NCBI GenBank assembly: GCA_964455565.1
Contig: CAYVWT010000003.1
Span: forward strand, 1-51,173
DNA: 51,173 nt
From: an uncultured Clostridiaceae bacterium
GTDB lineage: Bacteria > Bacillota > Clostridia > Monoglobales > Firm-18
Reading direction: 5' to 3'
Every line of letters begins with the position of its first letter. Positions within the stretch are counted from its first letter, which is position 1. Below, piece after piece: positions 1 to 51,173 of the stretch. Under the pieces are notes generated by a model. That model had not been told where the DNA came from and did no database searches. It was given only the letters and a program-made list of their open reading frames with translations. Both the position numbers and the translations under genes were made by a program.

Positions 1-41
1 ACCACCCAGTATATTCGGCAATTGTTTTACCTCATCCAATA

Positions 42-1862
42 TTAGCATACATTCCTGCCTGCATATTCTGTATACACAAAGCAGGTTTCACATTTATTGC
101 CATGTGCAATACAAAGGTTCCCGTTTACTTCCCAACATTTTTTATCGTATTGGAATTTAACCGGGCATTTATTGCAAATTTCACCCGAAACAAACCTCAT
201 ATTCCAGCAATAATCAAGCGAACAGTCGTTACTTGCTTTTTCTTTTCGTGTTCTATTAAGCCAAGAAAGCAGTGCATTAACAACATTTGAATCAAGCTGA
301 GTGCCTGAAACCTGTTTAATTGCATCTATCGCTTCATCATAGGTGCTTGCATCTCTGAAATTTCTGGGTGAGATTTTAGCAACGAAAAATTGTGCAATAG
401 CAAGCACTTTAGCGCCTATTGGTATATCATTGTCCTTAATTCCATAAGGGTAGCCACATCCATCAATTCTCTCGTGATGGTAGCGTATCATATTTGCAAC
501 CTTTACATCCCCATTTATGGCTTCTATTATATCTGCACCAACCTCTGAATGAAGCTTTATTACTTCATAATCATACTCTGAATATTTTCCTTTTGCAAGG
601 AATATATCGTAGGATAATGCAGCAATACCTATATTACTTAAATATGCCGCTAATTCAATATCACGAATTTCGTTCATCGGAAGCTTTAACTCATTTGCAA
701 TTCCACTCGCATAATACTCCATTAAGCTTGAAAACCCTAATGTATATGGGCTTAAATCATCAACCAAAGTGGAAATTAGCTTCAAGGTTTTTATGCTGTC
801 GTTGGAATTATCCGCAATTCTCAAAGGATTTTTAAACACCTCGGCTATTTTAGAAAACATCAACAGAAGAGAGCTAATTTGATAAGAATCCATATCATAA
901 ATCTGGTCATACCAAAAACCTGCAATTCCTGGGTTCTTACCATAACAAACATTAAATAAAATTAGTTGACGTGCTCCCTCTGAAGCTAAATATACAGGAA
1001 TCCTTTCAAAATTACTATCATTTTTGCTTATTATAGCTACTTTTTTATCTCCAAGAAATTCTTTTAAATAAAGGTGTAGGTCAGAGTCATATTTAAACAT
1101 TAGCTCACATTCATTTGAAAAGCCTGCATTTACCATTAGCTCAATTCCGTCATCTTCTTGGTTAAGGAAAAATCCACCTTTTGCTGAAATAGTTTTTGCA
1201 AACAGCCCAATTGCCATTTTATATATTCCTTCGCCGTTGATAATGCTGACGATACTTCTTATAGCCTGTTTTGATGTCTCGAGAATTTTTATTTTATTGT
1301 TCAATTGTTCTATGGATAAAACCATTGTCACAACAGGCTCGAGCTGTTTTGAAATATTTTGTAATCGGGCTTTAACTTTTCTGTTTAACGAAAATTTTGA
1401 CCTAAATTTAAGTTGAATAAGTGCATTTTCCCCCTTTACAGGAACATTTAAAATCTTTTCCTTATCAACTTCTATTATACCTATTTCACTTTTAACATCT
1501 TCGATGCTTATTCCAAGTGGGAAAACATGCCTCATTTTTTTATGAGGTATAAGCCCAGAATACGCCACATTAAGCTTGTCATCAGGCTCATTTTTAAACC
1601 GCACAGACCTCAATGAAAACTGAGATTTTTTTGAATCAGTCAAATAAAATGCATATTCATCAGCCTTTATTACAGATGAAATCATTTTAAATACTAAATT
1701 AACAGTTTCGTTTGTATTGTTAGCCTTTACGCAACAATCTATAATGCCATCATTAATTTTTTTCTCTTCCTTCACTTTTTTATCACTATTAATAAAAAGA
1801 GCTACTAATATTGCTACCACAACGGCTAACGCAAACACAATATAATAATAAATATCAATCAT
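42..1862 (-). CDS. Membrane-anchored protein with a degenerate HD-GYP domain and a C-terminal Cys-rich tail (candidate c-di-GMP receptor rather than an active phosphodiesterase)
   Basis: Track ORF 42..1877. The first ATG (1862) lies 8 nt after GGAGG, and the TTG at 1877 sits inside that RBS. The upstream gene stops at 1880-1882. There is one N-terminal TM helix (IYYYIVFALAVVVAILVALFI) and a long middle region that is GAF-like by architecture only (unverified). The family signature HHERIDGCGYPYG is present. Expected metal-ligand positions are substituted: H->F (SPYTLGFSS), HD dyad->SN (AAYLSNIGI, codons AGT AAT at 633-638), distal D->Q (LAIAQFFVA). The last 60 aa (nt 45-224) carry 9 Cys, including CNKC and CETC. 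Confidence 0.75.
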   Translation of the reverse strand: MIDIYYYIVFALAVVVAILVALFINSDKKVKEEKKINDGIIDCCVKANNTNETVNLVFKMISSVIKADEYAFYLTDSKKSQFSLRSVRFKNEPDDKLNVAYSGLIPHKKMRHVFPLGISIEDVKSEIGIIEVDKEKILNVPVKGENALIQLKFRSKFSLNRKVKARLQNISKQLEPVVTMVLSIEQLNNKIKILETSKQAIRSIVSIINGEGIYKMAIGLFAKTISAKGGFFLNQEDDGIELMVNAGFSNECELMFKYDSDLHLYLKEFLGDKKVAIISKNDSNFERIPVYLASEGARQLILFNVCYGKNPGIAGFWYDQIYDMDSYQISSLLLMFSKIAEVFKNPLRIADNSNDSIKTLKLISTLVDDLSPYTLGFSSLMEYYASGIANELKLPMNEIRDIELAAYLSNIGIAALSYDIFLAKGKYSEYDYEVIKLHSEVGADIIEAINGDVKVANMIRYHHERIDGCGYPYGIKDNDIPIGAKVLAIAQFFVAKISPRNFRDASTYDEAIDAIKQVSGTQLDSNVVNALLSWLNRTRKEKASNDCSLDYCWNMRFVSGEICNKCPVKFQYDKKCWEVNGNLCIAHGNKCETCFVYTEYAGRNVC

Positions 1863-1879
1863 AATAACTACCTCCAAGA

Positions 1880-3997
1880 TTATTGAGCTAAATTAATTGG
1901 CTTTGTACCATCTTGTTTTAGCTTGTATATTTTTAGTACATCATTTTCCCAATAAACTTCAAAATTCTCTTCTTGCTGGATTTTTTGCTGAATGTAATTT
2001 TCTATCCAATAATATGCCTTTGCCTCAACAATCCTGCGATTTTTATAATTAGTGTAGAACTTTTCATATGCCGCTCCCACGTCTGGGAAAGGTTGATTAT
2101 AATCCTCTTCAGATAGTGGGTTTGTTAAAACATACGGTTGTGCCTGATTAAGTGGCCGCTTTTCAATAAAAACAAATACATAGTCGGTTGGGAACTCAAT
2201 TTTTGCTTTTGGTTTAACTTGAGTTTCTTCAACGAATTGCCATAAATTATAATGCCATCCATACCCTAAGCTTTGTTGGTATTGTTCTACGGGTGATATT
2301 ATAGTCCAATTCAAAAGTGGAAATTCCGACTTAATTTTGTAATATGCATACGCTGCCTCGTCATATTCAAGCTTTGCTCCCACAGGCATAAGCTGTTTAT
2401 AATCCTGCGCTTGAAAAACCGTCATAATTATTAGTGCACCCATAGCAATTTTCACGATATATTTAATAAGCTTATGAAATGGGAAAAACTCAATAATATA
2501 AATTGCCATTGCAAATAAAACTACGACAATAACACCAAAAAATGTGCTTGCACGGGAAAATTCCATAACAGATGGAAAACCTACGTCTATTGAGCGAACC
2601 TGCGTGTATGTAAAGGCAGATAATACAACAAACATAACGAAAAGCTTCATTTTCCCTGTGTATTCCGGGGTTTTTTTGAAAAATATTCGTAAAAGTGCAT
2701 ACGCCAATATTACTATACCAAATATCATAAACAATTTCATAGCTGGATTTGTTTCAACGTATCTAAATATTTCTTCCTTCCAGTTAAGCTTAACGCTAGT
2801 CGTAGCGCTCTCTACAACGAAACCGAGTGACAATGCGTGGAATTTCATACCCATCGAAAGCGCAATTCCAATCGGAAGTAAACTGATTATAGTCGCAAAG
2901 CCCATTGACGCTAAAAGCTGTACGAATGTTTTGCCTTGAAATACCTTGTTAACATTGAGGATTGCAAGAATTACATATCCAATAACAAGGAACAGCGCTA
3001 CATAAAAGTGGATAAACATAGTAACAGCCAAAACCTCTGCCGCTAATATCATATATGTTTTTTTGTTTGTTGTAAAAAATAAATTTAAAAAATAAAACCC
3101 AGGTAGCAAAAATATTGTAGCATACTCCTGTGGAAGTGCAGACATTTGCCTCCAAATATTGTTTGAAGCATTTGGTAGTTCTGTGCCTAATACATACGCT
3201 GCCACGCCGATGAATATAATTAGGTATTGATTTTTAAAGCTCTTTTTTAGTATGTAATAAATTGAAAGAACTATTAAAAAGCTACCCATACCACCAAAAA
3301 ACCTTACTATAACCACAGGGTCTAAGAAAAATAGTTTGCTAATTGCAGAAATTATAGCCTCGTAACCGTATGGATATACTCCATCTTGGTAGATGCTGTT
3401 TATACCCAAATATTTCGTCCACGCTAAATGAACGTAACAGTCTGATGCGCCATAATAAAGAAACTCAAACGAATGTCTAAACCTAATTATAGCGGCAATA
3501 ATGAAAATTCCAAAGAGCAAAATGCCCGCAAAAGGATGCACAAAAAAATGTATGAAAGCATTTTTCAGTCTATCTGGCAACGCCTTTAAATATGCTTTTG
3601 CATATTTTTTTGGTCCACCCAAAAGCCCGGATTTACCATCTACTAAGTCCAAAGAAATAGAAAAAAACCCAACCTCTTCCTCTTTTACTTTATCAGTTTT
3701 AATTGAATAATTTTTGCGAATTGCAAAATATGCAATAAGCAAGGCAATTATTGCAATTGTTAAAGAAATTGTTTCGTAAATTCTAAACAAAACAAGTAAG
3801 TGAACTAAAACAATTATCGCAAAATTAGAATGAGTTAGTGATATAAATACTCTATCCGTCCAATCGTCGGATAATTCATCAAAGGTAACAGCCTTCGAAG
3901 GTATAAATATATATAATATGTAAAAAGCAAGTACAACTTTTAGAAAAAGAATTATTGTAAATTGCAACGGAAACATCATATCACCTCTTCTTTTCAA
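1880..3997 (-). CDS. Large polytopic membrane protein (over 12 predicted TM helices) with a C-terminal soluble domain; possible GT-C-type or polymer-modifying transferase, function unverified
   Basis: 705-aa ORF, hydrophobic throughout. An acidic cluster follows TM1 (FDELSDDWTD). The roughly 170-aa hydrophilic C-terminus is homologous to that of the adjacent 4010..6001 product (NWTIISPVEQYQQSLGYGWHYN vs QWMIISFQEGYTLAFGNGFHMN; DYVFVFIEKRP vs EDIFIFYEKNI). Only 2 nt separate it from the downstream gene's RBS. Confidence 0.6.
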   Translation of the reverse strand: MKRRGDMMFPLQFTIILFLKVVLAFYILYIFIPSKAVTFDELSDDWTDRVFISLTHSNFAIIVLVHLLVLFRIYETISLTIAIIALLIAYFAIRKNYSIKTDKVKEEEVGFFSISLDLVDGKSGLLGGPKKYAKAYLKALPDRLKNAFIHFFVHPFAGILLFGIFIIAAIIRFRHSFEFLYYGASDCYVHLAWTKYLGINSIYQDGVYPYGYEAIISAISKLFFLDPVVIVRFFGGMGSFLIVLSIYYILKKSFKNQYLIIFIGVAAYVLGTELPNASNNIWRQMSALPQEYATIFLLPGFYFLNLFFTTNKKTYMILAAEVLAVTMFIHFYVALFLVIGYVILAILNVNKVFQGKTFVQLLASMGFATIISLLPIGIALSMGMKFHALSLGFVVESATTSVKLNWKEEIFRYVETNPAMKLFMIFGIVILAYALLRIFFKKTPEYTGKMKLFVMFVVLSAFTYTQVRSIDVGFPSVMEFSRASTFFGVIVVVLFAMAIYIIEFFPFHKLIKYIVKIAMGALIIMTVFQAQDYKQLMPVGAKLEYDEAAYAYYKIKSEFPLLNWTIISPVEQYQQSLGYGWHYNLWQFVEETQVKPKAKIEFPTDYVFVFIEKRPLNQAQPYVLTNPLSEEDYNQPFPDVGAAYEKFYTNYKNRRIVEAKAYYWIENYIQQKIQQEENFEVYWENDVLKIYKLKQDGTKPINLAQ

Positions 3998-4009
3998 ATA
4001 ATAATGCGA

Positions 4010-6001
4010 TTACTCGCCATCCCATATTCTTCGCTTCATATCTTCCTTATCTAACTCTTGATGAATTTCCCATATTTCAAGGTCATCATCACTGCTATAC
4101 AAACTTATATTGCTATGAGTACTTTGATATTTTTCAATCCATTGCGAAAGCCTTATATTTTCTTCCAGCTTTGCTTGATACTCTTCACTTTCAACATCTG
4201 CATTATTGCTAAATATATTTTTTTCATAAAATATGAATATATCCTCTGTTTTAAGCACCTTATTAGGCTCTACAGTATAATCTACAAGCTTTTCCTCCTC
4301 GGGGTTATATATATTAATAAAATCACTAATATTCATATGAAATCCATTGCCAAAAGCAAGCGTATATCCCTCTTGAAAGCTAATTATCATCCACTGTGTG
4401 GGGCGAAATGTTTTGGATATTCTAAGGTATTGTTCAACCGTACTGCTGTGCTCTACTTTTCGCGGTATAATTGGAGCCTGTGGCAAATAAGTTAATATCA
4501 ATGCTATTGTTGCGATTAATATTGAATATCCAATAAGTCTACCTTTTATTATTAGCCCAATAAAATCTAAAATTACTACAATTCCAAATGATACTATTAT
4601 AGGTATTAGAAGTGACCAAAGGGTGCTTGCGCTTTCTACCAAATAGCTACTGCTTGTAAATAAAGCTCCATAATAATATGCTAAAAATGAAATTATAGAA
4701 AAAATCAAAACCCATAATTTAGCTATAAACAATTTCTTGTTTTTAAATGCAGGGATTAGGCTAATGAATACTAAAAGAATACAGCCTATTGCGATATAAT
4801 CAAATACTCTAAGATTTATCATTTTAACTTCATCTAAATATGTATAAATCATATTCATAGACGCAGTATTAAATGGCTTACCCATTAAAAAGCCTATAAC
4901 CATAGGCATTATCGATAATATTGCAGAAATTAACATTATAACAAATACTTCAAAAACTTTGTATATTTTGTTTTTTGCATCCCTTATAATATTGGCAAAT
5001 AATAATGATATAAGCCCTATACCAAGAAACACAAACGCCAAAGGATGGATTAAACCAATCACAGTTGCCCCCAAAGAAGCAACTAAAAAATCTTCCCACC
5101 TTGAATTATTGATAAAATCATAATAAAAATATAAAACAGGGAATATAAATACAAATGCAAATTGCTGAGGGTTTGCAGCCACAAGTGACGGCATTACATT
5201 TATAAACATACTTCCAAGCATACCATAAATAACAATAGAAAAAATTCCACCTATTTTGCTTTTAATAGTCCTTGATATAAAAAAGTACATTCCGAGGGCT
5301 ATCATAAGGCTGTTAACAGGGCCAGCAAAATTAACGATATATACTTGGTCCATTAGTGCAAATTTGTGAAGCGTTTCTAAAAATATATAGAACCCTTGGG
5401 GGTAAATATCCCCTGCAAATAGAATCCTATATGCTATGTATTTCATCCACAAAAGTGATGTAAATGTTTCACTTGCCGCTGGTGCGATATTTGTAAAAGT
5501 GCTAAATAAATACAAATATCCAGAATATGCAAGTAGCAACGCTACAAGCATTGTGTGAAGAAAAACCCAGCCATCTCCAAAATAATTTGATATTATTACG
5601 TTCGCTCTTTCTGTTTTCTCATCAAATAATTGCAGTAGCTTTCTTTCTATTCTTTCTATTCTTTCAATATGGTTTATAAAAAGAATATTTAAAATATCCT
5701 TCATATCTTTTATAATATCGCCAGAAGCAATTCTAAGCTTATAGTATTTATAGGCAACACTTAAAATAAGAACTGCAACCATAGTAATACCTTCAAATAG
5801 CTTTAACAAAACAGTAATATATCCGAAAACTATTACCCAAAACATCATTTTTACATAATTTGCAACAATGCTTTTTGTAATATCCTCTTTGTCATAAATA
5901 AAAACAAATCTTGGAACAATAACAAAAAGCAAAGTATAAGTGAAAATATATTTAATGAAACATATTATTATGTCTGTGGATAGCCCCTGCAAATATATCA
6001 C
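4010..6001 (-). CDS. Large polytopic membrane protein, tandem paralogue of 1880..3997
   Basis: 663-aa ORF with the same architecture as its neighbour: multi-TM N-terminal part plus a soluble C-terminal domain. Shared blocks include ASETFTSLLWMKYI..GDIYPQGF vs ASDCYVHLAWTKYL..DGVYPYGY. It contains an in-frame 9-nt tandem repeat encoding IERIERIER. Confidence 0.6.
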   Translation of the reverse strand: MIYLQGLSTDIIICFIKYIFTYTLLFVIVPRFVFIYDKEDITKSIVANYVKMMFWVIVFGYITVLLKLFEGITMVAVLILSVAYKYYKLRIASGDIIKDMKDILNILFINHIERIERIERKLLQLFDEKTERANVIISNYFGDGWVFLHTMLVALLLAYSGYLYLFSTFTNIAPAASETFTSLLWMKYIAYRILFAGDIYPQGFYIFLETLHKFALMDQVYIVNFAGPVNSLMIALGMYFFISRTIKSKIGGIFSIVIYGMLGSMFINVMPSLVAANPQQFAFVFIFPVLYFYYDFINNSRWEDFLVASLGATVIGLIHPLAFVFLGIGLISLLFANIIRDAKNKIYKVFEVFVIMLISAILSIMPMVIGFLMGKPFNTASMNMIYTYLDEVKMINLRVFDYIAIGCILLVFISLIPAFKNKKLFIAKLWVLIFSIISFLAYYYGALFTSSSYLVESASTLWSLLIPIIVSFGIVVILDFIGLIIKGRLIGYSILIATIALILTYLPQAPIIPRKVEHSSTVEQYLRISKTFRPTQWMIISFQEGYTLAFGNGFHMNISDFINIYNPEEEKLVDYTVEPNKVLKTEDIFIFYEKNIFSNNADVESEEYQAKLEENIRLSQWIEKYQSTHSNISLYSSDDDLEIWEIHQELDKEDMKRRIWDGE

Positions 6002-6014
6002 TCCAAGTTATTTA

Positions 6015-7622
6015 TTATGATTGAAAATATATATAATAGTCTAAATTTCTAAATAATTCGAGTATTTTCCGTGAGCTTAATATTAAAAATACTATTGAAC
6101 CAACCAAAAGCCCAAATATTGAATAATAATAGCTAAACCACCTACTAAGCACAAACCCAATAATAATATTTGCCACAAGAGAAATAAGTACTGCCCTGCT
6201 TGCCATTTCGGGCTGTGACATAGAAAACAGCGTAACACAATTCATAAGCGCAACAGATATTATTGAATAGCTAATTAGTCCAACTATAAAAACAAAATGT
6301 GTCACATAGCTCTCTAAAAAGCCACTTCTAAAACCTTCTATTGGGTAACGGTCAAAGTAAAACACAACCAAATATGTAAAAAGTGCACTTATAACTGATA
6401 TAATTGCTACATAAATAAGGCGTCTGAAATAAATTTTCCTAAACACAGTATCGATTCTAAAAGCATCCTTGCCATAAGCATTTCTTTGCTTTTCGGATAG
6501 CTCGTCCATTAGCTTACTAACAACAACCTCACACGCACCCATTGGAACAATTAGCATTAAAAGTGCAAAATCAAGCCCTAATTCATACGCACCTCTAAAC
6601 CAAATGATATATGGCATATACGAATTATTTGTAGACCAACCAATTATTCTATCCATAAATAAAAATGCAAAATATAAAAATCCATAAGCAAAAAATGGAT
6701 ATGTAGTGTAAAGCGTAATTGATTTTTTGGGAAGAGCAGGCTCTAACCCCTTCCCCATTTTACTTTCTTCCTTGTGGAAAAAATATAGAACCAACAAAAT
6801 ACCTGCTATGGAAACTATAAATAGTGCAATTATCTGAGAAACAATAATATTAAGATTTAGTACCTTGAAAAGCAAATATACTATTGCAATACCTGCAACA
6901 ATAAGACCAGTAAAAGTAAACTCTCTCTCTAAAATATACATTACCGTAACCGAAAACCAAATTGCACACAAGAAAATATAGTATAGTAAAATTACCATCA
7001 TCATTTTAAATGTAAAAGCCTCGAAAACACTATTGAATAGGAAAAATACAAGTGAAACCACTATGGTTAAAATATAGCCTAATTTTATAAAATACATAGT
7101 TATTTTCCGTGCCAAATTGAAATAACCTTGCCGTATATACATAAATCCTCTTCTTGCGATTGCCTGCATAAACCCACCAACGGTTAAAAAACTAAATATT
7201 GTACCAATAGCTATACAGGTTGCAAGCTCGACAGATAAATATTCATACGACCAAAGCGAAAAACGAAGTGTAAGCATAGCGATAACTGAAATCGCCATAG
7301 GAATTGCGAAAATTACCCCTCTTATAAAGCTTTTAAAAACAATGCCTGCCTTATGTACTAAGGAGTTCTTTTTTTCATCTGCAAACGAAGAAAAGTTAAC
7401 GTCATCATTAACCACATTAAATATTTCAAGGGCCAACTCGAAAACATCAGTCATACCAAATATATTAAGAACTCTACCATCACTCCATCCAATAGACTCT
7501 AAAATGGCGGCAATTTCATAATGATTTTCGGGATACGGCTGTTTTTCCAGCACCTCGCCTATTAAGTTATTAAAGGTTGTTTCTAACCGTTCAGCATTAA
7601 CATTTTTTTCAAAACGAATCAT
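6015..7622 (-). CDS. Polytopic membrane protein with a roughly 100-aa cytoplasmic N-terminal domain; possible exporter, family not recognised
   Basis: 535-aa ORF. The N-terminal 100 aa are hydrophilic (…HYEIAAILESIGWSDGRVLNIFGMTDVFELA…) and are followed by about 10-12 hydrophobic segments. It sits where a PelG-type exporter would be expected downstream of the PelF-like gene. I could not confirm PelG homology by eye. Confidence 0.45.
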   Translation of the reverse strand: MIRFEKNVNAERLETTFNNLIGEVLEKQPYPENHYEIAAILESIGWSDGRVLNIFGMTDVFELALEIFNVVNDDVNFSSFADEKKNSLVHKAGIVFKSFIRGVIFAIPMAISVIAMLTLRFSLWSYEYLSVELATCIAIGTIFSFLTVGGFMQAIARRGFMYIRQGYFNLARKITMYFIKLGYILTIVVSLVFFLFNSVFEAFTFKMMMVILLYYIFLCAIWFSVTVMYILEREFTFTGLIVAGIAIVYLLFKVLNLNIIVSQIIALFIVSIAGILLVLYFFHKEESKMGKGLEPALPKKSITLYTTYPFFAYGFLYFAFLFMDRIIGWSTNNSYMPYIIWFRGAYELGLDFALLMLIVPMGACEVVVSKLMDELSEKQRNAYGKDAFRIDTVFRKIYFRRLIYVAIISVISALFTYLVVFYFDRYPIEGFRSGFLESYVTHFVFIVGLISYSIISVALMNCVTLFSMSQPEMASRAVLISLVANIIIGFVLSRWFSYYYSIFGLLVGSIVFLILSSRKILELFRNLDYYIYFQS

Positions 7623-7635
7623 TTATTAGTCCCCA

Positions 7636-8697
7636 TTACTGTTGAAGTGTCATATTTATTATAAGCTCAGGTAATTTTGATTCTCTTTCTGCTACAATTA
7701 TATCTTCCTCGGTTAAAACCCTACCCTTAGGTATTACAATATTATTATTACTGTCTAACAAGTCTTCCCCTGCAATTTTGCCAAGTATTAAAGCATTACG
7801 CATTTTCTTAATATCGTCATCACTTGAATTAATCTCTTCACTTGTATCGCTAAAATTATCGTCCATTGGTATTTCTTCTTCGGTATTTTCAAAATCGTAT
7901 AAATTCTCGTACTCATCAAACTTATCGGAATAGTCGATGTCACTATTTAAAAAATCTAATTCGTCATCAAAAGTTTTGGTATGGGTAGATTTTTTGGGTA
8001 TCTGCACCTTATTTTCTTCAACTTCTTCCTTGCTTAAATATTTATTTTTAAAGGCAAATAGCTTTTGGATAGTATCTAAGGAGCTTCCGTCTGCCGTGGT
8101 TCTTCTTGCCCCATCTTTTTCTAATATCGATTTTTCTTCGATCATTTTTCCTTCGAACAATTCTATTACATTTTTATTTGTCTTAGCAACATTTTCGGGA
8201 CTGCGGTTTACTTTTGACTTATCCTTTATTTTAGAAGTAACATCATCAACATTTTCTTTTAATAGCTTAACGACATCCCCTAATAATGATTCTATTTTTG
8301 CCTTGTTTTCCTCAATTTCTTGGCGAAGTCTTTCTGCTATTTTATCATATTCGACTAATTTATCATAGCTTTTTTCCATCAATTGATTTGCTTCTTCATC
8401 TGCCAACATATTTATAAGCGCAATAGTTTTTTCAATACGTTTTAATGCATTATCCATCACTTCATTTGATAATGGTGACTCTCCTACAACTTCATCCTCG
8501 TAAACTATTTCCTCTTTTTTAGAGGCTTGAAGCTCTGAAAGCAATTTATTTTTATCCTTATAAAGCTTATCAATTTCCTCTGATAAATCATTTATATCTT
8601 TACTTTGTTTTTTTGTTAGGTTGTCAAAGTAAGTGTCTACATCTGACTTATTTAAACCAAAAAACTTAGTTGGAATATTAAACCTAAGACCTCTCAT
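7636..8697 (-). CDS. DivIVA-like coiled-coil protein with an acidic linker and a small C-terminal domain
   Basis: AGGAGGTG RBS 5 nt upstream of the ATG at 8697. The N-terminus FNIPTKFFGLNKSDVDTYFDNL fits the DivIVA/GpsB N-terminal pattern (F..GY...EVD.FL). K/E-rich heptad coiled coil follows. The first roughly 150 aa are paralogous to the N-terminus of the 13451..15340 product. Confidence 0.65.
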   Translation of the reverse strand: MRGLRFNIPTKFFGLNKSDVDTYFDNLTKKQSKDINDLSEEIDKLYKDKNKLLSELQASKKEEIVYEDEVVGESPLSNEVMDNALKRIEKTIALINMLADEEANQLMEKSYDKLVEYDKIAERLRQEIEENKAKIESLLGDVVKLLKENVDDVTSKIKDKSKVNRSPENVAKTNKNVIELFEGKMIEEKSILEKDGARRTTADGSSLDTIQKLFAFKNKYLSKEEVEENKVQIPKKSTHTKTFDDELDFLNSDIDYSDKFDEYENLYDFENTEEEIPMDDNFSDTSEEINSSDDDIKKMRNALILGKIAGEDLLDSNNNIVIPKGRVLTEEDIIVAERESKLPELIINMTLQQ

Positions 8698-8726
8698 TTT
8701 GACACCTCCTCTTTACCAAATAATTA

Positions 8727-9158
8727 TTAATAACCTTTTGCAATAGAATCGATATAATCTATAAGGTTTTGCAAATCTGTTTTCATTTCATTTGCTTTTT
8801 TCTCTCGAATAAGAATTAAAGACTTCCTCTTTTCTAATTTCATCGCAACATTTTTCTGTACTTTTATTACTTTGTCGGTAGATTTAATATGAGCATCAAA
8901 CAGGGCCTTCGCAATTTCCTTTTGCTCTTTCCCCTCCACATCATCACGATGAACGACACGCTTTTTCACTACCACAGACCTATTATTTTTGTTATACTCT
9001 ATCTGTTCGTGTAATTCATCAATCTCTTTTTTCAGCTCTTGTATCTTGTCTTCTAACTCTTTTTTCTTTTCTTCAAATTCAAGATTTAACTTATCTATGC
9101 TTTTTTCAACTTCAGAAGCACTATAACCAAATAATGAAACTCGCTGAGTTATCTGCAT
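8727..9158 (-). CDS. Small DivIVA-like coiled-coil protein
   Basis: The ATG at 9158 lies 6 nt after GGAGGTG, and the track start (GTG at 9167) is inside the RBS. The N-terminus VSLFGYSASEVEKSIDKL is followed by a K/E coiled coil (EEKKKELEDKIQELKKEIDELHEQ). Confidence 0.6.
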   Translation of the reverse strand: MQITQRVSLFGYSASEVEKSIDKLNLEFEEKKKELEDKIQELKKEIDELHEQIEYNKNNRSVVVKKRVVHRDDVEGKEQKEIAKALFDAHIKSTDKVIKVQKNVAMKLEKRKSLILIREKKANEMKTDLQNLIDYIDSIAKGY

Positions 9159-9186
9159 GAAGTTCACCTCCTATTTATATTTTAAA

Positions 9187-10920
9187 TTAATATATATTTA
9201 AGTTAGCCAAAGCGGTGGTTTTTTGGATTTCAAAATTTGCTTTGTCATTTTTCCCTAATTTCTTGTATGCATTTGCTATTTCAAGTGTAAGCACCGGAAC
9301 TAATGGCGTATTAGGTGAAGACGCTATGGCTTCTTTAAACTGCTCAATCGCTTCGTTAATATACCCCATATTAAGCAATGTATAACCTTTTTCTGCATAA
9401 AACTTTTGTTTCTGCAAAAGCGATATAGGTAGTACCTTTTTAATTTCGATATCTGCTGTCATTAATCCTTTATATGAATTATAATGGTTTTCTAACACTT
9501 TTTCAATAGAAAAATAACTTATTGCTCTCTCACGAGACCTTTTTCCCAAATCTGCAATCATTTCTGGGTCCTTAAGTAGCTTTATAATTCCTGCCGCAAG
9601 CTCATCTGGAGCCTTTGGTGTAACTAATATTCCACAATCTCCAATTGCCTCTTTAATTCCACCAACATCGGTTGATACCACAGGTTTCCCACTCATCATT
9701 GCCTCGACAACTGAATAAGGAAATGCTTCTGAAATGCTTGATAATGCTATTATATCACCACTATTATATGCAGCTGGAACGTCATTTGTGTGCCCTGCAA
9801 AAATAAAATTATCTTTAAGATCAAGCTTTGCAACTCTTTTTAAGCATTCTTGATAATAATCCTCAACTGAAACAGAACCATATACAACCATCTTAACATC
9901 TGGTATTTCTTTTCGGATAATATCGGTAGCCTCAATAAGTGAGATAATATCTTTTAATGGATCTATTCTTGCAATTGATACAACTGTTGGCGAGCTATTT
10001 TTATTTTTCACCTCCATAGGAGCAAAAATGTTATTGTCTACACCATTATATATTACATTTATCTTTGACTTTTCAACGCCAAAACGTTCTTCCCAACGGG
10101 TGTTATATTTACAAACAGGTGAAACAATATCTGCATAATGATAATTCACACTTATTATTGAATTTATCATACGGATAAAAAATGTATTTAAAAAAGACGG
10201 ATATCCCCTTTTAGATAGGGATAGATATTGCTCACGAATATACACTCCATGTTCTGTAAGCATATATGGTGTTTTGTTTTCGATTTTTGATAATATGCAA
10301 GGAATTCCACAAAATGCCGCCGCCGCAGAATGAGTAACATCAACCTTTGGAATTGGGGTGTTTAGCGTAACCATAAACCTGTAAACCCAGCCTAAGCTTT
10401 GAATAAGGGCATATATGCTTGGGGCATCGATATTATTTTCTGCATCATTTGCAAAATCACTAACAAGTTCCTTATATACTTCCCATGTAATTTCAGATTT
10501 GAAGCTTTTTTTATATTCATAATTTTGAAAATATAAATATAAATCGTAAAATATTTCCCCAAGCTTTTGTGGGTTCTTTTCAATACTTAATATTTCAAGT
10601 ATAAGCACCTTAAAAAGAGGTATAAATTTTTTAGAAACTACATCGTCTGTCGTTCTTTTTTTAAGCAAATATACCTTTGAAAAAGGCACATCAAGGTGTT
10701 CGCATGGTTCTTCCGTGCCCCAAAGAGGGACTTTTAAAAGCTCGGTAGAAGAAGGTAGGTCATATATTTGTGAAACGTATGGGTTCATCATTAGGCTGTA
10801 TAATACATAATCAACACCTTGTAGCTGTTTAACAAGAATATCACACCATGTACTAACGCCGCCCGGATGGAACGGATATGTTCCCTCTGTTGACAACATT
10901 ACTTTTATATTATCGCTCAC
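9187..10920 (-). CDS. pelF: PelF-like GT4 glycosyltransferase with a C-terminal TPR extension
   Basis: GTG start at 10920, 5 nt after GGGAGGG. The N-terminal LSTEGTYPFHPGGVSTW matches the EG.YP...GGVS.W motif of the PelF/DUF3492 N-domain. A GT4 E-x7-E motif is present (SEAFPYSVVEAM, then GKPVVSTDVGG). The last roughly 75 aa are TPR-like (YAEKGYTLLNMGYINEAIEQFKEAI…LEIANAYKKLGKNDKA). Confidence 0.7.
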   Translation of the reverse strand: MSDNIKVMLSTEGTYPFHPGGVSTWCDILVKQLQGVDYVLYSLMMNPYVSQIYDLPSSTELLKVPLWGTEEPCEHLDVPFSKVYLLKKRTTDDVVSKKFIPLFKVLILEILSIEKNPQKLGEIFYDLYLYFQNYEYKKSFKSEITWEVYKELVSDFANDAENNIDAPSIYALIQSLGWVYRFMVTLNTPIPKVDVTHSAAAAFCGIPCILSKIENKTPYMLTEHGVYIREQYLSLSKRGYPSFLNTFFIRMINSIISVNYHYADIVSPVCKYNTRWEERFGVEKSKINVIYNGVDNNIFAPMEVKNKNSSPTVVSIARIDPLKDIISLIEATDIIRKEIPDVKMVVYGSVSVEDYYQECLKRVAKLDLKDNFIFAGHTNDVPAAYNSGDIIALSSISEAFPYSVVEAMMSGKPVVSTDVGGIKEAIGDCGILVTPKAPDELAAGIIKLLKDPEMIADLGKRSRERAISYFSIEKVLENHYNSYKGLMTADIEIKKVLPISLLQKQKFYAEKGYTLLNMGYINEAIEQFKEAIASSPNTPLVPVLTLEIANAYKKLGKNDKANFEIQKTTALANLNIY

Positions 10921-10957
10921 AAATACCCTCCCATCTTATATATTTTTTATAAACATC

Positions 10958-11311
10958 TTACTCTTGGCTTTTAAATTTATCTACTTCCATTTTTAATAAT
11001 CCAACCTCTTGTATTAAAGTATTTACAAGAATAAATGTTTTTGATAATGCCTTTGTTAAAGAAAGGATTATTAGTATAAGCCCAAAGGTTATAATAAGAA
11101 ACAACGTATTTACAGGCTGTTTAATGGACAAAATATCGGATATTAATTCTATTGCTCCTGGCAGAATAGTTATTATTATCAGTCCAATTGTTGATACAAG
11201 CCAAACAAGTGCATAATGTAATTCTAATTTTCTATTTGCAACAAGATTGATTATATATATAAGAAAAACTGTTGTTGTAACTAATAGAATAATTTGTAGC
11301 CTTGTGTCCAA
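10958..11311 (-). CDS. Small 4-TM membrane protein (DUF2304-like), typically partnered with a GT2
   Basis: 117 aa with three to four hydrophobic helices and a short charged C-terminus (LLKMEVDKFKSQE). It lies immediately downstream of a soluble GT2, which is the usual DUF2304 context. Confidence 0.5.
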   Translation of the reverse strand: MDTRLQIILLVTTTVFLIYIINLVANRKLELHYALVWLVSTIGLIIITILPGAIELISDILSIKQPVNTLFLIITFGLILIILSLTKALSKTFILVNTLIQEVGLLKMEVDKFKSQE

Positions 11312-11344
11312 TATAATTTCCCCCTAAAAATGACATTAGTAAAT

Positions 11345-12046
11345 TTATTTTTTAGTTCTTTTTGCAATAGCTGTGATAAGAATTGCGGTTATAACCTTTA
11401 TCATATAATAAACTGATGCCTTTTTACCTATACTTGAGCTTCCGTTAATTCTTTCGTTCATTGTAACTGGAACTTCACATACTTTAAGACCATATTTACT
11501 TGCAGTAACTATCGAGCCTGGCTCTGGATAATCATGCGGATATTCCCAAGCAAAAAGCCTTGTTGCCTTTTTATCACAAACTCTGTAACCAGAGGTAGGA
11601 TCTGAAATATCTTCGCCTGTAAGTATTCTAATAAGCCAGTATAAAATTAATATTCCAAGCCTTCTAATTGCAGATGACTGAAAACCCTCGTAGGTGATAA
11701 ATCTTGAACCAACACAAAGATTATTCCCATTCTTAACAGCCTCTATCATTTTCTCCATACAAGCTGGGCTATGCTGTCCGTCGCCGTCTAATTGGACTAC
11801 AATATCATAATTATTATATACGGCATATTTAAACCCTGTTTGTCTTGCCCCACCTATGCCTAAATTGGCAGGTAATTTAACTACCATCTCTCTATTTCTT
11901 TCTCGGCATATTTTGTAGGAATTATCAATAGAACCATCATCTATAACAAGCACGTCATAGTAGGGGCATTTTTCCCTTATTTCATCTAAGACAAGAGAAA
12001 TGTTTTTTTCCTCGTTAAAAATCGGAATAATAATTAGTACCTTCAT
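11345..12046 (-). CDS. Family 2 glycosyltransferase (Dpm1/GtrB-like polyprenyl-phosphate sugar synthase type)
   Basis: MKVLIIIPIFNEEKNI…YDVLVIDDGSIDNS…VQLDGDGQHSP (GT-A fold with DxD). A hydrophobic or amphipathic C-terminal helix is present (YYMIKVITAILITAIA). Confidence 0.8.
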   Translation of the reverse strand: MKVLIIIPIFNEEKNISLVLDEIREKCPYYDVLVIDDGSIDNSYKICRERNREMVVKLPANLGIGGARQTGFKYAVYNNYDIVVQLDGDGQHSPACMEKMIEAVKNGNNLCVGSRFITYEGFQSSAIRRLGILILYWLIRILTGEDISDPTSGYRVCDKKATRLFAWEYPHDYPEPGSIVTASKYGLKVCEVPVTMNERINGSSSIGKKASVYYMIKVITAILITAIAKRTKK

Positions 12047-12088
12047 TCAATATCCCCTATCATTTGTGTTTTTTATTAGTGTTTTTTA

Positions 12089-13405
12089 TTAGTATTTAAA
12101 TTCGTCATTTTCCCAATAGCCATTTTTAATTGTGCTATCTGCAGAAACTTGCTTGCCATTACCATTTTTCTTTCCGTTTTTCCATTCACCTTCATATAAT
12201 TCGCCAGTTGAATAATAAAAAGTGCCATATCCGTTAAATTCGCCATTACTCCACTGACCATCATAATAATTGCCATTATTCCATTGGAACCGACCTTTTC
12301 CAGAAATAAGCCCCTTATGCCATCCTCCAGAATAACTGTCACCACTTACCCATCTCATTGTGCCAATTCCTTGAAAAACTCCATCAACAATCTCGCCATC
12401 ATAATTATCGCCATTTGGCCATTGAAGGTTACATTTTCCATTCATACTATCGTTCTTCCAACCGCCAGAATATATAAACCCATCGGTTCGAGTTAGTTTT
12501 CCTTGCCCCTCTCGAATTCCGCCTGAAACCTGCCCTTCATACCTGCTACCGTCCTCATAATTTACTGCACCATAACCATTTGGAATACCATTAAAGCTTT
12601 CACCAATATATGCCGAACCATCTTTCATAGCAAGAACTTGGTTTTGATTAGAGTTAGAGTTAGAGTTAGAATTCGTATAATTATTATCTGTATTTGAAGT
12701 ATAAGTGTTGAAAACTGGCGCCTGATAATGCCCGTTGTAATAAGAAAAACCCAGCCTTACAAGGCGTTCTGTTTGAAGTTGGTTATTACTTGCTATTTTG
12801 TCAATGAGCACAGTATTATCATATGTTTTAACCTTCAAAGTTTCCCATAAAATTTCAATCATATCATTCTTGTTAAGAACTTTATCGTTTAAATTTTTAG
12901 CTTCTTTTGGAGGAATACCGCCAAAATAGGAATTGATATAAGCAGAAATTGTCGACATATTACTATCTAAGCTATATCCCATAGATTTTAATAGCATAGC
13001 TGTGAAAGTCTTTCCATCAATAAGCCTTTTAGGTGAAATGCTGTTACCTTGAATATCTAACAGTATCCTTTGATTAATTCCATAAGCAATATATTTTCTT
13101 GCCCAATCAGAAACCGTTGATCTGTCATTATAATTATTTAAGATGTTCCTAACATCGTATTCTGAGAGGCTTTGAATATCACTTTTCGATTTTACTAATC
13201 TCAGCAAAAATACAACCGCTGTTTCTGTATCAACGAAAGAGTTTAAGTCGGGCTCGAAAAAGCTTTGCGAAACACCATTATAAAAACCTAAATCATATAG
13301 AATTCTTGCTTCTTCAATATAGCTATTAGAAGCATATACATTAAAGCTAAGCGAAAATGTTAAAAGCAAAATAATACTTATTATATTTTTCATTATTCTT
13401 ACCAT
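12089..13405 (-). CDS. Secreted MORN-repeat protein with an SLH-like N-terminal module
   Basis: Signal peptide MVRIMKNIISIILLLTFSLSFNVYA. The N-terminal half has SLH-like segments (GFYNGVSQSFFEPDLNSFVDTETAVVFLLRL; DWARKYIAYGINQRIL). An (NS)n/NQ linker follows, then at least 7 MORN-type repeats (YEGQVSGGIREGQG, YSGGWKNDSMNGKC, YDGEIVDGVFQGIG, YSGGWHKGLISGKG, YDGQWSNGEFNGYG, YEGEWKNGKKNGNG). Confidence 0.7.
   Translation of the reverse strand: MVRIMKNIISIILLLTFSLSFNVYASNSYIEEARILYDLGFYNGVSQSFFEPDLNSFVDTETAVVFLLRLVKSKSDIQSLSEYDVRNILNNYNDRSTVSDWARKYIAYGINQRILLDIQGNSISPKRLIDGKTFTAMLLKSMGYSLDSNMSTISAYINSYFGGIPPKEAKNLNDKVLNKNDMIEILWETLKVKTYDNTVLIDKIASNNQLQTERLVRLGFSYYNGHYQAPVFNTYTSNTDNNYTNSNSNSNSNQNQVLAMKDGSAYIGESFNGIPNGYGAVNYEDGSRYEGQVSGGIREGQGKLTRTDGFIYSGGWKNDSMNGKCNLQWPNGDNYDGEIVDGVFQGIGTMRWVSGDSYSGGWHKGLISGKGRFQWNNGNYYDGQWSNGEFNGYGTFYYSTGELYEGEWKNGKKNGNGKQVSADSTIKNGYWENDEFKY
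12640..12676. repeat. In-frame hexanucleotide tandem repeat (gagtta)n encoding the (NS)n linker of the MORN protein
   Basis: gattagagttagagttagagttagaattc read directly. It translates on the minus strand as NSNSNSNSN. Confidence 0.9.
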
Positions 13406-13450
13406 AAGCCAACGACCTCTCCATTAAAACCAAGATACCTACTATTGCCT

Positions 13451-15340
13451 TTAAACGTACATATATGCCTCTTCTTCAGGCAATGGTTTTGCTAAATAAA
13501 ACCCTTGCAAATAATCACATTTCATATCTACAAGCATCTCACATTGAATATTATCTTCAACGCCCTCTGCTACTACTTTAAGCCCTAAATCATGGGTTAT
13601 GCTTATAATTGACCTAATAAACATTTCGCATTTTTCATTTGTTTTTAAATCGTCTAAGAAGGTTTTGTCTATTTTAATAATAGAAACTGGCATTTTCAAT
13701 AAATATGATAGGCTTGAATAGCCTGTGCCAAAATCGTCAATTGAAATAGTAATGCCCATATTTCTAATTTGTTCAATCTTCAAGCAATTTTCTTTAAAGT
13801 TATCCATAAAGCAGGATTCTGTTATCTCAAACCCTAAATTGTTTGGAGAAACACCTATTTGTTCAATAATTTTGGTAATATTTCCGATGAATTCATCTTT
13901 TAATATCTGCGTTGGTGTAAAATTTATATACACAATCAAATTTTTCTTACTGTTTTTTGAATTTATCCTCTTAGCAAAATAGCACGCCTTTTTAAATATA
14001 AGGTCGGTTATGTCATCTAATAGAGCCTCTTTTTCTGCTATTTGAATAATGTTATAAATAGGAATTTTATTGTATCTTTCATCTGTCCACCTAAGAAGCG
14101 CTTCAAACCCATACAATTCCTTGGTTTCAGATAAATACTGTGGTTGATAGTATAGTTCAAGTGCTTTTTGTTCTATTGCCTCAACTAAGTCAAGCTTCAT
14201 ATCATTACTAAATTTCAAATCATCAATCAAAACTTCATCTGCAAAATAGTATAAATTTTTGCCTTGATCTTTCGACTTATATAAAGCAATGCCGGCATAA
14301 TTCATAATAGCTTCGCTATTATTTGAATTGTTATCATATACAGAAATACCAATATTGGCAGATAACTCAGCCTTTTTATCTTTAACTATAATTTTTCTGC
14401 TAATTTGCTTTAAAATAATTTTCGCTAATTTCCCAATAGTATCTGCATTGCCTATGCCATTATATATTATGCCTACTTGGTCATAAGAGAGCCTTGCAAC
14501 ATATAGGTTGTCATTTATGCCTTTAATTCTGGTTAAAACTTCATTTATGAGTATATCATCAGAATATGAATCGAACAAGTAATTTGCAACAATAAATTCA
14601 TTTATTTCTATAAGAAGCAATGCTCCACTTGCTTTTTCGCCACCATCTGCACTATTTAAAATTGCATTTAAATTTTTTAAAAATTCCGTCTTTGTATCAT
14701 TATATGACGCCAGGCTTTTTATTACTTTTTCTTCAACAATTTTTGGTATTTTGTTGTAGGGCTTTGCCTCTTCATCTCTTTTACCAAAGAGTCCTATCAC
14801 ATCATTTTTATTATTTCCTGTAAAATCAACATTTTTTATCACGTTAAAATCTTCGTCATCTGATACGTGCATATTACCTTTTATGTGTATATCATCTATA
14901 TTTGTTTTTAGCAAAGAAATAACCTGAGCCAACAAATTTTCAATTCTTTCTTTTTTGTCATCAATTTCGTTTTGCAGGTCATTTAGGATTGCGTCATATT
15001 CTTCAATCTGAAACTTCGCTCTTTCTATAATTTGTTCGATTTTCTGATTTGCAATTTCGTCAATAAGTGAAATTGTTTTTTCAACCCTTTTATGAGCATC
15101 AATCATAAGCTCATTTTGGTTTATAAGTGGGGCTTCATCTTTATATATTATTTGATCTTGCTTCGCTTGTTCAAGTTCAAGAAGCAAATTTTCTTTTTTA
15201 GTTTCAAGCATTTTGATTTCTCTAATTAGCTTGTTTAATAATTTATTATGTCCTTCTAAAAGGCTCTCAATAAAATAATCGACATCATCTTTGTTAAGCC
15301 CTAAATATTTAGTTGGTATAGTTATATTTGGTGGTAACAT
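13451..15340 (-). CDS. DivIVA-like N-terminal coiled coil fused to a degenerate GGDEF domain and an intact EAL domain (c-di-GMP phosphodiesterase)
   Basis: The likely start is the ATG at 15340 (MLPPNITIPTKYLGLNKDDVDYFIESL), which aligns with the start of paralogue 7636..8697. The GGDEF motif position reads SYDQV (VARLSYDQVGII). EAL catalytic motifs are all present: YGFEALLRW, YINFTP, GFEITES, IDDFGTGYSS, IKIDKTF, VAEGVED, LQGFYLAKP. Confidence 0.8.
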   Translation of the reverse strand: MLPPNITIPTKYLGLNKDDVDYFIESLLEGHNKLLNKLIREIKMLETKKENLLLELEQAKQDQIIYKDEAPLINQNELMIDAHKRVEKTISLIDEIANQKIEQIIERAKFQIEEYDAILNDLQNEIDDKKERIENLLAQVISLLKTNIDDIHIKGNMHVSDDEDFNVIKNVDFTGNNKNDVIGLFGKRDEEAKPYNKIPKIVEEKVIKSLASYNDTKTEFLKNLNAILNSADGGEKASGALLLIEINEFIVANYLFDSYSDDILINEVLTRIKGINDNLYVARLSYDQVGIIYNGIGNADTIGKLAKIILKQISRKIIVKDKKAELSANIGISVYDNNSNNSEAIMNYAGIALYKSKDQGKNLYYFADEVLIDDLKFSNDMKLDLVEAIEQKALELYYQPQYLSETKELYGFEALLRWTDERYNKIPIYNIIQIAEKEALLDDITDLIFKKACYFAKRINSKNSKKNLIVYINFTPTQILKDEFIGNITKIIEQIGVSPNNLGFEITESCFMDNFKENCLKIEQIRNMGITISIDDFGTGYSSLSYLLKMPVSIIKIDKTFLDDLKTNEKCEMFIRSIISITHDLGLKVVAEGVEDNIQCEMLVDMKCDYLQGFYLAKPLPEEEAYMYV

Positions 15341-15499
15341 ATTATTACATTCCTTCCCTTGTATAAGCATAAACAGTATATACTTATATTAATTACACAA
15401 TGTAATTATACCTGTTATTAAACATATATTAAAGGCTTTTGTTATTTTTGGAATATGTAATGTATTTTTTAAATCATAATAACTAAAAATATAACGTTT

Positions 15500-16216
15500 C
15501 TACATTCCATCATACTCTGTAAGATATTTCGTATAATGCATAAAGGCTGCCTTTTTCCTGCTTTTACTTATGGGGATTACATAACCATTAGTGAGTATAA
15601 TATCACCCTCAACAATTGTTTTTATATGTGCCATATTAACCAAAAAACCCTGATGGACTCGAACAAATCCAAAAGTTTTTAACCTTTCCTCTTCGATTGT
15701 AAGCTTTGAATAAAAACCTATTCTGTCATTTGTGGTTACGGCAAAAACTTGCCTCTTAACACTTTCTAAATATAATAAATTATCTATATTTATTGTGATT
15801 AGCCTTGATTTTGTTTGTACAGAATATCGCTTTTCATTTTTGAATAATTCTTTGATGGCACTACTATAAGCTTTTTTTATTTGCTCCTCTGTAAAAGGCT
15901 TCATAATGTATCTAAATGCTTTCACCTCGTAGCCTAAAAAAACATAGTCCATACTTGATGTAACAAAAAATACTAAAACGCTACTATCAATTTCCAAAAT
16001 GCTCCTTACTGTTTCTATGCCATCAAGCTTTCCAAGCTTTGTTTCAAGGAATATCATATTAAAACGTATGCCCTTCTTTTTATACGCTGCAATAAGGTCC
16101 TCTCCACTATTATATAAATATATTTCCATTTCTCGGAATTCACGGTTATAGCTGCTTAATATTTGCCTTAATTCCTCAGCACTATTATTATCACAATCGC
16201 AAATTGCAATTTTCAT
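15500..16216 (-). CDS. Orphan LytTR-family response regulator with an atypical receiver domain (Glu at the phospho-acceptor position)
   Basis: The ATG at 16216 (MKIAICDCDNN) lies downstream of GGAAAGGA. Receiver domain: NMIFLETKLGKLDGIE, where the canonical motif is ..D..MP.MDG (D->E); FFVTS and IMKPF are conserved. C-terminal LytTR domain: LLYLESVKRQVFAVTTNDRIGFYSKLTIEEERL…FVRVHQGFLVNMAHI. No histidine kinase gene is adjacent. Confidence 0.8.
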   Translation of the reverse strand: MKIAICDCDNNSAEELRQILSSYNREFREMEIYLYNSGEDLIAAYKKKGIRFNMIFLETKLGKLDGIETVRSILEIDSSVLVFFVTSSMDYVFLGYEVKAFRYIMKPFTEEQIKKAYSSAIKELFKNEKRYSVQTKSRLITINIDNLLYLESVKRQVFAVTTNDRIGFYSKLTIEEERLKTFGFVRVHQGFLVNMAHIKTIVEGDIILTNGYVIPISKSRKKAAFMHYTKYLTEYDGM

Positions 16217-16299
16217 ATTTATAGCCACTATCCTTTCCCGCTCACGAAAATTAGTGAAATATATCAATATAATTTTATGCCTTTAACGGCTATGATTAC

Positions 16300-16328
16300 A
16301 TTATATATAATATGCGTGCAAAAAGCAA
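16300..16328 (-). promoter_or_regulatory. Candidate sigma-A promoter for the LytTR regulator gene
   Basis: On the minus strand: TTGCTT, 17 nt spacer, TATAAT, about 85 nt upstream of the ATG. The background is AT-rich, so specificity is low. Confidence 0.3.
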
Positions 16329-16400
16329 CAAAAATTACAAAATTCGTCGATAAAATATATAATTTCGCTAAAAGAAATGTAACAAATAATTTAATTACCG

Positions 16401-18470
16401 CTAATTTAGAGGCACAGCAGTTAAAAACACCTTATTATCGTCTTCGTTTTTATTTAATGAATTATCCACAGCTCGAATTACGAAATAATATGTTTGACCA
16501 GAGGTTAAATTGTCTATTTCAAATTGATATGGGAATATATTTGTTGACACGCCATTTTCATAGCTATTCCCCAAATTAGGTATCAAAACCCTCTTTGTAG
16601 CATTCGTAAGCTTAGGGTCATTTTGAAAATCAAATGACTTAGTTTGATAATAAGCAACATACTTCACATTGTTTTTATCCAGAGCAACGTCCCACCTTAG
16701 CATTACACTTTTACTTTGTGGAACTGCTTGTTGCACACCAATTCTGGGAGTTGGGGCATCTGGTGGCCAGGTTTGGCTACCGTTATAGGTGCTGCTCCAT
16801 AATGGTGGCGTATTATCTGATAAATTCGAGCTTAGCATCACAAAATCGTTAACTGCTGTAAGCTGTGCATCCGTAAAATAATGATTAAACCCTGCTATTT
16901 CCTGTGTCTGTTTAATATCCTCTAAAAATGTTGGCAATGCCACATTCGATTTAAAATAAAGCGTATCTAATGGCTTTTTATCACCAGCTGCATAGCCTAA
17001 AGACAGCACCTTAAAGCCATCTGGTCGGTTTGCCTCTGCCATTAGCTTTGGCATATAGATATATTTATTATCACGATAAAAAGCATCGTTATATTCCTCA
17101 TTAGCATTTGAATCAAGCCTATAGCTTTCAAACATCAAAAAATCAATATTTTTTCTTGTGCAAAATTTATACTGCGGAAGCCTTGAATCAAAAAAGAACA
17201 GCCCTCTATTTTGCAAAATATATTTGCCTTTGTGTGCGGTTCTTAACCTGCCAATAAATTCCGAAAAGCCAGGCGATGTCCACTCGAATTCTGATTGATT
17301 AAAACTATTACTATCGGTATATGAATTTGGGGCACAGGTATCAATCGTATCTAAAAACACTCCGTCACAGCCAAGCCCACGCCCATAGTCATCACTTAAT
17401 ATCTCCTTAATGCCCGGTATACCGTCTTTACTATCAATTGTCATAGTACTAACTACATCAAACCAAGCTGGGTCGCCAGCATTTACAAAAGCACCTTTGA
17501 AATACTTGTTTTTATCAGGTATGCCATCAAAATTATTATCGTCTAAATAGTATGAAGCAAATCCTCCTCCACCAGAAGAAGCCCTGCCTTTTGGGTCGAT
17601 ATTTAAAAGCGAGCCGCCACCGTTAGGCTGTGGACCTCGTGGGTCTACCCTTGGCCCTGTTCCATCCCCTTTAAACCTTGAATCTGTTGCAAATTCTTGG
17701 TCTGTTAGGCTACACGTTCTTAAATCCTCTCCAATAGAAATATAGCCTAAAACTATTACATCATCATTAGTGTCGTTAGGGTTAACCCCCTTTCGAATTT
17801 CCTGTACCTGCTCCCTTGTTAAATCTCCCATAAGTGGGTGTAATATAACTAAATCATAGGTTTTGGCTGTTTTAATTTTATTTGAATCTAATTTACCGTA
17901 ATAAACCATATAATTAAGCCTGCCTATGTTATCCTTAAACGAGGCATTAAGCTCATTTAAAAACTGTCTATCAGGGGATAAATTCGCATTATCAGTTAAA
18001 ATAATGATTTCATTATCGAAAAAAACCATTTTATTTAGAACATCCTCTGAAAGGCGCCTTAGTGGTATATAAATTCTGTCATTTATCATTTGGGCAGGAA
18101 CGTCTAAAGTTACCAAGCTATTATTAACATACATTTGGTTACTATTTAATATTATTTTTGCGACACTATTATTATATGTTATAGTGGCAGAATTTGTATC
18201 TGAATTCCATTCAACCTTAGCTCCAAAGCTCTCGGAAATAAACCTTATTGGGAGCAAGGTTCTATCATTTTTAACAATTGGCACAACAAAATGGTTAGAA
18301 GCATCAATGTTTACCTCTTCAAGGTTAACAAATGCCTTCGGGCTGCCAATTTTAAGCGCAATACTATCTTTTATAGTATTCCAGCCAGCATCATTTGCGT
18401 AAATTGTACCATTAGAAATTGCAAAAACAGCAATTAAAACAATTAAACTTTTCAAAATAAATTTTATCAA
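16401..18470 (-). CDS. Secreted glycoside hydrolase-like protein: copper-amine-oxidase-N-like stalk domain, GH114/PelA-hydrolase-like TIM-barrel, and a C-terminal FN3-like domain
   Basis: Signal peptide MIKFILKSLIVLIAVFAISNGTIYA. Stalk domain: DRTLLPIRFISESFGAKVEWNSDTNSATI…DRIYIPLRRLSE. Central region: YDLVILHP…VIVLGYISIGEDL … GLGCDGVFLDTIDT, resembling the endo-alpha-1,4-polygalactosaminidase (GH114) and TM1410-like families. The C-terminus (VMLRWDVALDKNNVKYVAYYQ…QTYYFVIRAVD) is FN3-like. Confidence 0.55.
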   Translation of the reverse strand: MIKFILKSLIVLIAVFAISNGTIYANDAGWNTIKDSIALKIGSPKAFVNLEEVNIDASNHFVVPIVKNDRTLLPIRFISESFGAKVEWNSDTNSATITYNNSVAKIILNSNQMYVNNSLVTLDVPAQMINDRIYIPLRRLSEDVLNKMVFFDNEIIILTDNANLSPDRQFLNELNASFKDNIGRLNYMVYYGKLDSNKIKTAKTYDLVILHPLMGDLTREQVQEIRKGVNPNDTNDDVIVLGYISIGEDLRTCSLTDQEFATDSRFKGDGTGPRVDPRGPQPNGGGSLLNIDPKGRASSGGGGFASYYLDDNNFDGIPDKNKYFKGAFVNAGDPAWFDVVSTMTIDSKDGIPGIKEILSDDYGRGLGCDGVFLDTIDTCAPNSYTDSNSFNQSEFEWTSPGFSEFIGRLRTAHKGKYILQNRGLFFFDSRLPQYKFCTRKNIDFLMFESYRLDSNANEEYNDAFYRDNKYIYMPKLMAEANRPDGFKVLSLGYAAGDKKPLDTLYFKSNVALPTFLEDIKQTQEIAGFNHYFTDAQLTAVNDFVMLSSNLSDNTPPLWSSTYNGSQTWPPDAPTPRIGVQQAVPQSKSVMLRWDVALDKNNVKYVAYYQTKSFDFQNDPKLTNATKRVLIPNLGNSYENGVSTNIFPYQFEIDNLTSGQTYYFVIRAVDNSLNKNEDDNKVFLTAVPLN

Positions 18471-18528
18471 CGAATTTCACCTCATTAGATATGCATATTT
18501 CTAATTTTAACAGTTATTAATAACAAAT

Positions 18529-18559
18529 GCAAGCTAAACGAAAGTTATGTTTAGCTTGC
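18529..18559 (-). terminator. Intrinsic terminator downstream of the SLH-lectin gene
   Basis: Perfect 11-bp stem gcaagctaaac / gtttagcttgc with a 9-nt loop. It is followed on the minus strand by ATTTGTTATT. Confidence 0.7.
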
Positions 18560-18574
18560 ATTATTTTACAGCAT

Positions 18575-21145
18575 TTAGTTATAATCTATTTCATTTCTTT
18601 TTAGCTTCTTTGTTGGGTCATTTTTATATTTACCAGCATCGTTTTCAGTAAAGCCAAAGGAAGCTCTCATTGCATCATCATACGCCCAATGTGAATCAGA
18701 TAAATCAGGGTATGGATTTGTTATATCGCCAATATCATAGGTACTATCTCTGCCTATTAAACGGTTTATCATAACAACATATTCAGCACGGGTTAATTGC
18801 TCATCCGGTCTTATTGTGTTATCACTATAACCCTTTAATAGTCCAACATCATAAAGCGCCTTAACATAAGTATAATACTTATTGCTTTCAGTCAAATCTT
18901 TAAAGCTTATAGCATTAGTATCGTCTGGCTGTAAACCCATTGCAAATGCAATAAGCTTGCTTGCCTCGCCCCTTGTAATTGGTGCAGTAGGCTTAATGTT
19001 ATCTGTCTTTGCAAATGCGCCGATAAATTTCATATATTCTATTGCATTAAATGACCATCTGCCTTTTTCCAAATCGCCATAGCTTGAACTTGAAGGAGGG
19101 TTAAACCTGCCTGTTTGTCCATCTTGTTTTAATAAACGGTATAAAAGCGCTGCAGCTTCTTCCCTTTTTACACTATCTTCAAGACCAGCTACGCCCTGTT
19201 CATATCCATAAAGATATGCATAGCTATAATTGATATAAACTCTTTTTGCAGGTGCAGGTGTTGGTGTTGGTGTTGGTGTTGGTGTTGGTGTTGGTGTTGG
19301 TGTTGGCGTTGGTGTTGGTGTTGGTGTTGGAATAGTTGCTGGCATTGTAACAGTAACTGTGCTCGTTACATTTCCTCCCATACCGTCAGACACTGTAACA
19401 GTAAAGCTGTCAACACCTACAGCATTTAATTTTGGTGTGTACACCCAAGCCCCTGTTGTTGTATTTTCAGAAGCATCACCTTTTGTTGCCACTGTACCTA
19501 CAATATATGTAAGTGGGTCTTTATCTGCATCTGTCGCAACTATTGCACCAGAAACCGGGGTGTTTGAAGCTGTGTTCACGCTTATGTTTGAAGTAACAGG
19601 AATATGGTTTGCTTTAATATTAAAACTCATACTTGCTGTTTCAGAATATGCTATTCCATCGCTTGTTGCCTGCCATTTTAGTGGTGAGCTACCTACAAAA
19701 GAAGAAGATGCTACAAAAGTTAACACATTAAAGCTACTTGCTGATATTATATCTCCAACCTTTACAGCAGTTCCATTATTTTTAAATATTCCAGCGCTTG
19801 ATAATGGCAAAGCTATAACCTTTATTTTAGCGACATTACTTGAATAGCTATCGACAAATTCTTTACCTGTAAACTGGTATGTGGTATTTTGTCTTGTGTT
19901 AATTGTGCTATCTATTATTTTAGCTGTAATACCAGATTTTCCAAAATTACTAATAGAAACCGTTCCATTATTACCACCCTTTGAAGCGTCAATCGCTCCA
20001 TTAACCACTAATGTACCGGTTGGAACCTTGCTACCATCTAAAAATGCAGTTGCAGTACCTTTTTCATCTGTAACAACATTAGTTGGAGTTGTAAATTCCG
20101 CATCAGGACCGGATAAAACAGATAATGTCAAAGGTATTCCTGCTGCCACAGTTCCGTCTGAATTTTTAACTGTTGCAGTAATAAGGCTTGTTTGTGCATT
20201 AGAAGAAGGTGTTGCTGTTAATTCAATTTTTGGTGACTCTATATATTTATTATTAACAGGGTCTATTGAAGTAGTTACATAGTCATTATTAAAATACCAT
20301 GATTTTATATACTCCTTCGAGTATGCTCCACCTGTTGCACCAGTAAAGCCTGCAAACACTTTATCTGTTATAAGTGTGGTTGAAGAAGAAAGGTTTATAC
20401 TCTGAGTTAATATTGCTTTTTCAGGGCGAACTGTTGAATCTGCGCTGACTCTTACGCTTAAAATTTTAGTTATACCATCATAGTCTATCCATGCAGTATA
20501 TGTTTTTTCCTTACCACTCTTAGGAGCAGAGTTTCCATTGCTTGTTCCGTTACCAAAGTTAAATGTGCCAGCTGGTACACCATACAGCTTTTCGATGTCA
20601 ACTTCCTTGATTTTGGCTATAGGGTGCATGGTATCACCATTAATGTTGATTGCTACGTGATTTTGAGACAAGCCAGAATCTCCATATTCGGAGGAGTTAT
20701 CCCATGTATCAAATTCAACGCCAAGGCTGTTAGTAACTCCTGAATAACCCATTCCGCCACCTAATGCCCCAAGATTATTTGTGTTAGTATTTATAACGAA
20801 TACAATACCATCGGCACCACTCGGTCCAATACCCCCTGGGTTTGTTATATTAAATGTAAACATTGTACTAAAAGACCTATCATTGGCAAGTGAAACATAG
20901 TTTCCACAATAAAAGCTACCACTTTGATTGGTCAGTGCATCGGTCAATCTAATATCTTGTGTTGAGCCTTGTTTTACAGCCGTTGCAGTTCCATTTAGTT
21001 TAATTCGAGCAGTATTTGAAAAGTCTGGATATATAAATGTAATTGCTGAGTTTTTTGCCGCACTAACATTTATTCCTAATTGAAAAGTTAAAACAGCCAT
21101 AATTGTTAAAAAAGATATTACCCTCGAAAATATTGCTTTGCTCAT
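18575..21145 (-). CDS. S-layer-homology-anchored surface protein with an N-terminal legume-lectin-like domain, Ig-like and cadherin-like domains, a (PT)n linker and 3 SLH repeats
   Basis: Signal peptide MSKAIFSRVISFLTIMAVLTFQLGINVSA. Lectin_legB-like blocks: IKLNGTA…LTDALTNQSGSFY…FSTMFTFNI…GADGIVFVI…GGGMGYSG…LGVEFDTWDN…NHVAININGD. Cadherin/VCBS-like block: AIVATDADKDPLTYIV…DSFTVTVSDGMGG. A (PT)12 linker follows. C-terminal SLH motifs: SFKDLTESNKYYTYVKALYDVGLLKGYSDNTIRPDEQLTRAEYVVMINRLI. Confidence 0.8.
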   Translation of the reverse strand: MSKAIFSRVISFLTIMAVLTFQLGINVSAAKNSAITFIYPDFSNTARIKLNGTATAVKQGSTQDIRLTDALTNQSGSFYCGNYVSLANDRSFSTMFTFNITNPGGIGPSGADGIVFVINTNTNNLGALGGGMGYSGVTNSLGVEFDTWDNSSEYGDSGLSQNHVAININGDTMHPIAKIKEVDIEKLYGVPAGTFNFGNGTSNGNSAPKSGKEKTYTAWIDYDGITKILSVRVSADSTVRPEKAILTQSINLSSSTTLITDKVFAGFTGATGGAYSKEYIKSWYFNNDYVTTSIDPVNNKYIESPKIELTATPSSNAQTSLITATVKNSDGTVAAGIPLTLSVLSGPDAEFTTPTNVVTDEKGTATAFLDGSKVPTGTLVVNGAIDASKGGNNGTVSISNFGKSGITAKIIDSTINTRQNTTYQFTGKEFVDSYSSNVAKIKVIALPLSSAGIFKNNGTAVKVGDIISASSFNVLTFVASSSFVGSSPLKWQATSDGIAYSETASMSFNIKANHIPVTSNISVNTASNTPVSGAIVATDADKDPLTYIVGTVATKGDASENTTTGAWVYTPKLNAVGVDSFTVTVSDGMGGNVTSTVTVTMPATIPTPTPTPTPTPTPTPTPTPTPTPTPAPAKRVYINYSYAYLYGYEQGVAGLEDSVKREEAAALLYRLLKQDGQTGRFNPPSSSSYGDLEKGRWSFNAIEYMKFIGAFAKTDNIKPTAPITRGEASKLIAFAMGLQPDDTNAISFKDLTESNKYYTYVKALYDVGLLKGYSDNTIRPDEQLTRAEYVVMINRLIGRDSTYDIGDITNPYPDLSDSHWAYDDAMRASFGFTENDAGKYKNDPTKKLKRNEIDYN
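19251..19330. repeat. In-frame hexanucleotide tandem repeat (ggtgtt)n encoding the (PT)n linker
   Basis: ggtgcaggtg ttggtgttgg tgttggtgtt … read directly. There are about 12 units with one ggcgtt variant. Confidence 0.95.
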
Positions 21146-21237
21146 AATTTTTTCTCCTCTTATATAATTTTATTTTTTATTGTTAAATTTACATATATAT
21201 TAACAAGGTAGCCCTTGAAATAATTTATTTAGAGTAC

Positions 21238-21301
21238 AAAAAAAGCCGTATATAAACCGAATATGAAGATTTCTCTACATAATATTGGAATAATAAACGG
21301 C
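21238..21301 (-). terminator. Intrinsic terminator/attenuator inside the 5' leader of the lectin gene
   Basis: Minus-strand RNA GCCGUUUAUUAUUCCAAUAU…AUAUUCGGUUUAUAUACGGC forms a long imperfect hairpin with a 4 G-C pair base. It is followed by UUUUUUU (A-run at 21238-21244 on the plus strand). It lies about 90 nt upstream of the RBS and ATG at 21145. Confidence 0.65.
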
Positions 21302-21393
21302 AGCTGGCTGTCATATCCTAAACGAATTATGGACTTAGACCCTATAGCTTTGTGCAATTGCCTTTCAGCAATTATACTTTTTACGATTGTTAT
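21290..21393 (-). promoter_or_regulatory. GEMM-I (c-di-GMP-I)-like riboswitch aptamer candidate, possibly a variant
   Basis: Minus-strand RNA …AAAAAGUAU-AAUUGCU-GAAA-GGCAAUU-GCACAAAGCUAUAGGGUC-UAAG-UCC…GGA-UAU-GACAGCCAGCUGCCG. One hairpin is capped by a GAAA tetraloop (21356-21373). The adjacent hairpin (21306-21342) carries a near-canonical 11-nt tetraloop receptor: UCUAAG/UAUGA versus canonical CCUAAG/UAUGG, with a compensated C-G to U-A pair. The CAAAGC linker matches the ACGCAAAGC linker of GEMM-I. The 3' flank GCCGUUUAU is the 5' arm of the terminator. Confidence 0.55.
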
Positions 21394-21399
21394 AATGAC

Positions 21400-21428
21400 A
21401 TAATATAACAAAATTTTAAATATGTCAA
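21400..21428 (-). promoter_or_regulatory. Candidate sigma-A promoter of the lectin-gene leader
   Basis: On the minus strand: TTGACA (21428-21423), 17 nt spacer, TATTAT (21405-21400). Confidence 0.5.
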
Positions 21429-21445
21429 CAAAAATTTTACTTTTT

Positions 21446-22510
21446 TTATATATTTTTTTCCAAATATGCTTTTAGTGCATTTATATGCCCCTTTGCCCGT
21501 TCAAAAATAACGCTATCTACTTTGTAATTATTCTTTTTTTCAATTAGCAAGCTAACAAGCCTCGTCGCATCAATTGATTTTACATCAGAGAATAAAATTC
21601 TTTCCCCTGTGTAATTCAAATCATTCAAAGCATTATCCAGTTTTTTTGAATATATAATAGGGAAAAAAGGAATTCCCATACGCATAGCAAGTATAGCAGA
21701 ATGAAACCTAACTGCTATAATTGTGCTACACCTTGCCGTATTTTTTATAATATTATCACCATTATCTATATGTAAAATTATTTCTACCATTTCAGCATTT
21801 TTGCATAGAGACTGTATGGTATATGCAGCTACAACATCATTTTCATTTTCAATATCATAGGCGAAAAGCAAAACCTTTTTACCTGTTTTTTCTATATATT
21901 TATCAGCAATTTTAGCCATAGCAGTATAATAATCATAGTTCAAATGTGGCTTTGAATTATTTCTATAAGCAGAAATTCCAAGGCAACCTTCATCGTTTTT
22001 TACAAGCCACTCACTCGGCATAGAAAAAACAATGTCTGGAAAACAACTTGTTATAGTTTTTTTTGTATGGTTTTTAATATAATTATAAGAATACGTATCT
22101 CTTGTTGTGATTAGCCCAAAATAATTCATTTCCATTCTTGAAATAAGCTCTGCAAATTTATTTAAAAACGGTCCAACATTACAACCAATTGTGATTAGCC
22201 TTTTGCATTTACTATGCTCCTTTTTATATTTCAACACTGTTTTTATTGCATAGTACATTCCAATTTTGCTTGTAATCATAAAGCCAGAGCCTATAACCCT
22301 AACCATTGCATCAAAATTTGTTACCCCACTTTCTGCAATGCTATAAATATTATCAATGTCTTTAAAAGGTATTAGGAGTTCATTTTTATTAGTTTTTAGG
22401 TATAGCCTATGCTCGTTTAGCTCAAGCGCCAATATTCTTAGCATAATGTCATCGCCAAAATTTCTATCCAAATAACAATCAACTAAAATATTAATAAAAG
22501 TCACCTCCAC
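21446..22510 (-). CDS. Polysaccharide pyruvyl transferase family protein (CsaB/WcaK-like)
   Basis: Motifs DRNFGDDIML, ITTRDTYSYNYI and AVRFHSAILAMRMGIPFFPIIYSKK are typical of PS_pyruv_trans. The start codon is uncertain because the GTG at 22510 lies within a GGAGGTG string. Confidence 0.65.
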   Translation of the reverse strand: MEVTFINILVDCYLDRNFGDDIMLRILALELNEHRLYLKTNKNELLIPFKDIDNIYSIAESGVTNFDAMVRVIGSGFMITSKIGMYYAIKTVLKYKKEHSKCKRLITIGCNVGPFLNKFAELISRMEMNYFGLITTRDTYSYNYIKNHTKKTITSCFPDIVFSMPSEWLVKNDEGCLGISAYRNNSKPHLNYDYYTAMAKIADKYIEKTGKKVLLFAYDIENENDVVAAYTIQSLCKNAEMVEIILHIDNGDNIIKNTARCSTIIAVRFHSAILAMRMGIPFFPIIYSKKLDNALNDLNYTGERILFSDVKSIDATRLVSLLIEKKNNYKVDSVIFERAKGHINALKAYLEKNI

Positions 22511-22548
22511 AAGAAATATATACTAATTATATGTTATAATAAAAAAAT

Positions 22549-22577
22549 TTGCAAATATTATTTATTTTTGGTATAAT
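22549..22577 (+). promoter_or_regulatory. Candidate sigma-A promoter for the GT2-GT2-galE-lipoprotein arm
   Basis: TTGCAA (22549-22554), 17 nt spacer, TATAAT (22572-22577), with an upstream TG (TGGTATAAT). It lies 37 nt before the ATG at 22614. Confidence 0.6.
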
Positions 22578-22613
22578 GTTGCAATAAATATACTATGGGA
22601 GTGGTTTTTTACA

Positions 22614-23621
22614 ATGCCAAAAATAAGTATAATAATTGCGACATATAACAATGGCAACACCTTAGTTAGGTGTTTAGATTCTATTTGTCGCCAAACCTTT
22701 AGTGATTTCGAAGTAATAGTTGTAAATGATGGCTCTAAAGATGATACTGCATCTATTTTAATTGATTATGCAGCAAAGGATAATAGAGTCAAATTTTTTA
22801 ACCAAACTCAAAATATTGGACAAGGTAGATCCAGAAACCTTGGGTTAGACGAAGCCAAAGGTGAATATGTTGGCTTTGTTGATTCCGACGATACCGCCCA
22901 GGAAAATATGTTCGAGGAGCTATACGAGGCTATTACAAAAAGTAATGCTTCTATTGCGCAGTGTAATATAAATATAGTTAATTTAGATGGCACAATGAAA
23001 ACTGCCAATTTTTTGCCTTTTGAAGATGACGTTGTCGATATTAAGCATGATATCGTAGATTATTTTGAACATTACCTTCAATATTCAAAGCAAAGCTATG
23101 AAATTTGCAACAAACTTATTAAAAGAGATTTTTTAATAGAAAATAAGGTTTATTTCCTTGATAATTCAAAAATTTATGCAGAGGATTTGCTTTTTAATTT
23201 AGACGTTGCGCTATATGCCGATCGAATAGTTTTTATAAATAAGTCGTTATATAATTATTACAACAACCCAAACGGGCATTCTAAACACATAGATTTGGGC
23301 AAGCTTGAAAAATTTTGCAATTTATTTGAGGAATTTGAAAAACACGCAAAGCAATTAAAACAATATCACTTAATAAAATATGGAATTGCTAAAAACGCTA
23401 TATTAATTATAATGTTTATTGCAACTCAAACCCTTTATATTAAAGGGGGCAAGAAAAAGGTAGAAGAAATATTAAAAAGAACTGATATGAGGAAATATCT
23501 TAGATATTCTCTAAAAGGTTCGCAAAAGCTTAAAAGCAAATTGCTAATTTGGTCACTTTTATACCTGCCATATAGCTTGAAATTCAAGCTAATGAAATGG
23601 CACTATTCTTGGAAACACTAA
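22614..23621 (+). CDS. Family 2 glycosyltransferase
   Basis: ISIIIATYNNGNTLVRCLDSICRQTFSDFEVIVVNDGSKDDT … GEYVGFVDSDD (GT-A fold with DxD). Confidence 0.85.
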   Translation: MPKISIIIATYNNGNTLVRCLDSICRQTFSDFEVIVVNDGSKDDTASILIDYAAKDNRVKFFNQTQNIGQGRSRNLGLDEAKGEYVGFVDSDDTAQENMFEELYEAITKSNASIAQCNINIVNLDGTMKTANFLPFEDDVVDIKHDIVDYFEHYLQYSKQSYEICNKLIKRDFLIENKVYFLDNSKIYAEDLLFNLDVALYADRIVFINKSLYNYYNNPNGHSKHIDLGKLEKFCNLFEEFEKHAKQLKQYHLIKYGIAKNAILIIMFIATQTLYIKGGKKKVEEILKRTDMRKYLRYSLKGSQKLKSKLLIWSLLYLPYSLKFKLMKWHYSWKH

Positions 23622-23646
23622 TTTTGTGAGAGGAGTCCGAGTAATT

Positions 23647-24477
23647 ATGGAAAATGTTTTAGTTAGCGTGATAGTCCCTATTTATAAGGCTGAAAAATGC
23701 CTGCGAAAGTGTGTAGATTCTATTATAAATCAGTCGCAAAAAAATATTGAAATTTTGCTTATCAACGATGGCTCGCCAGATAATTCTGGCGCTATTATTG
23801 ACGAATATGCAAAAAACGATGATAGGATTAAGGTTATACATAAGAAAAATGGTGGAGTTGCCTCTGCAAGAAATGCAGGGCTAAAGGTTGCCACTGGGCG
23901 TTATATTACATTTGTGGATTCTGATGATTGGGTTGATTTAGATTTTATTGAGTCACTCCTAAACACAAAGAAAGATGCAGATATTATCCGCTCTAAATTC
24001 TACTATGAATATGGAAGTGGCGAATTCAAAATTGAAGATAATAATTTTGAGGATGGTCTTTTTATTACACAAAAGGATTTCAAACACCATATTTACAGCA
24101 AAATGATTGCTGGAATAAGTTTTAATGCAATATGGCGAACGTTGTACAAAAAGGAAATTCTTAAAGATTTACTGTTTAATGAAAATTTAGAAACAGCAGA
24201 GGATTTAATTTTTTCTATGGAAGCATATACTAATGCGAAAACATTTTTATATGTGGCATTGCCACTTTATCATTATTTCCAAAGCCCACAGGGGTTAACT
24301 GGCAGTGGGTTGCCTGTTTCAACAAAATTCAAATGTAATTTTTTTGTTAGCAAGGCTTTAATTCAACATTTGCCAATTTGGGGAATGAATACTCTTAAAA
24401 ATAAACTTTTATGCTATAAAAGGCTGTTAAATATTATTGTTTCAAAAATCATTAGAATAAACGAAAAGGACGTGTAA
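23647..24477 (+). CDS. Family 2 glycosyltransferase
   Basis: The ATG at 23647 lies 11 nt after AGGAG, and the track GTG at 23626 precedes the RBS. VSVIVPIYKAEKCLRKCVDSIINQ…ILLINDGSPDNS … GRYITFVDSDD. Confidence 0.85.
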   Translation: MENVLVSVIVPIYKAEKCLRKCVDSIINQSQKNIEILLINDGSPDNSGAIIDEYAKNDDRIKVIHKKNGGVASARNAGLKVATGRYITFVDSDDWVDLDFIESLLNTKKDADIIRSKFYYEYGSGEFKIEDNNFEDGLFITQKDFKHHIYSKMIAGISFNAIWRTLYKKEILKDLLFNENLETAEDLIFSMEAYTNAKTFLYVALPLYHYFQSPQGLTGSGLPVSTKFKCNFFVSKALIQHLPIWGMNTLKNKLLCYKRLLNIIVSKIIRINEKDV

Positions 24478-24480
24478 ATT

Positions 24481-25482
24481 ATGAACATTTTAGTTACCGG
24501 AGGAGCTGGGTATATTGGCAGCCATACCTGTGTGGAGCTTTTAGACGAGGGCTTTGACATTGTTGTTGTAGATAATTTTTCAAATTCTAAGCCAGATTCT
24601 ATCGAAAGCATTAAAAAAATAAGTGGGAAAAGCTTTCCGTTTTACGAGGCAGATTTATTAGACAAAGAGGCGCTTACCCGTATATTCAAGGAAAATAAAA
24701 TTGATGCTGTAATTCATTTCGCAGGGCTAAAAGCAGTTGGAGAATCCGTTGCTATCCCTTTAAAATATTATTATAACAACATTACAAGCACATTAATATT
24801 ATGTGAGGTTATGGCTGAATTTGGTGTTAAAAATATTGTGTTTAGCTCCTCTGCAACGGTTTATGGCGACCCTGCAACCGTTCCAATTACTGAGGATTTC
24901 CCACTATCAACTACCAATCCATACGGTAGCACAAAGCTTATGATTGAAAATATTTTGCGTGACCTATATGTTTCAGATAACGATTGGAGCATAGCAATTC
25001 TTAGATACTTTAACCCTATCGGTGCGCATAAAAGTGGGTTAATTGGCGAGGACCCAAATGGGATACCAAACAACCTTATGCCATATATCGCAAGGGTTGC
25101 AGCAGGACAGCTTGAAATTTTAAGCGTGTTTGGTAGCGATTACAACACAAAAGACGGTACAGGCGTTAGAGATTATATCCACGTTGTAGATTTAAGCCTT
25201 GGGCATATTAAAGCAGTTGAAAAGGTGCTTAAAACAAAGGGTGTTGATGAATATAATTTAGGCACAGGTAATGGTTATAGCGTGCTTGAAGTTGTTCACG
25301 CATTCGAAAAAGCAAGTGGCAAAAAGGTTAATTATAAAATAGTAGACAGACGCCCAGGCGACATAGCAGAATGCTACGCTGACCCACACAAGGCGAAAAC
25401 AGAGCTTGGCTGGGTGGCACAAAAGGGAATTGATGAGATGTGTTTGGATTCTTGGAATTTTGTGAAAAGTTCGAAAAAGTAG
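24481..25482 (+). CDS. galE: UDP-glucose / UDP-N-acetylglucosamine 4-epimerase (SDR family)
   Basis: ILVTGGAGYIGSH Rossmann motif, catalytic YGSTK, and full-length similarity to GalE (…DGTGVRDYIHVVDL…). Confidence 0.9.
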   Translation: MNILVTGGAGYIGSHTCVELLDEGFDIVVVDNFSNSKPDSIESIKKISGKSFPFYEADLLDKEALTRIFKENKIDAVIHFAGLKAVGESVAIPLKYYYNNITSTLILCEVMAEFGVKNIVFSSSATVYGDPATVPITEDFPLSTTNPYGSTKLMIENILRDLYVSDNDWSIAILRYFNPIGAHKSGLIGEDPNGIPNNLMPYIARVAAGQLEILSVFGSDYNTKDGTGVRDYIHVVDLSLGHIKAVEKVLKTKGVDEYNLGTGNGYSVLEVVHAFEKASGKKVNYKIVDRRPGDIAECYADPHKAKTELGWVAQKGIDEMCLDSWNFVKSSKK

Positions 25483-25505
25483 AATATAAAATATGGAGGC
25501 GAATA

Positions 25506-26363
25506 ATGAGAAAGACATTTATTATTTTAATGATAACAGTTATTTCTTTATCTGGCTGTAACATAAATAGTACAACTGAAAATCTCAATTCTACCAGTAC
25601 TTCCTTCCAAGAAAACATTGTTACTGTGGAAAAGAAGCAAGATGTTGAACAACCTATTATTTTATATAATGGTATCACATTAGATACTATCGACAAAGAT
25701 ATTGATATTGATATTGTTAAAGAAAAAGATGCTTTTCAAAAGCAAAGACTATTTGCGAAATATGAAAGAGAATATTATTTATACTCCAACAATACTTTTT
25801 TAGAGAAAACAATAGGAAAAATAGAGGAACGTGGATTGGATTATTATTGGCAAGTTTCATTTGATACAAAGAGAACAGATGATGAAGTCGCTATTTCACA
25901 ATCATATAATCCATATCCGAGGAAAATCGCAAATATTAATTCTAATTTTCCGATAGAATTCGATAGCAACGGTAAAGTCTTATCTGAAATAAATAATAAA
26001 TTTGATGTAAATTCTAAAATAAAAGAATTAAGTTGCATTGATCTTGATGGTAATGGAGAAAATGAATATATTGCTTTGTTCTTAGATGCTAAAAATAATT
26101 TTTTTGCTAAATGTTTATTGAATTCAAAGCATAATATAATTGCGTACTTAACCGTATTTAAGGAAAAGTGTGATGATTTTGATGCAGTTATAGAAAGATA
26201 TAATTTGTTAAATAGTGGTGAAATTATTGATATTAATAACGACAGCGTAATGGAAATTATAGTCACTTTGCCATCGTATGAAGGGTTTCTGTTTAAAGTT
26301 TTTTCGTATAAAAATGGTGATTTTGATGGTGATTTTGTAACAAAATGTAGTTTGCAACCCTAA
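25506..26363 (+). CDS. Lipoprotein of unknown function
   Basis: The ATG at 25506 lies 6 nt after GGAGG. Signal peptide with lipobox: MRKTFIILMITVISLSGC. Two DxDGNG/DxNND-like loops (IDLDGNGENEYIA, IDINNDSVMEII) suggest FG-GAP/VCBS-like Ca-binding repeats; this is weak. Confidence 0.6.
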   Translation: MRKTFIILMITVISLSGCNINSTTENLNSTSTSFQENIVTVEKKQDVEQPIILYNGITLDTIDKDIDIDIVKEKDAFQKQRLFAKYEREYYLYSNNTFLEKTIGKIEERGLDYYWQVSFDTKRTDDEVAISQSYNPYPRKIANINSNFPIEFDSNGKVLSEINNKFDVNSKIKELSCIDLDGNGENEYIALFLDAKNNFFAKCLLNSKHNIIAYLTVFKEKCDDFDAVIERYNLLNSGEIIDINNDSVMEIIVTLPSYEGFLFKVFSYKNGDFDGDFVTKCSLQP

Positions 26364-26377
26364 TTAATTAGGGTTGC
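26354..26377. terminator. Perfect 24-nt palindrome shared by the 3' ends of two convergent genes (probable bidirectional hairpin)
   Basis: GCAACCCTAATTAATTAGGGTTGC. It contains the TAA stop of the lipoprotein gene (26361-26363) and the TAA stop of lgt (26364-26366 on the minus strand). TTTT follows on the plus strand. Confidence 0.45.
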
Positions 26378-27158
26378 TTTTCCTATTCCTCACTATCAAT
26401 ACTATGCCACCTATCGCTGTCACTACTGCTACTATTTGTGATATTTTAAAGCTTGCTGAATATGGTAAGGAATCAACTCTTAGCTGTTCTATCCACATTC
26501 TGCCTAAACCGTACCATGTTACATATAGCAAAAATACTTCGCCCTCGAACTTTTTATACTTACGATAATAAAATAGCAATAAAAACCCTACTAAATTCCA
26601 CAGGCTTTCATATAGAAAAGTTGGGTGAACAGACATTATTTTTGATAATTCCGTATTATATATTTCCATTCTCCACGGTAGGTTTGTTTCACTTCCGAAT
26701 GCTTCCACATTCATAAAATTGCCCCATCTGCCAATTATTTGCCCAATTAAAAGACCAAATGCTCCAACGTCAAGAACCTTTACAAAGCTAACTTTTTTAA
26801 CCCTACAATATATGTACCCTGCTAATACTCCACCGATTATTGCACCATATATTGCTATTCCACCCTCCCAAATGGCTATCGCCGAAAGTGGGTTTCCTGC
26901 ATAGTCCTTCCAGTTCCACGCAACGAAATATATTCGTGCGCAAATAATAGCGCTTGGCGTTCCTATTAAAGCAATATCAACCATAGTATCCTCTGGCAGA
27001 TGGACCCTTTTAGCTTCCCGAATGCAGAACAAGACTGCAAGGAGCAGTCCTGTCCCTATTATTATTCCATACCAATATATTTCCTTGCCAAATATCTCAA
27101 AGGCTACTCGGTTTAAATTAAAATAAAGCCCAAGCCCTGGAAAATTAACCATTTGCAT
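26364..27158 (-). CDS. lgt: Prolipoprotein diacylglyceryl transferase
   Basis: GLGLYFNLNRVAFEIFGKEIYWYGIIIG and the Lgt signature GRWGNFMNVEAFG. It is a multi-TM protein. Confidence 0.92.
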   Translation of the reverse strand: MQMVNFPGLGLYFNLNRVAFEIFGKEIYWYGIIIGTGLLLAVLFCIREAKRVHLPEDTMVDIALIGTPSAIICARIYFVAWNWKDYAGNPLSAIAIWEGGIAIYGAIIGGVLAGYIYCRVKKVSFVKVLDVGAFGLLIGQIIGRWGNFMNVEAFGSETNLPWRMEIYNTELSKIMSVHPTFLYESLWNLVGFLLLFYYRKYKKFEGEVFLLYVTWYGLGRMWIEQLRVDSLPYSASFKISQIVAVVTAIGGIVLIVRNRKSNPN

Positions 27159-27178
27159 AACGTCACCCTCTAAATGAT

Positions 27179-28453
27179 TTAATAAGGTTTTATGATAGAT
27201 ATTCCTGCATTTTCGCTTACTAAATGTCTTTGAAGCCTTGCTTGTACATCTTGCAGGGTTATACTATCACACACATCTAAGAAATTAAAAAGGTCAATTC
27301 CTTTAAATAAATTCGTCACAAAGCTGTGCGACAAACGGTCAACACTGTTGAACATTCTTAAAAATTGTCCTTTTTGAACTTTTTTGCAACGCTGAAATTC
27401 CTGTTCTGTTAGGTTTGCGCTGGCTAATCCTTTTAATATAATTTCTTGAACAAGCTCTGGGTTTGGACTTTCGCCACCCATAGCTGAAAAACCATAATCA
27501 CGCTCACCCTCATACGAGGCACTAAAGCTATCATTTATCAAGCCCTGCTCGTATAATTCGTTATACATTTCACTACTTTTGCCAGCTAACATATCAAGTA
27601 GTATCGAGGTTGTAATGTCTTTTTTAAGTAGCATTTCACCCTCATAGCCAACGTCGGTATCTTTAAACCCAAGCAAAAAGAGTGGTGTTGCAACGCTAAG
27701 GTTTTGTTCAACTTTTGCTTTACTAATCCTTTCAGGCTCGTTTTTATAAAAGCGACCAATTTCTGCCTGCTCATCTGCTTTAACATATCTATCTACAACC
27801 TCTTCCACCATTTCTGGTTCAACATCGCCACAGGTGAAAAGTATCATATTTGATGGATTATAAAAAGTATTATAGCATTTATATAATATATCCTTGTTTA
27901 TTTCTGAAATTGTTTCAACAGTTCCTGCGATATCCTTGCGAACTGGGTGGTTTACATAAAGTGCCTCTAACATATTAAAAAACACTCGCCAATTTGGGTC
28001 ATCATCATACATTCTAATTTCTTGACCAATTATGCCTTGTTCCTTTTGCACATTTTCATCTGTAAAATATGGCTGACCTACAAAGCCCATTAAAATTTCA
28101 AGGTTTTCGTAGAATTTATCTGTGCATGAAAACAAATATGCTGTTGTGTTAAAGCTTGTAAAAGCATTAGCAGATGCACCAGTTTTGCTATATTCATCAA
28201 ATGCGTTGCCACCGCCCGGCTGTTCAAAAAGCTTATGCTCTAAAAAATGTGCAATTCCGTCTGGTACTGTTGTAATGCTCGCCTCACCCGGCACTATAAA
28301 CTCGCTATCTATCGAGCCATAGTGTGTTACAAACATTGCATAGCTTTTGCTATGCTCCTTTTTTGGTAGCACATATACCGTAAGCCCACTTTTGTGCCTG
28401 CCCTTATAAAGCGTTTCGTTTAATGTTTTGTTGTAAATTTTCTCGAACACCAT
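27179..28453 (-). CDS. M16-family zinc peptidase (active subunit)
   Basis: The inverted zinc motif HFLEH is present (DGIAHFLEHKLFEQ). 424 aa. The start overlaps the stop of the upstream M16 gene (TAATG at 28451-28455). Confidence 0.85.
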   Translation of the reverse strand: MVFEKIYNKTLNETLYKGRHKSGLTVYVLPKKEHSKSYAMFVTHYGSIDSEFIVPGEASITTVPDGIAHFLEHKLFEQPGGGNAFDEYSKTGASANAFTSFNTTAYLFSCTDKFYENLEILMGFVGQPYFTDENVQKEQGIIGQEIRMYDDDPNWRVFFNMLEALYVNHPVRKDIAGTVETISEINKDILYKCYNTFYNPSNMILFTCGDVEPEMVEEVVDRYVKADEQAEIGRFYKNEPERISKAKVEQNLSVATPLFLLGFKDTDVGYEGEMLLKKDITTSILLDMLAGKSSEMYNELYEQGLINDSFSASYEGERDYGFSAMGGESPNPELVQEIILKGLASANLTEQEFQRCKKVQKGQFLRMFNSVDRLSHSFVTNLFKGIDLFNFLDVCDSITLQDVQARLQRHLVSENAGISIIKPY

Positions 28454-29724
28454 TACGCTTCACTTCCTTTCAGGAAATATACCGTGTCTAAAAGTATATC
28501 CTTTGCCACTTCAATTACTTGCTCTTTCGTTACTAAGCTTACAAGCTCTACAAGCTCGTCAATTCCAATTATATTTCCTGCAATTAGCTTGCTTAAATAG
28601 TAATCCTCCATCAAAACTGCGTTATCGGTAAGCGATTTAATACTATTTATCGTGCCGAGAATTGCTGTATGCATTTCCTCGTCTGTAATATCGCCATTTT
28701 TAATAGCCTCCATTTGAATTATAATTTCATCATAGGCTTTTTGGAAATTTGCAACCTCTATGCCAGAATTTATAAGCATAATTCCTTTTAGATAATCTGC
28801 ATTAGACGAAACATAGTATGCAAGCGAAAGCTTTTCACGAACATTATTAAACAGCTTTGAATATGGCCCACTGCCAAGAACTGCGTTATATATAAGCAGG
28901 GCAGGGTATTTTGCGTCATTTGGTTCAACCATTGTGCGAAAGCCCATACACAGCTTTGCTTGTGCTATTTGCTCTGTTTCGGTTATATTTTTAACCTCGG
29001 CAACATTTTTTATTATTGATATTTTAGGGTATTTTGAGTTTTTAACCTCTATCCCTGCAAACATTTCTAAAAGCCTTTGCTCTACCCAAAATATATCAAC
29101 CTCGCCACAGACGAATATGTCCATAGGGCTTGTCAAAAAAGTGTTCTTATAATGCTCATATAGGCTGTTTTCAGATATACCGTCAATATCTTCAATAAAT
29201 CCGAACCTATCTATTCCATTTGGCTCGTCCTTGCACATTTCTTCTATGCATCGAAGTGAGGCATACTGGCGTTTGTCATTGATTTGCGATAGTATTTGAG
29301 TTTTTAAATTCTCCTTTTCTTGCTCTACATACTCCTTTGAAAAATGAGTTTGTTTAAAAATCATACTATCCGCAAGGGCTAATATGCTTTCCAAAATTTT
29401 CTCTGAATTATTTATAAATTTTTCGTTAGCAAATGATAAATTTATATTGATAATTTGCGAATCGCCTTTTTTGCGCACGCCTGTTTCAAGGGTTGCACCG
29501 TATAGCTCGTCAAGCTGTTTTGCAAGGCTTCTACTATCTGGAAATAACGTACAGCCTCTTCTCAAAACGGTTGAAAGTAGCGCATTTTTCGTCGCCTCTT
29601 CCCTCGTTAAAGGTCTGTGGATATATACTCCAAGAGTTGTAGTCTTAAACTTATTTGTGTGCAGATAATGCAAATGTATTCCACTTTTTATTTTTATAGA
29701 ATTTACGCTCATATCAAGTACCAT
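28453..29724 (-). CDS. M16-family peptidase-like protein lacking the HxxEH motif (probable non-catalytic partner)
   Basis: M16 fold-like sequence (…YIHRPLTREEATKNALLSTVLRRG…) without HxxEH. Start is ambiguous: ATG at 29724 (inside the conserved leader element) or ATG at 29712. The track start at 29769 reads through the conserved RNA element and is unlikely. Confidence 0.75.
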   Translation of the reverse strand: MVLDMSVNSIKIKSGIHLHYLHTNKFKTTTLGVYIHRPLTREEATKNALLSTVLRRGCTLFPDSRSLAKQLDELYGATLETGVRKKGDSQIININLSFANEKFINNSEKILESILALADSMIFKQTHFSKEYVEQEKENLKTQILSQINDKRQYASLRCIEEMCKDEPNGIDRFGFIEDIDGISENSLYEHYKNTFLTSPMDIFVCGEVDIFWVEQRLLEMFAGIEVKNSKYPKISIIKNVAEVKNITETEQIAQAKLCMGFRTMVEPNDAKYPALLIYNAVLGSGPYSKLFNNVREKLSLAYYVSSNADYLKGIMLINSGIEVANFQKAYDEIIIQMEAIKNGDITDEEMHTAILGTINSIKSLTDNAVLMEDYYLSKLIAGNIIGIDELVELVSLVTKEQVIEVAKDILLDTVYFLKGSEA

Positions 29725-29905
29725 TAGCCTTTCAGGCTCACAAAATTTTATTAATGTCATACCACACACTTATCGTGAGCCAGATAAGGCGTTAAAATGG
29801 TACTTTGCACATAGGCGTTTCGAAGCAGCTTTTGCTACGAAAATTTCGCCTGTGCAATAAATTCCTGCGGAGCATGTTAGTTTGAAAGCGGTTTTCTTTC
29901 AAACT
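29720..29905 (-). promoter_or_regulatory. Structured 5' leader element, copy A (upstream of the M16 peptidase pair)
   Basis: It shares identical blocks with 35777..35947 (plus-strand reading): a 32-nt block accattagcctttcaggctcacaaaattttat, a 19-nt block cgtgagccagataaggcgt, and a 13-nt block gtgcaataaattc. The blocks are separated by stems that differ between copies but stay complementary. Confidence 0.55.
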
Positions 29906-29935
29906 ACACCTCGCAAATATTTTTATAGAACAAAA

Positions 29936-29952
29936 GCCCGAACATATCGGAC
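29936..29952 (-). terminator. Possible intrinsic terminator after the 163-aa membrane protein gene
   Basis: Minus-strand GUCCGA-UAUGU-UCGGGC is followed by UUUUGUUCU. The stem is short (6 bp including G-U). Confidence 0.4.
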
Positions 29953-29968
29953 TTTTAGATTATTCCTA

Positions 29969-30460
29969 TTATTTTGCTGTTTTAAACATATTTATTTTTC
30001 TGCTTTTAATTTTTTTTATTTGAAAAAAATAATTCGCAATTCCTGCTGGAATTGAAAGAATAATTATTATAAATAAAAACCTAATCAAACGTTCGGAATT
30101 GGCAAAGTATTTAAAAAGCGGAATAAGGTTACCTAAATAATTCGCTATTTCTTGCAGCCCTATACACCAGAAAAACCCACCACTTGTAACAAACGCATAT
30201 ATAGTAGCTATTTTATATATATTTTTCGCCTTAGTTTTCCACAAGTATAATAAAAAAATACCAACTAACGCTGTTAAAATAAACATAGCCCAAAGGAATG
30301 TAGGCATTGCAAGCCCAATATCATTGCCATACTTGAACACTCTACCATTATATATAAACAAAAGCGCAATAGATGATAAAATTGCATACGTTAGCTGTAA
30401 TAAAAAATCGTTTGCTATTTTTTCACTTTTGCTTACCCTTTCATTTCTGCCCTTTGCCAT
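29969..30460 (-). CDS. Small integral membrane protein, function unknown
   Basis: 163 aa with four to five hydrophobic helices and a basic C-terminus. It begins 15 nt downstream of rsmE. Confidence 0.6.
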   Translation of the reverse strand: MAKGRNERVSKSEKIANDFLLQLTYAILSSIALLFIYNGRVFKYGNDIGLAMPTFLWAMFILTALVGIFLLYLWKTKAKNIYKIATIYAFVTSGGFFWCIGLQEIANYLGNLIPLFKYFANSERLIRFLFIIIILSIPAGIANYFFQIKKIKSRKINMFKTAK

Positions 30461-30475
30461 TTATGTAACACTCCT

Positions 30476-31195
30476 TTATATGTCGCCTTGCTCATACATT
30501 ATTATTGGTAGTACTGCTGCGCCTGCTGTTTCAGTTCGCAAAATTCTTTTGCCAAGCGTTATAGTTTGAATATTAGAGCTTTTAGCCTTTTGTGCCTCTT
30601 TTTCATCGAACCCACCCTCTGGACCTATCAAAATCCCAATATTTGTAAATTGTCTGCCGGAAATTACATCTTTAAGTCGAGTTTCGGTTTCACATTCATA
30701 CAGCATAATAGCATTTTCGCACTGAGATAATTGGTTTAAAGCCTCATCAAAGGTTACAACCTCTGTAATTTGAGGAATCACTCCTCTACCACACTGCTTC
30801 GCTGCCTCGATTGCTACCTTTTGCCAACGAAAAGATTTGTCCGACGGTTTTACAACACATCGTTTTGAATACACAGGCACTATTTTACTAACGCCAAGCT
30901 CGGTATTCTTTTGAATTATATACTCCATTTTTCCCTGCTTTGGAAGGGCTTGAAAAAGAGTAACCGAAATATTTGGCTCTGCCTCACAGCGTTTTTTAGA
31001 TATAATTTTCGCTGTAACCTCTGTTTTTGTAATGCTACTAATTATTGTAGAATAATCCTCACCCTCACCGTCACAAACGGTTAGGCTGTCTCCCTCGCAC
31101 ATTCGCAGTACCTTTGAAATATGCAAAACATCCTCACCAATAATCTTTATTACATCATCAGATATTTGCCCTTTATCTACAAAAAACTTAGGCAT
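30476..31195 (-). CDS. rsmE: 16S rRNA (uracil1498-N3)-methyltransferase
   Basis: MPKFFVD…, …LFQALPKQGKMEYIIQKNTELGV…, GPEGGFDEKE, ITLGKRILRTETA. It follows prmA, as in the Bacillus dnaK region. Confidence 0.9.
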   Translation of the reverse strand: MPKFFVDKGQISDDVIKIIGEDVLHISKVLRMCEGDSLTVCDGEGEDYSTIISSITKTEVTAKIISKKRCEAEPNISVTLFQALPKQGKMEYIIQKNTELGVSKIVPVYSKRCVVKPSDKSFRWQKVAIEAAKQCGRGVIPQITEVVTFDEALNQLSQCENAIMLYECETETRLKDVISGRQFTNIGILIGPEGGFDEKEAQKAKSSNIQTITLGKRILRTETAGAAVLPIIMYEQGDI

Positions 31196-31296
31196 ACGCT
31201 AAAAACTCCAAGCTTATACTAATTTCATTTTAAATTAGTATTATTTTTATTATTTCATAATTATAGCATTATTGGTACAAAAAAACAAGTATTATA

Positions 31297-32199
31297 TTAT
31301 AATTTACAGGTCATTGCTACCCATTCACCTTGTTTAATAATATTTGTTATTTTCAGACCGTTTTCCGTTAAGGCTTTTTCAACGTCATTTGCCCTATCGT
31401 CTATTATTCCAGAGCATATAAAAACGCTACTCGGCTTTAAATATGCCTTGATGTCACTGCTTAAAATTATAATGACATCGGCTATTATATTTGCCACAAC
31501 AACATCATATTTTCCTGTTATTGCATCGACAAGATAGCCCTGTTTTATCGTGTAAACAGGTTCAACAAAGCCATTTCTTGCGCCATTTTCCCTTGCTACC
31601 TTTATTGCTACTGCCTCTATATCCACACCTGTTGCAGTCTTTGCGCCAAGTAATAATCCAGTAATTGCAAGGATCCCACTTCCACAGCCAACATCTAAAA
31701 TATCAGTTTCGCTCGTTACATATTTTTCTAATTCTTCCATACACATTCTTGTTGTTTCGTGCGTGCCTGTGCCAAAAGCCATTCCAGGGTCCAGCTCGAC
31801 CACAACATCGTTTGTTTTTTGCGAATATTCCTCCCAAGATGGTTTGATTACTATATTTTCGCCCACCCTCATTGGTTTATAATATTTTTTCCAATTATTT
31901 GCCCAATCACTCTCGGCTACTGTAATTACCTCAACATTAGCATCTATTGGCAATAGCAATTTAACCTGTTCTAAGGCTTTATTTAAGTCGTCCTGCTCGC
32001 TTACATAGGCACTTACTATTACTATGTTTTTATCTTTATTTAAAAGCTCATCCTCGATATAGTCATAATTATTATCGCATATATCGGAATAATCCTCTAT
32101 CATTAAGCCACCAGAAAAATCTATTGACGTCATTACAGCAATAACTGTTTCGGAAATTTCCCTACTTGCTGTAACTTTTATTTGATTCCAATTATCCAT
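31297..32199 (-). CDS. prmA: Ribosomal protein L11 methyltransferase
   Basis: WANNWKKYYKP, LDPGMAFGTGTHETT and DVGCGSGILAI (SAM-binding motif). Confidence 0.92.
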   Translation of the reverse strand: MDNWNQIKVTASREISETVIAVMTSIDFSGGLMIEDYSDICDNNYDYIEDELLNKDKNIVIVSAYVSEQDDLNKALEQVKLLLPIDANVEVITVAESDWANNWKKYYKPMRVGENIVIKPSWEEYSQKTNDVVVELDPGMAFGTGTHETTRMCMEELEKYVTSETDILDVGCGSGILAITGLLLGAKTATGVDIEAVAIKVARENGARNGFVEPVYTIKQGYLVDAITGKYDVVVANIIADVIIILSSDIKAYLKPSSVFICSGIIDDRANDVEKALTENGLKITNIIKQGEWVAMTCKL

Positions 32200-32207
32200 A
32201 ATTTCTC

Positions 32208-33362
32208 CTACAGTCCAAGAGTTTCTTTCATTTTATCAAAAAATGATGTTTTTTGCTGTGAATTGTGGTTGCCAAGTGTTGCACCAAATTCTTTAAGTAA
32301 TTGGCGTTGTTTGTCTGTTAAATTTTTAGGAATTTCCACAACAACTTTTACAAACTGGTCACCACGACCGTTGCCACGAATACGCTGAATACCCTTGCCA
32401 CGAAGCCTAAAAGTTGTTCCTGTTTGCGTTCCGTCAGCTACCTTTAAATTCACCTTGCCATCAAGAGTTGGAGCTTCTATTTCTGCACCTAATGCTGCCT
32501 CGACAAAGGTTATTGGTATAGTGCAATGCACATCATAGCCAGCTCTTGTAAACAAGGCGTGTTGCCTAACTGATACGGTTATATATAAATCGCCAGATGG
32601 CCCACCCTTTTTACCGTGGTCACCCTCGCCACGAAGTGTTAAGGTTTGCCCGTGGTCAATACCTGCTGGGATTTTAACATTTATTTTACGGGTTTTTCGC
32701 ACTTGACCTTTTCCACTACAATTATTACAGGTGTCTTTTATTATGCTACCCTCACCACCACAGGCAGAACAGGTAACTACATTTTGGAACACACCAAGTG
32801 GCGTGCGAGTTTGTTGACGTACTTGCCCTGCACCATTACAAGCTGAGCAGGTCTGGGATGATGTGCCTTTTTTAGCACCTGTTCCACCGCAATCATCACA
32901 ATGCTCATAACGGCTTATGTTTAAGTCCTTTTCAACACCCTTTGCAGCTTCCTCAAAGGTTAGCACAATTGTTTGTTCTATATCTCTACCCTTTTGTGGG
33001 CCATTACGCCTTGAGCCTCTGCTTGCGCCACCACCACCAAAGAATGAGCCGAAAATATCACTTAAATCAATATCCATATCACCGCCAAAGCCACCGTAAC
33101 CTCCACCACCATAGCCACCGCCTGCGCCACTATCGTCTGTGCCTGCGTGACCAAATTGGTCATATCGAGCCTTCTTTTCGCTATCAGATAATACAGCATA
33201 GGCTTCATTTGCCTCTTTAAAGCTTGCCTCTGCCTTTTTATTGTCTGGGTTTAGGTCTGGGTGATGCTCCTTTGCCTTTTTGCGAAATGCCTTTTTTATC
33301 TCTGCCTCGCTTGCACCCTTTTGTAGCCCTAATATTTCATAATAATCTCTTTTTTCAGCCAT
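32208..33362 (-). CDS. dnaJ: Molecular chaperone DnaJ
   Basis: The ATG at 33362 lies 8 nt after GAGGTGG. J-domain: DYYEILGL…HPD. A G/F-rich region and four CxxCxGxG zinc-finger repeats are present (CDDCGGTG, CSACNGAG, CSACGGEG, CNNCSGKG). Confidence 0.97.
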   Translation of the reverse strand: MAEKRDYYEILGLQKGASEAEIKKAFRKKAKEHHPDLNPDNKKAEASFKEANEAYAVLSDSEKKARYDQFGHAGTDDSGAGGGYGGGGYGGFGGDMDIDLSDIFGSFFGGGGASRGSRRNGPQKGRDIEQTIVLTFEEAAKGVEKDLNISRYEHCDDCGGTGAKKGTSSQTCSACNGAGQVRQQTRTPLGVFQNVVTCSACGGEGSIIKDTCNNCSGKGQVRKTRKINVKIPAGIDHGQTLTLRGEGDHGKKGGPSGDLYITVSVRQHALFTRAGYDVHCTIPITFVEAALGAEIEAPTLDGKVNLKVADGTQTGTTFRLRGKGIQRIRGNGRGDQFVKVVVEIPKNLTDKQRQLLKEFGATLGNHNSQQKTSFFDKMKETLGL

Positions 33363-33391
33363 AAATATATCCACCTCATCATTAAATCAAT

Positions 33392-33415
33392 AAACAAGCT
33401 CTTACGAGCTTGTTT
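33392..33415 (-). terminator. Stem-loop between dnaK and dnaJ (partial terminator or mRNA stabiliser)
   Basis: AAACAAGCUC-GUAA-GAGCUUGUUU is a perfect 10-bp stem. It is followed by AUUGAUUUAAU. Confidence 0.45.
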
Positions 33416-33428
33416 ATATATTTTACCT

Positions 33429-35252
33429 TTATTTCTTGTCCTCGTCAACTGTATATTCTGCATCAACTGTTGTATCGTCACCACTTTGTGGCTCTGCTTG
33501 CTCTCCCTCGCCTTGTGGTGCTTGTTGTTCATATAATTTTGCTGAAATTTCATAGAATTTCTTTGATAATTCTTCAGCAGCCGCTTTAATAGCCTCTGTA
33601 TCCTCACCCTTTAATACTTCTTTAACTTTTTCAATTTCAGCCTTTACTAATTCTTTTTCTTCCTCTGAAACCTTGTCACCTATATCTGTTAATGCTTTTT
33701 CACTTTGGTAAACCAAGTGTTCTGCGTGGTTTCTTGTTTCAACCTTTTCCTTGTATGCTTTATCTTCGTCAGCAAATCTCTCTGCCTCTTGTACTGCCTT
33801 TTCGATATCTGCTTCTGAAAGGTTAGAGCTTGCAGTTATTGTAATCTTTTGTTGTGTGCCTGTTCCTAAGTCCTTTGCGGATACGTTTACTATACCATTT
33901 GCATCAATATCAAAGGTTACTTCAATTTGTGGCACACCTCTTGGTGCTGGTGGAATACCTGATAATTCAAAGCGTCCAAGTGATTTATTATGTGCTGCCA
34001 TATCACGCTCACCTTGAAGTATATTTATCGTAACAGTTGTTTGACCGTCTGCCGCTGTTGAATATACTCTGCTTTTCTTTGTTGGGATTGTTGTGTTTCT
34101 TTCGATAATTTTATTACAAATTCCACCCTCTGTTTCGATACCAAGTGATAGTGGTGTTACATCTAAAAGAACTAAGCCTTTAACATCACCTGCTAAAACG
34201 CCACCTTGTATTGCTGCACCAACTGCAACACATTCGTCTGGGTTAATGCCCTTTGTTGGCTCTTTGTCGATTATGCGACGAACAGCCTCTTGAACTGCTG
34301 GTATTCTTGTAGAACCACCAACAAGTAAAACTCTATCTACTTCGTCTGCTGAAAGACCAGAATCTTTTAACGCTGTACGAACAGGCTCCATTGTTTTTTC
34401 AACAAGGTCAGCTGTTATTTCGTTGAACTTTGCACGAGTTAAAGTAATATCTAAATGCTTAGGACCAGATGCATCTGCTGTTATAAATGGTAGGTTTATG
34501 TTTGCTGTTGCAACGCCTGATAAATCTATCTTAGCTTTTTCTGCCGCTTCTATTAAGCGTTGAAGAGCCATTTTGTCGTTTCTTAAATCTACACCGTTTT
34601 CTTTTTTAAATTCTTCTGCAAGGAATTTTACAATTCTCTCGTCAAAATCGTCTCCACCTAAACGGTTGTTACCACTTGTAGCTAAAACCTCGAATACACC
34701 ATCACCAATTTCAAGAATTGATACATCGAATGTTCCGCCACCAAGGTCATAAACCATTATTTTTTGGTCATGGTCTTTATCAAGCCCATAAGCAAGCGCC
34801 GCCGCTGTTGGCTCGTTAATTATACGAAGAACCTCAAGCCCCGCAATTTTACCTGCATCCTTTGTAGCTTGACGCTGTGCGTCGCTAAAATAAGCTGGTA
34901 CAGTAATAACTGCCTGTGTTACTGTTTCGCCCAAATAGCTTTCAGCATCTGCTTTTAACTTTTGAAGAATCATTGCTGAAACCTCTGGTGGTGAATATTT
35001 TTTATCATCAATGGCAACCCTTTTATCAGTTCCCATATCACGTTTTATTGAGCTTATTGTTCTTTCAGGATTTGTTACACCTTGACGTTTTGCAATTTGC
35101 CCTACCAAACGCTCCCCAGTTTTTGTGAACGCTACAACTGATGAAGTTGTTCTTGCGCCCTCTGCGTTAGGGATAACTACTGGTTCTCCACCCTCCATAA
35201 CAGCTACGCATGAATTTGTTGTTCCTAAATCAATTCCTATAATTTTACCCAT
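33429..35252 (-). CDS. dnaK: Molecular chaperone DnaK (Hsp70)
   Basis: [25 protein letters not shown] and [17 protein letters not shown]. Confidence 0.99.
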
Positions 35253-35267
35253 TTTAATTTCCTCCTT

Positions 35268-35780
35268 TTAATTGGCTACTTTGACCATTGAATGTCTTAT
35301 TACTTTTTCCTTATATTTATACCCCTTAGCAAACTCCTCGACAACTATGTTATCACCAAAGCTTTCATCATCAATATGCATAACTGCATTGTGCATTTCA
35401 GGGTCGAACTGCTCGCCTACTGCGTTAATTTGCGCAACGCCTATGTTTTTAAGCGCATCCTCAAATTGCTTTTCAATAAGCTTCACACCATCTAAAACTG
35501 TTTTGGCATCGCTTTTTACCTCTGATGATATTGCCCTTTGCAAATTATCAAAAACAGGCAATACAGCCTCTACAACATCTGCCGCAGCATCTGTGTATAT
35601 TTGAATTTTTTCTTTTTGTGTACGTTTTTTGAAATTATCAAATTCTGCAAGCAGGCGCATATATTTATCATTTAATTCCTTTTCTATGTCTACCTCTTGT
35701 TGCTGTTCAGCTTCTTCTACTTCTTCGGTTTCTTCGTTTTCTAAAATTTCAAGTTCGTTTTCCGTCATAAGTTTGACCAT
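35268..35780 (-). CDS. grpE: Nucleotide exchange factor GrpE
   Basis: Acidic N-terminus, then YMRLLAEFDNFKKRTQKE … FDPEMHNAV…GYKYKEKVIRHSMVKV. Start is the ATG at 35780 (inside the conserved leader element) or the ATG at 35768. Confidence 0.93.
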   Translation of the reverse strand: MVKLMTENELEILENEETEEVEEAEQQQEVDIEKELNDKYMRLLAEFDNFKKRTQKEKIQIYTDAAADVVEAVLPVFDNLQRAISSEVKSDAKTVLDGVKLIEKQFEDALKNIGVAQINAVGEQFDPEMHNAVMHIDDESFGDNIVVEEFAKGYKYKEKVIRHSMVKVAN

Positions 35781-35947
35781 TAGCCTTTCAGGCTCACAAA
35801 ATTTTATAAAACTTTTGACCTACTCCAAACCGTGAGCCAGATAAGGCGTATAAATGGTCATATGCACATCTGCGCTTCGCCTATATAGGCGAAAATATCG
35901 CAGGTGCAATAAATTCAAGGGTGAAGTCTGAAAGGAACTTTCAGACT
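35777..35947 (-). promoter_or_regulatory. Structured leader element, copy B (hrcA-grpE intergenic region)
   Basis: Same conserved blocks as 29720..29905. The 5' hairpin AGUCUGAAAG-GAA-CUUUCAGACU overlaps the hrcA stop codon. The 3' end …GUGAGCCUGAAAGGCUAAUGGU contains the first grpE ATG and is complementary to the upstream ACCAUU…GCCU…GGCUCAC. Confidence 0.55.
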
Positions 35948-36999
35948 GTATCCTCCATAATGTTTTTTTGCACTAATTTATTTAACTGCTGCGTGAAAAA
36001 TTCAAGATTAGACGCAGCACGAGAATAGTCCATTCGAGTAGGACCAATTAGCCCTATTGTACCAACCACATTATCACCAATTGTATATGATGTCAGCACC
36101 ACCGAGCAATCTTGAAGCTCTAACGCCTCGTTTTCGTTACCAATGATTATTTTAACCTTTTGCCCCTCACAAAGTGCCACCGTTCTGTTCAAATTTGCTT
36201 TATTATCTAAAAATTCAAGCAACTGCTTTGCACGGTTAACATTGCTATATTCGGGGAAATTAAGTAGGTTTGTTGCACCACCTAAGAAAACCTCAGAATT
36301 CTCAGTAGAATTCATACATTCATTTGCAAATTTTAATATTTGCATTAATATGCTTTGATGATTTATCATTTCATTTTGCAATTCAACTATTAAATCAATA
36401 TCAATTTTATTTTGTGGTATTCCTGCAAGCTTTTCATTTAATATATTAGAAATTTCGTTTGCCGTATAAGAATCAGTCGGAACATCAAAGCTTATTCTTT
36501 TGTTTTTGACAATGTTTATATCCGTCATAAGCATTAACATACCGCTATTATCATCAATTGTAACAAGGTGAAAATGCTTTACATAGCCACGTTTAACCTC
36601 CTCAGTTGCACCAATTATAGTATAATTCGTTAGCCGAGAATATATGTTTGACATTTCTTTTACCATTGAATCCATCTCGGCAACTTTAAGCTGCATTAAT
36701 GTGTTCATTTTGCTTATTTCGTTTGCAGTTAGCTCATACCTTTTCATAAGCCTATCAACATACATTCTATAACCAAGGTGTGATGGTATGCGCCCTGCCG
36801 AGGTGTGTGGTTGTTCTAAAAGTCCCATATCTTCAAGGTCTGCCATTTCGTTTCTTATTGTTGCAGGGCTAAGGTCAAGGTTGTGGTTTTTTGATATAGT
36901 TCGAGAGCCAACAGGTTCTGCTGTTTCTATATAGCTTTCGATTACTGCGCCGAGTATTTGCTTTTTCCTCTCATCAAGCTCCACTATTATCACCTCCAT
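35941..36999 (-). CDS. hrcA: Heat-inducible transcription repressor HrcA
   Basis: ERKKQILGAVIESYIETAEPVGSRTISK… is a typical HrcA N-terminal wHTH. Start is the ATG at 36999, or more likely the GTG at 36984, which lies 8 nt after GGAGG. The track start at 37008 falls inside the CIRCE operator. Confidence 0.93.
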   Translation of the reverse strand: MEVIIVELDERKKQILGAVIESYIETAEPVGSRTISKNHNLDLSPATIRNEMADLEDMGLLEQPHTSAGRIPSHLGYRMYVDRLMKRYELTANEISKMNTLMQLKVAEMDSMVKEMSNIYSRLTNYTIIGATEEVKRGYVKHFHLVTIDDNSGMLMLMTDINIVKNKRISFDVPTDSYTANEISNILNEKLAGIPQNKIDIDLIVELQNEMINHQSILMQILKFANECMNSTENSEVFLGGATNLLNFPEYSNVNRAKQLLEFLDNKANLNRTVALCEGQKVKIIIGNENEALELQDCSVVLTSYTIGDNVVGTIGLIGPTRMDYSRAASNLEFFTQQLNKLVQKNIMEDTV

Positions 37000-37001
37000 T
37001 G

Positions 37002-37028
37002 TTAGCACTCTACCTTGTTGAGTGCTAA
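37002..37028. promoter_or_regulatory. CIRCE operator (HrcA binding site)
   Basis: TTAGCACTC-N9-GAGTGCTAA is a perfect match to the CIRCE consensus. It lies immediately upstream of hrcA. Confidence 0.95.
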
Positions 37029-37040
37029 ACCCTTAACATA

Positions 37041-37069
37041 AAAATAACACTATTTGGTCGATATGTCAA
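37041..37069 (-). promoter_or_regulatory. Candidate sigma-A promoter of the hrcA-grpE-dnaK-dnaJ operon
   Basis: On the minus strand: TTGACA (37069-37064), 17 nt spacer, TATTTT with an upstream TG (GTGTTATTTT). CIRCE starts 13 nt downstream. Confidence 0.55.
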
Positions 37070-37112
37070 TAGTTTTTTATAAAAAAGTTATTTAAATAAT
37101 GTCAAACCCCTA

Positions 37113-37128
37113 CCCCCAATCTTGGGGG
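37113..37128 (-). terminator. Short G-C hairpin after hemW (weak terminator candidate)
   Basis: CCCCCAA-GA-UUGGGGG on the minus strand. There is no clear U-tract (followed by UAGGGGUUUGAC). Confidence 0.35.
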
Positions 37129-37181
37129 ATTAAGGTAAACTTTTTTGAAACACACGTAAATTACTTACGTAATTTCATATG

Positions 37182-38276
37182 TTATAAAAATTCTGCCATA
37201 ATTTTATTCGACACATTCAAACCATCTATTGTTAGATAGCACCTATCATCAATTTTCATAAGGTTAATGTTAACATATTTACTGATTATATCTGCATATT
37301 TTTCAGCAAAATCAATGCCAAATAGGCTGTGAAACTCTTTTAGGCTAATGCCATTTGTCATTCTAAGCCCTAAAAAAATATATTCGCTTATTATTTCCTC
37401 TTTTGTTAGGCTTGTTTTAGTTACGCAGTTACTTTTAATATATTTCTCAACATTTGCCTCATTTTCAAGCCTTACATTATTATAAAGCGAGTGTGCCCCT
37501 GCACCAAAGCCGATATATTCTCCTCTGCGCCAATATTTTATGTTATGCTTGCATTCCTTATTTTCTTTTGCAAAATTCGATATTTCGTAGTGACTATATC
37601 CATTTTCGGCAAGAAATTTGATGGTATAATCATAAATTTCCCTGTCAACCTCCTCGGTTGGAAGGCTAAACTCCATATCATAAAAAGGAGTGTTTTCCTC
37701 TATTATTAGTGAATAGCAGGAAATATGCTGTGGAGATAAATTTATAACCTTTTTTAATGTATGCGACCATTTTTCGAGTGTTTGGTTCGGGAGGGCGAAC
37801 ATTAAATCTACATTTATATTATCAAAGCCACATTCCACAGCCAAATTATATGATTTTTCAAATTCACTATATGTGTGTATTCTGCCTATGGTTAATAATT
37901 CATCATCATTTGCCGATTGCAAGCCAAAGCTAATACGGTTTACGCCTGCTTTTTTAAGAATAGCAAAACCGTTTTCATCAAGCGTTGCAGGGTTAACCTC
38001 TACTGTAAATTCTGCATTTTGCAGGTTGAATTTATTCTTTACTGTATTTATTATATCGATTAGCATAGATATATCAAGAGATGTTGGCGTGCCACCACCT
38101 ATAAAAACGCTGTCTACAACACCATTATAGTTACTATCGTTTATTTCTTTAATTAGCGCATTTGTGTATGGCTGTTTTAATTCGTTTAAATTATCAAACG
38201 AATTAAAATCACAATAATTACACTTTTTAACGCAAAATGGTATGTGAATATATAATCCTATAAACCCTAATTTCAT
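37182..38276 (-). CDS. hemW: Radical SAM heme chaperone / oxygen-independent coproporphyrinogen-III oxidase-like protein
   Basis: LYIHIPFCVKKCNYCDF (CxxxCxxC radical-SAM motif), GGGTPT, and an HemN_C-like C-terminus. The start overlaps the lepA stop (TAATG). Confidence 0.88.
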   Translation of the reverse strand: MKLGFIGLYIHIPFCVKKCNYCDFNSFDNLNELKQPYTNALIKEINDSNYNGVVDSVFIGGGTPTSLDISMLIDIINTVKNKFNLQNAEFTVEVNPATLDENGFAILKKAGVNRISFGLQSANDDELLTIGRIHTYSEFEKSYNLAVECGFDNINVDLMFALPNQTLEKWSHTLKKVINLSPQHISCYSLIIEENTPFYDMEFSLPTEEVDREIYDYTIKFLAENGYSHYEISNFAKENKECKHNIKYWRRGEYIGFGAGAHSLYNNVRLENEANVEKYIKSNCVTKTSLTKEEIISEYIFLGLRMTNGISLKEFHSLFGIDFAEKYADIISKYVNINLMKIDDRCYLTIDGLNVSNKIMAEFL

Positions 38277-40081
38277 TAGTCTAATTTAAGAACAGACATA
38301 AATGCCTCTTGTGGAACTTCAACCGAGCCTACTTGGCGCATACGTTTTTTACCCTCTTTTTGCTTTTCAAGTAGCTTTCTTTTTCTTGAAATGTCACCAC
38401 CATAGCATTTTGCAAGAACGTCTTTTCGCATTGCTTTTATGGTTTCACGAGCAATAATTTTATTTCCAACTGCCGCTTGAATTGGTATTTCAAACATCTG
38501 CCTTGGAATTGCCGCCTTTAATTTTTCTGTTATCTTGCGCCCTCTGTCATACGCTCTATCTGAATGAACTATAAGGCTTAGCGCATCAACAACCTCGCCA
38601 TTTAGCAAAATATCAAGCTTTGAAAGAACAGATTTTTGATAGCCAATTAGTTCATAATCAAACGAGGCATATCCCCTTGTGCGTGATTTTAGCGCATCAA
38701 AAAAGTCATATATAATTTCATTTAGTGGAAGCTCATAATGAAGCGACACCCTTGTTTCGTCAAGATATTTCATATCCTTAAACATTCCACGGCGTTCTTG
38801 GCACAACTCCATAATATTGCCCACAAAATCCGTTGGCACCATTATATTTGCGCTAACCATAGGCTCCTCCATATATAAAACCTCCACAGCTGGTGGTAGG
38901 TTTGTTGGGTTGTCTATTTCTAAAACATCACCATTTGTTTTTGTTATTTTATACACAACGCTTGGCGCAGTTGTTACAAGGTCAAGGTTATATTCACGCT
39001 CTAACCTTTCCTGTATAATTTCCATATGAAGTAAGCCTAAAAACCCACAACGAAAACCAAAACCAAGTGCTAACGAGGTTTCAGGCTCGAAGCTAAGTGA
39101 AGCATCATTTAATTGCAATTTACCAAGTGCCTCACGCAGGTCATCATACCTTGCACCATCTGCTGGATATATACCACAAAACACCATAGGGTTAACCTTG
39201 CGATAGCCAGGAAGTGCAGTTTTGGCAGGGTTTTCAACCGTAGTTACAGTATCACCAACGTGGGTATCTGACACATTTTTAATGCTTGCTGCTATAAAAC
39301 CAACCTCGCCTGTTTTAAGCTCATTTGAAATTATCATTCCGCTTGGTCTTAAATGCCCTACCTCTACCACATCAAATTCCTTGTCATTTGCCATTAGTTT
39401 GATTTTTGTTCCTGCTTTGATTGAGCCATTAAAAACTCTGCAATATACAATTACACCCTTGTAGGTATCGTAATATGAATCAAAAATTAATGCTTGAAGT
39501 GGCGCATCCTCGTCACCCTTTGGCGAAGGAATTTTCGCAACCACTTGCTCTAAAACCTCTTCAATGCCTATACCCATTTTTGCTGAAATTAGTGGCGCTT
39601 CATCAGCAGGAATGCCGATTACATCTTCAATTTCCTTTTTTACATGGTCTGGCTGTGCGCTTGGCAGGTCAATTTTATTTATTACCGGCACAAGTTCTAA
39701 GTTGTGTTCAAGCGCAAGGTATGTGTTTGCTAAGGTTTGCGCCTCTATACCTTGTGCAGCATCTACAACCAATATTGCACCCTCACACGCCGCAAGGCTT
39801 CGTGAAACCTCATAGTTAAAATCAACGTGCCCAGGTGTATCAATTAGGTTCAAAATATATTCTTCGCCATCTTTCGCCTTATAGACAACACGAATAGCCC
39901 GAGCCTTTATGGTTATTCCACGCTCACGCTCGAGCTCCATATTATCGAGTATCTGCTCCTCCATTTCACGTGCAGAAATAACCCCAGTGAACTCTAATAA
40001 CCTGTCTGCAAGGGTGCTTTTTCCGTGGTCTATATGCGCTATTATACAAAAATTCCTTATATTATCTTGATAATGTGACAT
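38276..40081 (-). CDS. lepA: Translation elongation factor 4
   Basis: [35 protein letters not shown] and the LepA C-terminal domain (…[22 protein letters not shown]…). Confidence 0.98.
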
Positions 40082-40150
40082 TTTTTACCTCCAAAGTCTT
40101 TCTCAATGTACTATTATAACACAAGTATAATGTAAAATTCAAATATTTTC

Positions 40151-40179
40151 TTGACGAAAATGTATTTTTTTATTATACT
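40151..40179 (+). promoter_or_regulatory. Candidate sigma-A promoter of the aromatic amino-acid operon
   Basis: TTGACG (40151-40156), 17 nt spacer, TATACT (40174-40179). The leader is about 40 nt and AAGGAGG lies 9 nt before the ATG at 40219. Confidence 0.55.
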
Positions 40180-40218
40180 GTAAAGAATAATGGAAAGCAA
40201 TAAGGAGGCGACTTACAA

Positions 40219-41232
40219 ATGATAGTTATTTTAAAGCCTAATATTAATAGCGAGCAAGCCGAGCAGGTTTTCTCTTTATTAAACGAATATGATGTTCAAC
40301 TTAATATATCAAAGGGCGCAGAATGTACACTAATTGGCTTAGTTGGTGATACATCAGCAGTTGACCAAGAAAAGATAATGGCTAACCCTTTTGTTGATAA
40401 GGTTATGAAGGTTAGTGAGCCATATAAAAAGACTAACAGAAAATTCCACCCTGAAAACACAATCATTGATGTTTGTGGGCAAAAAATTGGTGGTGAAAAG
40501 CTTGCTATAATTGCTGGCCCTTGCTCTGTTGAAACGGAAGAACAAATTACACAGATTGCAAAAGATGTTAAGGCGAGTGGTGCAGGGTTTTTGCGTGGTG
40601 GCGCATTTAAGCCACGCACTTCTCCGTATGCGTTCCAAGGTCTTGAAGCTGATGGTTTGGACTTATTAAAAATTGCTAAGGCACAAACTGGGCTTCCTAT
40701 TGTTTCTGAAATTATGTCACCAAAAATGTTGGAGCGCTTTGCAGAAGATGTTGATGTTATACAAATTGGTGCAAGAAATATGCAAAATTTTGACCTTTTA
40801 AAAGAGGTAGGCAGAATTAAAACACCTATTCTTTTAAAAAGAGGGCTTGCTAATACTATTGAGGAATGGCTTATGTCTGCTGAATATATTATGGCAGGCG
40901 GTAACCCAAATGTTATTTTTTGCGAGCGTGGAATTCGCACCTTTGAAACATACACAAGAAATACTTTAGACCTTAGTGCAATTCCTGCTATAAAAAAGCT
41001 TTCGCATTTGCCAATTATTGTTGACCCTTCTCATGCAACAGGTATGAGCTGGATGGTTGAGCCTCTTTCAAAGGCGGCAATAGTTGCTGGTGCTGATGGT
41101 GTTATAATCGAGGTGCATAACAACCCTGCTTGCGCTTTATGTGATGGTCCACAATCACTAACGCCAATTGCGTTTGATAGCCTTATGCAACAATTAGCTA
41201 AATATGCCAAATTAGAGGGCAGAACTATATGA
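40219..41232 (+). CDS. aroF: 3-deoxy-7-phosphoheptulonate (DAHP) synthase, type I-beta, with an N-terminal ferredoxin/ACT-like regulatory domain
   Basis: N-terminal roughly 70-aa domain MIVILKPN…LIGLVGD. Catalytic core: KLAIIAGPCSVETEEQ, FLRGGAFKPRTSPYAFQGL, IVDPSHATG. Confidence 0.9.
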   Translation: MIVILKPNINSEQAEQVFSLLNEYDVQLNISKGAECTLIGLVGDTSAVDQEKIMANPFVDKVMKVSEPYKKTNRKFHPENTIIDVCGQKIGGEKLAIIAGPCSVETEEQITQIAKDVKASGAGFLRGGAFKPRTSPYAFQGLEADGLDLLKIAKAQTGLPIVSEIMSPKMLERFAEDVDVIQIGARNMQNFDLLKEVGRIKTPILLKRGLANTIEEWLMSAEYIMAGGNPNVIFCERGIRTFETYTRNTLDLSAIPAIKKLSHLPIIVDPSHATGMSWMVEPLSKAAIVAGADGVIIEVHNNPACALCDGPQSLTPIAFDSLMQQLAKYAKLEGRTI

Positions 41233-42071
41233 ACAGCTTAACTGTTACCGTCGTAGGTCTTGGACTTATTGGCGGTTCTGTTGCACGTGCGCTTAAATCA
41301 AGCGTTAAGGCAATTTATGGGGTTGATTATTTTGAAAGTGTTTTAAAATCTGCAAAAGAACAAAATGTTATTGATGAGGGATATACAAATGCAATTATTC
41401 CACTTGAAAAAAGCGATGTTGTAATTTTGTGCCTATACCCTGATGCATCGCTTAATTTTGTTAGGGATAATATAAATAATTTTAAGGATAATTGCATTTT
41501 AACAGACGTTGTGGGTGTAAAAAGCCCTTTGATGAAATTATACAATAATGCTAAGCCGAATTTTTTGTATATTGGTGGTCACCCTATGGCTGGACGTGAG
41601 GTTTCGGGCTTTATTAATTCAACCGATACTATGTTTCGTGGTGCAAATTTCATTGTTACTCCTCCACTGAGCGCAACCGAGGAACAAATTAAAGTTGTGG
41701 AAAGCCTTGCAATTGCAATAGGCTGTGCAACAATTACACGAACTACCCCTGAAAACCACGATAAAATTATTGCATACACAAGCCAGCTGCCACACGTTAT
41801 TGCAACAGCAATGTGTGACACACCTCTACTTGTAAAGCATAAGAATTTTACAGGTGGAAGCTTTGAGGACGTAACAAGGGTTGCAAAAATAAATGAGCTG
41901 TTATGGACAGAGCTTTTTTTAAACAATAGTGAATATTTAATTGAGGAAATAGATAGGTTTACAAATTCTTTAAACGATATTAAAACTGCTATAAAATGTG
42001 GCGACAACTCCAAGCTTATGGAAATTATGCGTAGGGTTCGCCTTGACAAGGAGCTAATAGATAATGCGTAA
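41229..42071 (+). CDS. tyrA: Prephenate dehydrogenase
   Basis: VVGLGLIGGSVARAL Rossmann motif, GGHPMAGRE and SQLPHVIA. The ATGA start overlaps the aroF stop. Confidence 0.88.
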   Translation: MNSLTVTVVGLGLIGGSVARALKSSVKAIYGVDYFESVLKSAKEQNVIDEGYTNAIIPLEKSDVVILCLYPDASLNFVRDNINNFKDNCILTDVVGVKSPLMKLYNNAKPNFLYIGGHPMAGREVSGFINSTDTMFRGANFIVTPPLSATEEQIKVVESLAIAIGCATITRTTPENHDKIIAYTSQLPHVIATAMCDTPLLVKHKNFTGGSFEDVTRVAKINELLWTELFLNNSEYLIEEIDRFTNSLNDIKTAIKCGDNSKLMEIMRRVRLDKELIDNA

Positions 42072-43089
42072 AATTCACGTTAATTTGTGTGAAAATAGCT
42101 ATGATATTTTAATTGATAGTGGCATATTAAAGCATGCCCATGAATACATAAACTACAAAAAGGTTGCCATAATTACAGATGAAAATGTGGATAAATATTA
42201 TGGTGATACCCTTTTAAATCAATTTTCTGGTGAGGTTAAAAAATTAGTCCTCCCAGCAGGAGAGTCTACAAAGTCGATTGCAATGCTACAAAAAGTATAT
42301 GATTTTTTGCTCGACTTTAAAATTTCACGAAAAGATGTTATAATAGCATTAGGTGGTGGAGTGGTAGGTGATTTAACAGGCTTTGCCGCATCTACCCTGC
42401 TTCGTGGTGTGCCTTTTATTCAAATTCCAACCTCCTTGCTTGCACAGGTGGATAGCTCGGTTGGTGGCAAGGTTGCTGTAAATGTTCCACAGGGTAAAAA
42501 CCTTATTGGAAGCTTTTATCAACCGAAAATTGTTTTAATTGATACTGATTGCCTAAAAACGCTACCTGAAAGGGTTATTGCAGACGGTATGGCAGAGGTT
42601 ATTAAATATGGTTGCATTCGTGATAAATCACTTTTCGACCTACTTTCAAACGAAAATCCTTTTGAAAAAATAGATGAAATAATTGAAACCTGTTGCAACA
42701 TTAAGCGAATTGTGGTTGAGGCTGACGAATTTGACACAGGCGAGCGAATGATACTAAACTTTGGGCATACGCTTGGCCATGCAGTTGAAAATTATTATAA
42801 ATACTCTAAATATACCCATGGTGAGGGCGTTGCAATTGGAATGTATAATGCTGCCCTTGCAGGCGAAAAAATGGAGATTACTCCTTTTGGCACAGCTGAA
42901 AAAATCAAAAATATTCTTGTTAAATATAATCTTCCATATCAGCTTGATATTGATAAGGCTTGCCTTACGGATGCAATGTCGCTTGACAAAAAGTCTGAAA
43001 ATAGCGATATTAACCTTATTTTGCTTGATAAAGTTGGAAATGCAATAATAAAGAAATTACCGAAATCAGATGTACTAAATTATTTTTAA
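42064..43089 (+). CDS. aroB: 3-dehydroquinate synthase
   Basis: ALGGGVVGDLTGFAASTLLRGVPFIQIPTSLLAQVDSSVGGKVAVN and NFGHTLGHAVE. Confidence 0.95.
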   Translation: MRKIHVNLCENSYDILIDSGILKHAHEYINYKKVAIITDENVDKYYGDTLLNQFSGEVKKLVLPAGESTKSIAMLQKVYDFLLDFKISRKDVIIALGGGVVGDLTGFAASTLLRGVPFIQIPTSLLAQVDSSVGGKVAVNVPQGKNLIGSFYQPKIVLIDTDCLKTLPERVIADGMAEVIKYGCIRDKSLFDLLSNENPFEKIDEIIETCCNIKRIVVEADEFDTGERMILNFGHTLGHAVENYYKYSKYTHGEGVAIGMYNAALAGEKMEITPFGTAEKIKNILVKYNLPYQLDIDKACLTDAMSLDKKSENSDINLILLDKVGNAIIKKLPKSDVLNYF

Positions 43090-43100
43090 GTTGGTGAATT

Positions 43101-44384
43101 ATGAAAAGTGTTACACTTACTCCATCAAAATTAAACGGGAGCGTTGTTATCCCTCCATCAAAATCACTTTGCCACAGGGCTATTATTTGTGCTTCTCTTG
43201 CAAGTGGCATTTCTGAAATCCATAATATTGGGCAATCACTTGACATAGATGCAACTATCGACGCTATGACAGCGCTTGGTGCAAACATTTCAAGGGACGG
43301 CGACCGTCTTATTATCGACGGAACGCACACATTGAAAAAGGCTACGCCATTAACAATAGACTGCTTTGAAAGTGGCTCTACATTAAGGTTTTTAATTCCT
43401 ATTGCACTACATTCTAAGGCACCTATTACATTTACTGGTTTTGGGCGTTTGCCTACTCGTCCACTAAATGCATATTACACATTATTTAAGCAAAAAGAAA
43501 TTGAATATACTAATGATAATGGTGCATTGCCACTTACTATAAACGCAGGGGACATTAGCGGTGTTCTTGAAATCGAGGGGGATATTAGCAGTCAATTTAT
43601 TAGTGGTCTGCTGTTTTCGCTTCCTCTTTATCCGTTTGATAGTGAAATTAGAATTACTACGCCACTTGAATCCAAAGGCTATGTTGATTTGACGATTGAC
43701 ATTATGGAGAAATTTGGAGTTACTGTCCATAATAATAATTATCATACATTTAGAATACACGGTGGGCAAAGCTATAAGCCTACAAATTATACTGTTGAGG
43801 CTGATTTTTCACAGGCTGCATTTTTTCTTGCGGCAGGGGTACTTGGTAGCTTTGTTGTGTGCAAAGGGCTTAGCCTTGAAAGCAAGCAGGGCGACAGAGA
43901 AATAATAAAAATAATTGAGCGAATGGGTGGAAATATAGTTTGCGAAAATGACGGAATTGCGGCACTTCCGTCAACACTTCACGGCTGTGAGATTGATGCC
44001 TCGCAAATACCAGACCTTGTTCCAATTCTAACAGTTCTTGCCTCCCTTGCAGAGGGTGAAACCTTAATTACAGGCGCAAGCAGGCTTCGTATAAAAGAGA
44101 GTGACAGGCTAACTGCTATTACCGAACAGCTAAACTCGCTTGGCGCAACTGTGTTAGAGAAAAATGATGGCTTAATTATAGAGGGTGCAGGCAGTTTAAA
44201 GGGTGGCACAACAAATAGCTGTAACGACCATAGAATTGCTATGTCAGTTGCTATTGCCACAACCTGTTGCATTGATATTGTTGTTTTAGAGGATAGTGAC
44301 TGCGTTAAAAAATCATACCCTCACTTTTGGAGTGATTTTGCAAGCTTAGGAGGAATTGTTGATGAGTGGAATGTGGGGAAATAA
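43101..44384 (+). CDS. aroA: 3-phosphoshikimate 1-carboxyvinyltransferase (EPSP synthase)
   Basis: PPSKSLCHRAIICASLA, ESGSTLRFL, LRIKESDRL and NDHRIAMS. Confidence 0.95.
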   Translation: MKSVTLTPSKLNGSVVIPPSKSLCHRAIICASLASGISEIHNIGQSLDIDATIDAMTALGANISRDGDRLIIDGTHTLKKATPLTIDCFESGSTLRFLIPIALHSKAPITFTGFGRLPTRPLNAYYTLFKQKEIEYTNDNGALPLTINAGDISGVLEIEGDISSQFISGLLFSLPLYPFDSEIRITTPLESKGYVDLTIDIMEKFGVTVHNNNYHTFRIHGGQSYKPTNYTVEADFSQAAFFLAAGVLGSFVVCKGLSLESKQGDREIIKIIERMGGNIVCENDGIAALPSTLHGCEIDASQIPDLVPILTVLASLAEGETLITGASRLRIKESDRLTAITEQLNSLGATVLEKNDGLIIEGAGSLKGGTTNSCNDHRIAMSVAIATTCCIDIVVLEDSDCVKKSYPHFWSDFASLGGIVDEWNVGK

Positions 44385-45435
44385 TTTTAAAATTTCAATA
44401 TTTGGTGAATCCCACGGAGAGGGCATTGGTGCTACTATTTGTGGTGTTCCATTTGGGCTTGAAATTGATAATGATTACATAGCAAAAGAGCTTTTGCGTA
44501 GGGCAGGGGGGCACGATACCCTTTCAACTCCACGCCTTGAAGCTGATGAATTTAAAATTTTAAGTGGCGTTTTCGAGGGCAAAGCTACCGGCTCGCCTAT
44601 TTGCATATTCATTCCAAACACGAACACTATTTCAAAGGATTATGACAAAATAAAAAATTATATGCGTCCTTCTCATGCCGATTATACTGGCTTTGTTAAG
44701 TATGGTGGCAACAACGATTACCGTGGTGGTGGGCATTTTTCAGGCAGGATTACTACGGCATTAGTTGCCTGTGGCGCAATTGCTAAGATGTATTTAAAGT
44801 CAAAGGGAATTACTGTTGGTGGGCATATTTTAAGCATCGGTGAAATTAGCGAGGAAAAGTTTGATACTATTAACGAGTATCTTTTAACAACACTTGCAAG
44901 CAAGAAATTTGCAGTAATTGATGATATAATTGGCATAAAAATGAAAGAGGAAATACAAAAAGCAAATATGGAAAAGGACTCTATCGGTGGCGTTGTTGAG
45001 GCAGCTGTTATTGGCTTGCCTGTTGGCGTTGGTGAGCCATTTTTCGACAGTGTTGAAAGTGTACTCTCTCACCTTTTGTTTTCCGTTCCTGCTGTTAAAG
45101 GGGTGGAATTTGGAACTGGCTTTGATATTTCAAAAATGCGTGGAAGCGTTGCAAATGACAGTATGTATGTCGAAAACGGCAAAATATATACAAAAACGAA
45201 CAACAATGGTGGCATAAATGGTGGCATAACAAATGGTATGCCCGTAATTGTGCGCACAGCCTTTAAACCAACTCCGTCAATATCAAAGGAGCAACAAACT
45301 GTTGATGTTTCAACTATGGAAAACGTTAACTATTCCATACATGGCAGGCACGACCCTTGCATTGTGCAACGTGCTGTTGTTGTGGTTGAATCCGCTATTG
45401 CTATTGGTATTGCAGAGCTTTTGATGGAGGGATAA
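44362..45435 (+). CDS. aroC: Chorismate synthase
   Basis: The ATG at 44362 lies 8 nt after AGGAGG and overlaps the aroA 3' end. Motifs: FGESHGEGIGATI, RPSHADYT, GGGHFSGR and GRHDPCIV. Confidence 0.95.
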   Translation: MSGMWGNNFKISIFGESHGEGIGATICGVPFGLEIDNDYIAKELLRRAGGHDTLSTPRLEADEFKILSGVFEGKATGSPICIFIPNTNTISKDYDKIKNYMRPSHADYTGFVKYGGNNDYRGGGHFSGRITTALVACGAIAKMYLKSKGITVGGHILSIGEISEEKFDTINEYLLTTLASKKFAVIDDIIGIKMKEEIQKANMEKDSIGGVVEAAVIGLPVGVGEPFFDSVESVLSHLLFSVPAVKGVEFGTGFDISKMRGSVANDSMYVENGKIYTKTNNNGGINGGITNGMPVIVRTAFKPTPSISKEQQTVDVSTMENVNYSIHGRHDPCIVQRAVVVVESAIAIGIAELLMEG

Positions 45436-45437
45436 TC

Positions 45438-46205
45438 TTGAATTTAGATGAACTAAGGGCAGAAATTGATAGTGTTGACAAGCAATTAGTAGACCTTTTT
45501 GAAGCACGTATGCAAATTGCAAAGTCAATCTGTGAATATAAAAAAGAAAATAATTTGCCTATATATAATGGCACTCGTGAGGACAAGCTCTTACTTGAAA
45601 GGACTAACCTTTTGGGAGATAACGACCTTGCCTCTTTTGCCGAGCGTTTTTTTAGTGGCTTAATGGAAATTAGCCGAGATTATCAAACCAACCTATCACT
45701 AAGCAAAAATATTGTGTTAATTGGAGTTATGGGCTGTGGCAAAACAAAAAAAGGCACCCTGCTTGCAAAGCGCCTTAATATTCCTTTTGTTGATGTTGAC
45801 CACGAGGTTGAGCAGTCTCAAAAAATGACTATTCCTGAAATTTTCGCAAAGCATGGCGAGGTTGAATTTCGTAGGCTTGAAAGCGAAAAAATTAAAGAGC
45901 TATCAAGGAACACACGTTGTATTATTTCAACAGGTGGTGGTGTTGTTTTAAACCCTAATAATATGAAGGTGCTTAAAGAAAATGGAATTGTTATATTTTT
46001 AAACCGTGACATTGACGCTATTGCAGGAGATATTGACACAACTACACGACCACTTCTTGCAAACGGTTCTGACGCTTTATATAAAATTTATAAAGAACGC
46101 CTTGCGCTGTATCAAAAATGGTGCGACGTTGAAATTTCCGGCAACACTTCTATTGCAGAGGCAGTTGAAAATATACTTTGTGCGCTTCAAAAGTCGCCTT
46201 TATAA
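45438..46205 (+). CDS. aroK: Bifunctional AroQ-type chorismate mutase / shikimate kinase fusion
   Basis: TTG start 6 nt after GGAGGG. The N-terminal roughly 90 aa are LDELRAEIDSVDKQLVDLFEARMQIAKSICEYK (CM_2-like). A shikimate kinase P-loop follows (LIGVMGCGKTKKG, DVDHEVE, STGGGVV). Confidence 0.85.
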   Translation: MNLDELRAEIDSVDKQLVDLFEARMQIAKSICEYKKENNLPIYNGTREDKLLLERTNLLGDNDLASFAERFFSGLMEISRDYQTNLSLSKNIVLIGVMGCGKTKKGTLLAKRLNIPFVDVDHEVEQSQKMTIPEIFAKHGEVEFRRLESEKIKELSRNTRCIISTGGGVVLNPNNMKVLKENGIVIFLNRDIDAIAGDIDTTTRPLLANGSDALYKIYKERLALYQKWCDVEISGNTSIAEAVENILCALQKSPL

Positions 46206-46332
46206 TATTTGTGGCAGTGTTTACTAATAGTGGCCTGCCTGCCATTGTGCCTATTGCACAATCGGACACTATAAATCCAATAAGCACAGTATAAACAAAA
46301 AGTACTAATATTAAAATAACATATTTATTCAT
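46150..46332 (-). CDS. Hypothetical small membrane protein (doubtful)
   Basis: 60-aa ORF with an AGGATGA RBS-like string 9 nt upstream and an N-terminal TM helix (YVILILVLFVYTVLIGFIV). Its last roughly 19 codons are antisense to the aroK 3' end. Confidence 0.3.
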   Translation of the reverse strand: MNKYVILILVLFVYTVLIGFIVSDCAIGTMAGRPLLVNTATNIIKATFEAHKVYFQLPLQ

Positions 46333-46346
46333 CTTTTGAAATCATC

Positions 46347-47507
46347 CTATTTTATATCCTTTAAAAATGCTCCTAATGCTTTTGCGGCATAAGTTCCACC
46401 ATTTACTGCCTCTTCTAATGTGTTTCCATTGCTTCCTACTTCAAGTATTAAAGATGCTGTTGTTGTGTGCATATTATACCTTTCTTTGCATAAATTAATT
46501 GGTCGTGCTAAAGTCGGGTACATTTTGCTAAAACGTGATTGCAGCTTAATTGCGAATTTTAAGTTTTCCCTCCATTTAGGGTTGGAAAGCCCGCCTTGGT
46601 CGGTGCCAGTTACCGTCATAATTTGCGCTGTCTTTTTACCTTCTATCGTTGTGCACAGCTTTAATTTTGTTTTTTCCGCTGTAATCATTGCATCTCTATG
46701 AACATCTATTACAACCTTTATTGATGGATATTTTTCCAAGTATTGTTGCAATGTTGCGAGGGAGCTTTTATACGACCCATTATAGGACGGATAATCGTGT
46801 ACTGTTGTATCGTGAATCACATCAATGCCCATACCTTTTAGCGTATTTGTCATAGCATCGCCGACTCTTACCACATTAAAACGCATATCCTGAGTCCTGT
46901 CTGGGTCTGTTGGCAAATAGTAATTTTTGTCCGACGGTGCATAGGATTCCGAGGTGTGAGTGTGAATGATTAAAACCTGTGGACCTTTTTGCTTAAAATT
47001 AAAGCCCAATTTTTCGTTTAATAGCTTTTCTGGGTCTATTTCGTATGTGGTATTATTTTTAATATAAATATTTCCTATCGAGGATAACCCTTTAATGTCT
47101 TGTGTGGTAATCTTTATTTCTTCTATTTTTTTTGGCTCTAATTGCATAGATGAAGATTGGGGCAATGAAGTTGGTTCAGTTTCTTCCACTTCCTCCTTGA
47201 CCGTTTCTGTCGGCTTTGCAGAGGCAATTATCGCCATCTGACTTTTTATTATTGTTAGAGGGTTATTTATGTCGAATCCTAAAATTATCTTTTGTAGAGG
47301 CAGGTTTAATTGATTTTTTGGCGCTGCCATTGGTACTGTTTCACCAAAAGCTACCATTAGTAAATTAGTATCTACCCTTTCGGCTGCATACGAAAATATA
47401 CCTTGTCCAAAAATCATAGCTGAAAATATAAATATAGGCACAAATGACCAATATATAATTTTAAAAAAACGTCGTCCATCTAAAACCCTAAACCGATATT
47501 TGTGCAT
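46347..47507 (-). CDS. spoIIP: Stage II sporulation protein P
   Basis: The ATG at 47507 lies 7 nt after GGGGGG. There is an N-terminal TM segment and SpoIIP amidase-domain motifs (VLIIHTHTSESY, VVIDVHRDA, ILEVGSNGNTLEEA). Confidence 0.9.
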   Translation of the reverse strand: MHKYRFRVLDGRRFFKIIYWSFVPIFIFSAMIFGQGIFSYAAERVDTNLLMVAFGETVPMAAPKNQLNLPLQKIILGFDINNPLTIIKSQMAIIASAKPTETVKEEVEETEPTSLPQSSSMQLEPKKIEEIKITTQDIKGLSSIGNIYIKNNTTYEIDPEKLLNEKLGFNFKQKGPQVLIIHTHTSESYAPSDKNYYLPTDPDRTQDMRFNVVRVGDAMTNTLKGMGIDVIHDTTVHDYPSYNGSYKSSLATLQQYLEKYPSIKVVIDVHRDAMITAEKTKLKLCTTIEGKKTAQIMTVTGTDQGGLSNPKWRENLKFAIKLQSRFSKMYPTLARPINLCKERYNMHTTTASLILEVGSNGNTLEEAVNGGTYAAKALGAFLKDIK

Positions 47508-47588
47508 AGCCATTCCCCCCTAATTGATTATATTCAATTAGCAAATGGTATATGACCTAAGGAAATGCTGATTTAATGAAGCATTTCC

Positions 47589-48563
47589 CTAATGATATTT
47601 ATTTAGGTCGCTAAGCGTTATTCCTTTGTGAAGCGCAATATTTATGCTATTTGCAATTATTTCGGATATATCCTCAATTATTTCATCAACCTCCTTTGGC
47701 GTCACAACTAAATTTTCAAACGAAGGGTTAAGCACCTCTTGAATTAGTGCATATTTATCATCACGGTCTATGTTTTTCAAAATTTGATAAAAGCTACTAT
47801 CTGTGCCTGTTTGCTCCATTAGCTTATCGATAACAAGGTCTATTGTATCATTTGCCATTGTGGCAGCATCTACAACTGTTGGCACGCCTATTGCTATAAC
47901 TGGCACACCTAAAGTTTCGTACGACAGCCCTCGCCTCGCATTTCCTACTCCTGCACCTGGGGTTATTCCTGTATCTGCTATTTGAATGGTAGTGCTTACC
48001 CTTTCTAATTTTCGTGAAGCAAGTGAATCTATCGCTATTACTAATTTAGGCTTTACCTTTTCAACGACTCCTCTTATTATTTCACTTGTTTCTATGCCTG
48101 TTAGCCCAAGCACGCCTGGGGATAGGGCGCAAACTGGGCGCACCCCCTGTTCTATTTCCTCTGGCATTAGCTCGAACATATGGCGAGTTACAAGCAATGA
48201 TGACACAACCTTTGGCCCTAAAGAATCTGCTGTTATTTGCCAATTACCAAGCCCTACTACTAAAATCGAGGCATCCTCCTCTAATTTTATAAGCCTTTTA
48301 ATTTCATCTGCAAGGACTGCTATTGTGTGCTCAAATGTCGCTTGCTCTTTGTGAATTAGTGATGGTATTTCAAGCGTTACATAGCTACCCCTCGGCTTAC
48401 CTAATGCGCCCTCTCCACGCTCGTCATTTATATGGACTCTTGTTATTGTTATGTTTTCCAGCTTTTCTGTATCTACAACAACACCCGGAACATCAGTTCT
48501 GCTTTCGCTCTGCCTGTAAATTTCATGGGCTTCTAACGCTAAATCTGTTCTTTTTTCAAACAT
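47589..48563 (-). CDS. gpr: Germination protease (GPR endopeptidase)
   Basis: RTDLALEAHE at the N-terminus, then ILVVGLGNWQITADSLGP, IAIDSLASR and IADTGITPGAGVGN. Confidence 0.92.
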   Translation of the reverse strand: MFEKRTDLALEAHEIYRQSESRTDVPGVVVDTEKLENITITRVHINDERGEGALGKPRGSYVTLEIPSLIHKEQATFEHTIAVLADEIKRLIKLEEDASILVVGLGNWQITADSLGPKVVSSLLVTRHMFELMPEEIEQGVRPVCALSPGVLGLTGIETSEIIRGVVEKVKPKLVIAIDSLASRKLERVSTTIQIADTGITPGAGVGNARRGLSYETLGVPVIAIGVPTVVDAATMANDTIDLVIDKLMEQTGTDSSFYQILKNIDRDDKYALIQEVLNPSFENLVVTPKEVDEIIEDISEIIANSINIALHKGITLSDLNKYH

Positions 48564-48632
48564 TTTTTCACCTCATTTAAATAATCCTATTATTAATCTT
48601 TACCTTTAAATAAAATTTATGCAAAAAAAGTG

Positions 48633-48661
48633 TTGCAATTTGGTTAAAAACGTGTTACAAT
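48633..48661 (+). promoter_or_regulatory. Candidate sigma-A promoter of rpsT
   Basis: TTGCAA (48633-48638), 17 nt spacer, TACAAT (48656-48661), preceded by TG (TGTTACAAT). Confidence 0.6.
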
Positions 48662-48696
48662 AGCTTTTGTCCATAAATACGCAGGAGGTGAAAGAT

Positions 48697-48960
48697 TTGC
48701 CAAATATTAAATCCGCTAAAAAAAGAGTTAAGGTTATTCAAACCAAGACGTTACGCAACCAAATGATTAAGTCACAGCTAAAAACTTATATAAAGAAATT
48801 CGAGCTACTTGCTGAGCAAGGAAATAAAGCAGAAGTTGAAGTTGCTTACAGATTAGCTGTTAAGAAGCTTGACCAAGCAATTGCAAAAGGCACAATGCAC
48901 AAAAATACTGGTTCAAGGAAAAAATCTCAACTTACTTTAAAATTCAACAAAATTGCATAA
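48697..48960 (+). CDS. rpsT: 30S ribosomal protein S20
   Basis: TTG start 6 nt after AGGAGGTG gives (M)PNIKSAKKRVKVIQTKTLRN…, the canonical S20 N-terminus. The track start at 48667 precedes the RBS. Confidence 0.93.
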   Translation: MPNIKSAKKRVKVIQTKTLRNQMIKSQLKTYIKKFELLAEQGNKAEVEVAYRLAVKKLDQAIAKGTMHKNTGSRKKSQLTLKFNKIA

Positions 48961-49018
48961 CTAAAAACAAAAATCACAGCAAGCTAATAATTAATTCTTG
49001 ACCACAAGACTAAAAAAT

Positions 49019-49056
49019 ATAGTACCCCTTTTCATAAATACGAAAAGGGGTACTAT
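49019..49056 (+). terminator. Intrinsic terminator of rpsT
   Basis: atagtaccccttttc / gaaaaggggtactat is a perfect 15-bp stem with an 8-nt loop. It is followed by atttcttc. Confidence 0.8.
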
Positions 49057-49634
49057 ATTTCTTCAAAATCTAAAATTTTCAATCTTCCTTCCTTTTGAGA
49101 TTTAAAATCTACGGGCTACATTGATATTTTCCACCAAAACTAATCACCTTGTTTACAAGCTTGAATTAAGCAACTTAATATCCATTCAATAAAGTTTCTC
49201 GAATATATCGAGATCGGCGTTAATAACGTCATAACTAATGGATCTACTAATCAAACCTTATATACGGCTATCCATATGGAAAACATCTTGCACAAAAGGT
49301 TACTTTTGCAATGGTCTCGTCCCCTTTTCCTTTCGATTTTTCATCCTGTAAAATGTTCAACTGTTGAACCTCTTTACACCTTTATTATAGGCTTAATCTT
49401 GCAGAAACACAAACCCAATTGAAGGCAGAATTTGTCAAGTGTACCCTAAAATGAATGGCAAAGTTAAAATGTCGAACGAATTCTATTGTTATCTACGTTA
49501 TACGCCTTTTTTCTAATGTATTTGTAATACTCCGAAATGTATTTAAGCCAAAATCGTGAAATATATATACATTTTAGGTTGCTTAGTGATATAATATAAA
49601 TTAGAAATTTTCACAAGTGAAAGGGGAACTACTA

Positions 49635-49787
49635 ATGGACAAAAATATTGAAATGATGAAAAAAATTATTGAGGCAAAAAAGAACACTTCTACAAAAGTT
49701 CCAAGCAATAAAAACGATAAAAGAACTGTTGGCACAACTGCAAGAGGAAAAAATTCAAAGAAAACTGGCGGACTATTTGACAGATAG
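49635..49787 (+). CDS. Small basic hypothetical protein (50 aa, below the track cutoff)
   Basis: The ATG at 49635 lies 8 nt after GAAAGGGGAA. An upstream TGATATAAT is an extended -10 element. Translation: MDKNIEMMKKIIEAKKNTSTKVPSNKNDKRTVGTTARGKNSKKTGGLFDR. The ORF ends inside a terminator hairpin. Confidence 0.45.
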   Translation: MDKNIEMMKKIIEAKKNTSTKVPSNKNDKRTVGTTARGKNSKKTGGLFDR

Positions 49788-49792
49788 TCCGC
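49768..49792. terminator. Bidirectional intrinsic terminator between the small ORF and feoB
   Basis: GCGGACTAT-TTGACAG-ATAGTCCGC is a perfect 9-bp stem. TATTTTT follows on the plus strand and AGTTTTCTTT follows on the minus strand. Confidence 0.7.
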
Positions 49793-49798
49793 TATTTT

Positions 49799-51173
49799 TC
49801 AAATAAAAAGGTGAGCAATAGTTGTAAACAAAAAGCATATAATTATTCCTGTTATAGTAGGAACTAAAAATGATATAGCTGTCCATTTAATGCTTTGCGT
49901 TTCTTTTTTAATAGTCAAACAGGTGGTAGAGCAAGGAAAGTGCATTAGTGAAAATAGCATAGTGCTTATTGCTGTAATCCAAGTCCACCCGTTACTCACA
50001 AGCAATAGTCGCAGTTCAAAAAGGCTGTCAAGCTTAATAATACTGCCAGTAGCCATATATGACATAATAATAATAGGAATTACAATTTCATTTGCAGGAA
50101 ACCCTAAAATAAATGCCAAAAGTATAACTCCGTCCATTCCAAGTGCCTGTGCAAATGGGTCTAAAAAATTTGATGTATGTGCAAGCAATGTGAAATCCCC
50201 TATGCTAATATTAGCTAAAATCCATATCACAAGCCCAGCAGGGGCAGATACAGCTATCGCCCTCCCCAGAACGAAAAGTGTCCTATCAAAAATGGAGCGA
50301 ACAATTATTTCACAAATTTTTGGTTTTCTATATGGAGGAAGCTCTAATGTAAAAGCCGATGCTTCTCCCTTTAAAATCGTCTTTGATAAAAGTGCTGAAA
50401 TTACAAATGTCATAAAGACTCCAAATAATATTACAGCAGTCAAAAGCATTGTTGAAACTAATGATTGTACTAACCCACCAGTTGTGCCAACAAAAAACAT
50501 TGTTATAATAGCAATCAAGGTTGGAAACCTTCCATTGCAGGGGACAAAATTATTTGTTATCATAGCAATTAAGCGCTCTCGTGGGGAATCAATAATTCTA
50601 CACCCCACTATTCCTGCTGCATTACAGCCAAAACCCATGCACATTGTTAGAGCTTGCTTACCACAAGCAGAGCATTTTTTAAAGGTTTTATCCAAATTAA
50701 ACGCAACTCTTGGTAAATAGCCCAAATCCTCCAAAAGTGTAAAAAGCGGAAAGAAAATTGCCATAGGTGGAAGCATCACCGAAACAACCCACGCTAAAAC
50801 TCGATAAGCGCCAAATATCAGCATTTCATATATAAATTTGGGAACATTTGCCCAAACGCAAAGCTCCACAAGTCTATCCTCTAACCAAAATAAACCGTCT
50901 GAAAGTAGCGCTGATGGGTAATTTGCCCCTACAATTGTAAGCCAAAAAACAATCCCCAAAAGTGCTATCATTATGGGAAATCCCGTCCATTTATTTGTAA
51001 GTATTTTATCTATTTTTCTATCATTAGAGTTATACCCTTTCTTATCAAATTTTACAATATCCAAGCATATATCCTCTGCTGTTAATACTATACACGATAC
51101 AATCTTATCCTTAAGGCTCTCGTCGGTTATATTGCTTTGCGAAATAACCTCCCTTGCCTTTTTCAGGCTTTTT
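49799..51173 (-). CDS. feoB: Ferrous iron transporter FeoB, C-terminal membrane portion (5' end outside the window)
   Basis: DKILTNKWTGFPIMIALLGIVFW…, a multi-TM nucleoside-recognition/gate-domain-like sequence. The reading frame stays open from 51064 to the window edge (…KSLKKAREVISQSNITDESLKDKIVSCIVLTAEDICLDIV…), so the gene is truncated by the window. Confidence 0.88.
   Translation of the reverse strand, partial: KSLKKAREVISQSNITDESLKDKIVSCIVLTAEDICLDIVKFDKKGYNSNDRKIDKILTNKWTGFPIMIALLGIVFWLTIVGANYPSALLSDGLFWLEDRLVELCVWANVPKFIYEMLIFGAYRVLAWVVSVMLPPMAIFFPLFTLLEDLGYLPRVAFNLDKTFKKCSACGKQALTMCMGFGCNAAGIVGCRIIDSPRERLIAMITNNFVPCNGRFPTLIAIITMFFVGTTGGLVQSLVSTMLLTAVILFGVFMTFVISALLSKTILKGEASAFTLELPPYRKPKICEIIVRSIFDRTLFVLGRAIAVSAPAGLVIWILANISIGDFTLLAHTSNFLDPFAQALGMDGVILLAFILGFPANEIVIPIIIMSYMATGSIIKLDSLFELRLLLVSNGWTWITAISTMLFSLMHFPCSTTCLTIKKETQSIKWTAISFLVPTITGIIICFLFTTIAHLFI

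Follow-up and report, generated by a model that had tools for sequence, protein, structure and literature searches.

A putative Pel-type polysaccharide locus with GpsB/DivIVA-type adaptors and GT-C-fold proteins in an uncultured Clostridiaceae bacterium

What partners does a PelF glycosyltransferase have when several canonical Pel proteins are not encoded beside it? The question arises for a gene array in contig CAYVWT010000003.1 (positions 1-51,173, forward strand; this whole stretch of 51,173 nt is called the window below). An initial annotation described the array as centred on PelF, wired to cyclic-di-GMP and unlike any described synthase-dependent system. Our literature search likewise found no paper describing this layout. 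We consider it somewhat better than an even bet that this is a Pel-type, synthase-dependent machine for an envelope or biofilm polysaccharide, with a distinct Firmicutes architecture; its mechanism we propose from sequence comparisons and structure models.

The ORF listing agrees with the layout described previously. Eleven co-directional, closely spaced ORFs occupy the reverse strand from 42 to 15340 (start of the uppermost ORF at 15370 or 15340), with gaps of 2-45 nt, and an orphan LytTR response regulator is encoded upstream on the same strand (15500 to 16216 or 16267; Pfam LytTR 5e-18, Response_reg 4e-11). The listing contains no histidine kinase gene adjoining the regulator, which heads the array in close relatives as well (loci L004-L007, L017 and L019). 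The array had been thought to stop at 42, but a further co-directional ORF begins with an ATG at 48, overlaps the stop of the preceding HD-GYP gene (overlap ATGCTAA) and continues past the window edge, so that only its first 16 codons (1..48, reverse strand) are visible. Its N-terminus, MLILDEVKQ, is similar to LSNILDDIKK of the GH114 gene in L019. In 10 related loci the next gene after that for the HD-GYP protein is GH114-like, and this ORF is probably the beginning of such a hydrolase gene. Promoter-like hexamers that match the consensus (TTAATA, 16 nt, TATAAT; 15405..15432, reverse strand) lie in the gap of 129 nt that precedes the EAL gene. The count of promoter-like sites in the region was not above that in shuffled controls, and promoter and terminator scans of the region gave no informative signal.

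An identical order of 12 genes was found in the same six related metagenomic loci, and the portion present on a short contig (L008) agrees with it; protein identity across these loci is 45-96%. Such recurrence shows that the genes did not come together by chance. A core comprising PelF, adaptors, PelG, GT-C, GT2, DUF2304, pseudo-HD-GYP and GH114 genes also occurs in Clostridium, Paenibacillus, Gracilibacter, Gorillibacterium and Pelotomaculum. The cluster is thus widespread in spore-forming Firmicutes, and it joins PelF and PelG, the core pair of Pel, to proteins for which we found no published link to Pel. A CE4 deacetylase is encoded in the Clostridium, Paenibacillus and Pelotomaculum sister clusters, and a MurJ/Wzx-like gene in those of Clostridium and Paenibacillus. 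The genes are thus co-conserved in related loci, a property on which the initial annotation had made its reading depend.

The assignment to the Pel type is based on two proteins. The first is a cytoplasmic GT4 of 577 aa (9187..10920, reverse strand), which has the DUF3492 N-domain of PelF (Pfam DUF3492 2e-36, 126.7 bits; Glycos_transf_1 6e-35, 120.8 bits) and matches the NCBIfam PelF model NF038011 over its full length (141.6 bits; cutoff 100). Its C-terminal extension carries a TPR_8 match at residues 507-537, the sole TPR match in the array (Pfam). The description of the locus as PelF-centred is therefore supported. The second is a protein of 535 aa (6015..7622, reverse strand), previously listed as an unknown transporter, which we identify as a divergent PelG of the MOP superfamily. 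The window's own protein does not match the Pfam PelG model PF16933; the assignment is made by family, in which 19 of 30 members tested, about 50% identical to the window protein, match that model (best 3e-11). Its AlphaFold2 model (pLDDT 78.9) matches the folds of MATE, MurJ and WzxE, and a conserved four-helix cytoplasmic extension precedes the transporter fold. Family matches and predicted fold together identify it as the 12-TM MOP-superfamily membrane protein of Pel systems.

GT2, GT4 and MOP-family proteins are also common in capsule loci, and the array might be no more than a common capsule or teichoic-acid locus in which the signalling genes are incidental. The initial annotation had named a generic GT4 lacking DUF3492, or ordinary Wzx/Wzy components, as signs of such a locus. 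The GT4, however, has DUF3492, a domain specific to PelF, and scores above the cutoff of the PelF model; the transporter belongs to a family with PelG matches, and conservation of the cluster extends to its signalling genes. Profile searches of the window genes gave no matches to Wzy, Wzz, CpsD, TagF, TagGH or LCP proteins, and no priming phosphoglycosyl transferase or ABC exporter was found. The searches largely refute this explanation, which we regard as very improbable.

All Pel components other than PelF had been reported as unrecognisable; this is wrong for PelG, but for three others it holds in Pfam searches. PelD (TM, GAF and degenerate GGDEF with RxxD) is absent from the array, in which the sole GGDEF domain is that of the EAL protein and has neither GAF nor RxxD; a separate PelE (a small TPR membrane protein) is absent among the window genes; and none of the 14 products encoded between 42 and 21145 matches Polysacc_deac_1, the CE4 deacetylase family. 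Like pelDEA(DA)FG of Bacillus cereus ATCC 10987 (Whitfield et al. 2020, PMC7112168) and pelA-G of Pseudomonas, the locus combines a DUF3492-containing PelF, a MOP-family PelG, a linked PelA-hydrolase/GH114-type enzyme and linked cyclic-di-GMP domain proteins. In contrast to these systems, PelG here has an extra N-terminal cytoplasmic domain, a TPR fused to PelF and GpsB/DivIVA-type adaptors are found instead of a separate PelE, and GT-C enzymes are added together with a GT2/DUF2304 lipid-sugar synthase. The CE4 deacetylase of Pel systems, matched in the sister clusters, is absent from this sub-lineage. Accessory genes known from pel loci of clostridia and streptococci (CotH, polyphosphate polymerase, DUF4956 and DUF4832) are absent too.

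PelD binds c-di-GMP at its RxxD site, and other exopolysaccharide synthases, such as those activated by Listeria PssE and Bacillus subtilis YdaK, also depend on c-di-GMP receptors with degenerate signalling domains. The present locus likewise encodes a membrane-tethered degenerate domain of the cyclic-di-GMP type, together with an operon-linked EAL enzyme. Unlike in PelD, PssE and YdaK, the degenerate domain is an HD-GYP rather than a GGDEF domain. It belongs to a membrane-anchored GAF/HD-GYP protein of 611 aa (42..1877, reverse strand; Pfam HD_5 1e-28), the family profile of which matches the HD-GYP structures 5z7c (1e-40) and 4mcw and the GAF domain 3ci6 (7e-5); its conserved Cys-rich C-terminal tail is a further difference. 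The HD-GYP domain had already been described as degenerate, correctly: LSNIG stands in place of LHDIGK, so that the HD dyad is replaced by SN, and the intact H...HD...H...HH...D motifs of an active HD-GYP phosphodiesterase are not present. This change and that of GHS to GF/YS occur in the window protein and nine of ten aligned orthologs, while HHExxDGxGYP is retained. The Gracilibacter ortholog (L014) keeps the HD dyad, and catalysis is therefore not lost in all orthologs. The changes persist among orthologs that share only 26-60% identity, and such retention speaks for a non-catalytic role under selection. Judged by these motifs, the GAF/pseudo-HD-GYP protein is a candidate cyclic-dinucleotide receptor and PelD analog. 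Its ligand need not be c-di-GMP, since HD-GYP domains can act on 3'3'-cGAMP (the best PDB match was 5z7c). In our literature search, no report was found of a degenerate HD-GYP domain as a polysaccharide-synthase receptor.

The EAL protein (13451..15340, reverse strand) had been described as a DivIVA-EAL phosphodiesterase, and both parts of this description stand; a degenerate GGDEF domain between them had been overlooked (Pfam EAL 1e-63, GGDEF 2e-13). In the alignment the GGDEF motif reads SYDQV and RxxD is lacking, whereas the EAL motifs are intact, suggesting a probable c-di-GMP phosphodiesterase. The view that the locus is wired to c-di-GMP is borne out to the extent that domains of this type are present in its products. 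Five kilobases upstream, a c-di-GMP-I riboswitch aptamer (21296..21388, reverse strand; Rfam RF01051, 63.3 bits with a gathering score of 35, E 2e-10) lies in the leader of a surface lectin/SLH gene (18575-21145).

Three coiled-coil proteins had been called DivIVA-like, and all three retain this assignment. The EAL protein shares its N-domain (43% identity) with a 353-aa adaptor (7636..8697, reverse strand), which continues into a coiled coil, an acidic linker and a C-domain of about 60 aa; a profile of the shared N-domain matches the GpsB N-domain with an E value of 2.6e-6. In all loci that extend far enough, the gene immediately before the PelG-like gene encodes a protein ending in the adaptor's conserved C-terminal domain, and a profile of this domain matches an insertion in the RNA polymerase beta subunit (8e-5). 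The third protein (146 aa; 8727..9167, reverse strand) has a GpsB/DivIVA-like N-terminal motif (NCBIfam DivIVA-related 2e-4); the best PDB profile matches of its family are GpsB/DivIVA (E 0.003-0.02), and an equivalent small gene comes after PelF in most loci. As in the GpsB/DivIVA cell-wall adaptors of Firmicutes, an N-domain is followed by coiled coils in the three operon proteins. Unlike the housekeeping adaptors, these are dedicated to a polysaccharide operon and are fused to GGDEF-EAL or to the PelG-linked C-domain.

Hydrolase and surface protein genes complete the locus. Upstream of the LytTR gene, a secreted protein of 689 aa (16401..18470, reverse strand) contains Cu_amine_oxidN1, a GH114-like (beta/alpha)-barrel hydrolase domain and an fn3-like domain (Pfam). 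Its middle domain was aligned with the cluster-linked GH114 family by hhalign (probability 97.2%, E 3e-11) and by hmmsearch (9e-12), and homologs adjoin the LytTR gene in L019 and, in divergent orientation, in L006 and L017. A PelA-/GH114-type glycoside hydrolase is thus linked to the operon, and GH114-like counterparts of the PelA hydrolase domain are predicted on both flanks of the array, probably so at the 48 end. The MORN protein noted before (438 aa; 12089..13405, reverse strand) carries six MORN repeats (Pfam, 8e-31) behind a signal peptide visible in the sequence, and its residues 16-102 are similar to the SLH part of the lectin protein. SLH proteins abound in the neighbourhood, which also includes a CsaB-type pyruvyl transferase.

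The remaining genes resemble a three-component glycosylation module, of which the GT2 and the DUF2304-like small membrane protein had been recognized and are confirmed by NCBIfam and Pfam. The GT2 (233 aa; 11345..12046, reverse strand) belongs by similarity to the polyprenyl-phosphate sugar synthases of the GacI/PpgS/DPMS type (NCBIfam AglJ 2e-23 and PpgS 1e-20, both below equivalog cutoffs; PDB matches DPMS 2e-19, ArnC and GtrB). Its neighbour (117 aa; 10958..11311, reverse strand) is a member of the GacJ/Rv3632 family (Pfam DUF2304 3e-19, 69.6 bits; cutoff 25.5), and the two genes adjoin in every locus carrying the pair. In the group A carbohydrate pathway, GacI depends on GacJ as its activator and produces the GlcNAc-P-Und used by GacL, a GT-C enzyme (bioRxiv 10.1101/180810). 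By analogy, the DUF2304 protein may be the activator subunit of the GT2.

The GT-C component would be provided by two polytopic proteins of 663 aa (4010..6001) and 705 aa (1880..3997, both reverse strand), described earlier as paralogs without a family name. Their paralogy is upheld over the full length (22% identity, E 6e-30), and the AlphaFold2 model of the 663-aa protein (pLDDT 78.9, pTM 0.80) has a GT-C fold. Its 22 best Foldseek matches in the PDB are all GT-C proteins (STT3, PglB, AglB, DPY19, AftA, ArnT and PMT), with E values of 1e-6 to 3e-4 at ranks 1-19 and weaker ones at ranks 20-22 (ArnT 3e-3, PMT about 0.1); the TM-scores are moderate only (0.38-0.46). GT-C transferases of such modules carry a catalytic acidic residue in an outer loop; here, none of the acidic residues after TM1, in the first outer loop, is invariant, and D218 is invariant in a later loop. 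The family of the 663-aa protein comprises 1303 representatives; the paralogs' family has no Pfam model, and DUF6541 matches are weak. The 663-aa type occurs directly after the PelG-like gene in every related locus, and an ortholog of the 705-aa type follows it in L004-L008, L011, L013 and L015. We infer that the two GT-C paralogs and the GacI/GacJ-like pair form a lipid-phosphate-sugar decoration module. Similar sets of GT2, DUF2304 and GT-C proteins are GacI/GacJ/GacL of Streptococcus pyogenes and PpgS/Rv3632/Rv3779 of Mycobacterium tuberculosis. Those act in rhamnan or arabinogalactan pathways, whereas this set lies inside a PelF/PelG cluster and contains two GT-C paralogs. In contrast to the Gac module with its GacK/Wzx-type flippase, the window encodes no dedicated lipid-phosphate-sugar flippase (GtrA or Wzx type) besides PelG.

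The module might serve another target altogether. Two independent systems would then lie side by side, PelF/PelG and the adaptors making one polymer, and GT2, DUF2304 and GT-C glycosylating a secondary cell-wall polymer, teichoic acid or S-layer/SLH proteins, in the manner of GacIJL, CsbB/YfhO or protein O-glycosylation. Protein-glycosylating enzymes (OST, PglB, PMT and DPY19) are indeed among the best fold matches, and the SLH-rich surroundings with the CsaB-type enzyme would suit such targets. The placement of GT2/DUF2304 also varies among sub-lineages, being upstream of PelF in the window type and far downstream in the Clostridium/Paenibacillus type. However, the pair lies within the cluster wherever flanks extend, and the GT-C gene directly follows PelG in 18 of 18 loci examined. 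Linkage this strict, in families that share only about 30% identity, points to a single pathway, and we think two separate systems unlikely.

A single pathway could also be lipid-linked throughout, with PelF building an oligosaccharide on undecaprenyl phosphate, PelG flipping it like Wzx or MurJ, and GT-C proteins acting as polymerase or ligase outside, much as arabinan or O-antigen is assembled. The folds matched by the PelG-like model include not only MATE pumps but also MurJ and WzxE, which flip lipid-linked sugars, and AftA is an example of a GT-C enzyme that extends a polymer from a lipid-phosphate donor. Yet profile searches of the window genes yielded no priming phosphoglycosyl transferase, Wzy, Wzz or LCP ligase, the sole lipid-sugar enzyme falls into the DPMS/GacI monophosphate class, members of which supply single sugars, and the literature ties the PelF family to synthase-type Pel production. 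We give this scheme a lower probability still than two separate systems.

For the favoured Pel-type machine we propose the following scheme. PelF would polymerize a HexNAc-type chain from UDP-sugar at the membrane, and PelG would export it. The Pel product is a partly deacetylated, alpha-1,4-linked GalNAc-rich polymer; given the linked GH114 genes, a GalNAc-rich alpha-1,4-linked chain is plausible here, but as this sub-lineage has no CE4 enzyme, the product may not be cationic, partly deacetylated Pel. The GAF/pseudo-HD-GYP protein would take the role of PelD as cyclic-di-GMP receptor and activator, and the PelF TPR tail and the GpsB/DivIVA-type adaptors would functionally replace PelE. The 353-aa adaptor may dock on PelG via its conserved C-terminal domain, and the N-domain common to adaptor and EAL enzyme suggests that the latter is recruited to the same scaffold, where it would lower the local c-di-GMP level. 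Outside the membrane, the two GT-C enzymes would decorate the polymer or a wall acceptor with Und-P-sugar made by the GT2/DUF2304 pair, GH114-like hydrolases would trim the polymer, and the MORN/SLH-like protein would keep it at the wall. Transcription would be controlled by the orphan LytTR regulator.

With PelG, the GT-C fold, the GH114-like genes and the CE4 enzymes of sister clusters recognized, the system resembles Pel more closely, and is easier to explain, than the initial annotation held; it nonetheless remains a distinct architecture. More tentatively, it may represent a Firmicutes-wide class in which a membrane-anchored GAF/pseudo-HD-GYP c-di-GMP switch, a synthase and its own EAL enzyme placed at defined membrane sites by dedicated GpsB/DivIVA-type adaptors, and extracellular glycosylation of a Pel-like chain by GT-C enzymes that a GacI/GacJ-type lipid-sugar synthase feeds are combined. 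If this is true, the GAF/pseudo-HD-GYP protein would be the first case of an HD-GYP-derived protein serving an exopolysaccharide synthase as its receptor.

The ORF listing of the window places eleven minus-strand genes between 15370 (probable start 15340) and 42, separated by gaps of 2, 12, 13, 13, 29, 19, 37, 33, 42 and 45 nt. A LytTR response regulator (15500-16216) lies 129 nt from the array and has no adjoining kinase, confirming the orphan regulator upstream of eleven co-directional genes that was described in the initial annotation. A promoter and terminator scan of the array region gave the same result as shuffled controls and was uninformative on transcript structure. The remainder of the window is spore-former housekeeping DNA (DnaK, LepA, a shikimate operon, SpoIIP, Gpr).

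Scanning genomes with the array's 535-aa protein, together with contig look-ups and tblastn/blastp maps, yielded 18 related loci. Six of them (L004-L007, L017 and L019, the closest relative) carry the identical twelve genes in identical order: LytTR, GGDEF-EAL, MORN, GT2, DUF2304 and PelF, followed by the 146-aa, 353-aa, 535-aa, 663-aa, 705-aa and HD-GYP proteins. The downstream part of the same array is also present on a short contig, L008. These genomes come from uncultured Eubacteriales, Oscillospiraceae and "Firmicutes ADurb.Bin193", with identities of 45 to 96% at the protein level. We conclude from these comparisons that the twelve-gene arrangement is conserved, with chance ruled out. 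In L019, whose PelG identity is 96%, the GGDEF-EAL gene is split into two ORFs of 573 and 115 aa (2013-4167), and the second GT-C gene of L005 is divided between ORFs of 500 and 249 aa (13544-15629); these are either frameshifts or assembly errors.

A broader core also occurs in Clostridium swellfunianum, C. algoriphilum, Paenibacillus, Gracilibacter and Gorillibacterium. It comprises PelF, a small protein with a coiled coil, another whose C-terminal domain is that of the 353-aa protein, the 535-aa protein, the 663-aa type (with a second copy in some), GT2 and DUF2304, HD-GYP and GH114. A Pelotomaculum locus, cut by a contig end, shows the part of this core from PelF to the first GT-C gene. 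Such clusters variably also encode an ATP-grasp enzyme, a deacetylase (CE4/DUF3473), a flippase resembling MurJ, and sugar-nucleotide enzymes.

Domain scans upheld the DUF3492 plus GT4, GT2, DUF2304, MORN, HD_5 (HD-GYP) and EAL calls made earlier. PelF (9187-10920) combines DUF3492 with GT4, scores 141.6 bits with the NCBIfam PelF model (cutoff 100) and carries a TPR extension at its C-terminus. Direct Pfam/NCBIfam scans, even at E≤10, matched nothing in the 535-, 663-, 705- and 353-aa proteins, and family-level scans and fold prediction were needed to place them. The 535-aa protein (6015-7622) had been described as unknown. Its family members are ~50% identical to the window copy, and 19 of 30 match PelG PF16933 (best 3e-11); its AlphaFold2 model (pLDDT 78.9) matches MATE, MurJ and WzxE. 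Because of these family matches and the MOP-type fold of the model, we identify the protein as a divergent PelG. An additional cytoplasmic domain of four helices, strongly conserved, forms its N-terminus, and the PelG-like profile had no match among PDB sequences. We also considered an ordinary capsule locus. Profile searches found none of the components that define a Wzx/Wzy capsule or teichoic-acid locus, so we rejected that reading, and these results effectively exclude the ordinary capsule locus.

The 663-aa (4010-6001) and 705-aa (1880-3997) proteins are paralogs (E 6e-30), as the initial annotation had it. The 22 best PDB fold matches of the 663-aa model (pLDDT 78.9, pTM 0.80) are GT-C glycosyltransferases only (STT3, PglB, AglB, DPY19, AftA, ArnT, PMT), with moderate TM-scores of 0.38-0.46. 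The first 19 have E-values of 1e-6 to 3e-4, and the last three (ArnT and two PMT chains) are weaker. The model stands on a shallow alignment, since a third homolog search with the GT-C alignment returned the same 12 proteins and none new. Two of 12 family members weakly match DUF6541, and the GT-C family profile had no match among PDB sequences. At 50% clustering the family has 1303 representatives and is without a Pfam model of its own. The GT2 protein falls in the polyprenyl-phosphate sugar synthase class (AglJ/PpgS; matches to DPMS, ArnC and GtrB), and the DUF2304 protein belongs to the GacJ/Rv3632 family. By binding GacI, GacJ stimulates its synthesis of GlcNAc-P-Und, which feeds the GT-C enzyme GacL (bioRxiv 10.1101/180810). 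Because of these class and fold matches and this precedent, GT2, DUF2304 and the two GT-C proteins are predicted to form a coherent extracytoplasmic glycosylation module. We also considered a lipid-linked, Wzx-like route in which the GT-C enzymes would be the polymerase.

In the 611-aa protein (42-1877) a single TM helix is followed by a GAF domain and a second region with no assigned fold, then by an HD-GYP domain and finally by a tail rich in Cys. Its family profile matches the PtsP GAF domain at 7e-5 and HD-GYP structures at up to 1e-40. In the window protein and in almost every ortholog, even at identities as low as 26%, the HD dyad is replaced by SN and the first His of GHS by F or Y, while HHExxDGxGYP is kept; among the aligned orthologs, Gracilibacter alone retains both catalytic motifs. 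The conserved absence of the metal site suggests a sensing rather than a catalytic role, and the layout of TM helix, GAF and degenerate domain mirrors that of PelD. The tail (window 42-230, minus strand; residues about 550-611) has the pattern CW..C..CxxCP..CW..CxxHG..CxxCF, for which no family match was found. It is present in most orthologs, is missing from one Paenibacillus copy and may be a metal or redox-sensing module. In L004 (19375-20058), L006 (19404-20117) and L017 (19431-20144), all on the minus strand of their contigs, a second, small stand-alone HD-GYP gene (227-237 aa) lies just downstream of the cluster on the opposite strand.

The EAL protein had been called a phosphodiesterase, and its EAL domain is present with intact motifs; overlooked at that stage was a GGDEF domain, whose motif is degenerate (SYDQV) and which lacks the RxxD site. 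Over its N-terminal 150 residues it shares 43% identity with the 353-aa protein (7636-8697), and a joint profile of the two N-domains matches the GpsB N-domain at 2.6e-6. GpsB/DivIVA are also the best matches of the 146-aa coiled-coil family (8727-9167; E 0.003-0.02). The gene for the 353-aa protein always adjoins PelG, and a C-terminal domain of ~60 aa (window 7636-7815, minus strand) is the only universally conserved part of this family. Weak leads for this domain are a profile match to an RNAP beta-subunit lineage-specific insertion (3e7h, E 8e-5), a faint PRC-barrel Pfam match in one homolog and SAF at 0.011.

In ten related loci a GH114-like gene (~250 aa) follows the HD-GYP gene, and in relatives a Big_2/MORN protein comes next. 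In the window, an ORF on the minus strand (1-48) starts at 48, overlaps the HD-GYP stop (ATGCTAA) and runs past the edge, and the start of its product is similar to that of the GH114 protein in the closest relative. The operon therefore continues beyond the window and is cut by its edge. Upstream of the array, a 689-aa secreted protein (16401-18470, minus strand) has Cu_amine_oxidN1, a GH114-homologous middle domain and an fn3-like end. No Pfam model detected its hydrolase domain and it had no match among PDB sequences; the middle domain was aligned with the cluster-linked GH114-like family by hhalign (probability 97.2%, E 3e-11). Downstream of the L019 cluster, 19460-21358 encodes a secreted protein of 632 aa for which no Pfam match is recorded. 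Its middle region, with a DWVGASLY motif, is presumably glycoside-hydrolase-like, and its C-terminal region presumably resembles a copper-amine-oxidase N-terminal-type domain. The MORN protein (12089-13405, minus strand) has six MORN repeats behind a signal peptide. It is probably wall-anchored, because its residues 16-102 resemble the SLH region of the lectin protein encoded nearby (33% identity over 88 aa, E 0.001).

The gene for this 856-aa legume-lectin/Ig-like/SLH surface protein (18575-21145) has in its leader a c-di-GMP-I riboswitch aptamer (21296-21388, minus strand; Rfam RF01051, 63.3 bits, E 2e-10), 5 kb upstream of the operon on the same strand. In six related loci, Rfam scanning detected no c-di-GMP riboswitch up to 10 kb from PelG, a distance their flanks barely reach, and the window riboswitch is thus not assignable to the conserved system. 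Further upstream (21446-25482), a CsaB-type polysaccharide pyruvyl transferase (minus strand) and two GT2 genes with an NAD-dependent epimerase/dehydratase (plus strand) resemble a locus for a secondary cell-wall polymer that would be used by the nearby SLH-domain proteins.

In Gram-positive bacteria the Pel operon has been published as pelDEA(DA)FG, and pel accessories in clostridia and streptococci are CotH, a polyphosphate polymerase, DUF4956 and DUF4832 (PMC7112168). A companion survey detected some Gram-positive loci with pelF and pelG alone, without further analysis (PMC7112194). Our literature search (PelF/PelG, DUF2304, DUF3492, degenerate HD-GYP), with most subscription journals outside its coverage, found no description of the present architecture. 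Because PelF, PelG and a hydrolase are present whereas PelD, PelE and the deacetylase are missing, and because no description was found, we read the array as a Pel variant whose core would work as in Pel, whose regulatory and scaffolding parts differ, and which has gained a GT-C arm for decoration. Two independent pathways whose adjacency is incidental were also considered.

For the Pel variant we infer, in every functional step, the following mechanism. PelF would polymerise a chain of HexNAc type, which would be exported via PelG. The pseudo-HD-GYP/GAF protein would sense a cyclic dinucleotide and activate the complex in the stead of PelD, and the part of PelE would fall to the PelF TPR tail and GpsB/DivIVA-type adaptors, which would tether the complex or position it. 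The EAL enzyme, brought in through the shared N-domain, would provide local signal turnover. GT2/DUF2304 would supply an Und-P-sugar, and outside the membrane the two GT-C enzymes would transfer this sugar either onto the polymer or onto a wall acceptor. The polymer would be trimmed by GH114-like enzymes, and MORN/SLH-like proteins would keep it at the wall.

The cluster is widespread and uncharacterised, and these predictions are directly testable because culturable carriers exist (Clostridium algoriphilum, C. swellfunianum and several Paenibacillus). The GT-C family, with about 1300 sequence clusters, is itself uncharacterised, and its role can now be tested. The degenerate HD-GYP protein is a candidate for the first case of such a domain acting as a receptor. 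Pel is among the few biofilm polysaccharides common to Gram-negative and Gram-positive bacteria, and a natural variant that keeps PelF and PelG and swaps PelD and PelE would tell the essential components apart from the interchangeable ones. Tying GpsB/DivIVA proteins, adaptors of the cell-pole or septum type, to polysaccharide secretion would imply spatially targeted matrix production.

Follow-up and report, generated by a model that had tools for sequence, protein, structure and literature searches.

In a PelF-type polysaccharide cluster of an uncultured Clostridiaceae bacterium, a predicted membrane-anchored protein was identified whose HD-GYP domain lacks six residues essential or important for activity in the phosphodiesterase PmGH and keeps the counterparts of residues that contact the nucleotide. 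With slightly better than even confidence, this protein would be the subunit that senses c-di-GMP in a Pel-like machine of Gram-positive bacteria, analogous to PelD and outside the PelD family. The features identified in the window (the whole stretch of DNA analysed, 51,173 nucleotides) are collected in Table 1.

Layout of the protein and of its cluster

The mechanical ORF is longer than the gene adopted here, reaching a TTG at 1877 (611 aa). Pfam HD_5 (PF13487) matches residues 367-532 of this 611-aa ORF with an E of 9.5e-29 and 100.8 bits (cutoff 27.2), covering profile positions 2-170 of 170, and the protein is thus a member of this family. A membrane anchor had been predicted and one hydrophobic segment was indeed found at the N-terminus, where the AF2 model has a helix over residues 2-45. 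Two GAF-like domains follow, the former containing a near-invariant SYSGLxPxKK loop and a helical stalk leading from the latter into the HD-GYP domain. The N-terminal region alone had no meaningful match in Pfam or NCBIfam. Foldseek matched the GAF-like region to tandem-GAF structures such as 1MC0, 3LFV and 8W26 (E about 1e-5 to 1e-6), the N-terminal profile matched the PtsP GAF domain 3CI6 (E 5e-4), and the top Foldseek match to the model was PmGH (GAF plus HD-GYP; 379 columns aligned). The proposed layout is TM, GAF-like, GAF-like, degenerate HD-GYP and a two-CW-like Cys7His tail, that is, a single-pass cytoplasmic pseudo-phosphodiesterase; taken jointly with the whole of the preferred explanation, it is somewhat favoured.

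Table 1. Features identified in the window, with coordinates, strand and evidence
Feature	Coordinates	Strand	Evidence or remarks
Next gene, first 7 codons (TTG start, LPNILGG), PelA-hydrolase/GH114-like, cut by window edge	1..21	-	Synteny with relatives
Degenerate HD-GYP protein gene, 606 aa	42..1862	-	Stop codon 42-44; ORF call, Pfam HD_5, family alignment A1
Cys-rich tail, residues 547-606	45..224	-	9 Cys; two CW motifs; family tail alignment
Degenerate HD-GYP domain, residues 354-541	240..803	-	Alignments to 5Z7C, 9RBZ and 4MCW, family comparison; PMC4159591 and PMC13090378 for residue importance
GAF-like alpha/beta domain 2, residues 210-344	831..1235	-	AF2 secondary structure, Foldseek
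GAF-like alpha/beta domain 1, residues 50-173	1344..1715	-	AF2 secondary structure, Foldseek, profile match
N-terminal TM helix, residues 2-24; Lys-rich stretch after it	1791..1859	-	Only segment with Kyte-Doolittle hydropathy >1.6
705-aa polytopic membrane protein, conserved in cluster	1880..3997	-	ORF, synteny
663-aa polytopic membrane protein, distant paralog of the 705-aa protein	4010..6001	-	ORF, synteny
535-aa membrane protein, divergent PelG-like component (marginal)	6015..7622	-	Homolog annotations
353-aa coiled-coil protein, DivIVA-like N-terminus	7636..8697	-	ORF, synteny
146-aa DivIVA-like coiled-coil protein	8727..9167	-	Weak DivIVA-type and DivIC-type matches
PelF-type GT4 glycosyltransferase (DUF3492 plus GT1), C-terminal TPR	9187..10920	-	NCBIfam, Pfam
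DUF2304 small membrane protein	10958..11311	-	Pfam E 3e-19
GT2 glycosyltransferase, resembling polyprenyl-phosphate sugar synthases	11345..12046	-	Pfam E 1e-22
Neighbouring c-di-GMP protein, GGDEF degenerate (SYDQV), EAL intact	13451..15370	-	Domain analysis
c-di-GMP-I riboswitch	21296..21388	-	Rfam RF01051, 63.3 bits vs gathering score 35

The GT4 glycosyltransferase of the cluster is identified as PelF by the NCBIfam equivalog NF038011 (141.6 bits, cutoff 100) and by Pfam DUF3492 (E 2e-36). The 535-aa membrane protein has more than 400 homologs, with about 50% identity in Paenibacillus, Clostridium, Pelotomaculum and Ferviditalea. A precomputed match to PF16933 (PelG) was present in 10 of 120 listed homologs; the window protein itself has no Pfam match and no PDB sequence match, and its identity as PelG is marginal. 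The 705-aa protein gave no match in Pfam, NCBIfam or PDB, and the 663-aa protein no family match in Pfam or NCBIfam. For the 146-aa protein, no clear counterpart was identified beyond L002 and L101, the closest relatives, and the NCBIfam PpgS and AglJ matches of the GT2 glycosyltransferase fall under their cutoffs. The 353-aa protein shares its N-terminal domain with the neighbouring GGDEF*-EAL protein (N-termini 43% identical). PelD and PelE have no detectable homolog in the operon, where the C-terminal TPR of PelF could stand in for the TPR of PelE. A CE4 deacetylase, present in many related clusters, is absent between 42 and 12046 of the window. Promoter and terminator counts were near the level of shuffled sequence, so that the limits of the operon rest on short intergenic gaps and synteny.

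The riboswitch lies 5' of the gene for a surface lectin/SLH protein (18575-21145), about 19 kb upstream of the degenerate HD-GYP gene, and shows that the organism uses c-di-GMP at this locus. Besides the degenerate HD-GYP protein, Pfam and NCBIfam domain scans identified no PelD, GGDEF, PilZ or other c-di-GMP receptor candidate in the operon.

Lost metal ligands and retained nucleotide pocket

The substitutions were placed by residue-level alignment to V-cGAP3 (5Z7C), DvhD (9RBZ) and PmGH (4MCW), and the coordinates were checked by translation. The signature HHExxDGxGYP, reported as intact in the original prediction, is present as HHERIDGCGYP (nt 447-479, residues 462-472) and is invariant in the family; KLHSEVGA is also intact, with H438 at the position of PmGH H250. 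Replaced residues are F377 in YTLGFSS (nt 726-746) at the position of PmGH H189, S409 and N410 in YLSNIGI (nt 624-644) at H221 and D222, and Q491 in AIAQFFVAK (nt 375-401) at D305. These are the three changed sites (F, SN and Q) originally proposed, and their placement is the same in all of these alignments. Two more losses were identified beyond them, I413 at PmGH K225 (the lysine of HDxGK) and V494 at D308, and the E185 position is Y as in the binuclear subfamily. From the PmGH set of metal ligands only H250, H276 and H277 are kept, four of the eight being replaced along with K225 and D308; the complete set of an active phosphodiesterase (E185/H189/H221/D222/H250/H276/H277/D305 plus K225 and D308) is not present. 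An alignment to HD-GYP structures had been suggested, and against PmGH and the other structures the ligands are absent and not shifted. A shift in the alignment as the origin of the substitutions was rejected, since three independent pairwise HMMER alignments and the profile alignment agree, with the flanking motifs in register.

The pattern at the six positions is shared by 30 of 30 family members: F/Y; S (N in one member); N; I/V/L/T; Q; and V/I/L. Among the other HD-GYPs from the same search, 89-90 of 90 keep H, H, D, K and D at the first five positions, the sixth being less fixed (D in 73 of 90, otherwise E, Q, H or S). In PmGH the single change of H189, H221, D222, K225 or D308 to alanine abolishes the activity and D305A markedly reduces it (PMC4159591). 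In the window protein every one of the six is replaced, and its domain has very probably lost hydrolytic activity, in line with the inactivity originally proposed, and with the bridging Asp and the lysine gone no bridged-hydroxide nucleophile would be available in the canonical way.

The retained residues predicted to contact the nucleotide are Y471 (PmGH Y285, DvhD Y621), R500 (PmGH R314, DvhD R650), R503 (PmGH K317), F502 (DvhD Y652) and Y373 (DvhD Y523), so that four ligand contacts of DvhD (the GYP Tyr, the Arg and Tyr of R-x-Y and the Tyr before the first helix) have counterparts. Exceptions are the DvhD contacts K582 (here Y), M646 (here K) and E668 (unaligned), and the residues of the bridging c-di-GMP site, P567 and K520, which are not conserved; Y427 stands at the position of L577. 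Invariant across members down to 27% identity are Y471, R500 and R503 plus an aromatic at 502. Also invariant in the pocket are H438, H462 and H463 (PmGH H250, H276 and H277) and E464, for which reason a residual metal site, and hence some chemistry, is possible. One residual metal may take part in nucleotide binding, and binding of a nucleotide at a single metal site has structural precedent. By residue mapping, the protein combines lost metal ligands with kept nucleotide contacts in the manner of DvhD, and we infer that it would bind c-di-GMP or a related cyclic dinucleotide without hydrolysis. The best PDB sequence match is a 3'3'-cGAMP phosphodiesterase and cGAMP is also accepted by DvhD, so the ligand is not necessarily c-di-GMP.

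DvhD of Desulfovibrio vulgaris was described in 2026 as a metal-free, non-hydrolysing HD-GYP receptor of c-di-GMP (PDB 9RBZ and 9RC0; PMC13090378). It is likewise a membrane protein with lost HD-GYP metal ligands (its HD reads SQ), and its structure superimposes on the AF2 model with an rmsd of about 2.1 A over 179 columns (Foldseek). It differs in the loss of the HH pair (MN in DvhD), which the window family keeps, in its periplasmic dCache domain and its PAS domain, with inside-out signalling to a LapG-like protease that controls adhesins, and in having neither the Cys tail nor a link to a polysaccharide operon. In place of the dCache-TM-PAS order and a Lap-like operon, the window protein presents one TM, no periplasmic domain, GAF-like and not PAS domains, and an operon of the PelF type. 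The two are independent degenerations in different phyla.

The active phosphodiesterase PmGH (4MCW, 4MDZ; PMC4159591) shares the order of GAF, helical stalk and HD-GYP, the loop HHExxDGxGYPxxxxxxxI and the substrate residues matched at Y285, R314 and K317, but has all eight metal ligands as well as K225 and D308. The YN-GYP protein PA2572 of P. aeruginosa (PMC3411652) resembles the window protein in its non-canonical HD dyad, no detectable c-di-GMP degradation and a regulatory role; it is instead a soluble response regulator with a REC domain, another substitution pattern, no polysaccharide operon and no Cys tail.

Cys-rich tail, hydrolase-like partner and distribution of the family

The tail of about 60 residues with nine Cys was correctly predicted. 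Seven Cys and one His (C552, C563, C566, C576, C584, H587, C591 and C594) are invariant across 26 aligned tails, the first and last of the nine Cys not being conserved. It had also been considered abnormal for an HD-GYP protein: the Cys module is real, but instead of a one-off it is a distantly two-CW-like element that marks a whole clade. Its conservation extends to about 100 representatives at 50% identity, and a window-specific oddity or frameshift product was rejected on these grounds. The tail is common to the clades with dead and with intact ligands, and a single family member (P0011) was noted that lacks it and keeps everything else.

Alone, the tail gave no Pfam or NCBIfam match; its AF2 model (pLDDT 82) had no match in PDB by Foldseek. 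The two-CW model NF045718 matched neither the window tail nor that of another member (P0012), the two scanned, at E up to 10. The link is transitive only: searches with the tail profile retrieved small proteins that align to NF045718 over its full length, with 14-29 bits against a cutoff of 35. Tail and two-CW domain share a pair of CW motifs and a comparable Cys order, the tail being shorter (about 50 vs 80 residues) and carrying a conserved His-Gly, and it is proposed to be a distantly related two-CW-like module. Distantly related modules stand alone or are fused to MerR-type HTH and histidine-kinase ATPase domains. The most likely ligand of the Cys7His tail is Zn or an Fe-S cluster, and the tail may act structurally, in docking, or provide a second input from redox state or metal.

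The degenerate HD-GYP gene had been placed at the end of the operon, which is not the case. After its stop codon there is an RBS-like GGATGAGG and then a TTG at window position 21, the start of a gene whose ortholog in the relatives L100 (91% identical) and L094 (81%) also comes next and is GH114/PelA-hydrolase-like. This gene adjoins the HD-GYP gene in most related loci that extend far enough. In the sequences of relatives the best PDB match of its product is PelA 5TCB (E 8e-8), and no signal peptide is present. In three representatives there are natural HD-GYP*-tail-GH114 fusions, the tail sitting between the HD-GYP and the hydrolase-like domain. By synteny and fusion, the tightest predicted partner of the degenerate HD-GYP protein is this cytoplasmic PelA-hydrolase-like protein and not PelF, for which reason its output may differ from that of PelD.

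The degenerate clade was identified in a cluster with PelF and a divergent PelG-like component in 24 of 24 loci, window included, and the PelF-type context of the original prediction is therefore a conserved one. A basal sister group has intact H/HD/D and the same tail; of the five loci examined, three place it in this cluster as well. The dead form would accordingly be a single derived clade; a rough NJ tree suggests one ancient loss, since kept across about 75 of the 50%-identity representatives. As the intact-ligand relatives belong to the same cluster, the receptor state would derive from an enzyme-like component and not from a fresh recruitment replacing PelD, and the ancestral role may have been local degradation rather than reception. 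The named members of the dead clade are Bacillota, and the only labelled MAG of the intact-ligand clade is Ignavibacteriales, a label that may reflect a binning error. A metagenome DNA-pattern scan found 12 loci; generic HD-GYP patterns dominated a genome-contig scan made with the full-length alignment, in which only two of 80 loci were true family members.

Proposed role, alternatives and significance

In the proposed mechanism the degenerate HD-GYP protein would take up c-di-GMP or a related cyclic dinucleotide and leave it unhydrolysed. Binding would move the helical stalk and the geometry of the dimer, as in DvhD, and this shift would modulate the membrane synthase complex, the PelA-hydrolase-like partner or both. 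The polysaccharide output would thereby be set post-translationally, a different fold filling the role that PelD has in classical Pel systems, where post-translational control of polymer synthesis has been proposed (PMC7112168).

The PelD of P. aeruginosa and B. cereus (PMC7112168) has in common with the window protein neighbours of the pelF and pelG type (pelG-like in the window), the membrane anchor, the GAF domain and an inactivated domain of a c-di-GMP enzyme. The anchor, the GAF-like domains and the PelF/PelG-like context, found in 24 of 24 loci, are an architectural similarity only. PelD has a degenerate GGDEF with an RxxD I-site and four TM, whereas the window protein combines an HD-GYP with one TM, a pair of GAF-like domains and a Cys tail. 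Neither GGDEF nor PelD_GGDEF gave a match, the fold of the C-terminal signalling domain being that of HD-GYP. The search for homology to PelD was negative: as a profile against PDB, the N-terminal 355 residues matched only generic GAF domains. The cytoplasmic PelA-hydrolase-like partner has no counterpart in the PelD mechanism. The PelD role with a different fold, as originally claimed, is consistent with the anchor, the GAF-like domains, the dead c-di-GMP domain, the PelF cluster and the lack of a detected rival receptor in the operon; it does not extend to homology with PelD nor to PelF as the tightest partner.

A nucleotide-independent pseudoenzyme scaffold, whose exposed GYP loop and Cys tail would tether the hydrolase-like or the GGDEF*-EAL protein to the membrane machine, agrees with the adjacency of the hydrolase-like gene in most loci, its fusion in three representatives and the GGDEF*-EAL protein adjoining the operon. 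RpfG binds GGDEF proteins in a manner dependent on the GYP motif (discussed in PMC4159591) and the YN-GYP domain of PA2572 regulates with no detectable c-di-GMP-degrading activity (PMC3411652). It is nonetheless an unlikely reading, as the nucleotide-contact set (Y471, R500, R503 and the aromatic at 502) is invariant down to 27% identity and so are H438, H462, H463 and E464, and the upkeep of a buried pocket is not expected of a pure scaffold. The same contacts would be left unexplained by a protein that is primarily a redox or metal sensor, in which the Cys7His tail, possibly with the His cluster, is the input controlling the PelA-hydrolase-like partner and the HD-GYP fold a relic. Such a sensor would suit the invariance of the seven Cys and one His, the presence of the tail in dead and intact clades, the existence of distantly related modules, free-standing or joined to MerR-type HTH and histidine-kinase ATPase domains, and the position of the tail directly before the hydrolase-like domain in the fusions. 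Two-CW domains themselves, however, have no assigned function, P0011 keeps everything else with no tail, and a redox input is not mutually exclusive with a nucleotide input; as the primary role it is very improbable.

Residual catalysis is the remaining alternative. A mononuclear site of H438, H462 and H463 (with N410 or E464) could slowly hydrolyse c-di-GMP, pGpG or another substrate, the protein then being a local sink or a trigger phosphodiesterase. The three His and the Glu of HHE are invariant, the basal relatives in the same cluster keep H/HD/D, and the metal sites of HD-GYPs are heterogeneous, as in the bimetallic centre of PA4781 (4R8Z). Against this, six residues are replaced at once where each single alanine mutant of PmGH abolishes or strongly lowers the activity, the absence of the bridging Asp and the lysine makes the canonical bridged-hydroxide nucleophile impossible, and DvhD, with comparable losses, was inactive with every metal tested (PMC13090378). 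An enzyme is accordingly considered quite improbable, and the preferred reading continues to be that of a non-hydrolysing sensor.

A more extensive version of the sensor reading is doubtful and is put forward tentatively. The family would be a second, independently evolved class of HD-GYP-derived receptors and the missing post-translational switch of the "pelF/pelG-only" Pel-type clusters of Gram-positive bacteria, with a metal-depleted His3 pocket sensing c-di-GMP, the Cys7His module sensing redox or metal, and the output exerted on the cytoplasmic, sometimes fused, PelA-hydrolase-like enzyme. If this were true, the control point would be the intracellular editing or braking of the nascent polymer. 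To our knowledge this is known for no synthase-dependent exopolysaccharide system.

Few receptors of c-di-GMP are known in Gram-positive bacteria, and in Pel-type systems the sensor job is known so far only for the PelD fold. In earlier surveys, Gram-positive pel operons were described with only pelF and pelG identifiable (PMC7112194). This family is a concrete candidate regulator for the type of PelF/PelG-like cluster that has no recognisable PelD, and cultivable hosts of it are Paenibacillus species and Fodinisporobacter. It also makes two elements tractable, the two-CW-type cysteine module and the cytoplasmic PelA-hydrolase-like protein. Since intact, intermediate and dead pockets are present within one orthologous component of the cluster, the path from phosphodiesterase to receptor is open to direct study. 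If c-di-GMP is bound, the DvhD result would no longer be confined to one proteobacterial adhesin system and would also cover another phylum and an unrelated output.

Conservation of a degenerate HD-GYP pocket

The product of the gene at the start of the window belongs to the HD-GYP family on profile and motif alike: the Pfam HD-GYP model HD_5 matches it at full length (E 9.5e-29), and the HHExxDGxGYP signature is intact, reading HHERIDGCGYP. The protein was aligned with HMMER to three solved HD-GYP proteins, V-cGAP3 (5Z7C), the degenerate c-di-GMP receptor DvhD (9RBZ, 9RC0) and the active phosphodiesterase PmGH (4MCW), and the motif coordinates were checked by translation. The three metal-ligand substitutions of the original prediction lie exactly where they had been placed: PmGH H189 is F377 (within YTLGFSS), H221 and D222 are S409 and N410 (within LSNIG) and D305 is Q491 (within AIAQFF). 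Two additional losses were missing from that list, the HDxGK lysine (PmGH K225), replaced by I413, and the second Asp of the DxxD helix (PmGH D308), replaced by V494. The middle His is kept as H438 in KLHSEVGA, equivalent to PmGH H250. Alanine mutation of H189, H221, D222, K225 or D308 abolishes the activity of PmGH and D305A strongly reduces it (PMC4159591). Judged by its residues, the protein would not belong among the active HD-GYP phosphodiesterases.

A homolog search identified about 30 full-length relatives with identities down to 27%. The profile alignment comprised, among the matches listed, 120 proteins, cleanly split into 30 family members and 90 ordinary HD-GYPs. In all 30 family members the six pocket positions are F/Y, S (N in one), N, hydrophobic or Thr, Q and hydrophobic; in the same search the first five are kept as H, H, D, K and D in 89-90 of the 90 ordinary proteins, and 73 have D at the sixth position, that of PmGH D308. 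The residues contacting c-di-GMP are invariant or conservatively kept in the family: Y471 (PmGH Y285, DvhD Y621), R500 (PmGH R314, DvhD R650), R503 (PmGH K317), F/Y502 (DvhD Y652) and Y373 (DvhD Y523). Likewise invariant are H438, H462, H463 and E464. Read from the alignment, the pattern is one of targeted removal of the H...HD...D site, with the nucleotide pocket and one His3 cluster kept. In di-iron HD domains, H250, H276 and H277 (PmGH numbering) form the second metal site. The G-site iron is the only iron in the PmGH-c-di-GMP crystal (PMC4159591).

Domain architecture and the cysteine-rich tail

The AF2 model made from the family alignment (mean pLDDT 80) comprises an N-terminal helix, which is the sole hydrophobic segment, two alpha/beta domains with a long helix between them, the HD-GYP domain and a loop-rich C-terminal tail. 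Foldseek aligned this model with PmGH over 379 columns and with DvhD at 2.1 A rmsd, and also retrieved tandem-GAF proteins, among them PDE2A, PDE5 and phytochrome GAF-PHY. The N-terminal profile matched a GAF domain in the PDB (E 5e-4) and did not match PelD in that search. A near-invariant loop, SYSGLxPxKKxxYxPPL, was identified inside the first GAF-like domain (residues ~98-118; window ~1509-1571, minus strand), overlapping residues 91-110, the longer of the two stretches of the model with pLDDT <50. This loop is a candidate ligand or partner interface.

The tail does contain the nine Cys originally counted in the protein of the window; seven Cys and one His are invariant in the family, with two CW motifs, and one member (P0011) lacks the tail. 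No Pfam or NCBIfam model matched it, and a tail-only model found no fold in the PDB. Its profile gave 144 matches among 1.84 billion representative proteins, most of them 550-650 aa long with the tail at the C-terminus, and three in longer proteins where the tail is followed by a GH114-like domain. The weaker matches comprise small proteins that stand alone, fusions to a MerR-type HTH and a single fusion to a histidine-kinase ATPase. Two-CW-like Cys modules related to the tail were seen in P0233, P0241, P0245, P0251 and P0238, as fusions of these two types or as stand-alone proteins of 67-120 aa, a distribution consistent with a portable sensor module. The two-CW domain model NF045718 (NCBIfam) was matched end to end, below its cutoff, by 8 of the 9 small matches scanned, so the tail is regarded as a compact, distant two-CW-like module.

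A Pel-type gene cluster with a hydrolase-like partner

The features of the window are collected in the table. All the genes of the operon are on the minus strand with short gaps, in the order GT2, DUF2304, PelF-type GT4, two DivIVA-like coiled-coil proteins, a 535-aa membrane protein, two large membrane proteins and the HD-GYP protein.

Features of the window around the degenerate HD-GYP gene
Feature	Position	Strand	Remarks
PelA-hydrolase/GH114-like gene	1-21	minus	TTG at 21, LPNILGG; runs off window edge
Degenerate HD-GYP gene	42-1862	minus	606 aa; mechanical ORF extends to TTG at 1877
705-aa polytopic membrane protein	1880-3997	minus	distant paralog of the 663-aa protein; kept throughout cluster family
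663-aa polytopic membrane protein	4010-6001	minus	distant paralog of the 705-aa protein; kept throughout cluster family
353-aa DivIVA-like coiled-coil protein	7636-8697	minus	shares N-terminal module with GGDEF-EAL protein
PelF-type GT4	9187-10920	minus	NCBIfam PelF equivalog, 141.6 bits (cutoff 100)
MORN-repeat protein gene	12089-13405	minus	adjoins cluster
GGDEF-EAL protein	13451-15370	minus	two genes upstream of operon; GGDEF degenerate (SYDQV), EAL intact
856-aa legume-lectin/Big_9/SLH surface protein gene	18575-21145		directly 3' of riboswitch
c-di-GMP-I riboswitch	21296-21388	minus	RF01051, 63.3 bits, full-length

The HD-GYP gene had been described as operon-terminal, which it is not, since a further gene starts at position 21. 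A GH114-like gene of 250-277 aa directly adjoins the HD-GYP gene in most loci extending far enough (as at 307-1023 in L100 and 11911-12699 in L084); in P. aurantiacus (L003) one gene lies between them. Within the PDB, the hydrolase domain of PelA (5TCB, E 8e-8) is the top match to the GH114-like protein. The hydrolase-like proteins carry neither a signal peptide nor a TM segment. P0168, P0183 and P0187 have the hydrolase-like domain as a C-terminal fusion to the HD-GYP-tail protein, a Rosetta-stone link that implies a cytoplasmic location of the partner. A cytoplasmic PelA-type hydrolase is unexpected.

The PelF-type glycosyltransferase has a C-terminal TPR (residues ~507-537); in classical Pel systems the TPR partner is a separate protein, PelE, which is absent from this operon. 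Over 400 homologs were found for the 535-aa protein, with about 50% identity in Paenibacillus, Clostridium, Pelotomaculum and Ferviditalea, and 10 of the 120 listed among them carry a precomputed PelG match (PF16933). Neither large membrane protein matched Pfam or NCBIfam, and the 705-aa one had no match in a PDB sequence search. Both accompany DUF2304 and a GT2 resembling polyprenyl-phosphate sugar synthases, and in relatives also a MurJ-like flippase; speculatively, they may be lipid-linked-sugar transferases. L002, L086 and L101 likewise have a MORN-repeat gene next to the cluster.

Elements of c-di-GMP signalling lie near the operon. The surface protein gene behind the riboswitch lies upstream of the operon and is co-directional with it. 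Over its N-terminal ~150 residues the GGDEF-EAL protein shares 43% identity (E 4e-31) with the N-terminus of the 353-aa protein, which hints that a c-di-GMP phosphodiesterase might dock at the operon assembly. The remainder of the window carries chromosomal housekeeping genes; those at 26364-40081 (lgt, two M16 peptidases, prmA, dnaJ, dnaK, hrcA, hemN-like and lepA, with a dnaK operon among them) place the cluster on the chromosome of a low-GC (~33%) Bacillota-type genome.

Evolution and proposed role

The comparison covered 24 degenerate-clade loci, one of them the window and others from Fodinisporobacter ferrooxydans, Paenibacillus aurantiacus and several MAGs. Throughout these 24 the HD-GYP gene is within a PelF/PelG-like cluster, and many also contain a CE4 deacetylase, a MurJ-like flippase and an ATP-grasp gene. 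By a strict filter, about 54 tail-bearing representatives have the degenerate signature. Another 44 (among P0154-P0246, 50%-identity representatives) keep H, HD and D or E, with a non-Lys residue, usually Met, at the K225 position in all 44, and with the same length and two-CW-like tail as the degenerate proteins. Three of the five intact-ligand loci looked up belong to the same cluster and have the GH114-like gene as a neighbour (P0177 in L087 and L088; P0226 in L103); L089, a short contig, presents only the GH114-like gene downstream, and the remaining one is an orphan. In a rough NJ tree all tail-bearing proteins group together with the intact forms basal, and the degenerate forms are one nested clade of about 75 representatives with an intermediate form, R-HN-M, at its base. 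The dead pocket thus goes back to one old derivation, stably kept since, in a lineage already dedicated to the cluster.

That HD-GYP domains can be degenerate is accepted, PA2572 being an example (PMC3411652). In the literature searched, Pel surveys included, no HD-GYP protein linked to a pelF/pelG cluster was found. By analogy, the protein may be likened to PelD in its working (PMC7112168); lacking a GGDEF domain and any detectable homology, it is nevertheless no PelD itself. The principle is shared with DvhD, another degenerate HD-GYP, but the two degenerations are independent and the protein of the window differs in its input domains, its retained HH pair and its output.

The less likely rival readings are a nucleotide-blind scaffold, a residual mononuclear enzyme and a redox or metal sensor. 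The lost catalytic residues, the kept contact residues, the membrane-anchored GAF-GAF-HD-GYP architecture, the obligate cluster synteny and the hydrolase-like fusion are counted as observed. Binding of c-di-GMP is proposed by analogy with DvhD, whose degenerate domain binds the nucleotide metal-free, does not turn it over and shifts its stalk geometry (PMC13090378); such a change would be passed to the synthase and/or the hydrolase-like partner, and the tail would bind metal. On the best-supported reading, the protein would sense a cyclic dinucleotide without hydrolysing it, as one subunit of a Pel-type machine in Gram-positive bacteria.

Follow-up and report, generated by a model that had tools for sequence, protein, structure and literature searches.

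A predicted c-di-GMP phosphodiesterase that shares its N-terminal module with a protein of the neighbouring Pel-like cassette

How a cell draws specific outputs from its many c-di-GMP enzymes, all of which act on a common diffusible signal, is a general problem. Local signalling has been proven in a few cases only, for instance for PdeK and DgcC at the cellulose synthase, and these came from laborious interaction studies. In the locus described here a docking route is suggested by the sequence itself, as part of the enzyme is a copy of a domain found in a structural protein of the machine encoded with it. The locus lies in a 51,173-nucleotide stretch of DNA from an uncultured Clostridiaceae bacterium (hereafter the window). 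In the original prediction, made from the sequence alone, the gene product was described as a DivIVA-like targeting module fused to a degenerate GGDEF domain and an intact EAL domain, and was regarded as a spatially targeted c-di-GMP sink. The coordinates of the features discussed below are collected in Table 1.

Table 1. Features of the fusion gene and its surroundings (window coordinates; residue numbers refer to the respective gene products)
Feature	Position	Strand	Description or basis
Fusion gene	13451..15340	minus	629 aa; N-module + degenerate GGDEF + intact EAL
N-module, residues 1-156	14873..15340	minus	N-terminal loop, helix 17-66, loop 67-74, helix 75-155
Signature loop IPTKYLGLNKDDVDYFI	15269..15319	minus	Equivalent to DivIVA F17-R18-G-Y-D-E-D-E-V-N-E-F-L
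Variable linker, residues 157-215	14696..14872	minus	Weakly conserved, indel-rich in orthologue alignment
Degenerate GGDEF domain, residues 219-362	14255..14686	minus	Pfam GGDEF; alignment to MorA 4rnh
SYDQV replacing GG(D/E)EF	14474..14488	minus	Translation, MorA 4rnh alignment, orthologue alignment
EAL domain, residues 384-619	13484..14191	minus	Pfam EAL, DDFGTGYSS loop 6, translation
Intergenic region, 159 bp	15341..15499	minus	Promoter-like TTAATA-16-TATAAT at 15432..15405
LytTR-type response regulator gene	15500..16267	minus	Directly upstream of the fusion gene; Pfam
c-di-GMP-I riboswitch	21296..21388	minus	Precedes lectin/SLH surface-protein gene
PelF-like GT4 glycosyltransferase, C-terminal TPR	9187..10920	minus	Pfam DUF3492, Glycos_transf_1, TPR_8
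Third, more distant DivIVA-like protein, 143 aa	8727..9158	minus	SLFGYSASEVEKSIDKL then coiled coil
Short-form paralogue, 353 aa	7636..8697	minus	N-module, acidic disordered linker, small conserved C-terminal domain (residues 289-353)
Divergent PelG-like polytopic membrane protein, 535 aa	6015..7622	minus	Assigned via homologues
HD-GYP-type protein, distal end of block	42..1877	minus	Pfam HD_5, E 9.5e-29

The gene product and its enzymatic domains

The fusion gene lies in an open frame that extends from 13451 to 15370 on the minus strand in the ORF list. The ATG at 15340 is the likely start codon, because a ribosome-binding site (AGGGAAGGA) is found upstream of it and the orthologues begin at the equivalent Met; on the same grounds the longer start at 15370, used in the database gene call (639 aa), was dropped. 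Among the names of the protein clusters to which the product belongs there were only "hypothetical protein" and a single, misleading automatic one, "Phytochrome-like protein cph2". The architecture that had been read from the sequence, an N-module followed by GGDEF and EAL domains, was reproduced by the Pfam searches, its DivIVA part being recognized only as remote homology.

The EAL domain scored 215.1 bits with Pfam EAL (PF00563; E 1.2e-63, cut-off 31.3), and the match covered profile positions 3-236 of 236. It has the full catalytic set of 11 residues (E413, R417, N473, E505, E508, D535, D536, K556, E592, E595 and Q612). All of these, together with loop 6 (DDFGTGYSS), are invariant across 11 orthologues of 45-93% identity, which confirms the earlier statement that the domain has every catalytic motif. 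The best matches of the protein among solved structures were MorA, DosP and MucR, which are active phosphodiesterases. We regard the fusion protein as a putative cytoplasmic c-di-GMP-specific phosphodiesterase, in which the chemistry would be carried out by the EAL domain.

The GGDEF domain was recognized by Pfam GGDEF (PF00990) with 51 bits (E 1.8e-13, cut-off 23.8). In the alignment with MorA (4rnh), SYDQV falls on GGDEF and E-I-N-E-F-I on D-l-D-r-F-K. The sequence R-L-[SA]-Y-D-Q-[VIL]-G-I is kept at the position of the active site in all orthologues, and the metal/phosphate-binding D-x-D-x-F-K has also been lost in all of them. The RxxD I-site, expected five residues upstream of the active-site motif, is absent: the fusion protein reads NDNL at this position, the orthologues NNNL, NSNL, SKNI, PYNL, EYNL or DSNL. 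Both features noted originally for this domain, the SYDQV active site and the missing I-site, were thus found again in the MorA and orthologue alignments. An active cyclase was ruled out by the loss of the motif and of the metal site, and an I-site-regulated domain by the lack of RxxD. Judged by these residues, the GGDEF domain is unable to make c-di-GMP and is retained as a structural or regulatory domain.

The N-module and its relatives

The AlphaFold2 monomer model of the N-module (mean pLDDT 85.9) consists of coil at residues 1-16 and two helices (17-66 and 75-155) separated by a loop. The module is almost wholly helical, and its helix-linker-helix layout is consistent with DivIVA. When the model was compared with the PDB by Foldseek, there were zero matches; long helices are uninformative in such a comparison, and the result neither supports nor refutes a likeness to DivIVA.

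With Pfam DivIVA (PF05103, cut-off 28) the full-length fusion protein scored 15.9 bits (E 0.013) and the N-module alone 17.4 bits (E 0.0045), the match spanning profile positions 9-127 of 131. Searching the PDB with the single N-module sequence gave only chance coiled-coil matches and neither DivIVA nor GpsB, and a family profile was needed. Pfam DivIVA was touched by 33 of the 36 family members (best E 2e-7), the next family by 18 of 36. NCBIfam GpsB (NF010725) matched 16 of the 36, more than any other NCBIfam model, and TIGR03544 matched 10. The top four matches of the 36-member family profile in the PDB were GpsB N-terminal domains (E 1.3e-4 to 9.5e-4); the GpsB structures matched were 9pv2, 8e2c, 8e2b, 4ug1, 4ug3, 6gqa, 6gpz and 6gp7 (E 1.3e-4 to 2.6e-2), and the DivIVA structure 2wuj was matched at E 0.013. 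The hhalign alignment to B. subtilis DivIVA, using a sequence validated as DivIVA at 166 bits, was collinear over 126 columns (72% probability, E 3.3e-5). These results support the view that the N-module is a distant member of the DivIVA/GpsB superfamily, with remote homology at the family level only. The DivIVA-like N-terminus of the original prediction therefore stands as family-level profile homology, but the protein taken alone stays under the Pfam cut-off.

The best-conserved stretch of the N-module is its non-coiled loop, IPTK-x-x-GLNK-x-DVD, which is common to the short-form family described below. It was aligned by HMMER with the GpsB sequence RGYRREEVDAFLDDI. As in DivIVA (PF05103, 2wuj), the loop has the form hydrophobic-x-G-[YLF]-x-x-x-x-V-[DN]-x-[FY]-[LI] and is predicted to be followed by two coiled coils joined by a linker. 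By alignment, the tip of the loop is Y12-L13, with lysines at K11 (-1) and K17 (+4), and F12-F13 in the short-form paralogue. All 36 family members have G14, and V20 is conserved in at least 90% of them. The hydrophobic tip residue is kept, whereas the adjacent arginine (R18 of B. subtilis DivIVA) is replaced in the fusion protein and also in its close relatives; a few members of the family carry an exact F-R-G or L-R-G tip. In contrast to DivIVA, the module is fused to enzyme domains and is tied to a polysaccharide cluster, not to division or polar growth. GpsB, the best-scoring solved relative of the family, is a cytoplasmic adaptor for the tails of membrane proteins and serves to assemble membrane enzymes; it binds the tails of penicillin-binding proteins and has a distinct small C-terminal hexamerisation domain, neither feature being present here. 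Such an adaptor role fits the scaffold role that we propose for the module.

Residues 8-154 of the fusion protein are 43% identical to residues 8-156 of the short form (E 4e-31), in accordance with the paralogy that had been recognized between the two N-termini. The domain layout given for the short form in Table 1 is derived from an AlphaFold2 model and a family of 35 representatives. The product of 8727..9158 was the sole other match to the N-module profile among the 279 window ORFs (E 2.8e-5). It also matched the DivIVA-related NCBIfam model MAG0865 (E 2e-4), and its orthologues have 143 aa. BLASTP between the fusion protein and this third protein (taken as a 146-aa ORF) gave no match, and only the profile connects the pair.

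An exhaustive HMMER search of 1.84 billion representatives with the N-module profile yielded 37 hits, two of which (P0025 and P0032) were discarded as repeat-protein artefacts. The remaining 35 are true family members: 33 have the conserved C-terminal motif of the short form, and the other two are a 148-aa fragment and a protein with GGDEF-EAL. No homologue was recovered by a word-indexed search with the N-module alone. The N-module family is a rare, unnamed protein family. Full-length orthologues of the fused protein are rare as well, with about 12 protein clusters among 5.8 billion. The fused N-modules were monophyletic in 100 of 100 neighbour-joining bootstraps, and 93 of 100 nested them with the short forms from their own lineage. 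These trees point to a single fusion event with GGDEF-EAL, which took place in a small uncultured lineage. Every genome with the fusion also keeps the cassette's own short form.

The Pel-like cassette and the proposed role of the shared module

The product of 9187..10920 was identified by the NCBIfam PelF model (NF038011; 141.6 bits, cut-off 100). The PelG-like product of 6015..7622 itself has no Pfam or NCBIfam hit, and the label "Pel-like" rests on PelF and on PelG-like homologues. These homologues, about 50% identical to the window's protein, match Pfam PelG (PF16933) over positions 28-452 of 452, with E values of 6.5e-7 to 5e-5 and scores of 23-29 bits against a cut-off of 29. There was no tblastn match of the PelG-like protein to plasmids. 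The gene order LytTR, fusion gene, MORN, GT2, DUF2304, PelF-like, 143 aa, short form, PelG-like and two large membrane proteins is conserved, the encoded proteins being 48-55% identical between syntenic loci. In 45 of 51 Bacillota loci the PelG-like gene is directly downstream of the short-form gene, and in about 42 of the 51 a PelF-like gene is upstream. The core cassette occurs without the fused phosphodiesterase in about 40 other genomes, and the Pel-like system is common in Paenibacillus, Peptococcaceae and Clostridia, with no described PelD. PelD, a membrane protein with a GAF and a degenerate GGDEF domain, was found neither among the ORFs of the cluster (Pfam and NCBIfam) nor in the syntenic loci, and of the PelE/PelA context the only element seen was a C-terminal TPR in the PelF-like protein (Pfam).

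Like the window, B. cereus, another member of the Bacillota, encodes a PelF-type glycosyltransferase together with a PelG-type membrane protein in its Pel cluster, and control of this system by c-di-GMP involves a phosphodiesterase by which polysaccharide output is lowered, as we propose for the window. In contrast to B. cereus, the window has no recognised PelD, PelE or PelA deacetylase (by Pfam and NCBIfam, with no dedicated deacetylase search), two DivIVA-like proteins are encoded between pelF and pelG, and PelG is highly divergent. The B. cereus pelDEADAFG genes are regulated by the phosphodiesterase CdgE and the diguanylate cyclase CdgF through PelD, which provides a precedent for phosphodiesterase control of a Gram-positive Pel system, and bifidobacteria have pel loci with an adjacent diguanylate cyclase/phosphodiesterase gene (PMC7112168). 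Unlike the fusion protein, CdgE is predicted to reside in the cytoplasmic membrane with ten transmembrane helices and has no DivIVA module.

The explanation that we prefer to pole or septum sensing, with the balance of probability slightly on its side, is that the phosphodiesterase docks to the Pel-like synthase through the borrowed scaffold domain and acts as a local c-di-GMP sink. The N-module, consisting of a putative membrane- or partner-binding loop and two long coiled-coil helices, would have been duplicated once from the 353-aa scaffold protein of the cluster, and the shared module would bring the enzyme into the membrane-proximal assembly of the short form. It could join either as a hetero-oligomer with the short form (perhaps also with the 143-aa protein) or by binding to the same membrane or partner site. 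Hydrolysis of c-di-GMP beside the synthase would then hold down polysaccharide production, and the adjacent LytTR response regulator probably determines the expression of the enzyme. The analysis established the domain identities, the status of the catalytic residues, the paralogy and the remote homology to DivIVA/GpsB, as well as the conservation of synteny and the fact that the fusion has a single origin; we infer the co-assembly, the local action, the negative control of polysaccharide and the enzymatic activity.

[quoted passage not shown] Like the fusion protein, PdeK is a phosphodiesterase of the GGDEF-EAL type whose gene adjoins an operon for an exopolysaccharide. It is an integral protein of the membrane, whereas the fusion protein is soluble and has a DivIVA/GpsB-like module copied from a protein of the cluster. 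The direct contact between PdeK and BcsB was shown experimentally, whereas the fusion protein would dock through its module; PdeK, docked to the synthase, is proposed to serve as a local sink that acts next to it and not on the global pool, as we propose for the fusion protein (PMC7397504). Some points speak against our proposal. Paralogous coiled coils often evolve to avoid cross-assembly, thus shared ancestry with the short form is no proof of co-assembly; the only function of the coiled coil could be to dimerise the EAL domain; the cassette is recognised as Pel-like through PelF and homologues, the window's own PelG-like protein having no Pfam PelG match; and the cluster has no PelD or recognised c-di-GMP receptor on which a sink could act.

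If, along the lines of the original prediction, the N-module behaved as a true DivIVA, it would oligomerise and bind negatively curved membrane at the pole or septum, and the protein would form a polar or septal sink independent of the polysaccharide machinery. Residues Y12 and L13, flanked by K11 and K17, resemble the hydrophobic-plus-basic tip by which DivIVA inserts into lipid (PMC8348161), and some family members have the exact DivIVA-type tip. The hhalign and Pfam alignments extend over both the N-terminal domain and the C-terminal coiled coil, and the predicted helical layout fits as well. We nevertheless consider this reading unlikely, taking into account that the match of the protein is below the Pfam threshold, that the best solved relatives are N-terminal domains of the adaptor GpsB, that the tip arginine is missing in the protein and its close relatives, and that the module family goes with the PelF/PelG-like cassette, and not with division genes, in about 45 of 51 loci. 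Moreover, curvature sensing emerges from DivIVA oligomers and is unreadable from sequence. The dedication of the family to the cassette, its GpsB-like relatives and the missing arginine make docking at least as likely as pole or septum targeting. It is still less probable that the module is an oligomerisation device only, whose coiled coil dimerises or tetramerises the GGDEF-EAL part and so switches on the EAL domain, with no role in targeting; global c-di-GMP would then be lowered when the LytTR regulator turns the block on. EAL phosphodiesterases function as dimers, and a module that is almost all helix, has no specific fold match by Foldseek and is under the DivIVA threshold on its own would suit this purpose. 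A plain dimeriser, however, would not need the conserved loop that is shared with the short forms, and the source of the module is specifically the cassette's own protein, alongside which it is kept in every fusion genome.

Several known c-di-GMP receptors consist of a degenerate GGDEF and an EAL domain. Caulobacter TipF (with TipN), FimX and LapD share with the fusion protein the degenerate GGDEF beside EAL, or a coiled coil with EAL, and have a spatially restricted role such as we propose for the fusion protein. Taken together with the absence of a PelD-type receptor from the cluster (Pfam and NCBIfam) and with the module shared with a structural component of the cassette, this could mean that the fusion protein is a sensor/effector like LapD or FimX, which binds c-di-GMP at the EAL site, signals to the scaffold and replaces the missing PelD. 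We assign this reading a very low probability. TipF, FimX and LapD are receptors with impaired catalysis, and known EAL receptors lost catalytic residues, whereas the fusion protein keeps all of them and loop 6 even between distant orthologues; its best solved matches are active phosphodiesterases. Since every EAL catalytic residue is kept, a non-catalytic receptor is unlikely, and since about 40 genomes have the core cassette without the fused protein, the latter cannot be an essential receptor.

A broader proposal, which extends the preferred docking of the phosphodiesterase to the synthase and which we put forward only tentatively, as having somewhat less than an even chance, is that the DivIVA/GpsB-type coiled coils whose genes lie between pelF and pelG, namely the short form and the 143-aa protein, belong as cytoplasmic components to the widespread Pel-like machine itself, where they would replace PelD/PelE in holding PelF at the membrane. 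In one lineage, the phosphodiesterase would have captured a copy of the scaffold, and the sink would thereby be wired into the synthase. A new role, separate from cell division, is suggested for domains of the DivIVA/GpsB type by their occurrence in a Pel-like exopolysaccharide system. If docking is true, local second-messenger signalling can evolve by domain borrowing and be read from the genes, and a simple rule would follow, namely to seek phosphodiesterases and diguanylate cyclases that share a module with a neighbouring structural gene. The direct impact is limited by the rarity of the fused gene, which has been seen in uncultured bacteria only.

Transcription context

It had been proposed that the fusion gene is the first gene of the polysaccharide operon. 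This is plausible, and a promoter-like site lies in the 159-bp gap upstream, but the co-directional LytTR gene precedes the gap, with the c-di-GMP-I riboswitch farther upstream on the same strand. The fusion gene is not demonstrably the first gene of its transcription unit. In loci L001-L004 the equivalent gaps measure 174-315 bp, versus 13-46 bp between genes within the block. The LytTR gene is syntenic in all orthologous loci. Scanning the intergenic gaps between the riboswitch, the LytTR gene and the fusion gene revealed no terminator.

The c-di-GMP context of the locus is strong, with a homologue of the HD-GYP-type protein in about half of the cassettes and a c-di-GMP-I riboswitch nearby. 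In the product of 42..1877 the HD dyad is replaced by SN, as seen in the alignment to V-cGAP3 (5z7c). The riboswitch was detected with Rfam RF01051 at 63.3 bits (gathering score 35). No c-di-GMP-I riboswitch was found in six related loci; therefore, it belongs with the lectin/SLH gene of the source genome and was dropped as a part of the conserved system. A strong promoter-like site is located beside it at 21428..21400, and the sole terminator-like element, a hairpin with U7 seen in the RNA fold, comes right after the riboswitch aptamer.

Gene model and catalytic domains

The gene of the GGDEF-EAL fusion protein is on the minus strand, with a longest reading of 13451..15370. The best gene model is that of the original prediction (629 aa, Table), because AGGGAAGGA stands upstream of the ATG at 15340 with a spacing suitable for a start, and the equivalent methionine is the N-terminus in all aligned orthologues. 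The public gene call (database representative P0038) starts at an upstream ATG and yields 639 aa.

In Pfam searches the GGDEF (residues 219-362, E 1.8e-13, 51 bits, cut-off 23.8) and EAL domains (residues 384-619, E 1.2e-63, 215 bits, cut-off 31.3) both scored above the cut-off, as expected. The nearest solved proteins were the GGDEF-EAL phosphodiesterases MorA (4rnh, E 1.3e-55) and, next, DosP and MucR. In the MorA alignment SYDQV occupies the position of the GGDEF pentapeptide, and E-I-N-E-F-I stands at the upstream metal/phosphate motif D-l-D-r-F-K. Counting back from SYDQV, the I-site position reads NDNL, and RxxD was found there in none of the 10 orthologues aligned. With the motif, the metal site and RxxD lost, cyclase function and the feedback site are therefore gone, and the description of this domain as degenerate was borne out. 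Across orthologues just 45-56% identical overall R-L-[SA]-Y-D-Q-[VIL]-G-I is kept, and by reading of the alignment N253 and D262, guanine-binding positions in active cyclases, are conserved too; thus, the domain appears to be under selection for some other role, e.g. structure or nucleotide sensing. The EAL domain had been said to carry every catalytic motif, and indeed E413, R417, N473, E505, E508, D535, D536, K556, E592, E595, Q612 and loop 6 (DDFGTGYSS) are all present and invariant across an 11-sequence alignment.

Features of the gene cluster (in transcription order), followed by the active-site motif and the riboswitch
Feature	Position	Strand	Remark
LytTR response regulator	15500..16267	-	
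GGDEF-EAL fusion protein	13451..15340	-	629 aa
Secreted MORN-repeat protein	12089..13405	-	directly after the fusion gene
GT2 glycosyltransferase	11345..12046	-	
DUF2304 protein	10958..11311	-	
PelF-like GT4, DUF3492, C-terminal TPR	9187..10920	-	NCBIfam PelF 141.6 bits, cut-off 100
143-aa protein	8727..9158	-	
Short form	7636..8697	-	353 aa
Polytopic protein	6015..7622	-	535 aa
Two large membrane proteins	4010..6001 and 1880..3997	-	about 660-700 aa
HD-GYP-type protein	42..1877	-	far end of block
SYDQV	14474..14488	-	GGDEF active-site position of the fusion protein
c-di-GMP-I riboswitch RF01051	21296..21388	-	63.3 bits vs 35, E 3.9e-10, full-length

Relationship of the N-terminal module to DivIVA and GpsB

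Residues 8-154 of the fusion protein are 43% identical (E 4e-31) to residues 8-156 of the 353-aa short form, which confirms the paralogy noticed earlier. AlphaFold2, supplied with a 36-sequence alignment, gave a confident model of the N-module (mean pLDDT 85.9) consisting of an N-terminal loop (1-16), a helix (17-66), a short loop and a second helix (75-155); a Foldseek search with this helical model returned zero matches and is uninformative for DivIVA-likeness.

The original prediction had called this N-terminus DivIVA-like. Taken singly, the protein matched Pfam DivIVA with E 0.013 at full length and E 0.0045 for the N-module alone; the match covers profile positions 9-127 of 131 but, at 15.9-17.4 bits, falls short of the curated cut-off of 28 bits, and by this threshold the N-module is outside the family. 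A PDB search with the single sequence matched nothing relevant. At the family level, however, the likeness stood. To gather the family, 1.84 billion representative proteins were searched exhaustively with a profile, and 36 N-modules were aligned. The four top PDB matches of the resulting profile were GpsB N-terminal domains (E 1.3e-4 to 9.5e-4), with a further four GpsB entries ranking next, and the N-terminal domain of Bacillus subtilis DivIVA (2wuj) matched with E 0.013; these entries align fGlnkkqVdeYlekl with RGYRREEVDAFLDDI and the coiled coil after it. Pfam DivIVA was touched by 33 of the 36 N-modules (best E 2e-7; next family 18/36), and among NCBIfam models GpsB was matched most often (16/36, best 1.9e-5), the DivIVA-domain model TIGR03544 by 10/36. 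When the family was compared with B. subtilis DivIVA by hhalign, 126 columns aligned collinearly (probability 72%, E 3.3e-5), taking in the coiled coil at the C-terminus as well as the N-terminal domain; the sequence used for this comparison was validated as DivIVA by a 166-bit match over the full profile length. From these family-level matches we conclude that the N-module belongs, distantly, to the DivIVA/GpsB superfamily and is not a generic coiled coil.

At its loop tip DivIVA presents one hydrophobic and one basic residue, which contact the membrane (PMC8348161). The aligned tip is Y12-L13 in the fusion protein, flanked by K11 and K17, and F12-F13 in the paralogue, and an exact F-R-G or L-R-G tip occurs in a few distant family members; membrane contact by the loop tip of the fusion protein is plausible.

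The profile matched just one other ORF of the 279 in the window, that of the 143-aa protein (E 2.8e-5). This more distant DivIVA-like relative, SLFGYSASEVEKSIDKL followed by a coiled coil, was not linked to the fusion protein by BLASTP, and matched the DivIVA-related NCBIfam model MAG0865 with E 2e-4. Its gene lies between those of the PelF-like protein and the short form, and the product, 62-71% identical within the close lineage, is better conserved than its neighbours.

A Pel-like cassette and the origin of the fusion

All cluster neighbours of the fusion gene are encoded on the minus strand, and the gene order is retained in metagenome-assembled genomes whose fusion orthologue is only 48-55% identical. 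The 535-aa polytopic protein itself matched no family; its approximately 50%-identical homologues match Pfam PelG over nearly the full profile (positions 28-452 of 452, E 6.5e-7 to 5e-5), so it is probably a divergent PelG. Pfam and NCBIfam scans found no PelD among the cluster ORFs. In classical Pel systems the TPR protein PelE helps to hold PelF at the membrane; the TPR of the PelF-like protein (residues 507-564) may be a fused PelE equivalent. The two large membrane proteins look paralogous; both have numerous transmembrane segments, with a soluble part at the C-terminus. They matched no family, except for a weak DUF6541 match of an orthologue, and may be GT-C-like transferases or polymerases. 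In the HD-GYP-type protein SN replaces the catalytic HD dyad (YLSNIG vs LLHDIG of V-cGAP3), HHExxDGxGYP is retained and the C-terminal tail is cysteine-rich; it may serve as an inactive receptor and not as a phosphodiesterase.

When the short-form alignment was used to scan a set of genomes, one for each species, 51 loci were found (Paenibacillus, Peptococcaceae, Clostridia, Bacillales and others); their neighbouring genes were assigned by tblastn with the proteins of the window. A PelG-like gene lies directly downstream of the short form in 45/51 loci and a PelF-like gene upstream in about 42/51, several of the remaining loci being truncated at a contig end. The pair of large membrane proteins is conserved in nearly all related cassettes, and an HD-GYP homologue is present in about half of the loci. 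The fusion protein is confined to a few loci from a single lineage (L001-L008: Bacillota UR.bin39 and UR.bin154, Firmicutes ADurb.Bin193 and an uncultured Oscillospiraceae MAG), as are the MORN protein and the LytTR regulator. By these counts the short form belongs to the core of a widespread Pel-like cassette, to which the fusion protein is a lineage-specific addition. In two of these loci (L002 7172..7969, L003 5551..6348) a histidine-kinase-like HATPase_c_5 gene, absent in the window, lies between the LytTR regulator and the fusion orthologue.

The N-module was matched at E <= 1e-3 by 37 of the 1.84 billion representatives; two were dropped as repeat artefacts. Of the 35 real members, 33 are short forms (212-579 aa), the 353-aa protein of the window among them, in which the N-module is followed by an acidic low-complexity linker and, towards the C-terminus, a strongly conserved motif, (K)MRNxLIIGKIAGEDLLDSxxNxIIxKGKVLTEEDIxxAEKExKLPELIINM; the others are a bare N-module fragment (P0010, 148 aa) and a GGDEF-EAL fusion resembling that of the window (P0006, 627 aa). 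A full-length search found about 12 clusters with coverage of at least 98% (identity 45-93%), the remaining matches covering the GGDEF-EAL part only. In a neighbour-joining tree of N-modules all fused copies form a single clade (100/100 bootstraps), which groups in 93/100 with the short forms of their own small lineage and is nested within the wider short-form family. The fusion therefore has a single origin, in a duplication of the 5' portion of the short-form gene, with both N-module copies retained since.

The C-terminal domain of the short form (residues 289-353, 7636..7824, minus strand), for which there is no Pfam family, is modelled as a small alpha/beta unit (pLDDT about 90); structurally it matched only, and weakly, an element of approximately 38 residues in the beta' and beta subunits of RNA polymerase (Foldseek E about 0.1, probability 0.99, 29% identity). 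Two short-form relatives in other genomes (P0022, P0034) carry a PRC-barrel between the N-module and this domain (Pfam PRC E 2.5e-5 and 4.1e-7).

Proposed site of action and transcription

With its complete catalytic set the EAL domain is predicted to hydrolyse c-di-GMP, and the N-module would supply the enzyme's address; that the protein is a non-catalytic c-di-GMP receptor is less likely, and so is plain dimerisation of the enzyme by the N-module with no targeting. The original prediction had the N-module take the enzyme, in the manner of DivIVA, to poles and septa, where the membrane is negatively curved. The remote DivIVA/GpsB homology agrees with this, but the nearest solved relatives are GpsB and the module is cassette-dedicated, so that this idea is only partly supported. 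We prefer the Pel-like synthase itself as the address, because the N-module was copied from a cassette-dedicated protein, both copies were kept side by side, the nearest solved relatives are GpsB adaptors, not DivIVA, and the paralogues share coiled coils of the kind through which DivIVA/GpsB domains assemble. Fusion protein and short form might thus cross-assemble, although paralogous coiled coils need not do so.

A synthase-docked enzyme would mirror PdeK, which is encoded beside a cellulose operon, binds BcsB and acts as a local sink (PMC7397504); for the fusion protein such docking is predicted. The proposed role also fits the control of a Gram-positive Pel system by the phosphodiesterase CdgE (PMC7112168). 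GGDEF-EAL phosphodiesterases by exopolysaccharide operons, degenerate GGDEF domains and locally acting phosphodiesterases are well known already. New are the type of the N-terminal domain and the fact that it was copied from a scaffold encoded in the cluster: our literature search found no paper coupling DivIVA to GGDEF or EAL domains, and a cassette with DivIVA-like proteins between pelF and pelG appears undescribed.

Intergenic spacing within the block is 3-46 bp. Upstream of the fusion gene the gap is 159 bp (related loci, 174-315 bp) and contains a promoter-like TTAATA-16-TATAAT, which fits a promoter at this place, perhaps under the control of the neighbouring LytTR regulator. The gene had been taken as the first of its operon; this is plausible from the gap, but the LytTR gene is co-directional and a scan of the upstream intergenic gaps found no terminator. 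The riboswitch (with flanks, 21225..21428), further up on the same strand, follows the best promoter-like site of the region, a near-consensus TTGACA-17-TATTAT, has a hairpin and U7 directly after the aptamer, and precedes an 856-aa legume-lectin/Big_9/SLH surface-protein gene (18575..21145). It was found in none of six related loci, so it lies outside the conserved system. The host genome is that of a low-GC (about 33%) Bacillota, and the flank at 26364..40081 carries ordinary chromosomal housekeeping genes (lgt, M16 peptidases, rsmE-like, prmA, dnaJ, dnaK, grpE, hrcA, hemN-like and lepA); the cluster is therefore chromosomal.

Follow-up and report, generated by a model that had tools for sequence, protein, structure and literature searches.

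Genes around the lectin leader

The window, that is the whole stretch of 51,173 nucleotides that was analysed, comes from a low-GC (34.9%) spore-forming Firmicute, with SpoIIP, Gpr and hrcA-grpE-dnaK-dnaJ among its genes. Its minus strand encodes a secreted lectin, which has a signal-peptide-like sequence at the N-terminus, a legume-type lectin domain (Lectin_legB, 6.5e-32), Big_9/cadherin-like domains (Big_9, 1.5e-13) and an SLH anchor (3.7e-14). The stop codon of this gene is followed by a hairpin that is a likely terminator, so the gene is probably monocistronic and the switch described below would control one gene. Upstream lies a gene for a polysaccharide pyruvyl transferase, which belongs to the context and is outside the switch. 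Pyruvylated wall polymer is the established binding partner of SLH domains.

The first-pass annotation had placed the SLH-anchored lectin beside genes linked to c-di-GMP, and the window indeed encodes a PelF-like glycosyltransferase, an EAL phosphodiesterase and an HD-GYP-like protein. The EAL domain is intact in a GGDEF-EAL protein (13451-15370, minus strand) that lacks the GGDEF motif. Its gene adjoins that of a LytTR response regulator (15500-16267, minus strand), lies downstream of the lectin and of a Cu_amine_oxidN1 protein, and is apparently split into two ORFs in one related assembly (L185). A gene flanked by the EAL gene and that of a GT2 glycosyltransferase encodes a MORN-repeat protein of 438 residues (12089-13405, minus strand), of a kind uncommon in bacteria. 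Four consecutive large ORFs of 705, 663, 535 and 353 residues (1880-8697, minus strand), which separate the PelF-like glycosyltransferase from the HD-GYP-like gene, have no Pfam or NCBIfam match, even at E = 0.5. The HD-GYP-like protein (611 residues; 42-1877, minus strand) closes the PelF-like cluster; its catalytic HD dyad reads SN (AAYLSNIG), HHE...GYP is kept, and the protein may be a degenerate HD-GYP of receptor type.

The features of the lectin leader and of its two flanking genes are listed below, with residue numbers of the Vc2 aptamer of Vibrio cholerae where these apply.

21446..22510, minus strand: polysaccharide pyruvyl transferase (CsaB-like; PS_pyruv_trans 1.7e-23)
21400..21428, minus strand: sigma-70-type promoter, -35 box TTGACA (21428..21423), 17-nt spacer, -10 box TATTAT (21405..21400), 11/12 matches
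21384..21393, minus strand: P1 5' strand AUAACAAUCG, register set from the Vc2 pairs (PMC11705072)
21296..21388, minus strand: c-di-GMP-I (GEMM-I) aptamer, RF01051 covariance-model match
21378..21383, minus strand: J1/2 junction UAAAAA, 6 nt, its final base 21378 being Vc2 position 20
21352..21377, minus strand: P2 (P1b) hairpin, with G21-C46 at 21377/21352, U22-A45 and tetraloop GAAA at 21366..21363, from RF01051 alignment and fold
21349..21351, minus strand: equivalents of A47, A48 and A49, AAA within CACAAAGC, all canonical, from RF01051 alignment and Vc2 numbering
21302..21349, minus strand: P3 helix with the 11-nt receptor, UCUAAG (21339..21334) and UAUGA (21315..21311), from alignment and compensatory changes relative to L063
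21290..21300, minus strand: C92 equivalent (21300) and P1 3' strand (21299..21290), the strand common to the terminator
21238..21301, minus strand: intrinsic terminator, GCCGU (21301..21297) and ACGGC (21249..21245) followed by U7 (21244..21238), from fold and U run
21204..21217, minus strand: small hairpin CAAGG-GCUA-CCUUG between terminator and ribosome-binding site, z = -2.9, with stem kept and loop variable in L060 and L062
18575..21145, minus strand: regulated gene, 856-residue secreted lectin (Pfam-type domain matches), ribosome-binding site GAGGAG at 21159..21154
18526..18562, minus strand: 14-bp hairpin right after the lectin stop codon, -18.6 kcal/mol, z = -3.8
21378, minus strand: equivalent of Vc2 G20, base found A
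21351, minus strand: equivalent of Vc2 A47, base found A
21300, minus strand: equivalent of Vc2 C92, base found C
21354, minus strand: equivalent of Vc2 C44, base found C
21308, minus strand: equivalent of Vc2 G83, base found G

Structure of the aptamer

The leader element is a genuine, conserved member of the class I c-di-GMP riboswitch family that can be detected by standard means. The Rfam c-di-GMP-I model RF01051 matches 21388..21296 on the minus strand over model positions 1-87 of 87, with 63.3 bits against a gathering threshold of 35 (E = 3.9e-10), and this is the sole Rfam match in the 51-kb window. The first-pass annotation had called a GEMM-I-like riboswitch at this place and proposed the RF01051 search, which returns a full-length match, far beyond chance. 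The existence of the riboswitch is not surprising in itself, since standard Rfam annotation alone would detect the element.

The individual parts proposed by eye are mostly present as well. The promoter lies where it was proposed, the first hairpin AAUUGCU-GAAA-GGCAAUU is borne out by both alignment and fold, and the c-di-GMP-I-type joiner CACAAAGC is found in the alignment. The tetraloop/receptor feature of the family is formed by GAAA in P2 and UCUAAG/UAUGA in P3. The latter is the 11-nt GAAA receptor with a C-G pair replaced by U-A, as had been noticed; it equals the Rfam consensus uCUAAg/uAuGa, so the compensated pair is simply the family consensus.

P1 is AU-rich, has two mismatches and is missing from the ligand-free minimum free energy fold, which is expected of a helix that is stabilised by ligand. 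Its top pairs, G21384-C21299 and C21385-G21298, correspond to G14-C93 and C13-G94 of Vc2, and below them P1 consists of a U/U mismatch, two A-U pairs, a C/A mismatch and four A-U pairs, ending at 21393/21290. The register adopted is the Vc2-like one (model G5-C84 and C4-G85), in agreement with the P1a pairs G11-C97, A12-U96, C13-G94 and G14-C93 given for Vc2 by a 2025 NMR study (PMC11705072). Another register (model i+j = 95), along with two apparent compensatory pairs, was dropped on account of these Vc2 pairs.

Residues are numbered by adding 9 to the Rfam model position, a rule that fits all Vc2 pairs listed in PMC11705072. Besides the P1a pairs, the Vc2 contacts comprise G21-C46, C22-G45, A25.G42, C44-G83, A48.U90 and a stack of A33 on A62 (PMC11705072). 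In the window, the contact and tertiary residues A47, C92, C44, G83, A48 and U90 are all canonical, and every direct ligand contact except position 20 is retained. At position 20 the base is A, in agreement with the first reading of the sequence. The same reading had assigned a G to position 47, and this does not hold: the equivalent of A47 is the A at 21351, and the G that had been seen is A43 changed to G. The pairs next to position 20 remain G-C and U-A, in agreement with the earlier description, but their partners are not C50 and G49, the true pairs being G21-C46 and C22-G45.

Orthologous leaders

An exact look-up of the lectin gave no entry, and close homologues are rare, three being found among 5.8 billion clustered proteins, with 90, 84 and 55% identity. 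Leaders were collected from the metagenome contigs of these homologues and from contigs reached via the adjoining pyruvyl-transferase gene, and another five complete leaders and a cut one were obtained. The aptamer precedes the lectin gene in the orthologues of 90% and 55% identity and follows the orthologous genes for pyruvyl transferase, and every complete orthologous leader has an RF01051 match of 59-63 bits. Among the five distinct leaders, a small sample with two deep lineages, standard pairs occupy 96% of the Rfam-helix cells and four pairs are changed on both sides; controls with slid partners reach at most 49% pairing. The first-pass annotation had asked for a comparison of homologous leaders; in those collected, P2 and P3 are maintained by compensatory change.

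The leader of the 55% orthologue (L063) belongs to another gene neighbourhood and has its own promoter, TTGACA-17-TATACT, at the corresponding place. Its terminator is a different, compact hairpin followed by U7 (z = -3.1), in which the aptamer's GCCG strand again takes part, and the terminator of the window is kept in L060 and L062. Such preservation of the architecture despite turnover of the sequence argues for function.

Some details of the tertiary contacts vary among these leaders. In the L063 aptamer (L063:7833-7925) the P2 loop is GAGA and P3 is a simple helix interrupted by a single bulge, without the 11-nt receptor, so both partners are changed together; its 5' strand also lacks the CG of the P1 top, and AAUAG/CUAUU could pair instead, leaving a longer junction. 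In L186, a C to U change at the equivalent of 21385 gives a U.G pair in P1. In three independent assemblies of close relatives (L060:5755-5847, L185:11123-11207 and L187:1796-1880), UAAA replaces the GAAA tetraloop of P2, at the site equivalent to window position 21366, and the 11-nt receptor is kept. Docking may be weakened in these relatives, since a U at the start of the loop cannot form the sheared G.A pair of a GNRA tetraloop.

Beyond these relatives, a genome scan with the lectin as query gave distant lectin-domain genes alone (at most 40% identity), from other phyla. A regular expression for the GEMM-I core, which recovered all positive controls, found the core at none of 59 distant lectin loci, so the link between riboswitch and lectin is confined to the Firmicute lineage of the window.

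Terminator and switching direction

The terminator hairpin described by the first-pass annotation, GCCGU...ACGGC followed by U7, is found at 21301..21238, with a 5' arm that overlaps the aptamer at its 3' end, including C92 and the P1 3' strand. The stem is long and imperfect. It folds with -14.3 kcal/mol (z = -2.8), and none of 200 shuffled sequences is as stable. A pattern scan for terminators missed the riboswitch terminator, whose apical part is beyond the loop limit of the scan; folding detected the hairpin.

Since the 5' arm of the terminator contains C92 and the P1 3' strand, the ligand-bound aptamer and the terminator exclude each other. The earlier statement that aptamer folding and termination are mutually exclusive is therefore correct for P1 and C92 and does not extend to P2 and P3, which are compatible with the terminator in the fold. 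The ON-switch layout that had been suggested agrees with the sharing of C92 and the P1 3' strand by a terminator in the leader of an SLH-anchored lectin gene. From this structure we infer the direction of switching, and the leader RNA is probably a c-di-GMP-I transcriptional ON switch for one gene, that of the SLH-anchored lectin.

Transcription is predicted to begin near 21393, where the 5' strand of P1 starts. When the ligand is scarce, P1 would be weak and the strand GCCGUUU... (21301..21290) would pair with ACGGC (21249..21245), and the resulting hairpin with its U7 would halt RNA polymerase ahead of the lectin gene. When c-di-GMP is present, it would bind at the three-helix junction, where one guanine would pair with C92 (21300), the second would be read by A20 (21378), probably in protonated form, and A47 would stack between both guanines. 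P1 would then be locked and the terminator blocked, and the lectin mRNA would be made.

Lower-P2 internal loop

The internal loop of lower P2, which in Vc2 is formed by A23, A24 and A25 opposite G42, A43 and C44 (AAA/GAC), is replaced in the window by AUA (21375..21373) opposite UGC (21356..21354). Compared to Vc2, position 42 is U, A24 is changed to U and A43 to G, which abolishes the sheared A25.G42 pair. Both partners of the long-range pair, C44 (21354) and G83 (21308), are present. In the fold, A25-U42 and U24.G43 are able to pair, leaving A23 and C44 alone unpaired.

AAA/GAC or AAA/GGC is the near-invariant state among 107 sampled aptamers (see below); AUA/UGC is found in none of the 107, and none is able to pair at both model positions 16-33 and 15-34. 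The AUA/UGC loop is confined to the lineage of the window (five assemblies), and L063 retains AAA/GAC. The affinity and selectivity for c-di-GMP and cGAMP reportedly shift with point mutations in lower P2 (PMC9262584). The AUA/UGC loop is the one feature on which an altered ligand preference could still rest, and such a preference is possible but unsupported.

The lost A25.G42 pair, the UAAA loops of the three related assemblies and the weak P1 are also what would be seen if the leader were decaying or ligand-independent, with binding lost through the change of G20 to A, the remodelled loop and the UAAA loops, and with the terminator left as a constitutive attenuator. Such decay is highly improbable: covariance-model scores stay high, all helices are maintained by compensatory changes over a divergence down to 55% identity, the direct ligand contacts are kept except at position 20, and L063 has recreated the overlap of terminator and aptamer by means of another hairpin.

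Position 20 and ligand preference

The change from G20 to A, which the first-pass annotation took as a possible sign of altered ligand specificity, is real, and A20 is fixed across all six leaders (that of the window and those of the orthologues). As a sign of cGAMP specificity it does not stand, given how frequent A20 is in the family and how A20 aptamers behave in published binding experiments.

The frequency of A20 was obtained from metagenome contigs with a pattern that combines a tetraloop, a CRCAAAGC joiner and a CAGCC..GYUGCCG strand and that is blind to position 20. The pattern demands C at model position 37, which excludes the C-G closing pair of the Gs1761 type. Among 107 distinct in-register aptamers, all of them with a Vc2-like G21-C46 pair, A20 occurs in 17 (16%) and G20 in 89. 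U19 accompanies A20 in 11 of the 17 and G20 in 5 of the 89 (metagenome loci L065-L184); the window itself has A19-A20 and L063 has U19-A20. In one gut-metagenome locus, L172 differs from L086 and L132 by A20 or G20 as the sole difference over about 285 nt, from 80 nt before the tetraloop to 205 nt after it. The difference, which falls on the specificity position, reflects either natural polymorphism or an error of sequencing.

Wild-type Vc2 binds c-di-GMP with picomolar KD and cGAMP with a KD of 10 uM, and its G20A mutant has KDs of 53 nM and 120 nM for the same ligands (PMC6140456). Cbe 1-2, a natural A20 aptamer of Clostridium beijerinckii, binds c-di-GMP with a KD of 30 nM and cGAMP with 463 nM, a 15-fold preference for c-di-GMP, while Gs1761 of Geobacter has KDs of 660 nM for c-di-GMP and 0.53 nM for cGAMP (PMC6140456). 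Bispecific binding in vitro is common for A20 aptamers, and A20 is a known natural state in the family (PMC6140456), so its presence does not speak against membership. The A20G mutation turns Gmet_0970 to c-di-GMP selectivity (PMC6456294). According to these affinities and the Gmet_0970 mutant, A20 is necessary for cGAMP selectivity and far from sufficient.

A switch of the cGAMP-selective GEMM-Ib type, in which A20 would pair with the adenine of 3'3'-cGAMP and cGAMP would turn the lectin on, is suggested by several properties of the leader. The fixation of A20 over substantial divergence could reflect selection for a property that G20 does not give, A20 is necessary in Geobacter (PMC6456294), the ON layout matches the pilM cGAMP switch (PMC9262584), and lower P2, which is able to tune selectivity (PMC9262584), is unusual in the window. 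Candidate cGAMP-specific HD-GYP enzymes are also reportedly common in Firmicutes (bioRxiv 10.1101/600031). This role for cGAMP is nevertheless very doubtful. A20 alone leads to dual binding in Vc2 G20A and goes along with a c-di-GMP preference in the natural Clostridium aptamer (PMC6140456), and it is frequent in the 107 aptamers and differs as a single base in the gut-metagenome locus. The pair beside position 20 is G-C in the window, like in Vc2, and not C-G like in Gs1761, whose P2 begins with C15-G40 (PMC6274999). Validated cGAMP riboswitches are reported from Gram-negative bacteria (PMC9262584). The ORFs of the 51-kb window include no Hypr GGDEF, active cyclase or CD-NTase, the single GGDEF domain being degenerate. 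At the specificity position, Hypr GGDEF enzymes have Ser or Thr and canonical cyclases have Asp. Cyclic dinucleotide HD-GYP enzymes specific for cGAMP have the motif RxxQ/N, and those of the canonical, guanine-reading type have Rxx(K/R) (bioRxiv 10.1101/600031); the base-reading motif of the HD-GYP-like protein is RNFR (RxxR), which is the c-di-GMP type.

The bispecificity of A20 aptamers in vitro (PMC6140456), together with the conservation of A20 in the window lineage, would also fit a dual sensor, in which c-di-GMP and 3'3'-cGAMP (for example a CBASS or Hypr product) both drive the lectin and two signals are integrated. This is unlikely too, since binding of both ligands in vitro may be without consequence in the cell, the genes around the leader in the 51-kb window relate to c-di-GMP only, and the window has no sign of cGAMP made as a housekeeping signal.

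Most likely, the leader is a c-di-GMP switch in which A20 lowers affinity and relaxes selectivity and the physiological ligand is unchanged, which is the most economical reading. It is improbable, by comparison, that the aptamers of the lectin leaders make up a Firmicute lineage of shifted preference, either cGAMP-selective or truly dual, for which the fixed A20 and the AUA/UGC loop of the window lineage could be the sources. If this were true, riboswitches would read cGAMP outside the Deltaproteobacteria too, and a lectin of the cell surface would be under the control of this signal.

Possible role of the switch

Under c-di-GMP control, high levels of the second messenger would lead to a wall-anchored lectin encoded beside a pyruvyl transferase and a PelF-like polysaccharide cluster, which fits a sticky or sessile programme. 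The lectin probably serves to attach cells to a polysaccharide matrix, and a wall-anchored legume-type lectin would be a new kind of target for direct control by a c-di-GMP riboswitch. A20 and the unusual loop also make the leader RNA a cheap test case for the bases beyond position 20 that set the preference for c-di-GMP or cGAMP, a question still open in the literature.

Comparison with known riboswitches

Vc2 (Vibrio cholerae, RF01051) and the window aptamer share the three-helix junction, the G-C/C-G top of P1, the 6-nt J1/2, the G21-C46 pair, the docking of GAAA on the 11-nt receptor, the C44-G83 partners and the A47 and C92 contacts. They differ at position 20 (G in Vc2, A in the window), in the second pair of P2 (C22-G45 replaced by U-A) and in the internal loop, where AUA/UGC puts a possible A-U pair plus a U.G pair in place of the sheared A25.G42. 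Vc2 does not work by means of such a terminator (PMC6366702), whereas the leader in the window has a classic terminator ON platform.

The Geobacter GEMM-Ib aptamers (Gs1761, Gmet_0970 and pilM) resemble the window aptamer in having A at position 20, and pilM is also a transcriptional ON switch, with a terminator that takes up C75, the equivalent of C92 and the cytosine with which the guanine of the ligand pairs (PMC9262584). The P2 closing pair is G-C in the window and C15-G40 in Gs1761 (PMC6274999). The host of the window is a low-GC spore-forming Firmicute and not a deltaproteobacterium, no cGAMP synthase is seen near its aptamer in the window, and the target is a lectin, whereas the Geobacter targets are cytochrome, pilus or exoelectrogenesis genes.

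The most relevant analogue with measured affinities is Cbe 1-2, likewise an A20 aptamer of this family from a Firmicute, which binds both ligands and uses a protonated adenine for c-di-GMP (PMC6140456); the comparison concerns published affinities, and its preference is not simply transferable to the aptamer in the window. In function, the closest parallel is the Bc2/cap system of Bacillus thuringiensis, which is also a class I ON switch with read-through into a Firmicute surface adhesin gene (PMC6366702). The target of Bc2 is a collagen adhesion protein, whereas that of the window is an SLH-anchored legume-type lectin.

Follow-up and report, generated by a model that had tools for sequence, protein, structure and literature searches.

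An ORF-less mobile element inserted between the Shine-Dalgarno sequence and the start codon of grpE and of unrelated genes in uncultured Clostridia

The window analyzed here comprises 51,173 nucleotides from an uncultured Clostridiaceae bacterium, and the genes within it were assigned by Pfam. On the minus strand, hrcA is followed by grpE, and upstream of hrcA a promoter-like TTGACA-17-TATTTT (37041-37069) and a perfect CIRCE operator (37002-37028) are present on the same strand. With this sigma-A-type promoter and CIRCE the operon has its conventional heat-shock control, and both lie outside of the element described in the following. The hrcA stop codon UGA (35941-35943, minus strand) and the conserved ATG of grpE (35766-35768, minus strand) are separated by 172 nt, which are filled by element copy B (35774..35948, minus strand; B-type, short form). 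The conserved ATG is the true grpE start codon, at which the GrpE of a relative lacking the element begins with MTENE. The ancestral Shine-Dalgarno (SD) sequence GGAGG (35952..35956, minus strand) is now located 183 nt upstream of the grpE AUG, and the hrcA stop is a new one, lying within the first hairpin, P1, of copy B. A further copy, copy A (29716..29906, minus strand; A-type, short form), is located between the SD GAGGUG (29907-29912) and the ATG (29710-29712) of an M16 peptidase gene, again both on the minus strand, and an intrinsic-terminator-like hairpin (29932-29956) forms the upstream boundary of this region.

A preliminary description of this DNA had proposed that a structured leader recurs at these two places. 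Both copies were indeed located, on the minus strand, and the repeat exceeds chance, with the 22-mer GTGAGCCTGAAAGGCTAATGGT and the 19-mer ACGCCTTATCTGGCTCACG each occurring exactly twice in the window (shuffle expectation 0.00 and 0.01, respectively). The covariance model R1 matched copy B over its full length with 195 bits and copy A with 162 bits. The copies are about 175-190 nt long and have identical blocks in common, and the compensated pairs that had been described for their helices are seen in a pairwise alignment of A and B.

In predicted folds, both copies adopt the same arrangement of three hairpins (z-scores -6.9 and -6.6 relative to dinucleotide-shuffled sequences); in the family as a whole an optional arm of 42 nt is added to P1, P2 and the long P3. 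In copy B, P1 is formed by AGUCUGAAAG and CUUUCAGACU (35925..35947, minus strand) and covaries across copies, one of its pairs being C-G, U-A, A-U or G-C. Here, a CUG sits exactly at the position of the old ATG relative to the SD. P1 is followed by an anti-SD-like linker, UCACCCUU (35917..35924, minus strand), which is predicted to be able to pair with the upstream SD. Folding as well as covariation support the bipartite hairpin P2 (35863..35909, minus strand), which consists of UUGCACCUGCG and CGCAGAUGUGCA enclosing an inner stem and in whose middle helix three pairs are altered on both sides. The same two lines of evidence support P3 (35774..35862, minus strand), which comprises a 10-bp lower stem (35853-35862 with 35774-35781), a 5x1 internal loop, an upper stem of about 14 bp (35832-35847 with 35783-35797) and a loop (35798-35831), all on the minus strand and with about 25 bp of stem in total. 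The lower stem covaries between subfamilies (GACC/GGUC vs. UACC/GGUA), and the upper stem shows compensated changes in copy L017b.

Across 25 family members, standard pairs are present in 96.7% of the cells and 10 pairs are changed on both sides. The covariation score of 0.128 compares with 0.02-0.04 for slid partners and 0.049 in shuffles, and none of 500 shuffles reached 0.128. The invariance of upper P3 is partly forced by the exact-match patterns used for collection, and two copies found only by the covariance model carry compensated or wobble changes in this part. Furthermore, the sense strand alone is compatible with the G-U pairs seen at the top of P3 and with a U-G pair of the second L026 copy. 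At the level of comparative sequence analysis, covariation and these strand-specific pairs establish that the element is transcribed within the mRNA and adopts the three-hairpin fold, in agreement with the structured leader RNA proposed earlier. By eye on the alignment, no covariation was seen for a pairing of the P1-P2 linker with the P3 loop or the 3' tail.

An SD-like GAAAGG (35784..35789, minus strand) is located in the 3' strand of P3, 15 nt before the grpE AUG. When counted on the alignment of the 29 complete copies, this distance varies between 13 and 16 nt, with the large majority of copies having 15 nt. In the predicted fold GAAAGG is paired, and 3 nt separate P3 from the AUG. To open the region from -21 to +13, a predicted 16.6-20.2 kcal/mol is required at occupied sites vs. 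3.8-9.5 kcal/mol at the corresponding empty sites, with 16.6 vs. 3.8 kcal/mol for grpE. The earlier proposal that the 3' helix buries the sole nearby SD-like string and the region before the AUG is thereby supported, by covariation as well as by these energies. For a Firmicute SD, a distance of 15 nt is long, and the motif is base-paired in the predicted fold; due to this, an efficient translation of ileS, gltX, grpE-dnaK and fabD is unaccounted for.

On the 5' side, the own flank adds a predicted -8.4 kcal/mol to P1 vs. -6.2 kcal/mol for swapped flanks (p=0.001). A helix closing the 5' and 3' flanks was also considered, which would bring the SD beside the AUG as in T4 gene 38, and was rejected, as its energy shows no gain over cross-copy controls (-3.6 vs. 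-3.8 kcal/mol). An AUG within the element (35778-35780, minus strand) is in frame in copy B and was considered as the grpE start. It is not the conserved start and was rejected because it is out of frame in L002, L024, L026 and L027, because the spacing deviations of 13, 14 and 16 nt are no multiples of 3, and because relatives with an empty site start at the downstream ATG. A conserved upstream ORF beginning at the P1 pseudo-start was likewise discarded, since by eye its frames and stop positions vary among copies.

Three sites are present with both empty and occupied alleles, namely those of grpE, M16 and aroA. The grpE site is occupied in the window and in L034. It is empty in L035 and L036, in which hrcA overlaps grpE (ATGA, spacer 0). 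The GGAGG of the window is also present in the empty L035 allele and precedes the ATG there by 7 nt. A relative whose GrpE is 89% identical shows this ATGA overlap and misses the element, and no copy was found in relatives with 75% and 66% identical GrpE. The M16 site is occupied in the window only; in L034 and L035 the M16 gene has an ordinary 67-nt spacer with a normal SD-ATT-ATG. Conversely, the aroA site is occupied in L020 and L035, which belong to one relative, and is empty in the window, where the aroA start region reads GGTGAATTATGAAAAG (43090..43110, plus strand), with flanks 87% identical by blastn and a 166-nt gap. The orthologous pair L017/L028 is an old one, in which the upstream SD is intact and its surroundings have changed, a pattern which hints that the old SD may still be used.

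In total, 31 copies were found in related metagenomic Clostridia by pattern and covariance-model searches, among them three copies in one MAG, copies at 22 metagenome loci and three further copies recovered by the covariance model. Since the copies were gathered with exact patterns from the P3 core, the sample is biased toward close relatives. The element contains no ORF and occurs as a short form of about 170 nt and a long form of about 213-231 nt; the subfamilies A, B and ES can be distinguished. Between paralogous copies, which lie at different loci, identity reaches 98-99%, and orthologous copies exceed their flanks in identity (98% vs. 87.6% in one pair, 92% vs. 86% in the other). L040, a second region of 16.5 kb from a relative, contains no copy, and blastn against plasmids and phages gave no match to the element. 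A scan of viral contigs with an 18-mer of it gave eight hits; these matches are regarded as chance because they belong to a single phage coding-gene family and the remaining element is missing.

The genes downstream are more than 20 in number and unrelated, including ileS, gltX, fabD, aroA, panD, mazF, pilM and a prophage tail gene. Their functions extend from tRNA synthetases, a chaperone cofactor, a toxin, a pilus protein and a prophage tail protein to biosynthetic enzymes and transporters, and the gene set has no functional theme. Many of these genes are normally essential. All 31 copies are oriented sense to the downstream ORF, with an SD motif adjoining P1 and the start codon about 3 nt after P3, and none is found at a non-start position. 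The 5' flanks have only a variable SD-like motif in common, at 0-8 nt from the element. A placement at start sites in 31 of 31 cases exceeds what a short target motif can explain.

Unrelated genes, a fixed placement, empty sites and near-identical copies together point to a proliferating, ORF-less insertion element. Copies A and B are thus recent insertions of a non-autonomous mobile element, which has spread in a narrow clade of uncultured Clostridia and always inserts in sense, within a few nucleotides between SD and start codon. As in MITEs, the element is small, ORF-less and multi-copy (31 near-identical copies, 170-231 nt), and its presence is polymorphic at three orthologous sites. The terminal inverted repeats of MITEs were not found; the 5' end TAAGTCTGAAAG is unrelated to the reverse complement of the 3' end TATGACCATTAGCC, and the sole inverted sequence is a subterminal CTTTCAGRCT. 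Most copies have TA at both ends, and the three empty/occupied pairs lack a clean TA duplication. In L020 a 7-nt TATGAAA repeat is present, which recombination can explain equally well. In the roughly 340 kb of DNA examined, neither a transposase nor a reverse transcriptase nor an autonomous partner was encountered, and at the copy-bearing loci no copy has a TnpA or TnpB gene next to it.

The preliminary description had regarded the element as a heat-shock-specific thermosensor or processing signal, common to the dnaK operon and a protease operon. In B. subtilis, the mRNA of the dnaK operon is processed between hrcA and grpE. This precedent speaks for an RNA thermometer or a processing or stability signal co-regulating both operons, and so does the burial of an SD-like string, and with it the initiation region, in a leader hairpin adjoining the AUG. 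However, P3 lacks the marginal stability of a thermometer, since the predicted opening cost of occupied sites decreases from 16.6-20.2 kcal/mol at 37 C to 12.6-14.4 kcal/mol at 55 C and at 70 C still amounts to 8.8-9.6 kcal/mol. Moreover, the leader is not conserved, as L035 and L036 have no hrcA-grpE spacer at all, copy A is missing in two relatives, copies elsewhere precede more than 20 unrelated genes, and the dnaK operon already possesses a promoter and CIRCE. The many near-identical copies and the missing element at the orthologous grpE and M16 sites are in essence the outcomes which the preliminary description itself had named as speaking against a regulatory leader. Rfam 15, which it had suggested to scan, gave no match at the gathering score for either window copy and, under permissive settings, only noise (E<=10 for both copies, E<=0.1 for long-form copies); with no such match and no coherent gene set, a riboswitch or another curated cis-regulatory RNA does not fit either. 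A co-regulation of both operons by heat shock is therefore regarded as extremely improbable, whereas a mobile insertion family is concluded with high confidence. A role of the element in RNA processing or stability is possible. A resemblance to the CtsR box, GGTCAAA occurring twice in copy B, is ascribed to chance since it is missing from copy A.

What such an insertion does to its host gene can be outlined from the predicted fold. P1 and the anti-SD-like linker (ACCYUU) may pair with the orphaned SD and the pseudo-start codon, and P3, which ends 3 nt before the real AUG, would sequester the element-borne GAAAGG held 15 +/- 2 nt upstream. By these two pairings, an open ribosome-binding site would be exchanged for a closed, self-contained one. 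The host gene would then be translated only once P3 is opened or cut, and candidates for this are RNase III, acting on the stem of about 25 bp with its asymmetric internal loop, a helicase, or a 30S subunit bound in standby. Predicted P3 has the roughly two duplex turns and the asymmetric internal loop of RNase III hairpins of the T7 R1.1 type. Afterwards, initiation would proceed via GAAAGG and the AUG. Taken as a whole, a mobile insertion between SD and start codon is probably the best explanation, with most weight placed on the identity of the element; that the insertion acts specifically as a closed substitute ribosome-binding site which has to be opened or processed is a tentative proposal, somewhat more likely to be wrong than right.

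Other explanations have to be weighed against this reading. The element might be a domesticated, genome-wide translational regulator, with one trans-acting protein, RNase or small RNA binding P3 and mobility having only enlarged the regulon. Such a role would fit the primary sequence of P3, which is kept on both strands across A, B and ES while the loops and the tips of P1 and P2 diverge, the conservation of orthologous copies beyond that of their flanks, the fixed distance to the AUG, and a GGUCA or GGUAC motif, of which each element has two instances, one in the P3 loop and one in the 3' strand, that change in concert. Nevertheless, the gene set, with its prophage tail gene and toxin, is without a theme, occupancy varies among very close relatives, which would be odd for a needed regulon, and the invariance of P3 is in part a product of the search patterns; this explanation is unlikely, yet worth consideration. 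The exact position of 31 of 31 copies between an intact SD and the AUG, and the SD that the old orthologous copies L017 and L028 have retained, would also be expected of an intron-like guest, whose excision from the mRNA, by itself or through host RNases, reunites the old SD with the AUG. A precedent for this is known from C. difficile, where splicing of a c-di-GMP-dependent group I intron places an SD beside a start codon. Against this stand the plain architecture, with just three hairpins supported, the missing match to group I or II introns or self-cleaving ribozymes even at E<=10, junctions with neither the exon-U and terminal G of group I nor the GUGYG of group II, and a flank-joining helix no better than in the controls. 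As neither a ribozyme core nor a splice-site consensus is present, a guest of this kind is quite improbable.

A purely DNA-level selfish repeat, whose hairpins serve as single-stranded DNA structures for an HUH-type or other transposase and which has no RNA function, is improbable as well. The lack of terminal inverted repeats and of a clear duplication, the hairpins near both ends and the strand-specific insertion do recall IS200/IS605-derived elements, and the copies are near-identical and polymorphic. But a conserved target of 4-5 nt on the 5' side and a nearby TnpA/TnpB were not seen, orientation follows the gene in 31 of 31 copies and not merely the direction of replication, and the fixed 15-nt spacing between GAAAGG and AUG as well as the anti-SD-like linker are features of an mRNA. 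Furthermore, an insertion between SD and AUG of ileS or gltX would be lethal unless the RNA tolerates translation. A further candidate is a mobile promoter-plus-RBS cassette, in which an outward promoter in the AT-rich P3 loop would yield a transcript starting at about GUGAGCC, lacking the P3 5' strand and leaving GAAAGG and AUG free. In L012, L029, L024, L001 and L002, GUGAGCC is indeed preceded, at about 7 nt, by a perfect TATAAT or TGnTATAAA, and B-type copies have TTGGAG-16 nt-TAAAAT. Yet a scan with consensus promoters detects no site in the P3 loop of either window copy, the -10-like box varies among copies, A-type copies lack a -35, and a promoter in the loop gives no reason for P1, P2 and the P3 5' strand to be conserved, which makes the cassette very unlikely. 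A bolder version of the preferred reading, that of an insertion between SD and start codon, is a new mobile RNA module, whose anti-SD-like segment and start-proximal end recognize SD-AUG spacers, possibly via an RNA intermediate, and whose fold recruits or positions the ribosome on the AUG as an IRES-like portable ribosome-binding site. This would explain survival with the element in front of normally essential genes, although it is put forward as a speculative and rather unlikely option.

Among known systems, the Correia elements (CREE/NEMIS) of Neisseria are similar in being small, ORF-less, multi-copy, polymorphic between strains and co-transcribed, with long mRNA hairpins and TA ends. They are 100-155 bp long, and their 26-bp terminal inverted repeats form a hairpin which is cut by RNase III. 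In contrast to the element described here, which is found in sense and between SD and start codon only, Correia elements occur in both orientations and at varied intergenic positions, and instead of their terminal inverted repeats three separate hairpins are present. Transcribed Firmicute repeats of 100-300 nt are also represented by BOX, RUP and SPRITE of Streptococcus pneumoniae and by bcr1-type repeats of the Bacillus cereus group, some of them with RNA folds backed by compensatory changes. The element has no sequence or Rfam similarity to these, and to our knowledge none of them has been reported to be confined to the SD-AUG spacer. PATEs of the IS200/IS605 family and the guide-RNA ends of TnpB/IscB likewise lack terminal inverted repeats and target duplication, carry hairpins near their ends, insert strand-specifically and include a structured RNA of about 150-200 nt. 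However, they need a fixed 4-5-nt target abutting the left end, which is not seen here, the left and right hairpins of the element are unlike, and neither HEARO nor IS605-orfB of Rfam is matched.

A structured insert separating SD and start codon is further known from the split ribosome-binding sites of phage T4 genes 38 and 25. There, a single hairpin of about 20 nt restores normal spacing, whereas here 170-230 nt and three hairpins are found and a flank-closing helix is missing. In the C. difficile c-di-GMP-II riboswitch with its group I intron, too, an RNA lies between SD and start codon, and what becomes of it governs whether the two work together, but that RNA occupies one locus and is a genuine group I ribozyme, in contrast to a multi-copy element without ribozyme signature. 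Finally, RNA thermometers such as ROSE and fourU pair an SD-like sequence and the start region in the leader, as is the case here in front of a heat-shock gene. They are short, weak and kept in orthologues, whereas P3 is predicted to cost about 17 kcal/mol at 37 C and is absent from orthologous sites.

Small interspersed repeats are common in bacteria. We know of no bacterial repeat confined to the spacer between SD and start codon, and an element of such a kind was found neither in Rfam nor by searches of the literature. Should this placement be confirmed, the machinery for transposition or homing would need a way to sense where translation starts, since no short DNA motif accounts for 31 of 31 copies at true starts. 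Firmicute ribosomes strongly depend on an open SD. Confirmation would mean that they initiate efficiently beside a helix of about 25 bp and 170-230 nt from the original SD, and that the RNA is either processed or offers an unconventional way of loading the ribosome. Practical work is affected as well, as gene callers misplace starts at the in-element AUG and assemblies are interrupted within the repeat. Where a conspicuous leader precedes a heat-shock gene, as in the case of copy B, it is readily mistaken for operon-specific regulation.

On the minus strand of the window, Pfam assignments give the gene order hemW-like, hrcA, grpE, dnaK, dnaJ, prmA, rsmE, a 163-aa ORF, two M16 peptidases and lgt. 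Here, 172 nt lie between the hrcA stop (35941–35943) and the conserved grpE ATG (35766–35768), and the element in this spacer (copy B, 35774–35948) recurs before the first M16 peptidase gene (copy A, 29716–29906), as the preliminary description had claimed. The window contains exactly two occurrences each of a 22-mer and a 19-mer common to both copies (shuffle expectation 0.00 and 0.01). The two copies have an identical fold of three hairpins, P1, a bipartite P2 and a long P3, with z-scores of −6.9 and −6.6, and pairwise alignment showed that the compensated pairs noticed previously are real. Neither copy matched an Rfam family at gathering score or at E ≤ 10.

When 185,579 species-representative genomes were scanned once with an exact pattern, three additional copies were found, all from one MAG, Clostridia bacterium ES-bin-9: one separates a mazE-like gene from mazF, one precedes pilM, and one is located between a T-box terminator and ileS. 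A further 22 loci came from a single scan of JGI metagenomes. A covariance-model search, as proposed earlier, was performed with a model (R1) built on 25 copies; it recovered all known copies and three new ones, namely L026:3498–3711 and L017:5423–5606, which do not match the search pattern, and one more in L035, while no further copy was found in the 51-kb window. The downstream products (Pfam) are unrelated and comprise MazF, PilM, IleS, GltX, PdxT, dCMP deaminase, FabD, Ldh/Mdh, PanD, AroA, RsmG, a radical-SAM activase, a PBP, an MFS transporter, a polysaccharide deacetylase, FMN reductase, a prophage tail endopeptidase, GrpE and M16 peptidase. The element is a dispersed family and not an operon-specific leader.

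At ileS of ES-bin-9 (L003:367–650, minus strand), the copy lies between a T-box-like terminator (GGTGGTATCACG..., then a U-run) and the gene start, so that this 5′ UTR contains two stacked leader elements. The copy before the prophage tail endopeptidase gene (L027:4806–4978) implies that the element enters prophage genes as well, and its transfer between hosts by phages is conceivable.

Relatives found via GrpE homologues provided empty sites for comparison. In the L035/L036 organism, whose GrpE is 89% identical and whose L036 metagenome is also the source of many copies, hrcA and grpE overlap at an empty site (...GGAGGATAAATTATGACGG). The window instead reads ...GGAGGATA [ CAGTCTGAAAG...AATGGTCA ] AACTTATGACGG, with the element in square brackets. 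The insertion shifted the hrcA stop into P1 and altered the final two HrcA residues: at 35941–35949, the last two codons, K-L in the relatives, became T-V, and the stop codon comes from within P1. The mazE-like ORF in L001 may end at the equivalent UGA, with the frame inferred by eye. At the M16 site, L034 (94% GrpE identity) and L035 have an ordinary GAGGTGT-ATT/GTT-ATG, where the window carries a 190-nt insert. The aroA site is empty in the window (43090–43110) and occupied in L020 and L035, with flanks 87% identical. Here, the left junction in L020 equals the empty allele through ATGAAA. This pair is ambiguous: the element could have been inserted by recombination at microhomology around the start codon, or the window lineage could have lost it through a deletion between 7-nt TATGAAA repeats. 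No copy is present within 14–20 kb in relatives whose GrpE is 75% and 66% identical. By these comparisons, the copies are insertions.

Between loci, copies reach 98–99% identity, which indicates recent spread. Orthologous copies are more conserved than their flanks (L012/L031, 98% vs. 87.6%; L017/L028, 92% vs. 86%), suggesting purifying selection on the element. Copy B is also present in L034, whose contig terminates inside the P3 loop (L034:1–60); assembly therefore probably broke at the repeat. The GrpE of L034 (P0001) is called from the in-element AUG with 168 aa instead of 164. The element can mislead assemblers and gene callers alike.

The position of the element is strict. In all complete copies, a G-rich Shine-Dalgarno (SD)-type motif (GGAGG, GAGGTG, GGAGTG, GGTGA or similar) lies 0–8 nt 5′ of P1, the start codon of the gene follows about 3 nt past the base of P3, and the orientation is that of the gene without exception. 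The P1 5′ arm contains a CUG, UUG or AUG that, in each of the three empty/occupied pairs, stands exactly at the place of the original ATG relative to the SD. The sole SD-like string near the start, GAAAGG, is paired in P3; among the 29 complete copies, the great majority have it 15 nt before the AUG (range 13–16 nt, our count on aligned copies). Since the spacing deviations are not multiples of three and four copies have the in-element AUG in a different frame from the gene, this AUG, previously noted as the first in-frame one, is not the start.

In the 25-copy alignment, 96.7% of cells are paired, and both partners have changed in 10 of the 48 pairs. Covariation scored 0.128, compared to 0.02–0.04 for slid partners and 0.049 for shuffles, of which 0/500 reach the observed value. 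The search patterns used to collect the copies account for part of the invariance seen in the upper P3 stem, which is to that extent an artefact. The lower P3 stem is GACC/GGUC in the B-type and UACC/GGUA in the A-type subfamily, and the second copy in L017 changes GCCUU/AAGGC to ACCUU/AAGGU, GCAC/GUGC to GUCC/GGAC and a U-U mismatch to U-A. The top of P3 contains G-U pairs, and the second L026 copy (3498–3711) has a U-G pair; on the opposite strand these would be A-C, which identifies the sense strand, the mRNA, as the folded one; sense single-stranded DNA could, in principle, also fold.

About one third of the copies, from both subfamilies, carry a nearly invariant 42-nt arm (CCGACCGTGGCGTTGTTTACAACGCAGTAGGGTACGAAGTAC) flanked by TAC...TAC in the 5x1 internal loop of P3 (L014, L015, L016, L018, L021, L025, both copies of L026, L028, L031, L032). 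It was never seen outside the element and varies between orthologues (absent in L012 and L017, present in L031 and L028). It represents a nested insertion, or else an arm that is ancestral and was deleted repeatedly. Furthermore, AG(U/C)CUGAAAG is present twice in all copies, in the P1 5′ arm and the P3 3′ strand, of which the latter could pair with the P1 3′ arm at 9/10 positions. The P3 loop also contains a GGUCA or GGUAC motif that mirrors the 3′ end of P3, and both change in parallel (L030). These repeats could represent alternative pairings or paired protein-binding sites.

The proposed burial of the SD-like string and start region is in line with the pairing of GAAAGG in P3 and with the predicted cost of opening −21 to +13, which is 16.6–20.2 kcal/mol at occupied sites vs. 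3.8–9.5 kcal/mol at the matching empty ones. P1 is followed by a pyrimidine-rich, anti-SD-like segment (ACCCUU, CACCUU, ACCUUU). P1 is predicted to be stabilised by its own 5′ flank (mean −8.4 kcal/mol vs. −6.2 with flanks swapped between copies, Wilcoxon p = 0.001), and the orphaned SD tends to be paired in these models; predicted pairing energies gave no helix joining the 5′ and 3′ flanks. Mechanistically, we favor that P1 would silence the old SD and the pseudo-start, while P3 would provide a closed substitute ribosome-binding site, which would have to be opened or processed prior to translation of the host gene. P3 has the same layout of upper stem, asymmetric loop and lower stem as the RNase III sites of phage T7. 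This mechanism does not account for sufficient translation of ileS, gltX and grpE-dnaK, nor for the intact upstream SD in old copies.

Copy B had been read as a heat-shock leader common to the dnaK and a protease operon. This interpretation is rejected, since the element is absent at the orthologous grpE (L035/L036) and M16 (L034/L035) sites and its copies precede many unrelated genes; the family has no relation to heat shock. A thermosensor melting with temperature is likewise not borne out, as the predicted opening cost of occupied sites is still about 9 kcal/mol at 70 °C. The operon retains its usual promoter and operator before hrcA, a promoter-like TTGACA-17-TATTTT (37041–37069) just upstream of a perfect CIRCE (TTAGCACTC-N9-GAGTGCTAA, 37002–37028). 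Because the GTG listed as hrcA ORF start (37008) falls within CIRCE, the gene probably starts further downstream.

The element is neither an RNA thermometer nor a riboswitch, and it is not recognisable as an intron. Its copies form a proliferating insertion family that carries no ORF, lies in the sense orientation, is specific for SD-AUG spacers and has a conserved RNA fold. Its behavior most resembles transcribed repeats of the Correia, BOX and bcr1 type. The copies show no terminal inverted repeats, no clean target duplication and no conserved target on the 5′ side, nor was a transposase seen near them. The element lacks the terminal repeats of MITEs and the target of IS200/IS605 derivatives, and none of these families matches its exclusive position and orientation. 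ATT precedes the ATG in 41% of copies (our count) vs. 15% of other gene starts, an enrichment of only about 2.8-fold, and a TA-ATT-ATG-type motif, which would be far commoner elsewhere, does not account for insertion at true starts. Searches of full-text literature of incomplete coverage gave no description of such an element, which is weak evidence of novelty. This unusual mobile structured element of translation-initiation regions is worth experimental follow-up.

Elsewhere in the window, a c-di-GMP-I riboswitch aptamer (21296–21388, minus strand; Rfam RF01051, 63.3 bits, E = 3.9e-10) lies upstream of an 856-aa ORF (18575–21145).
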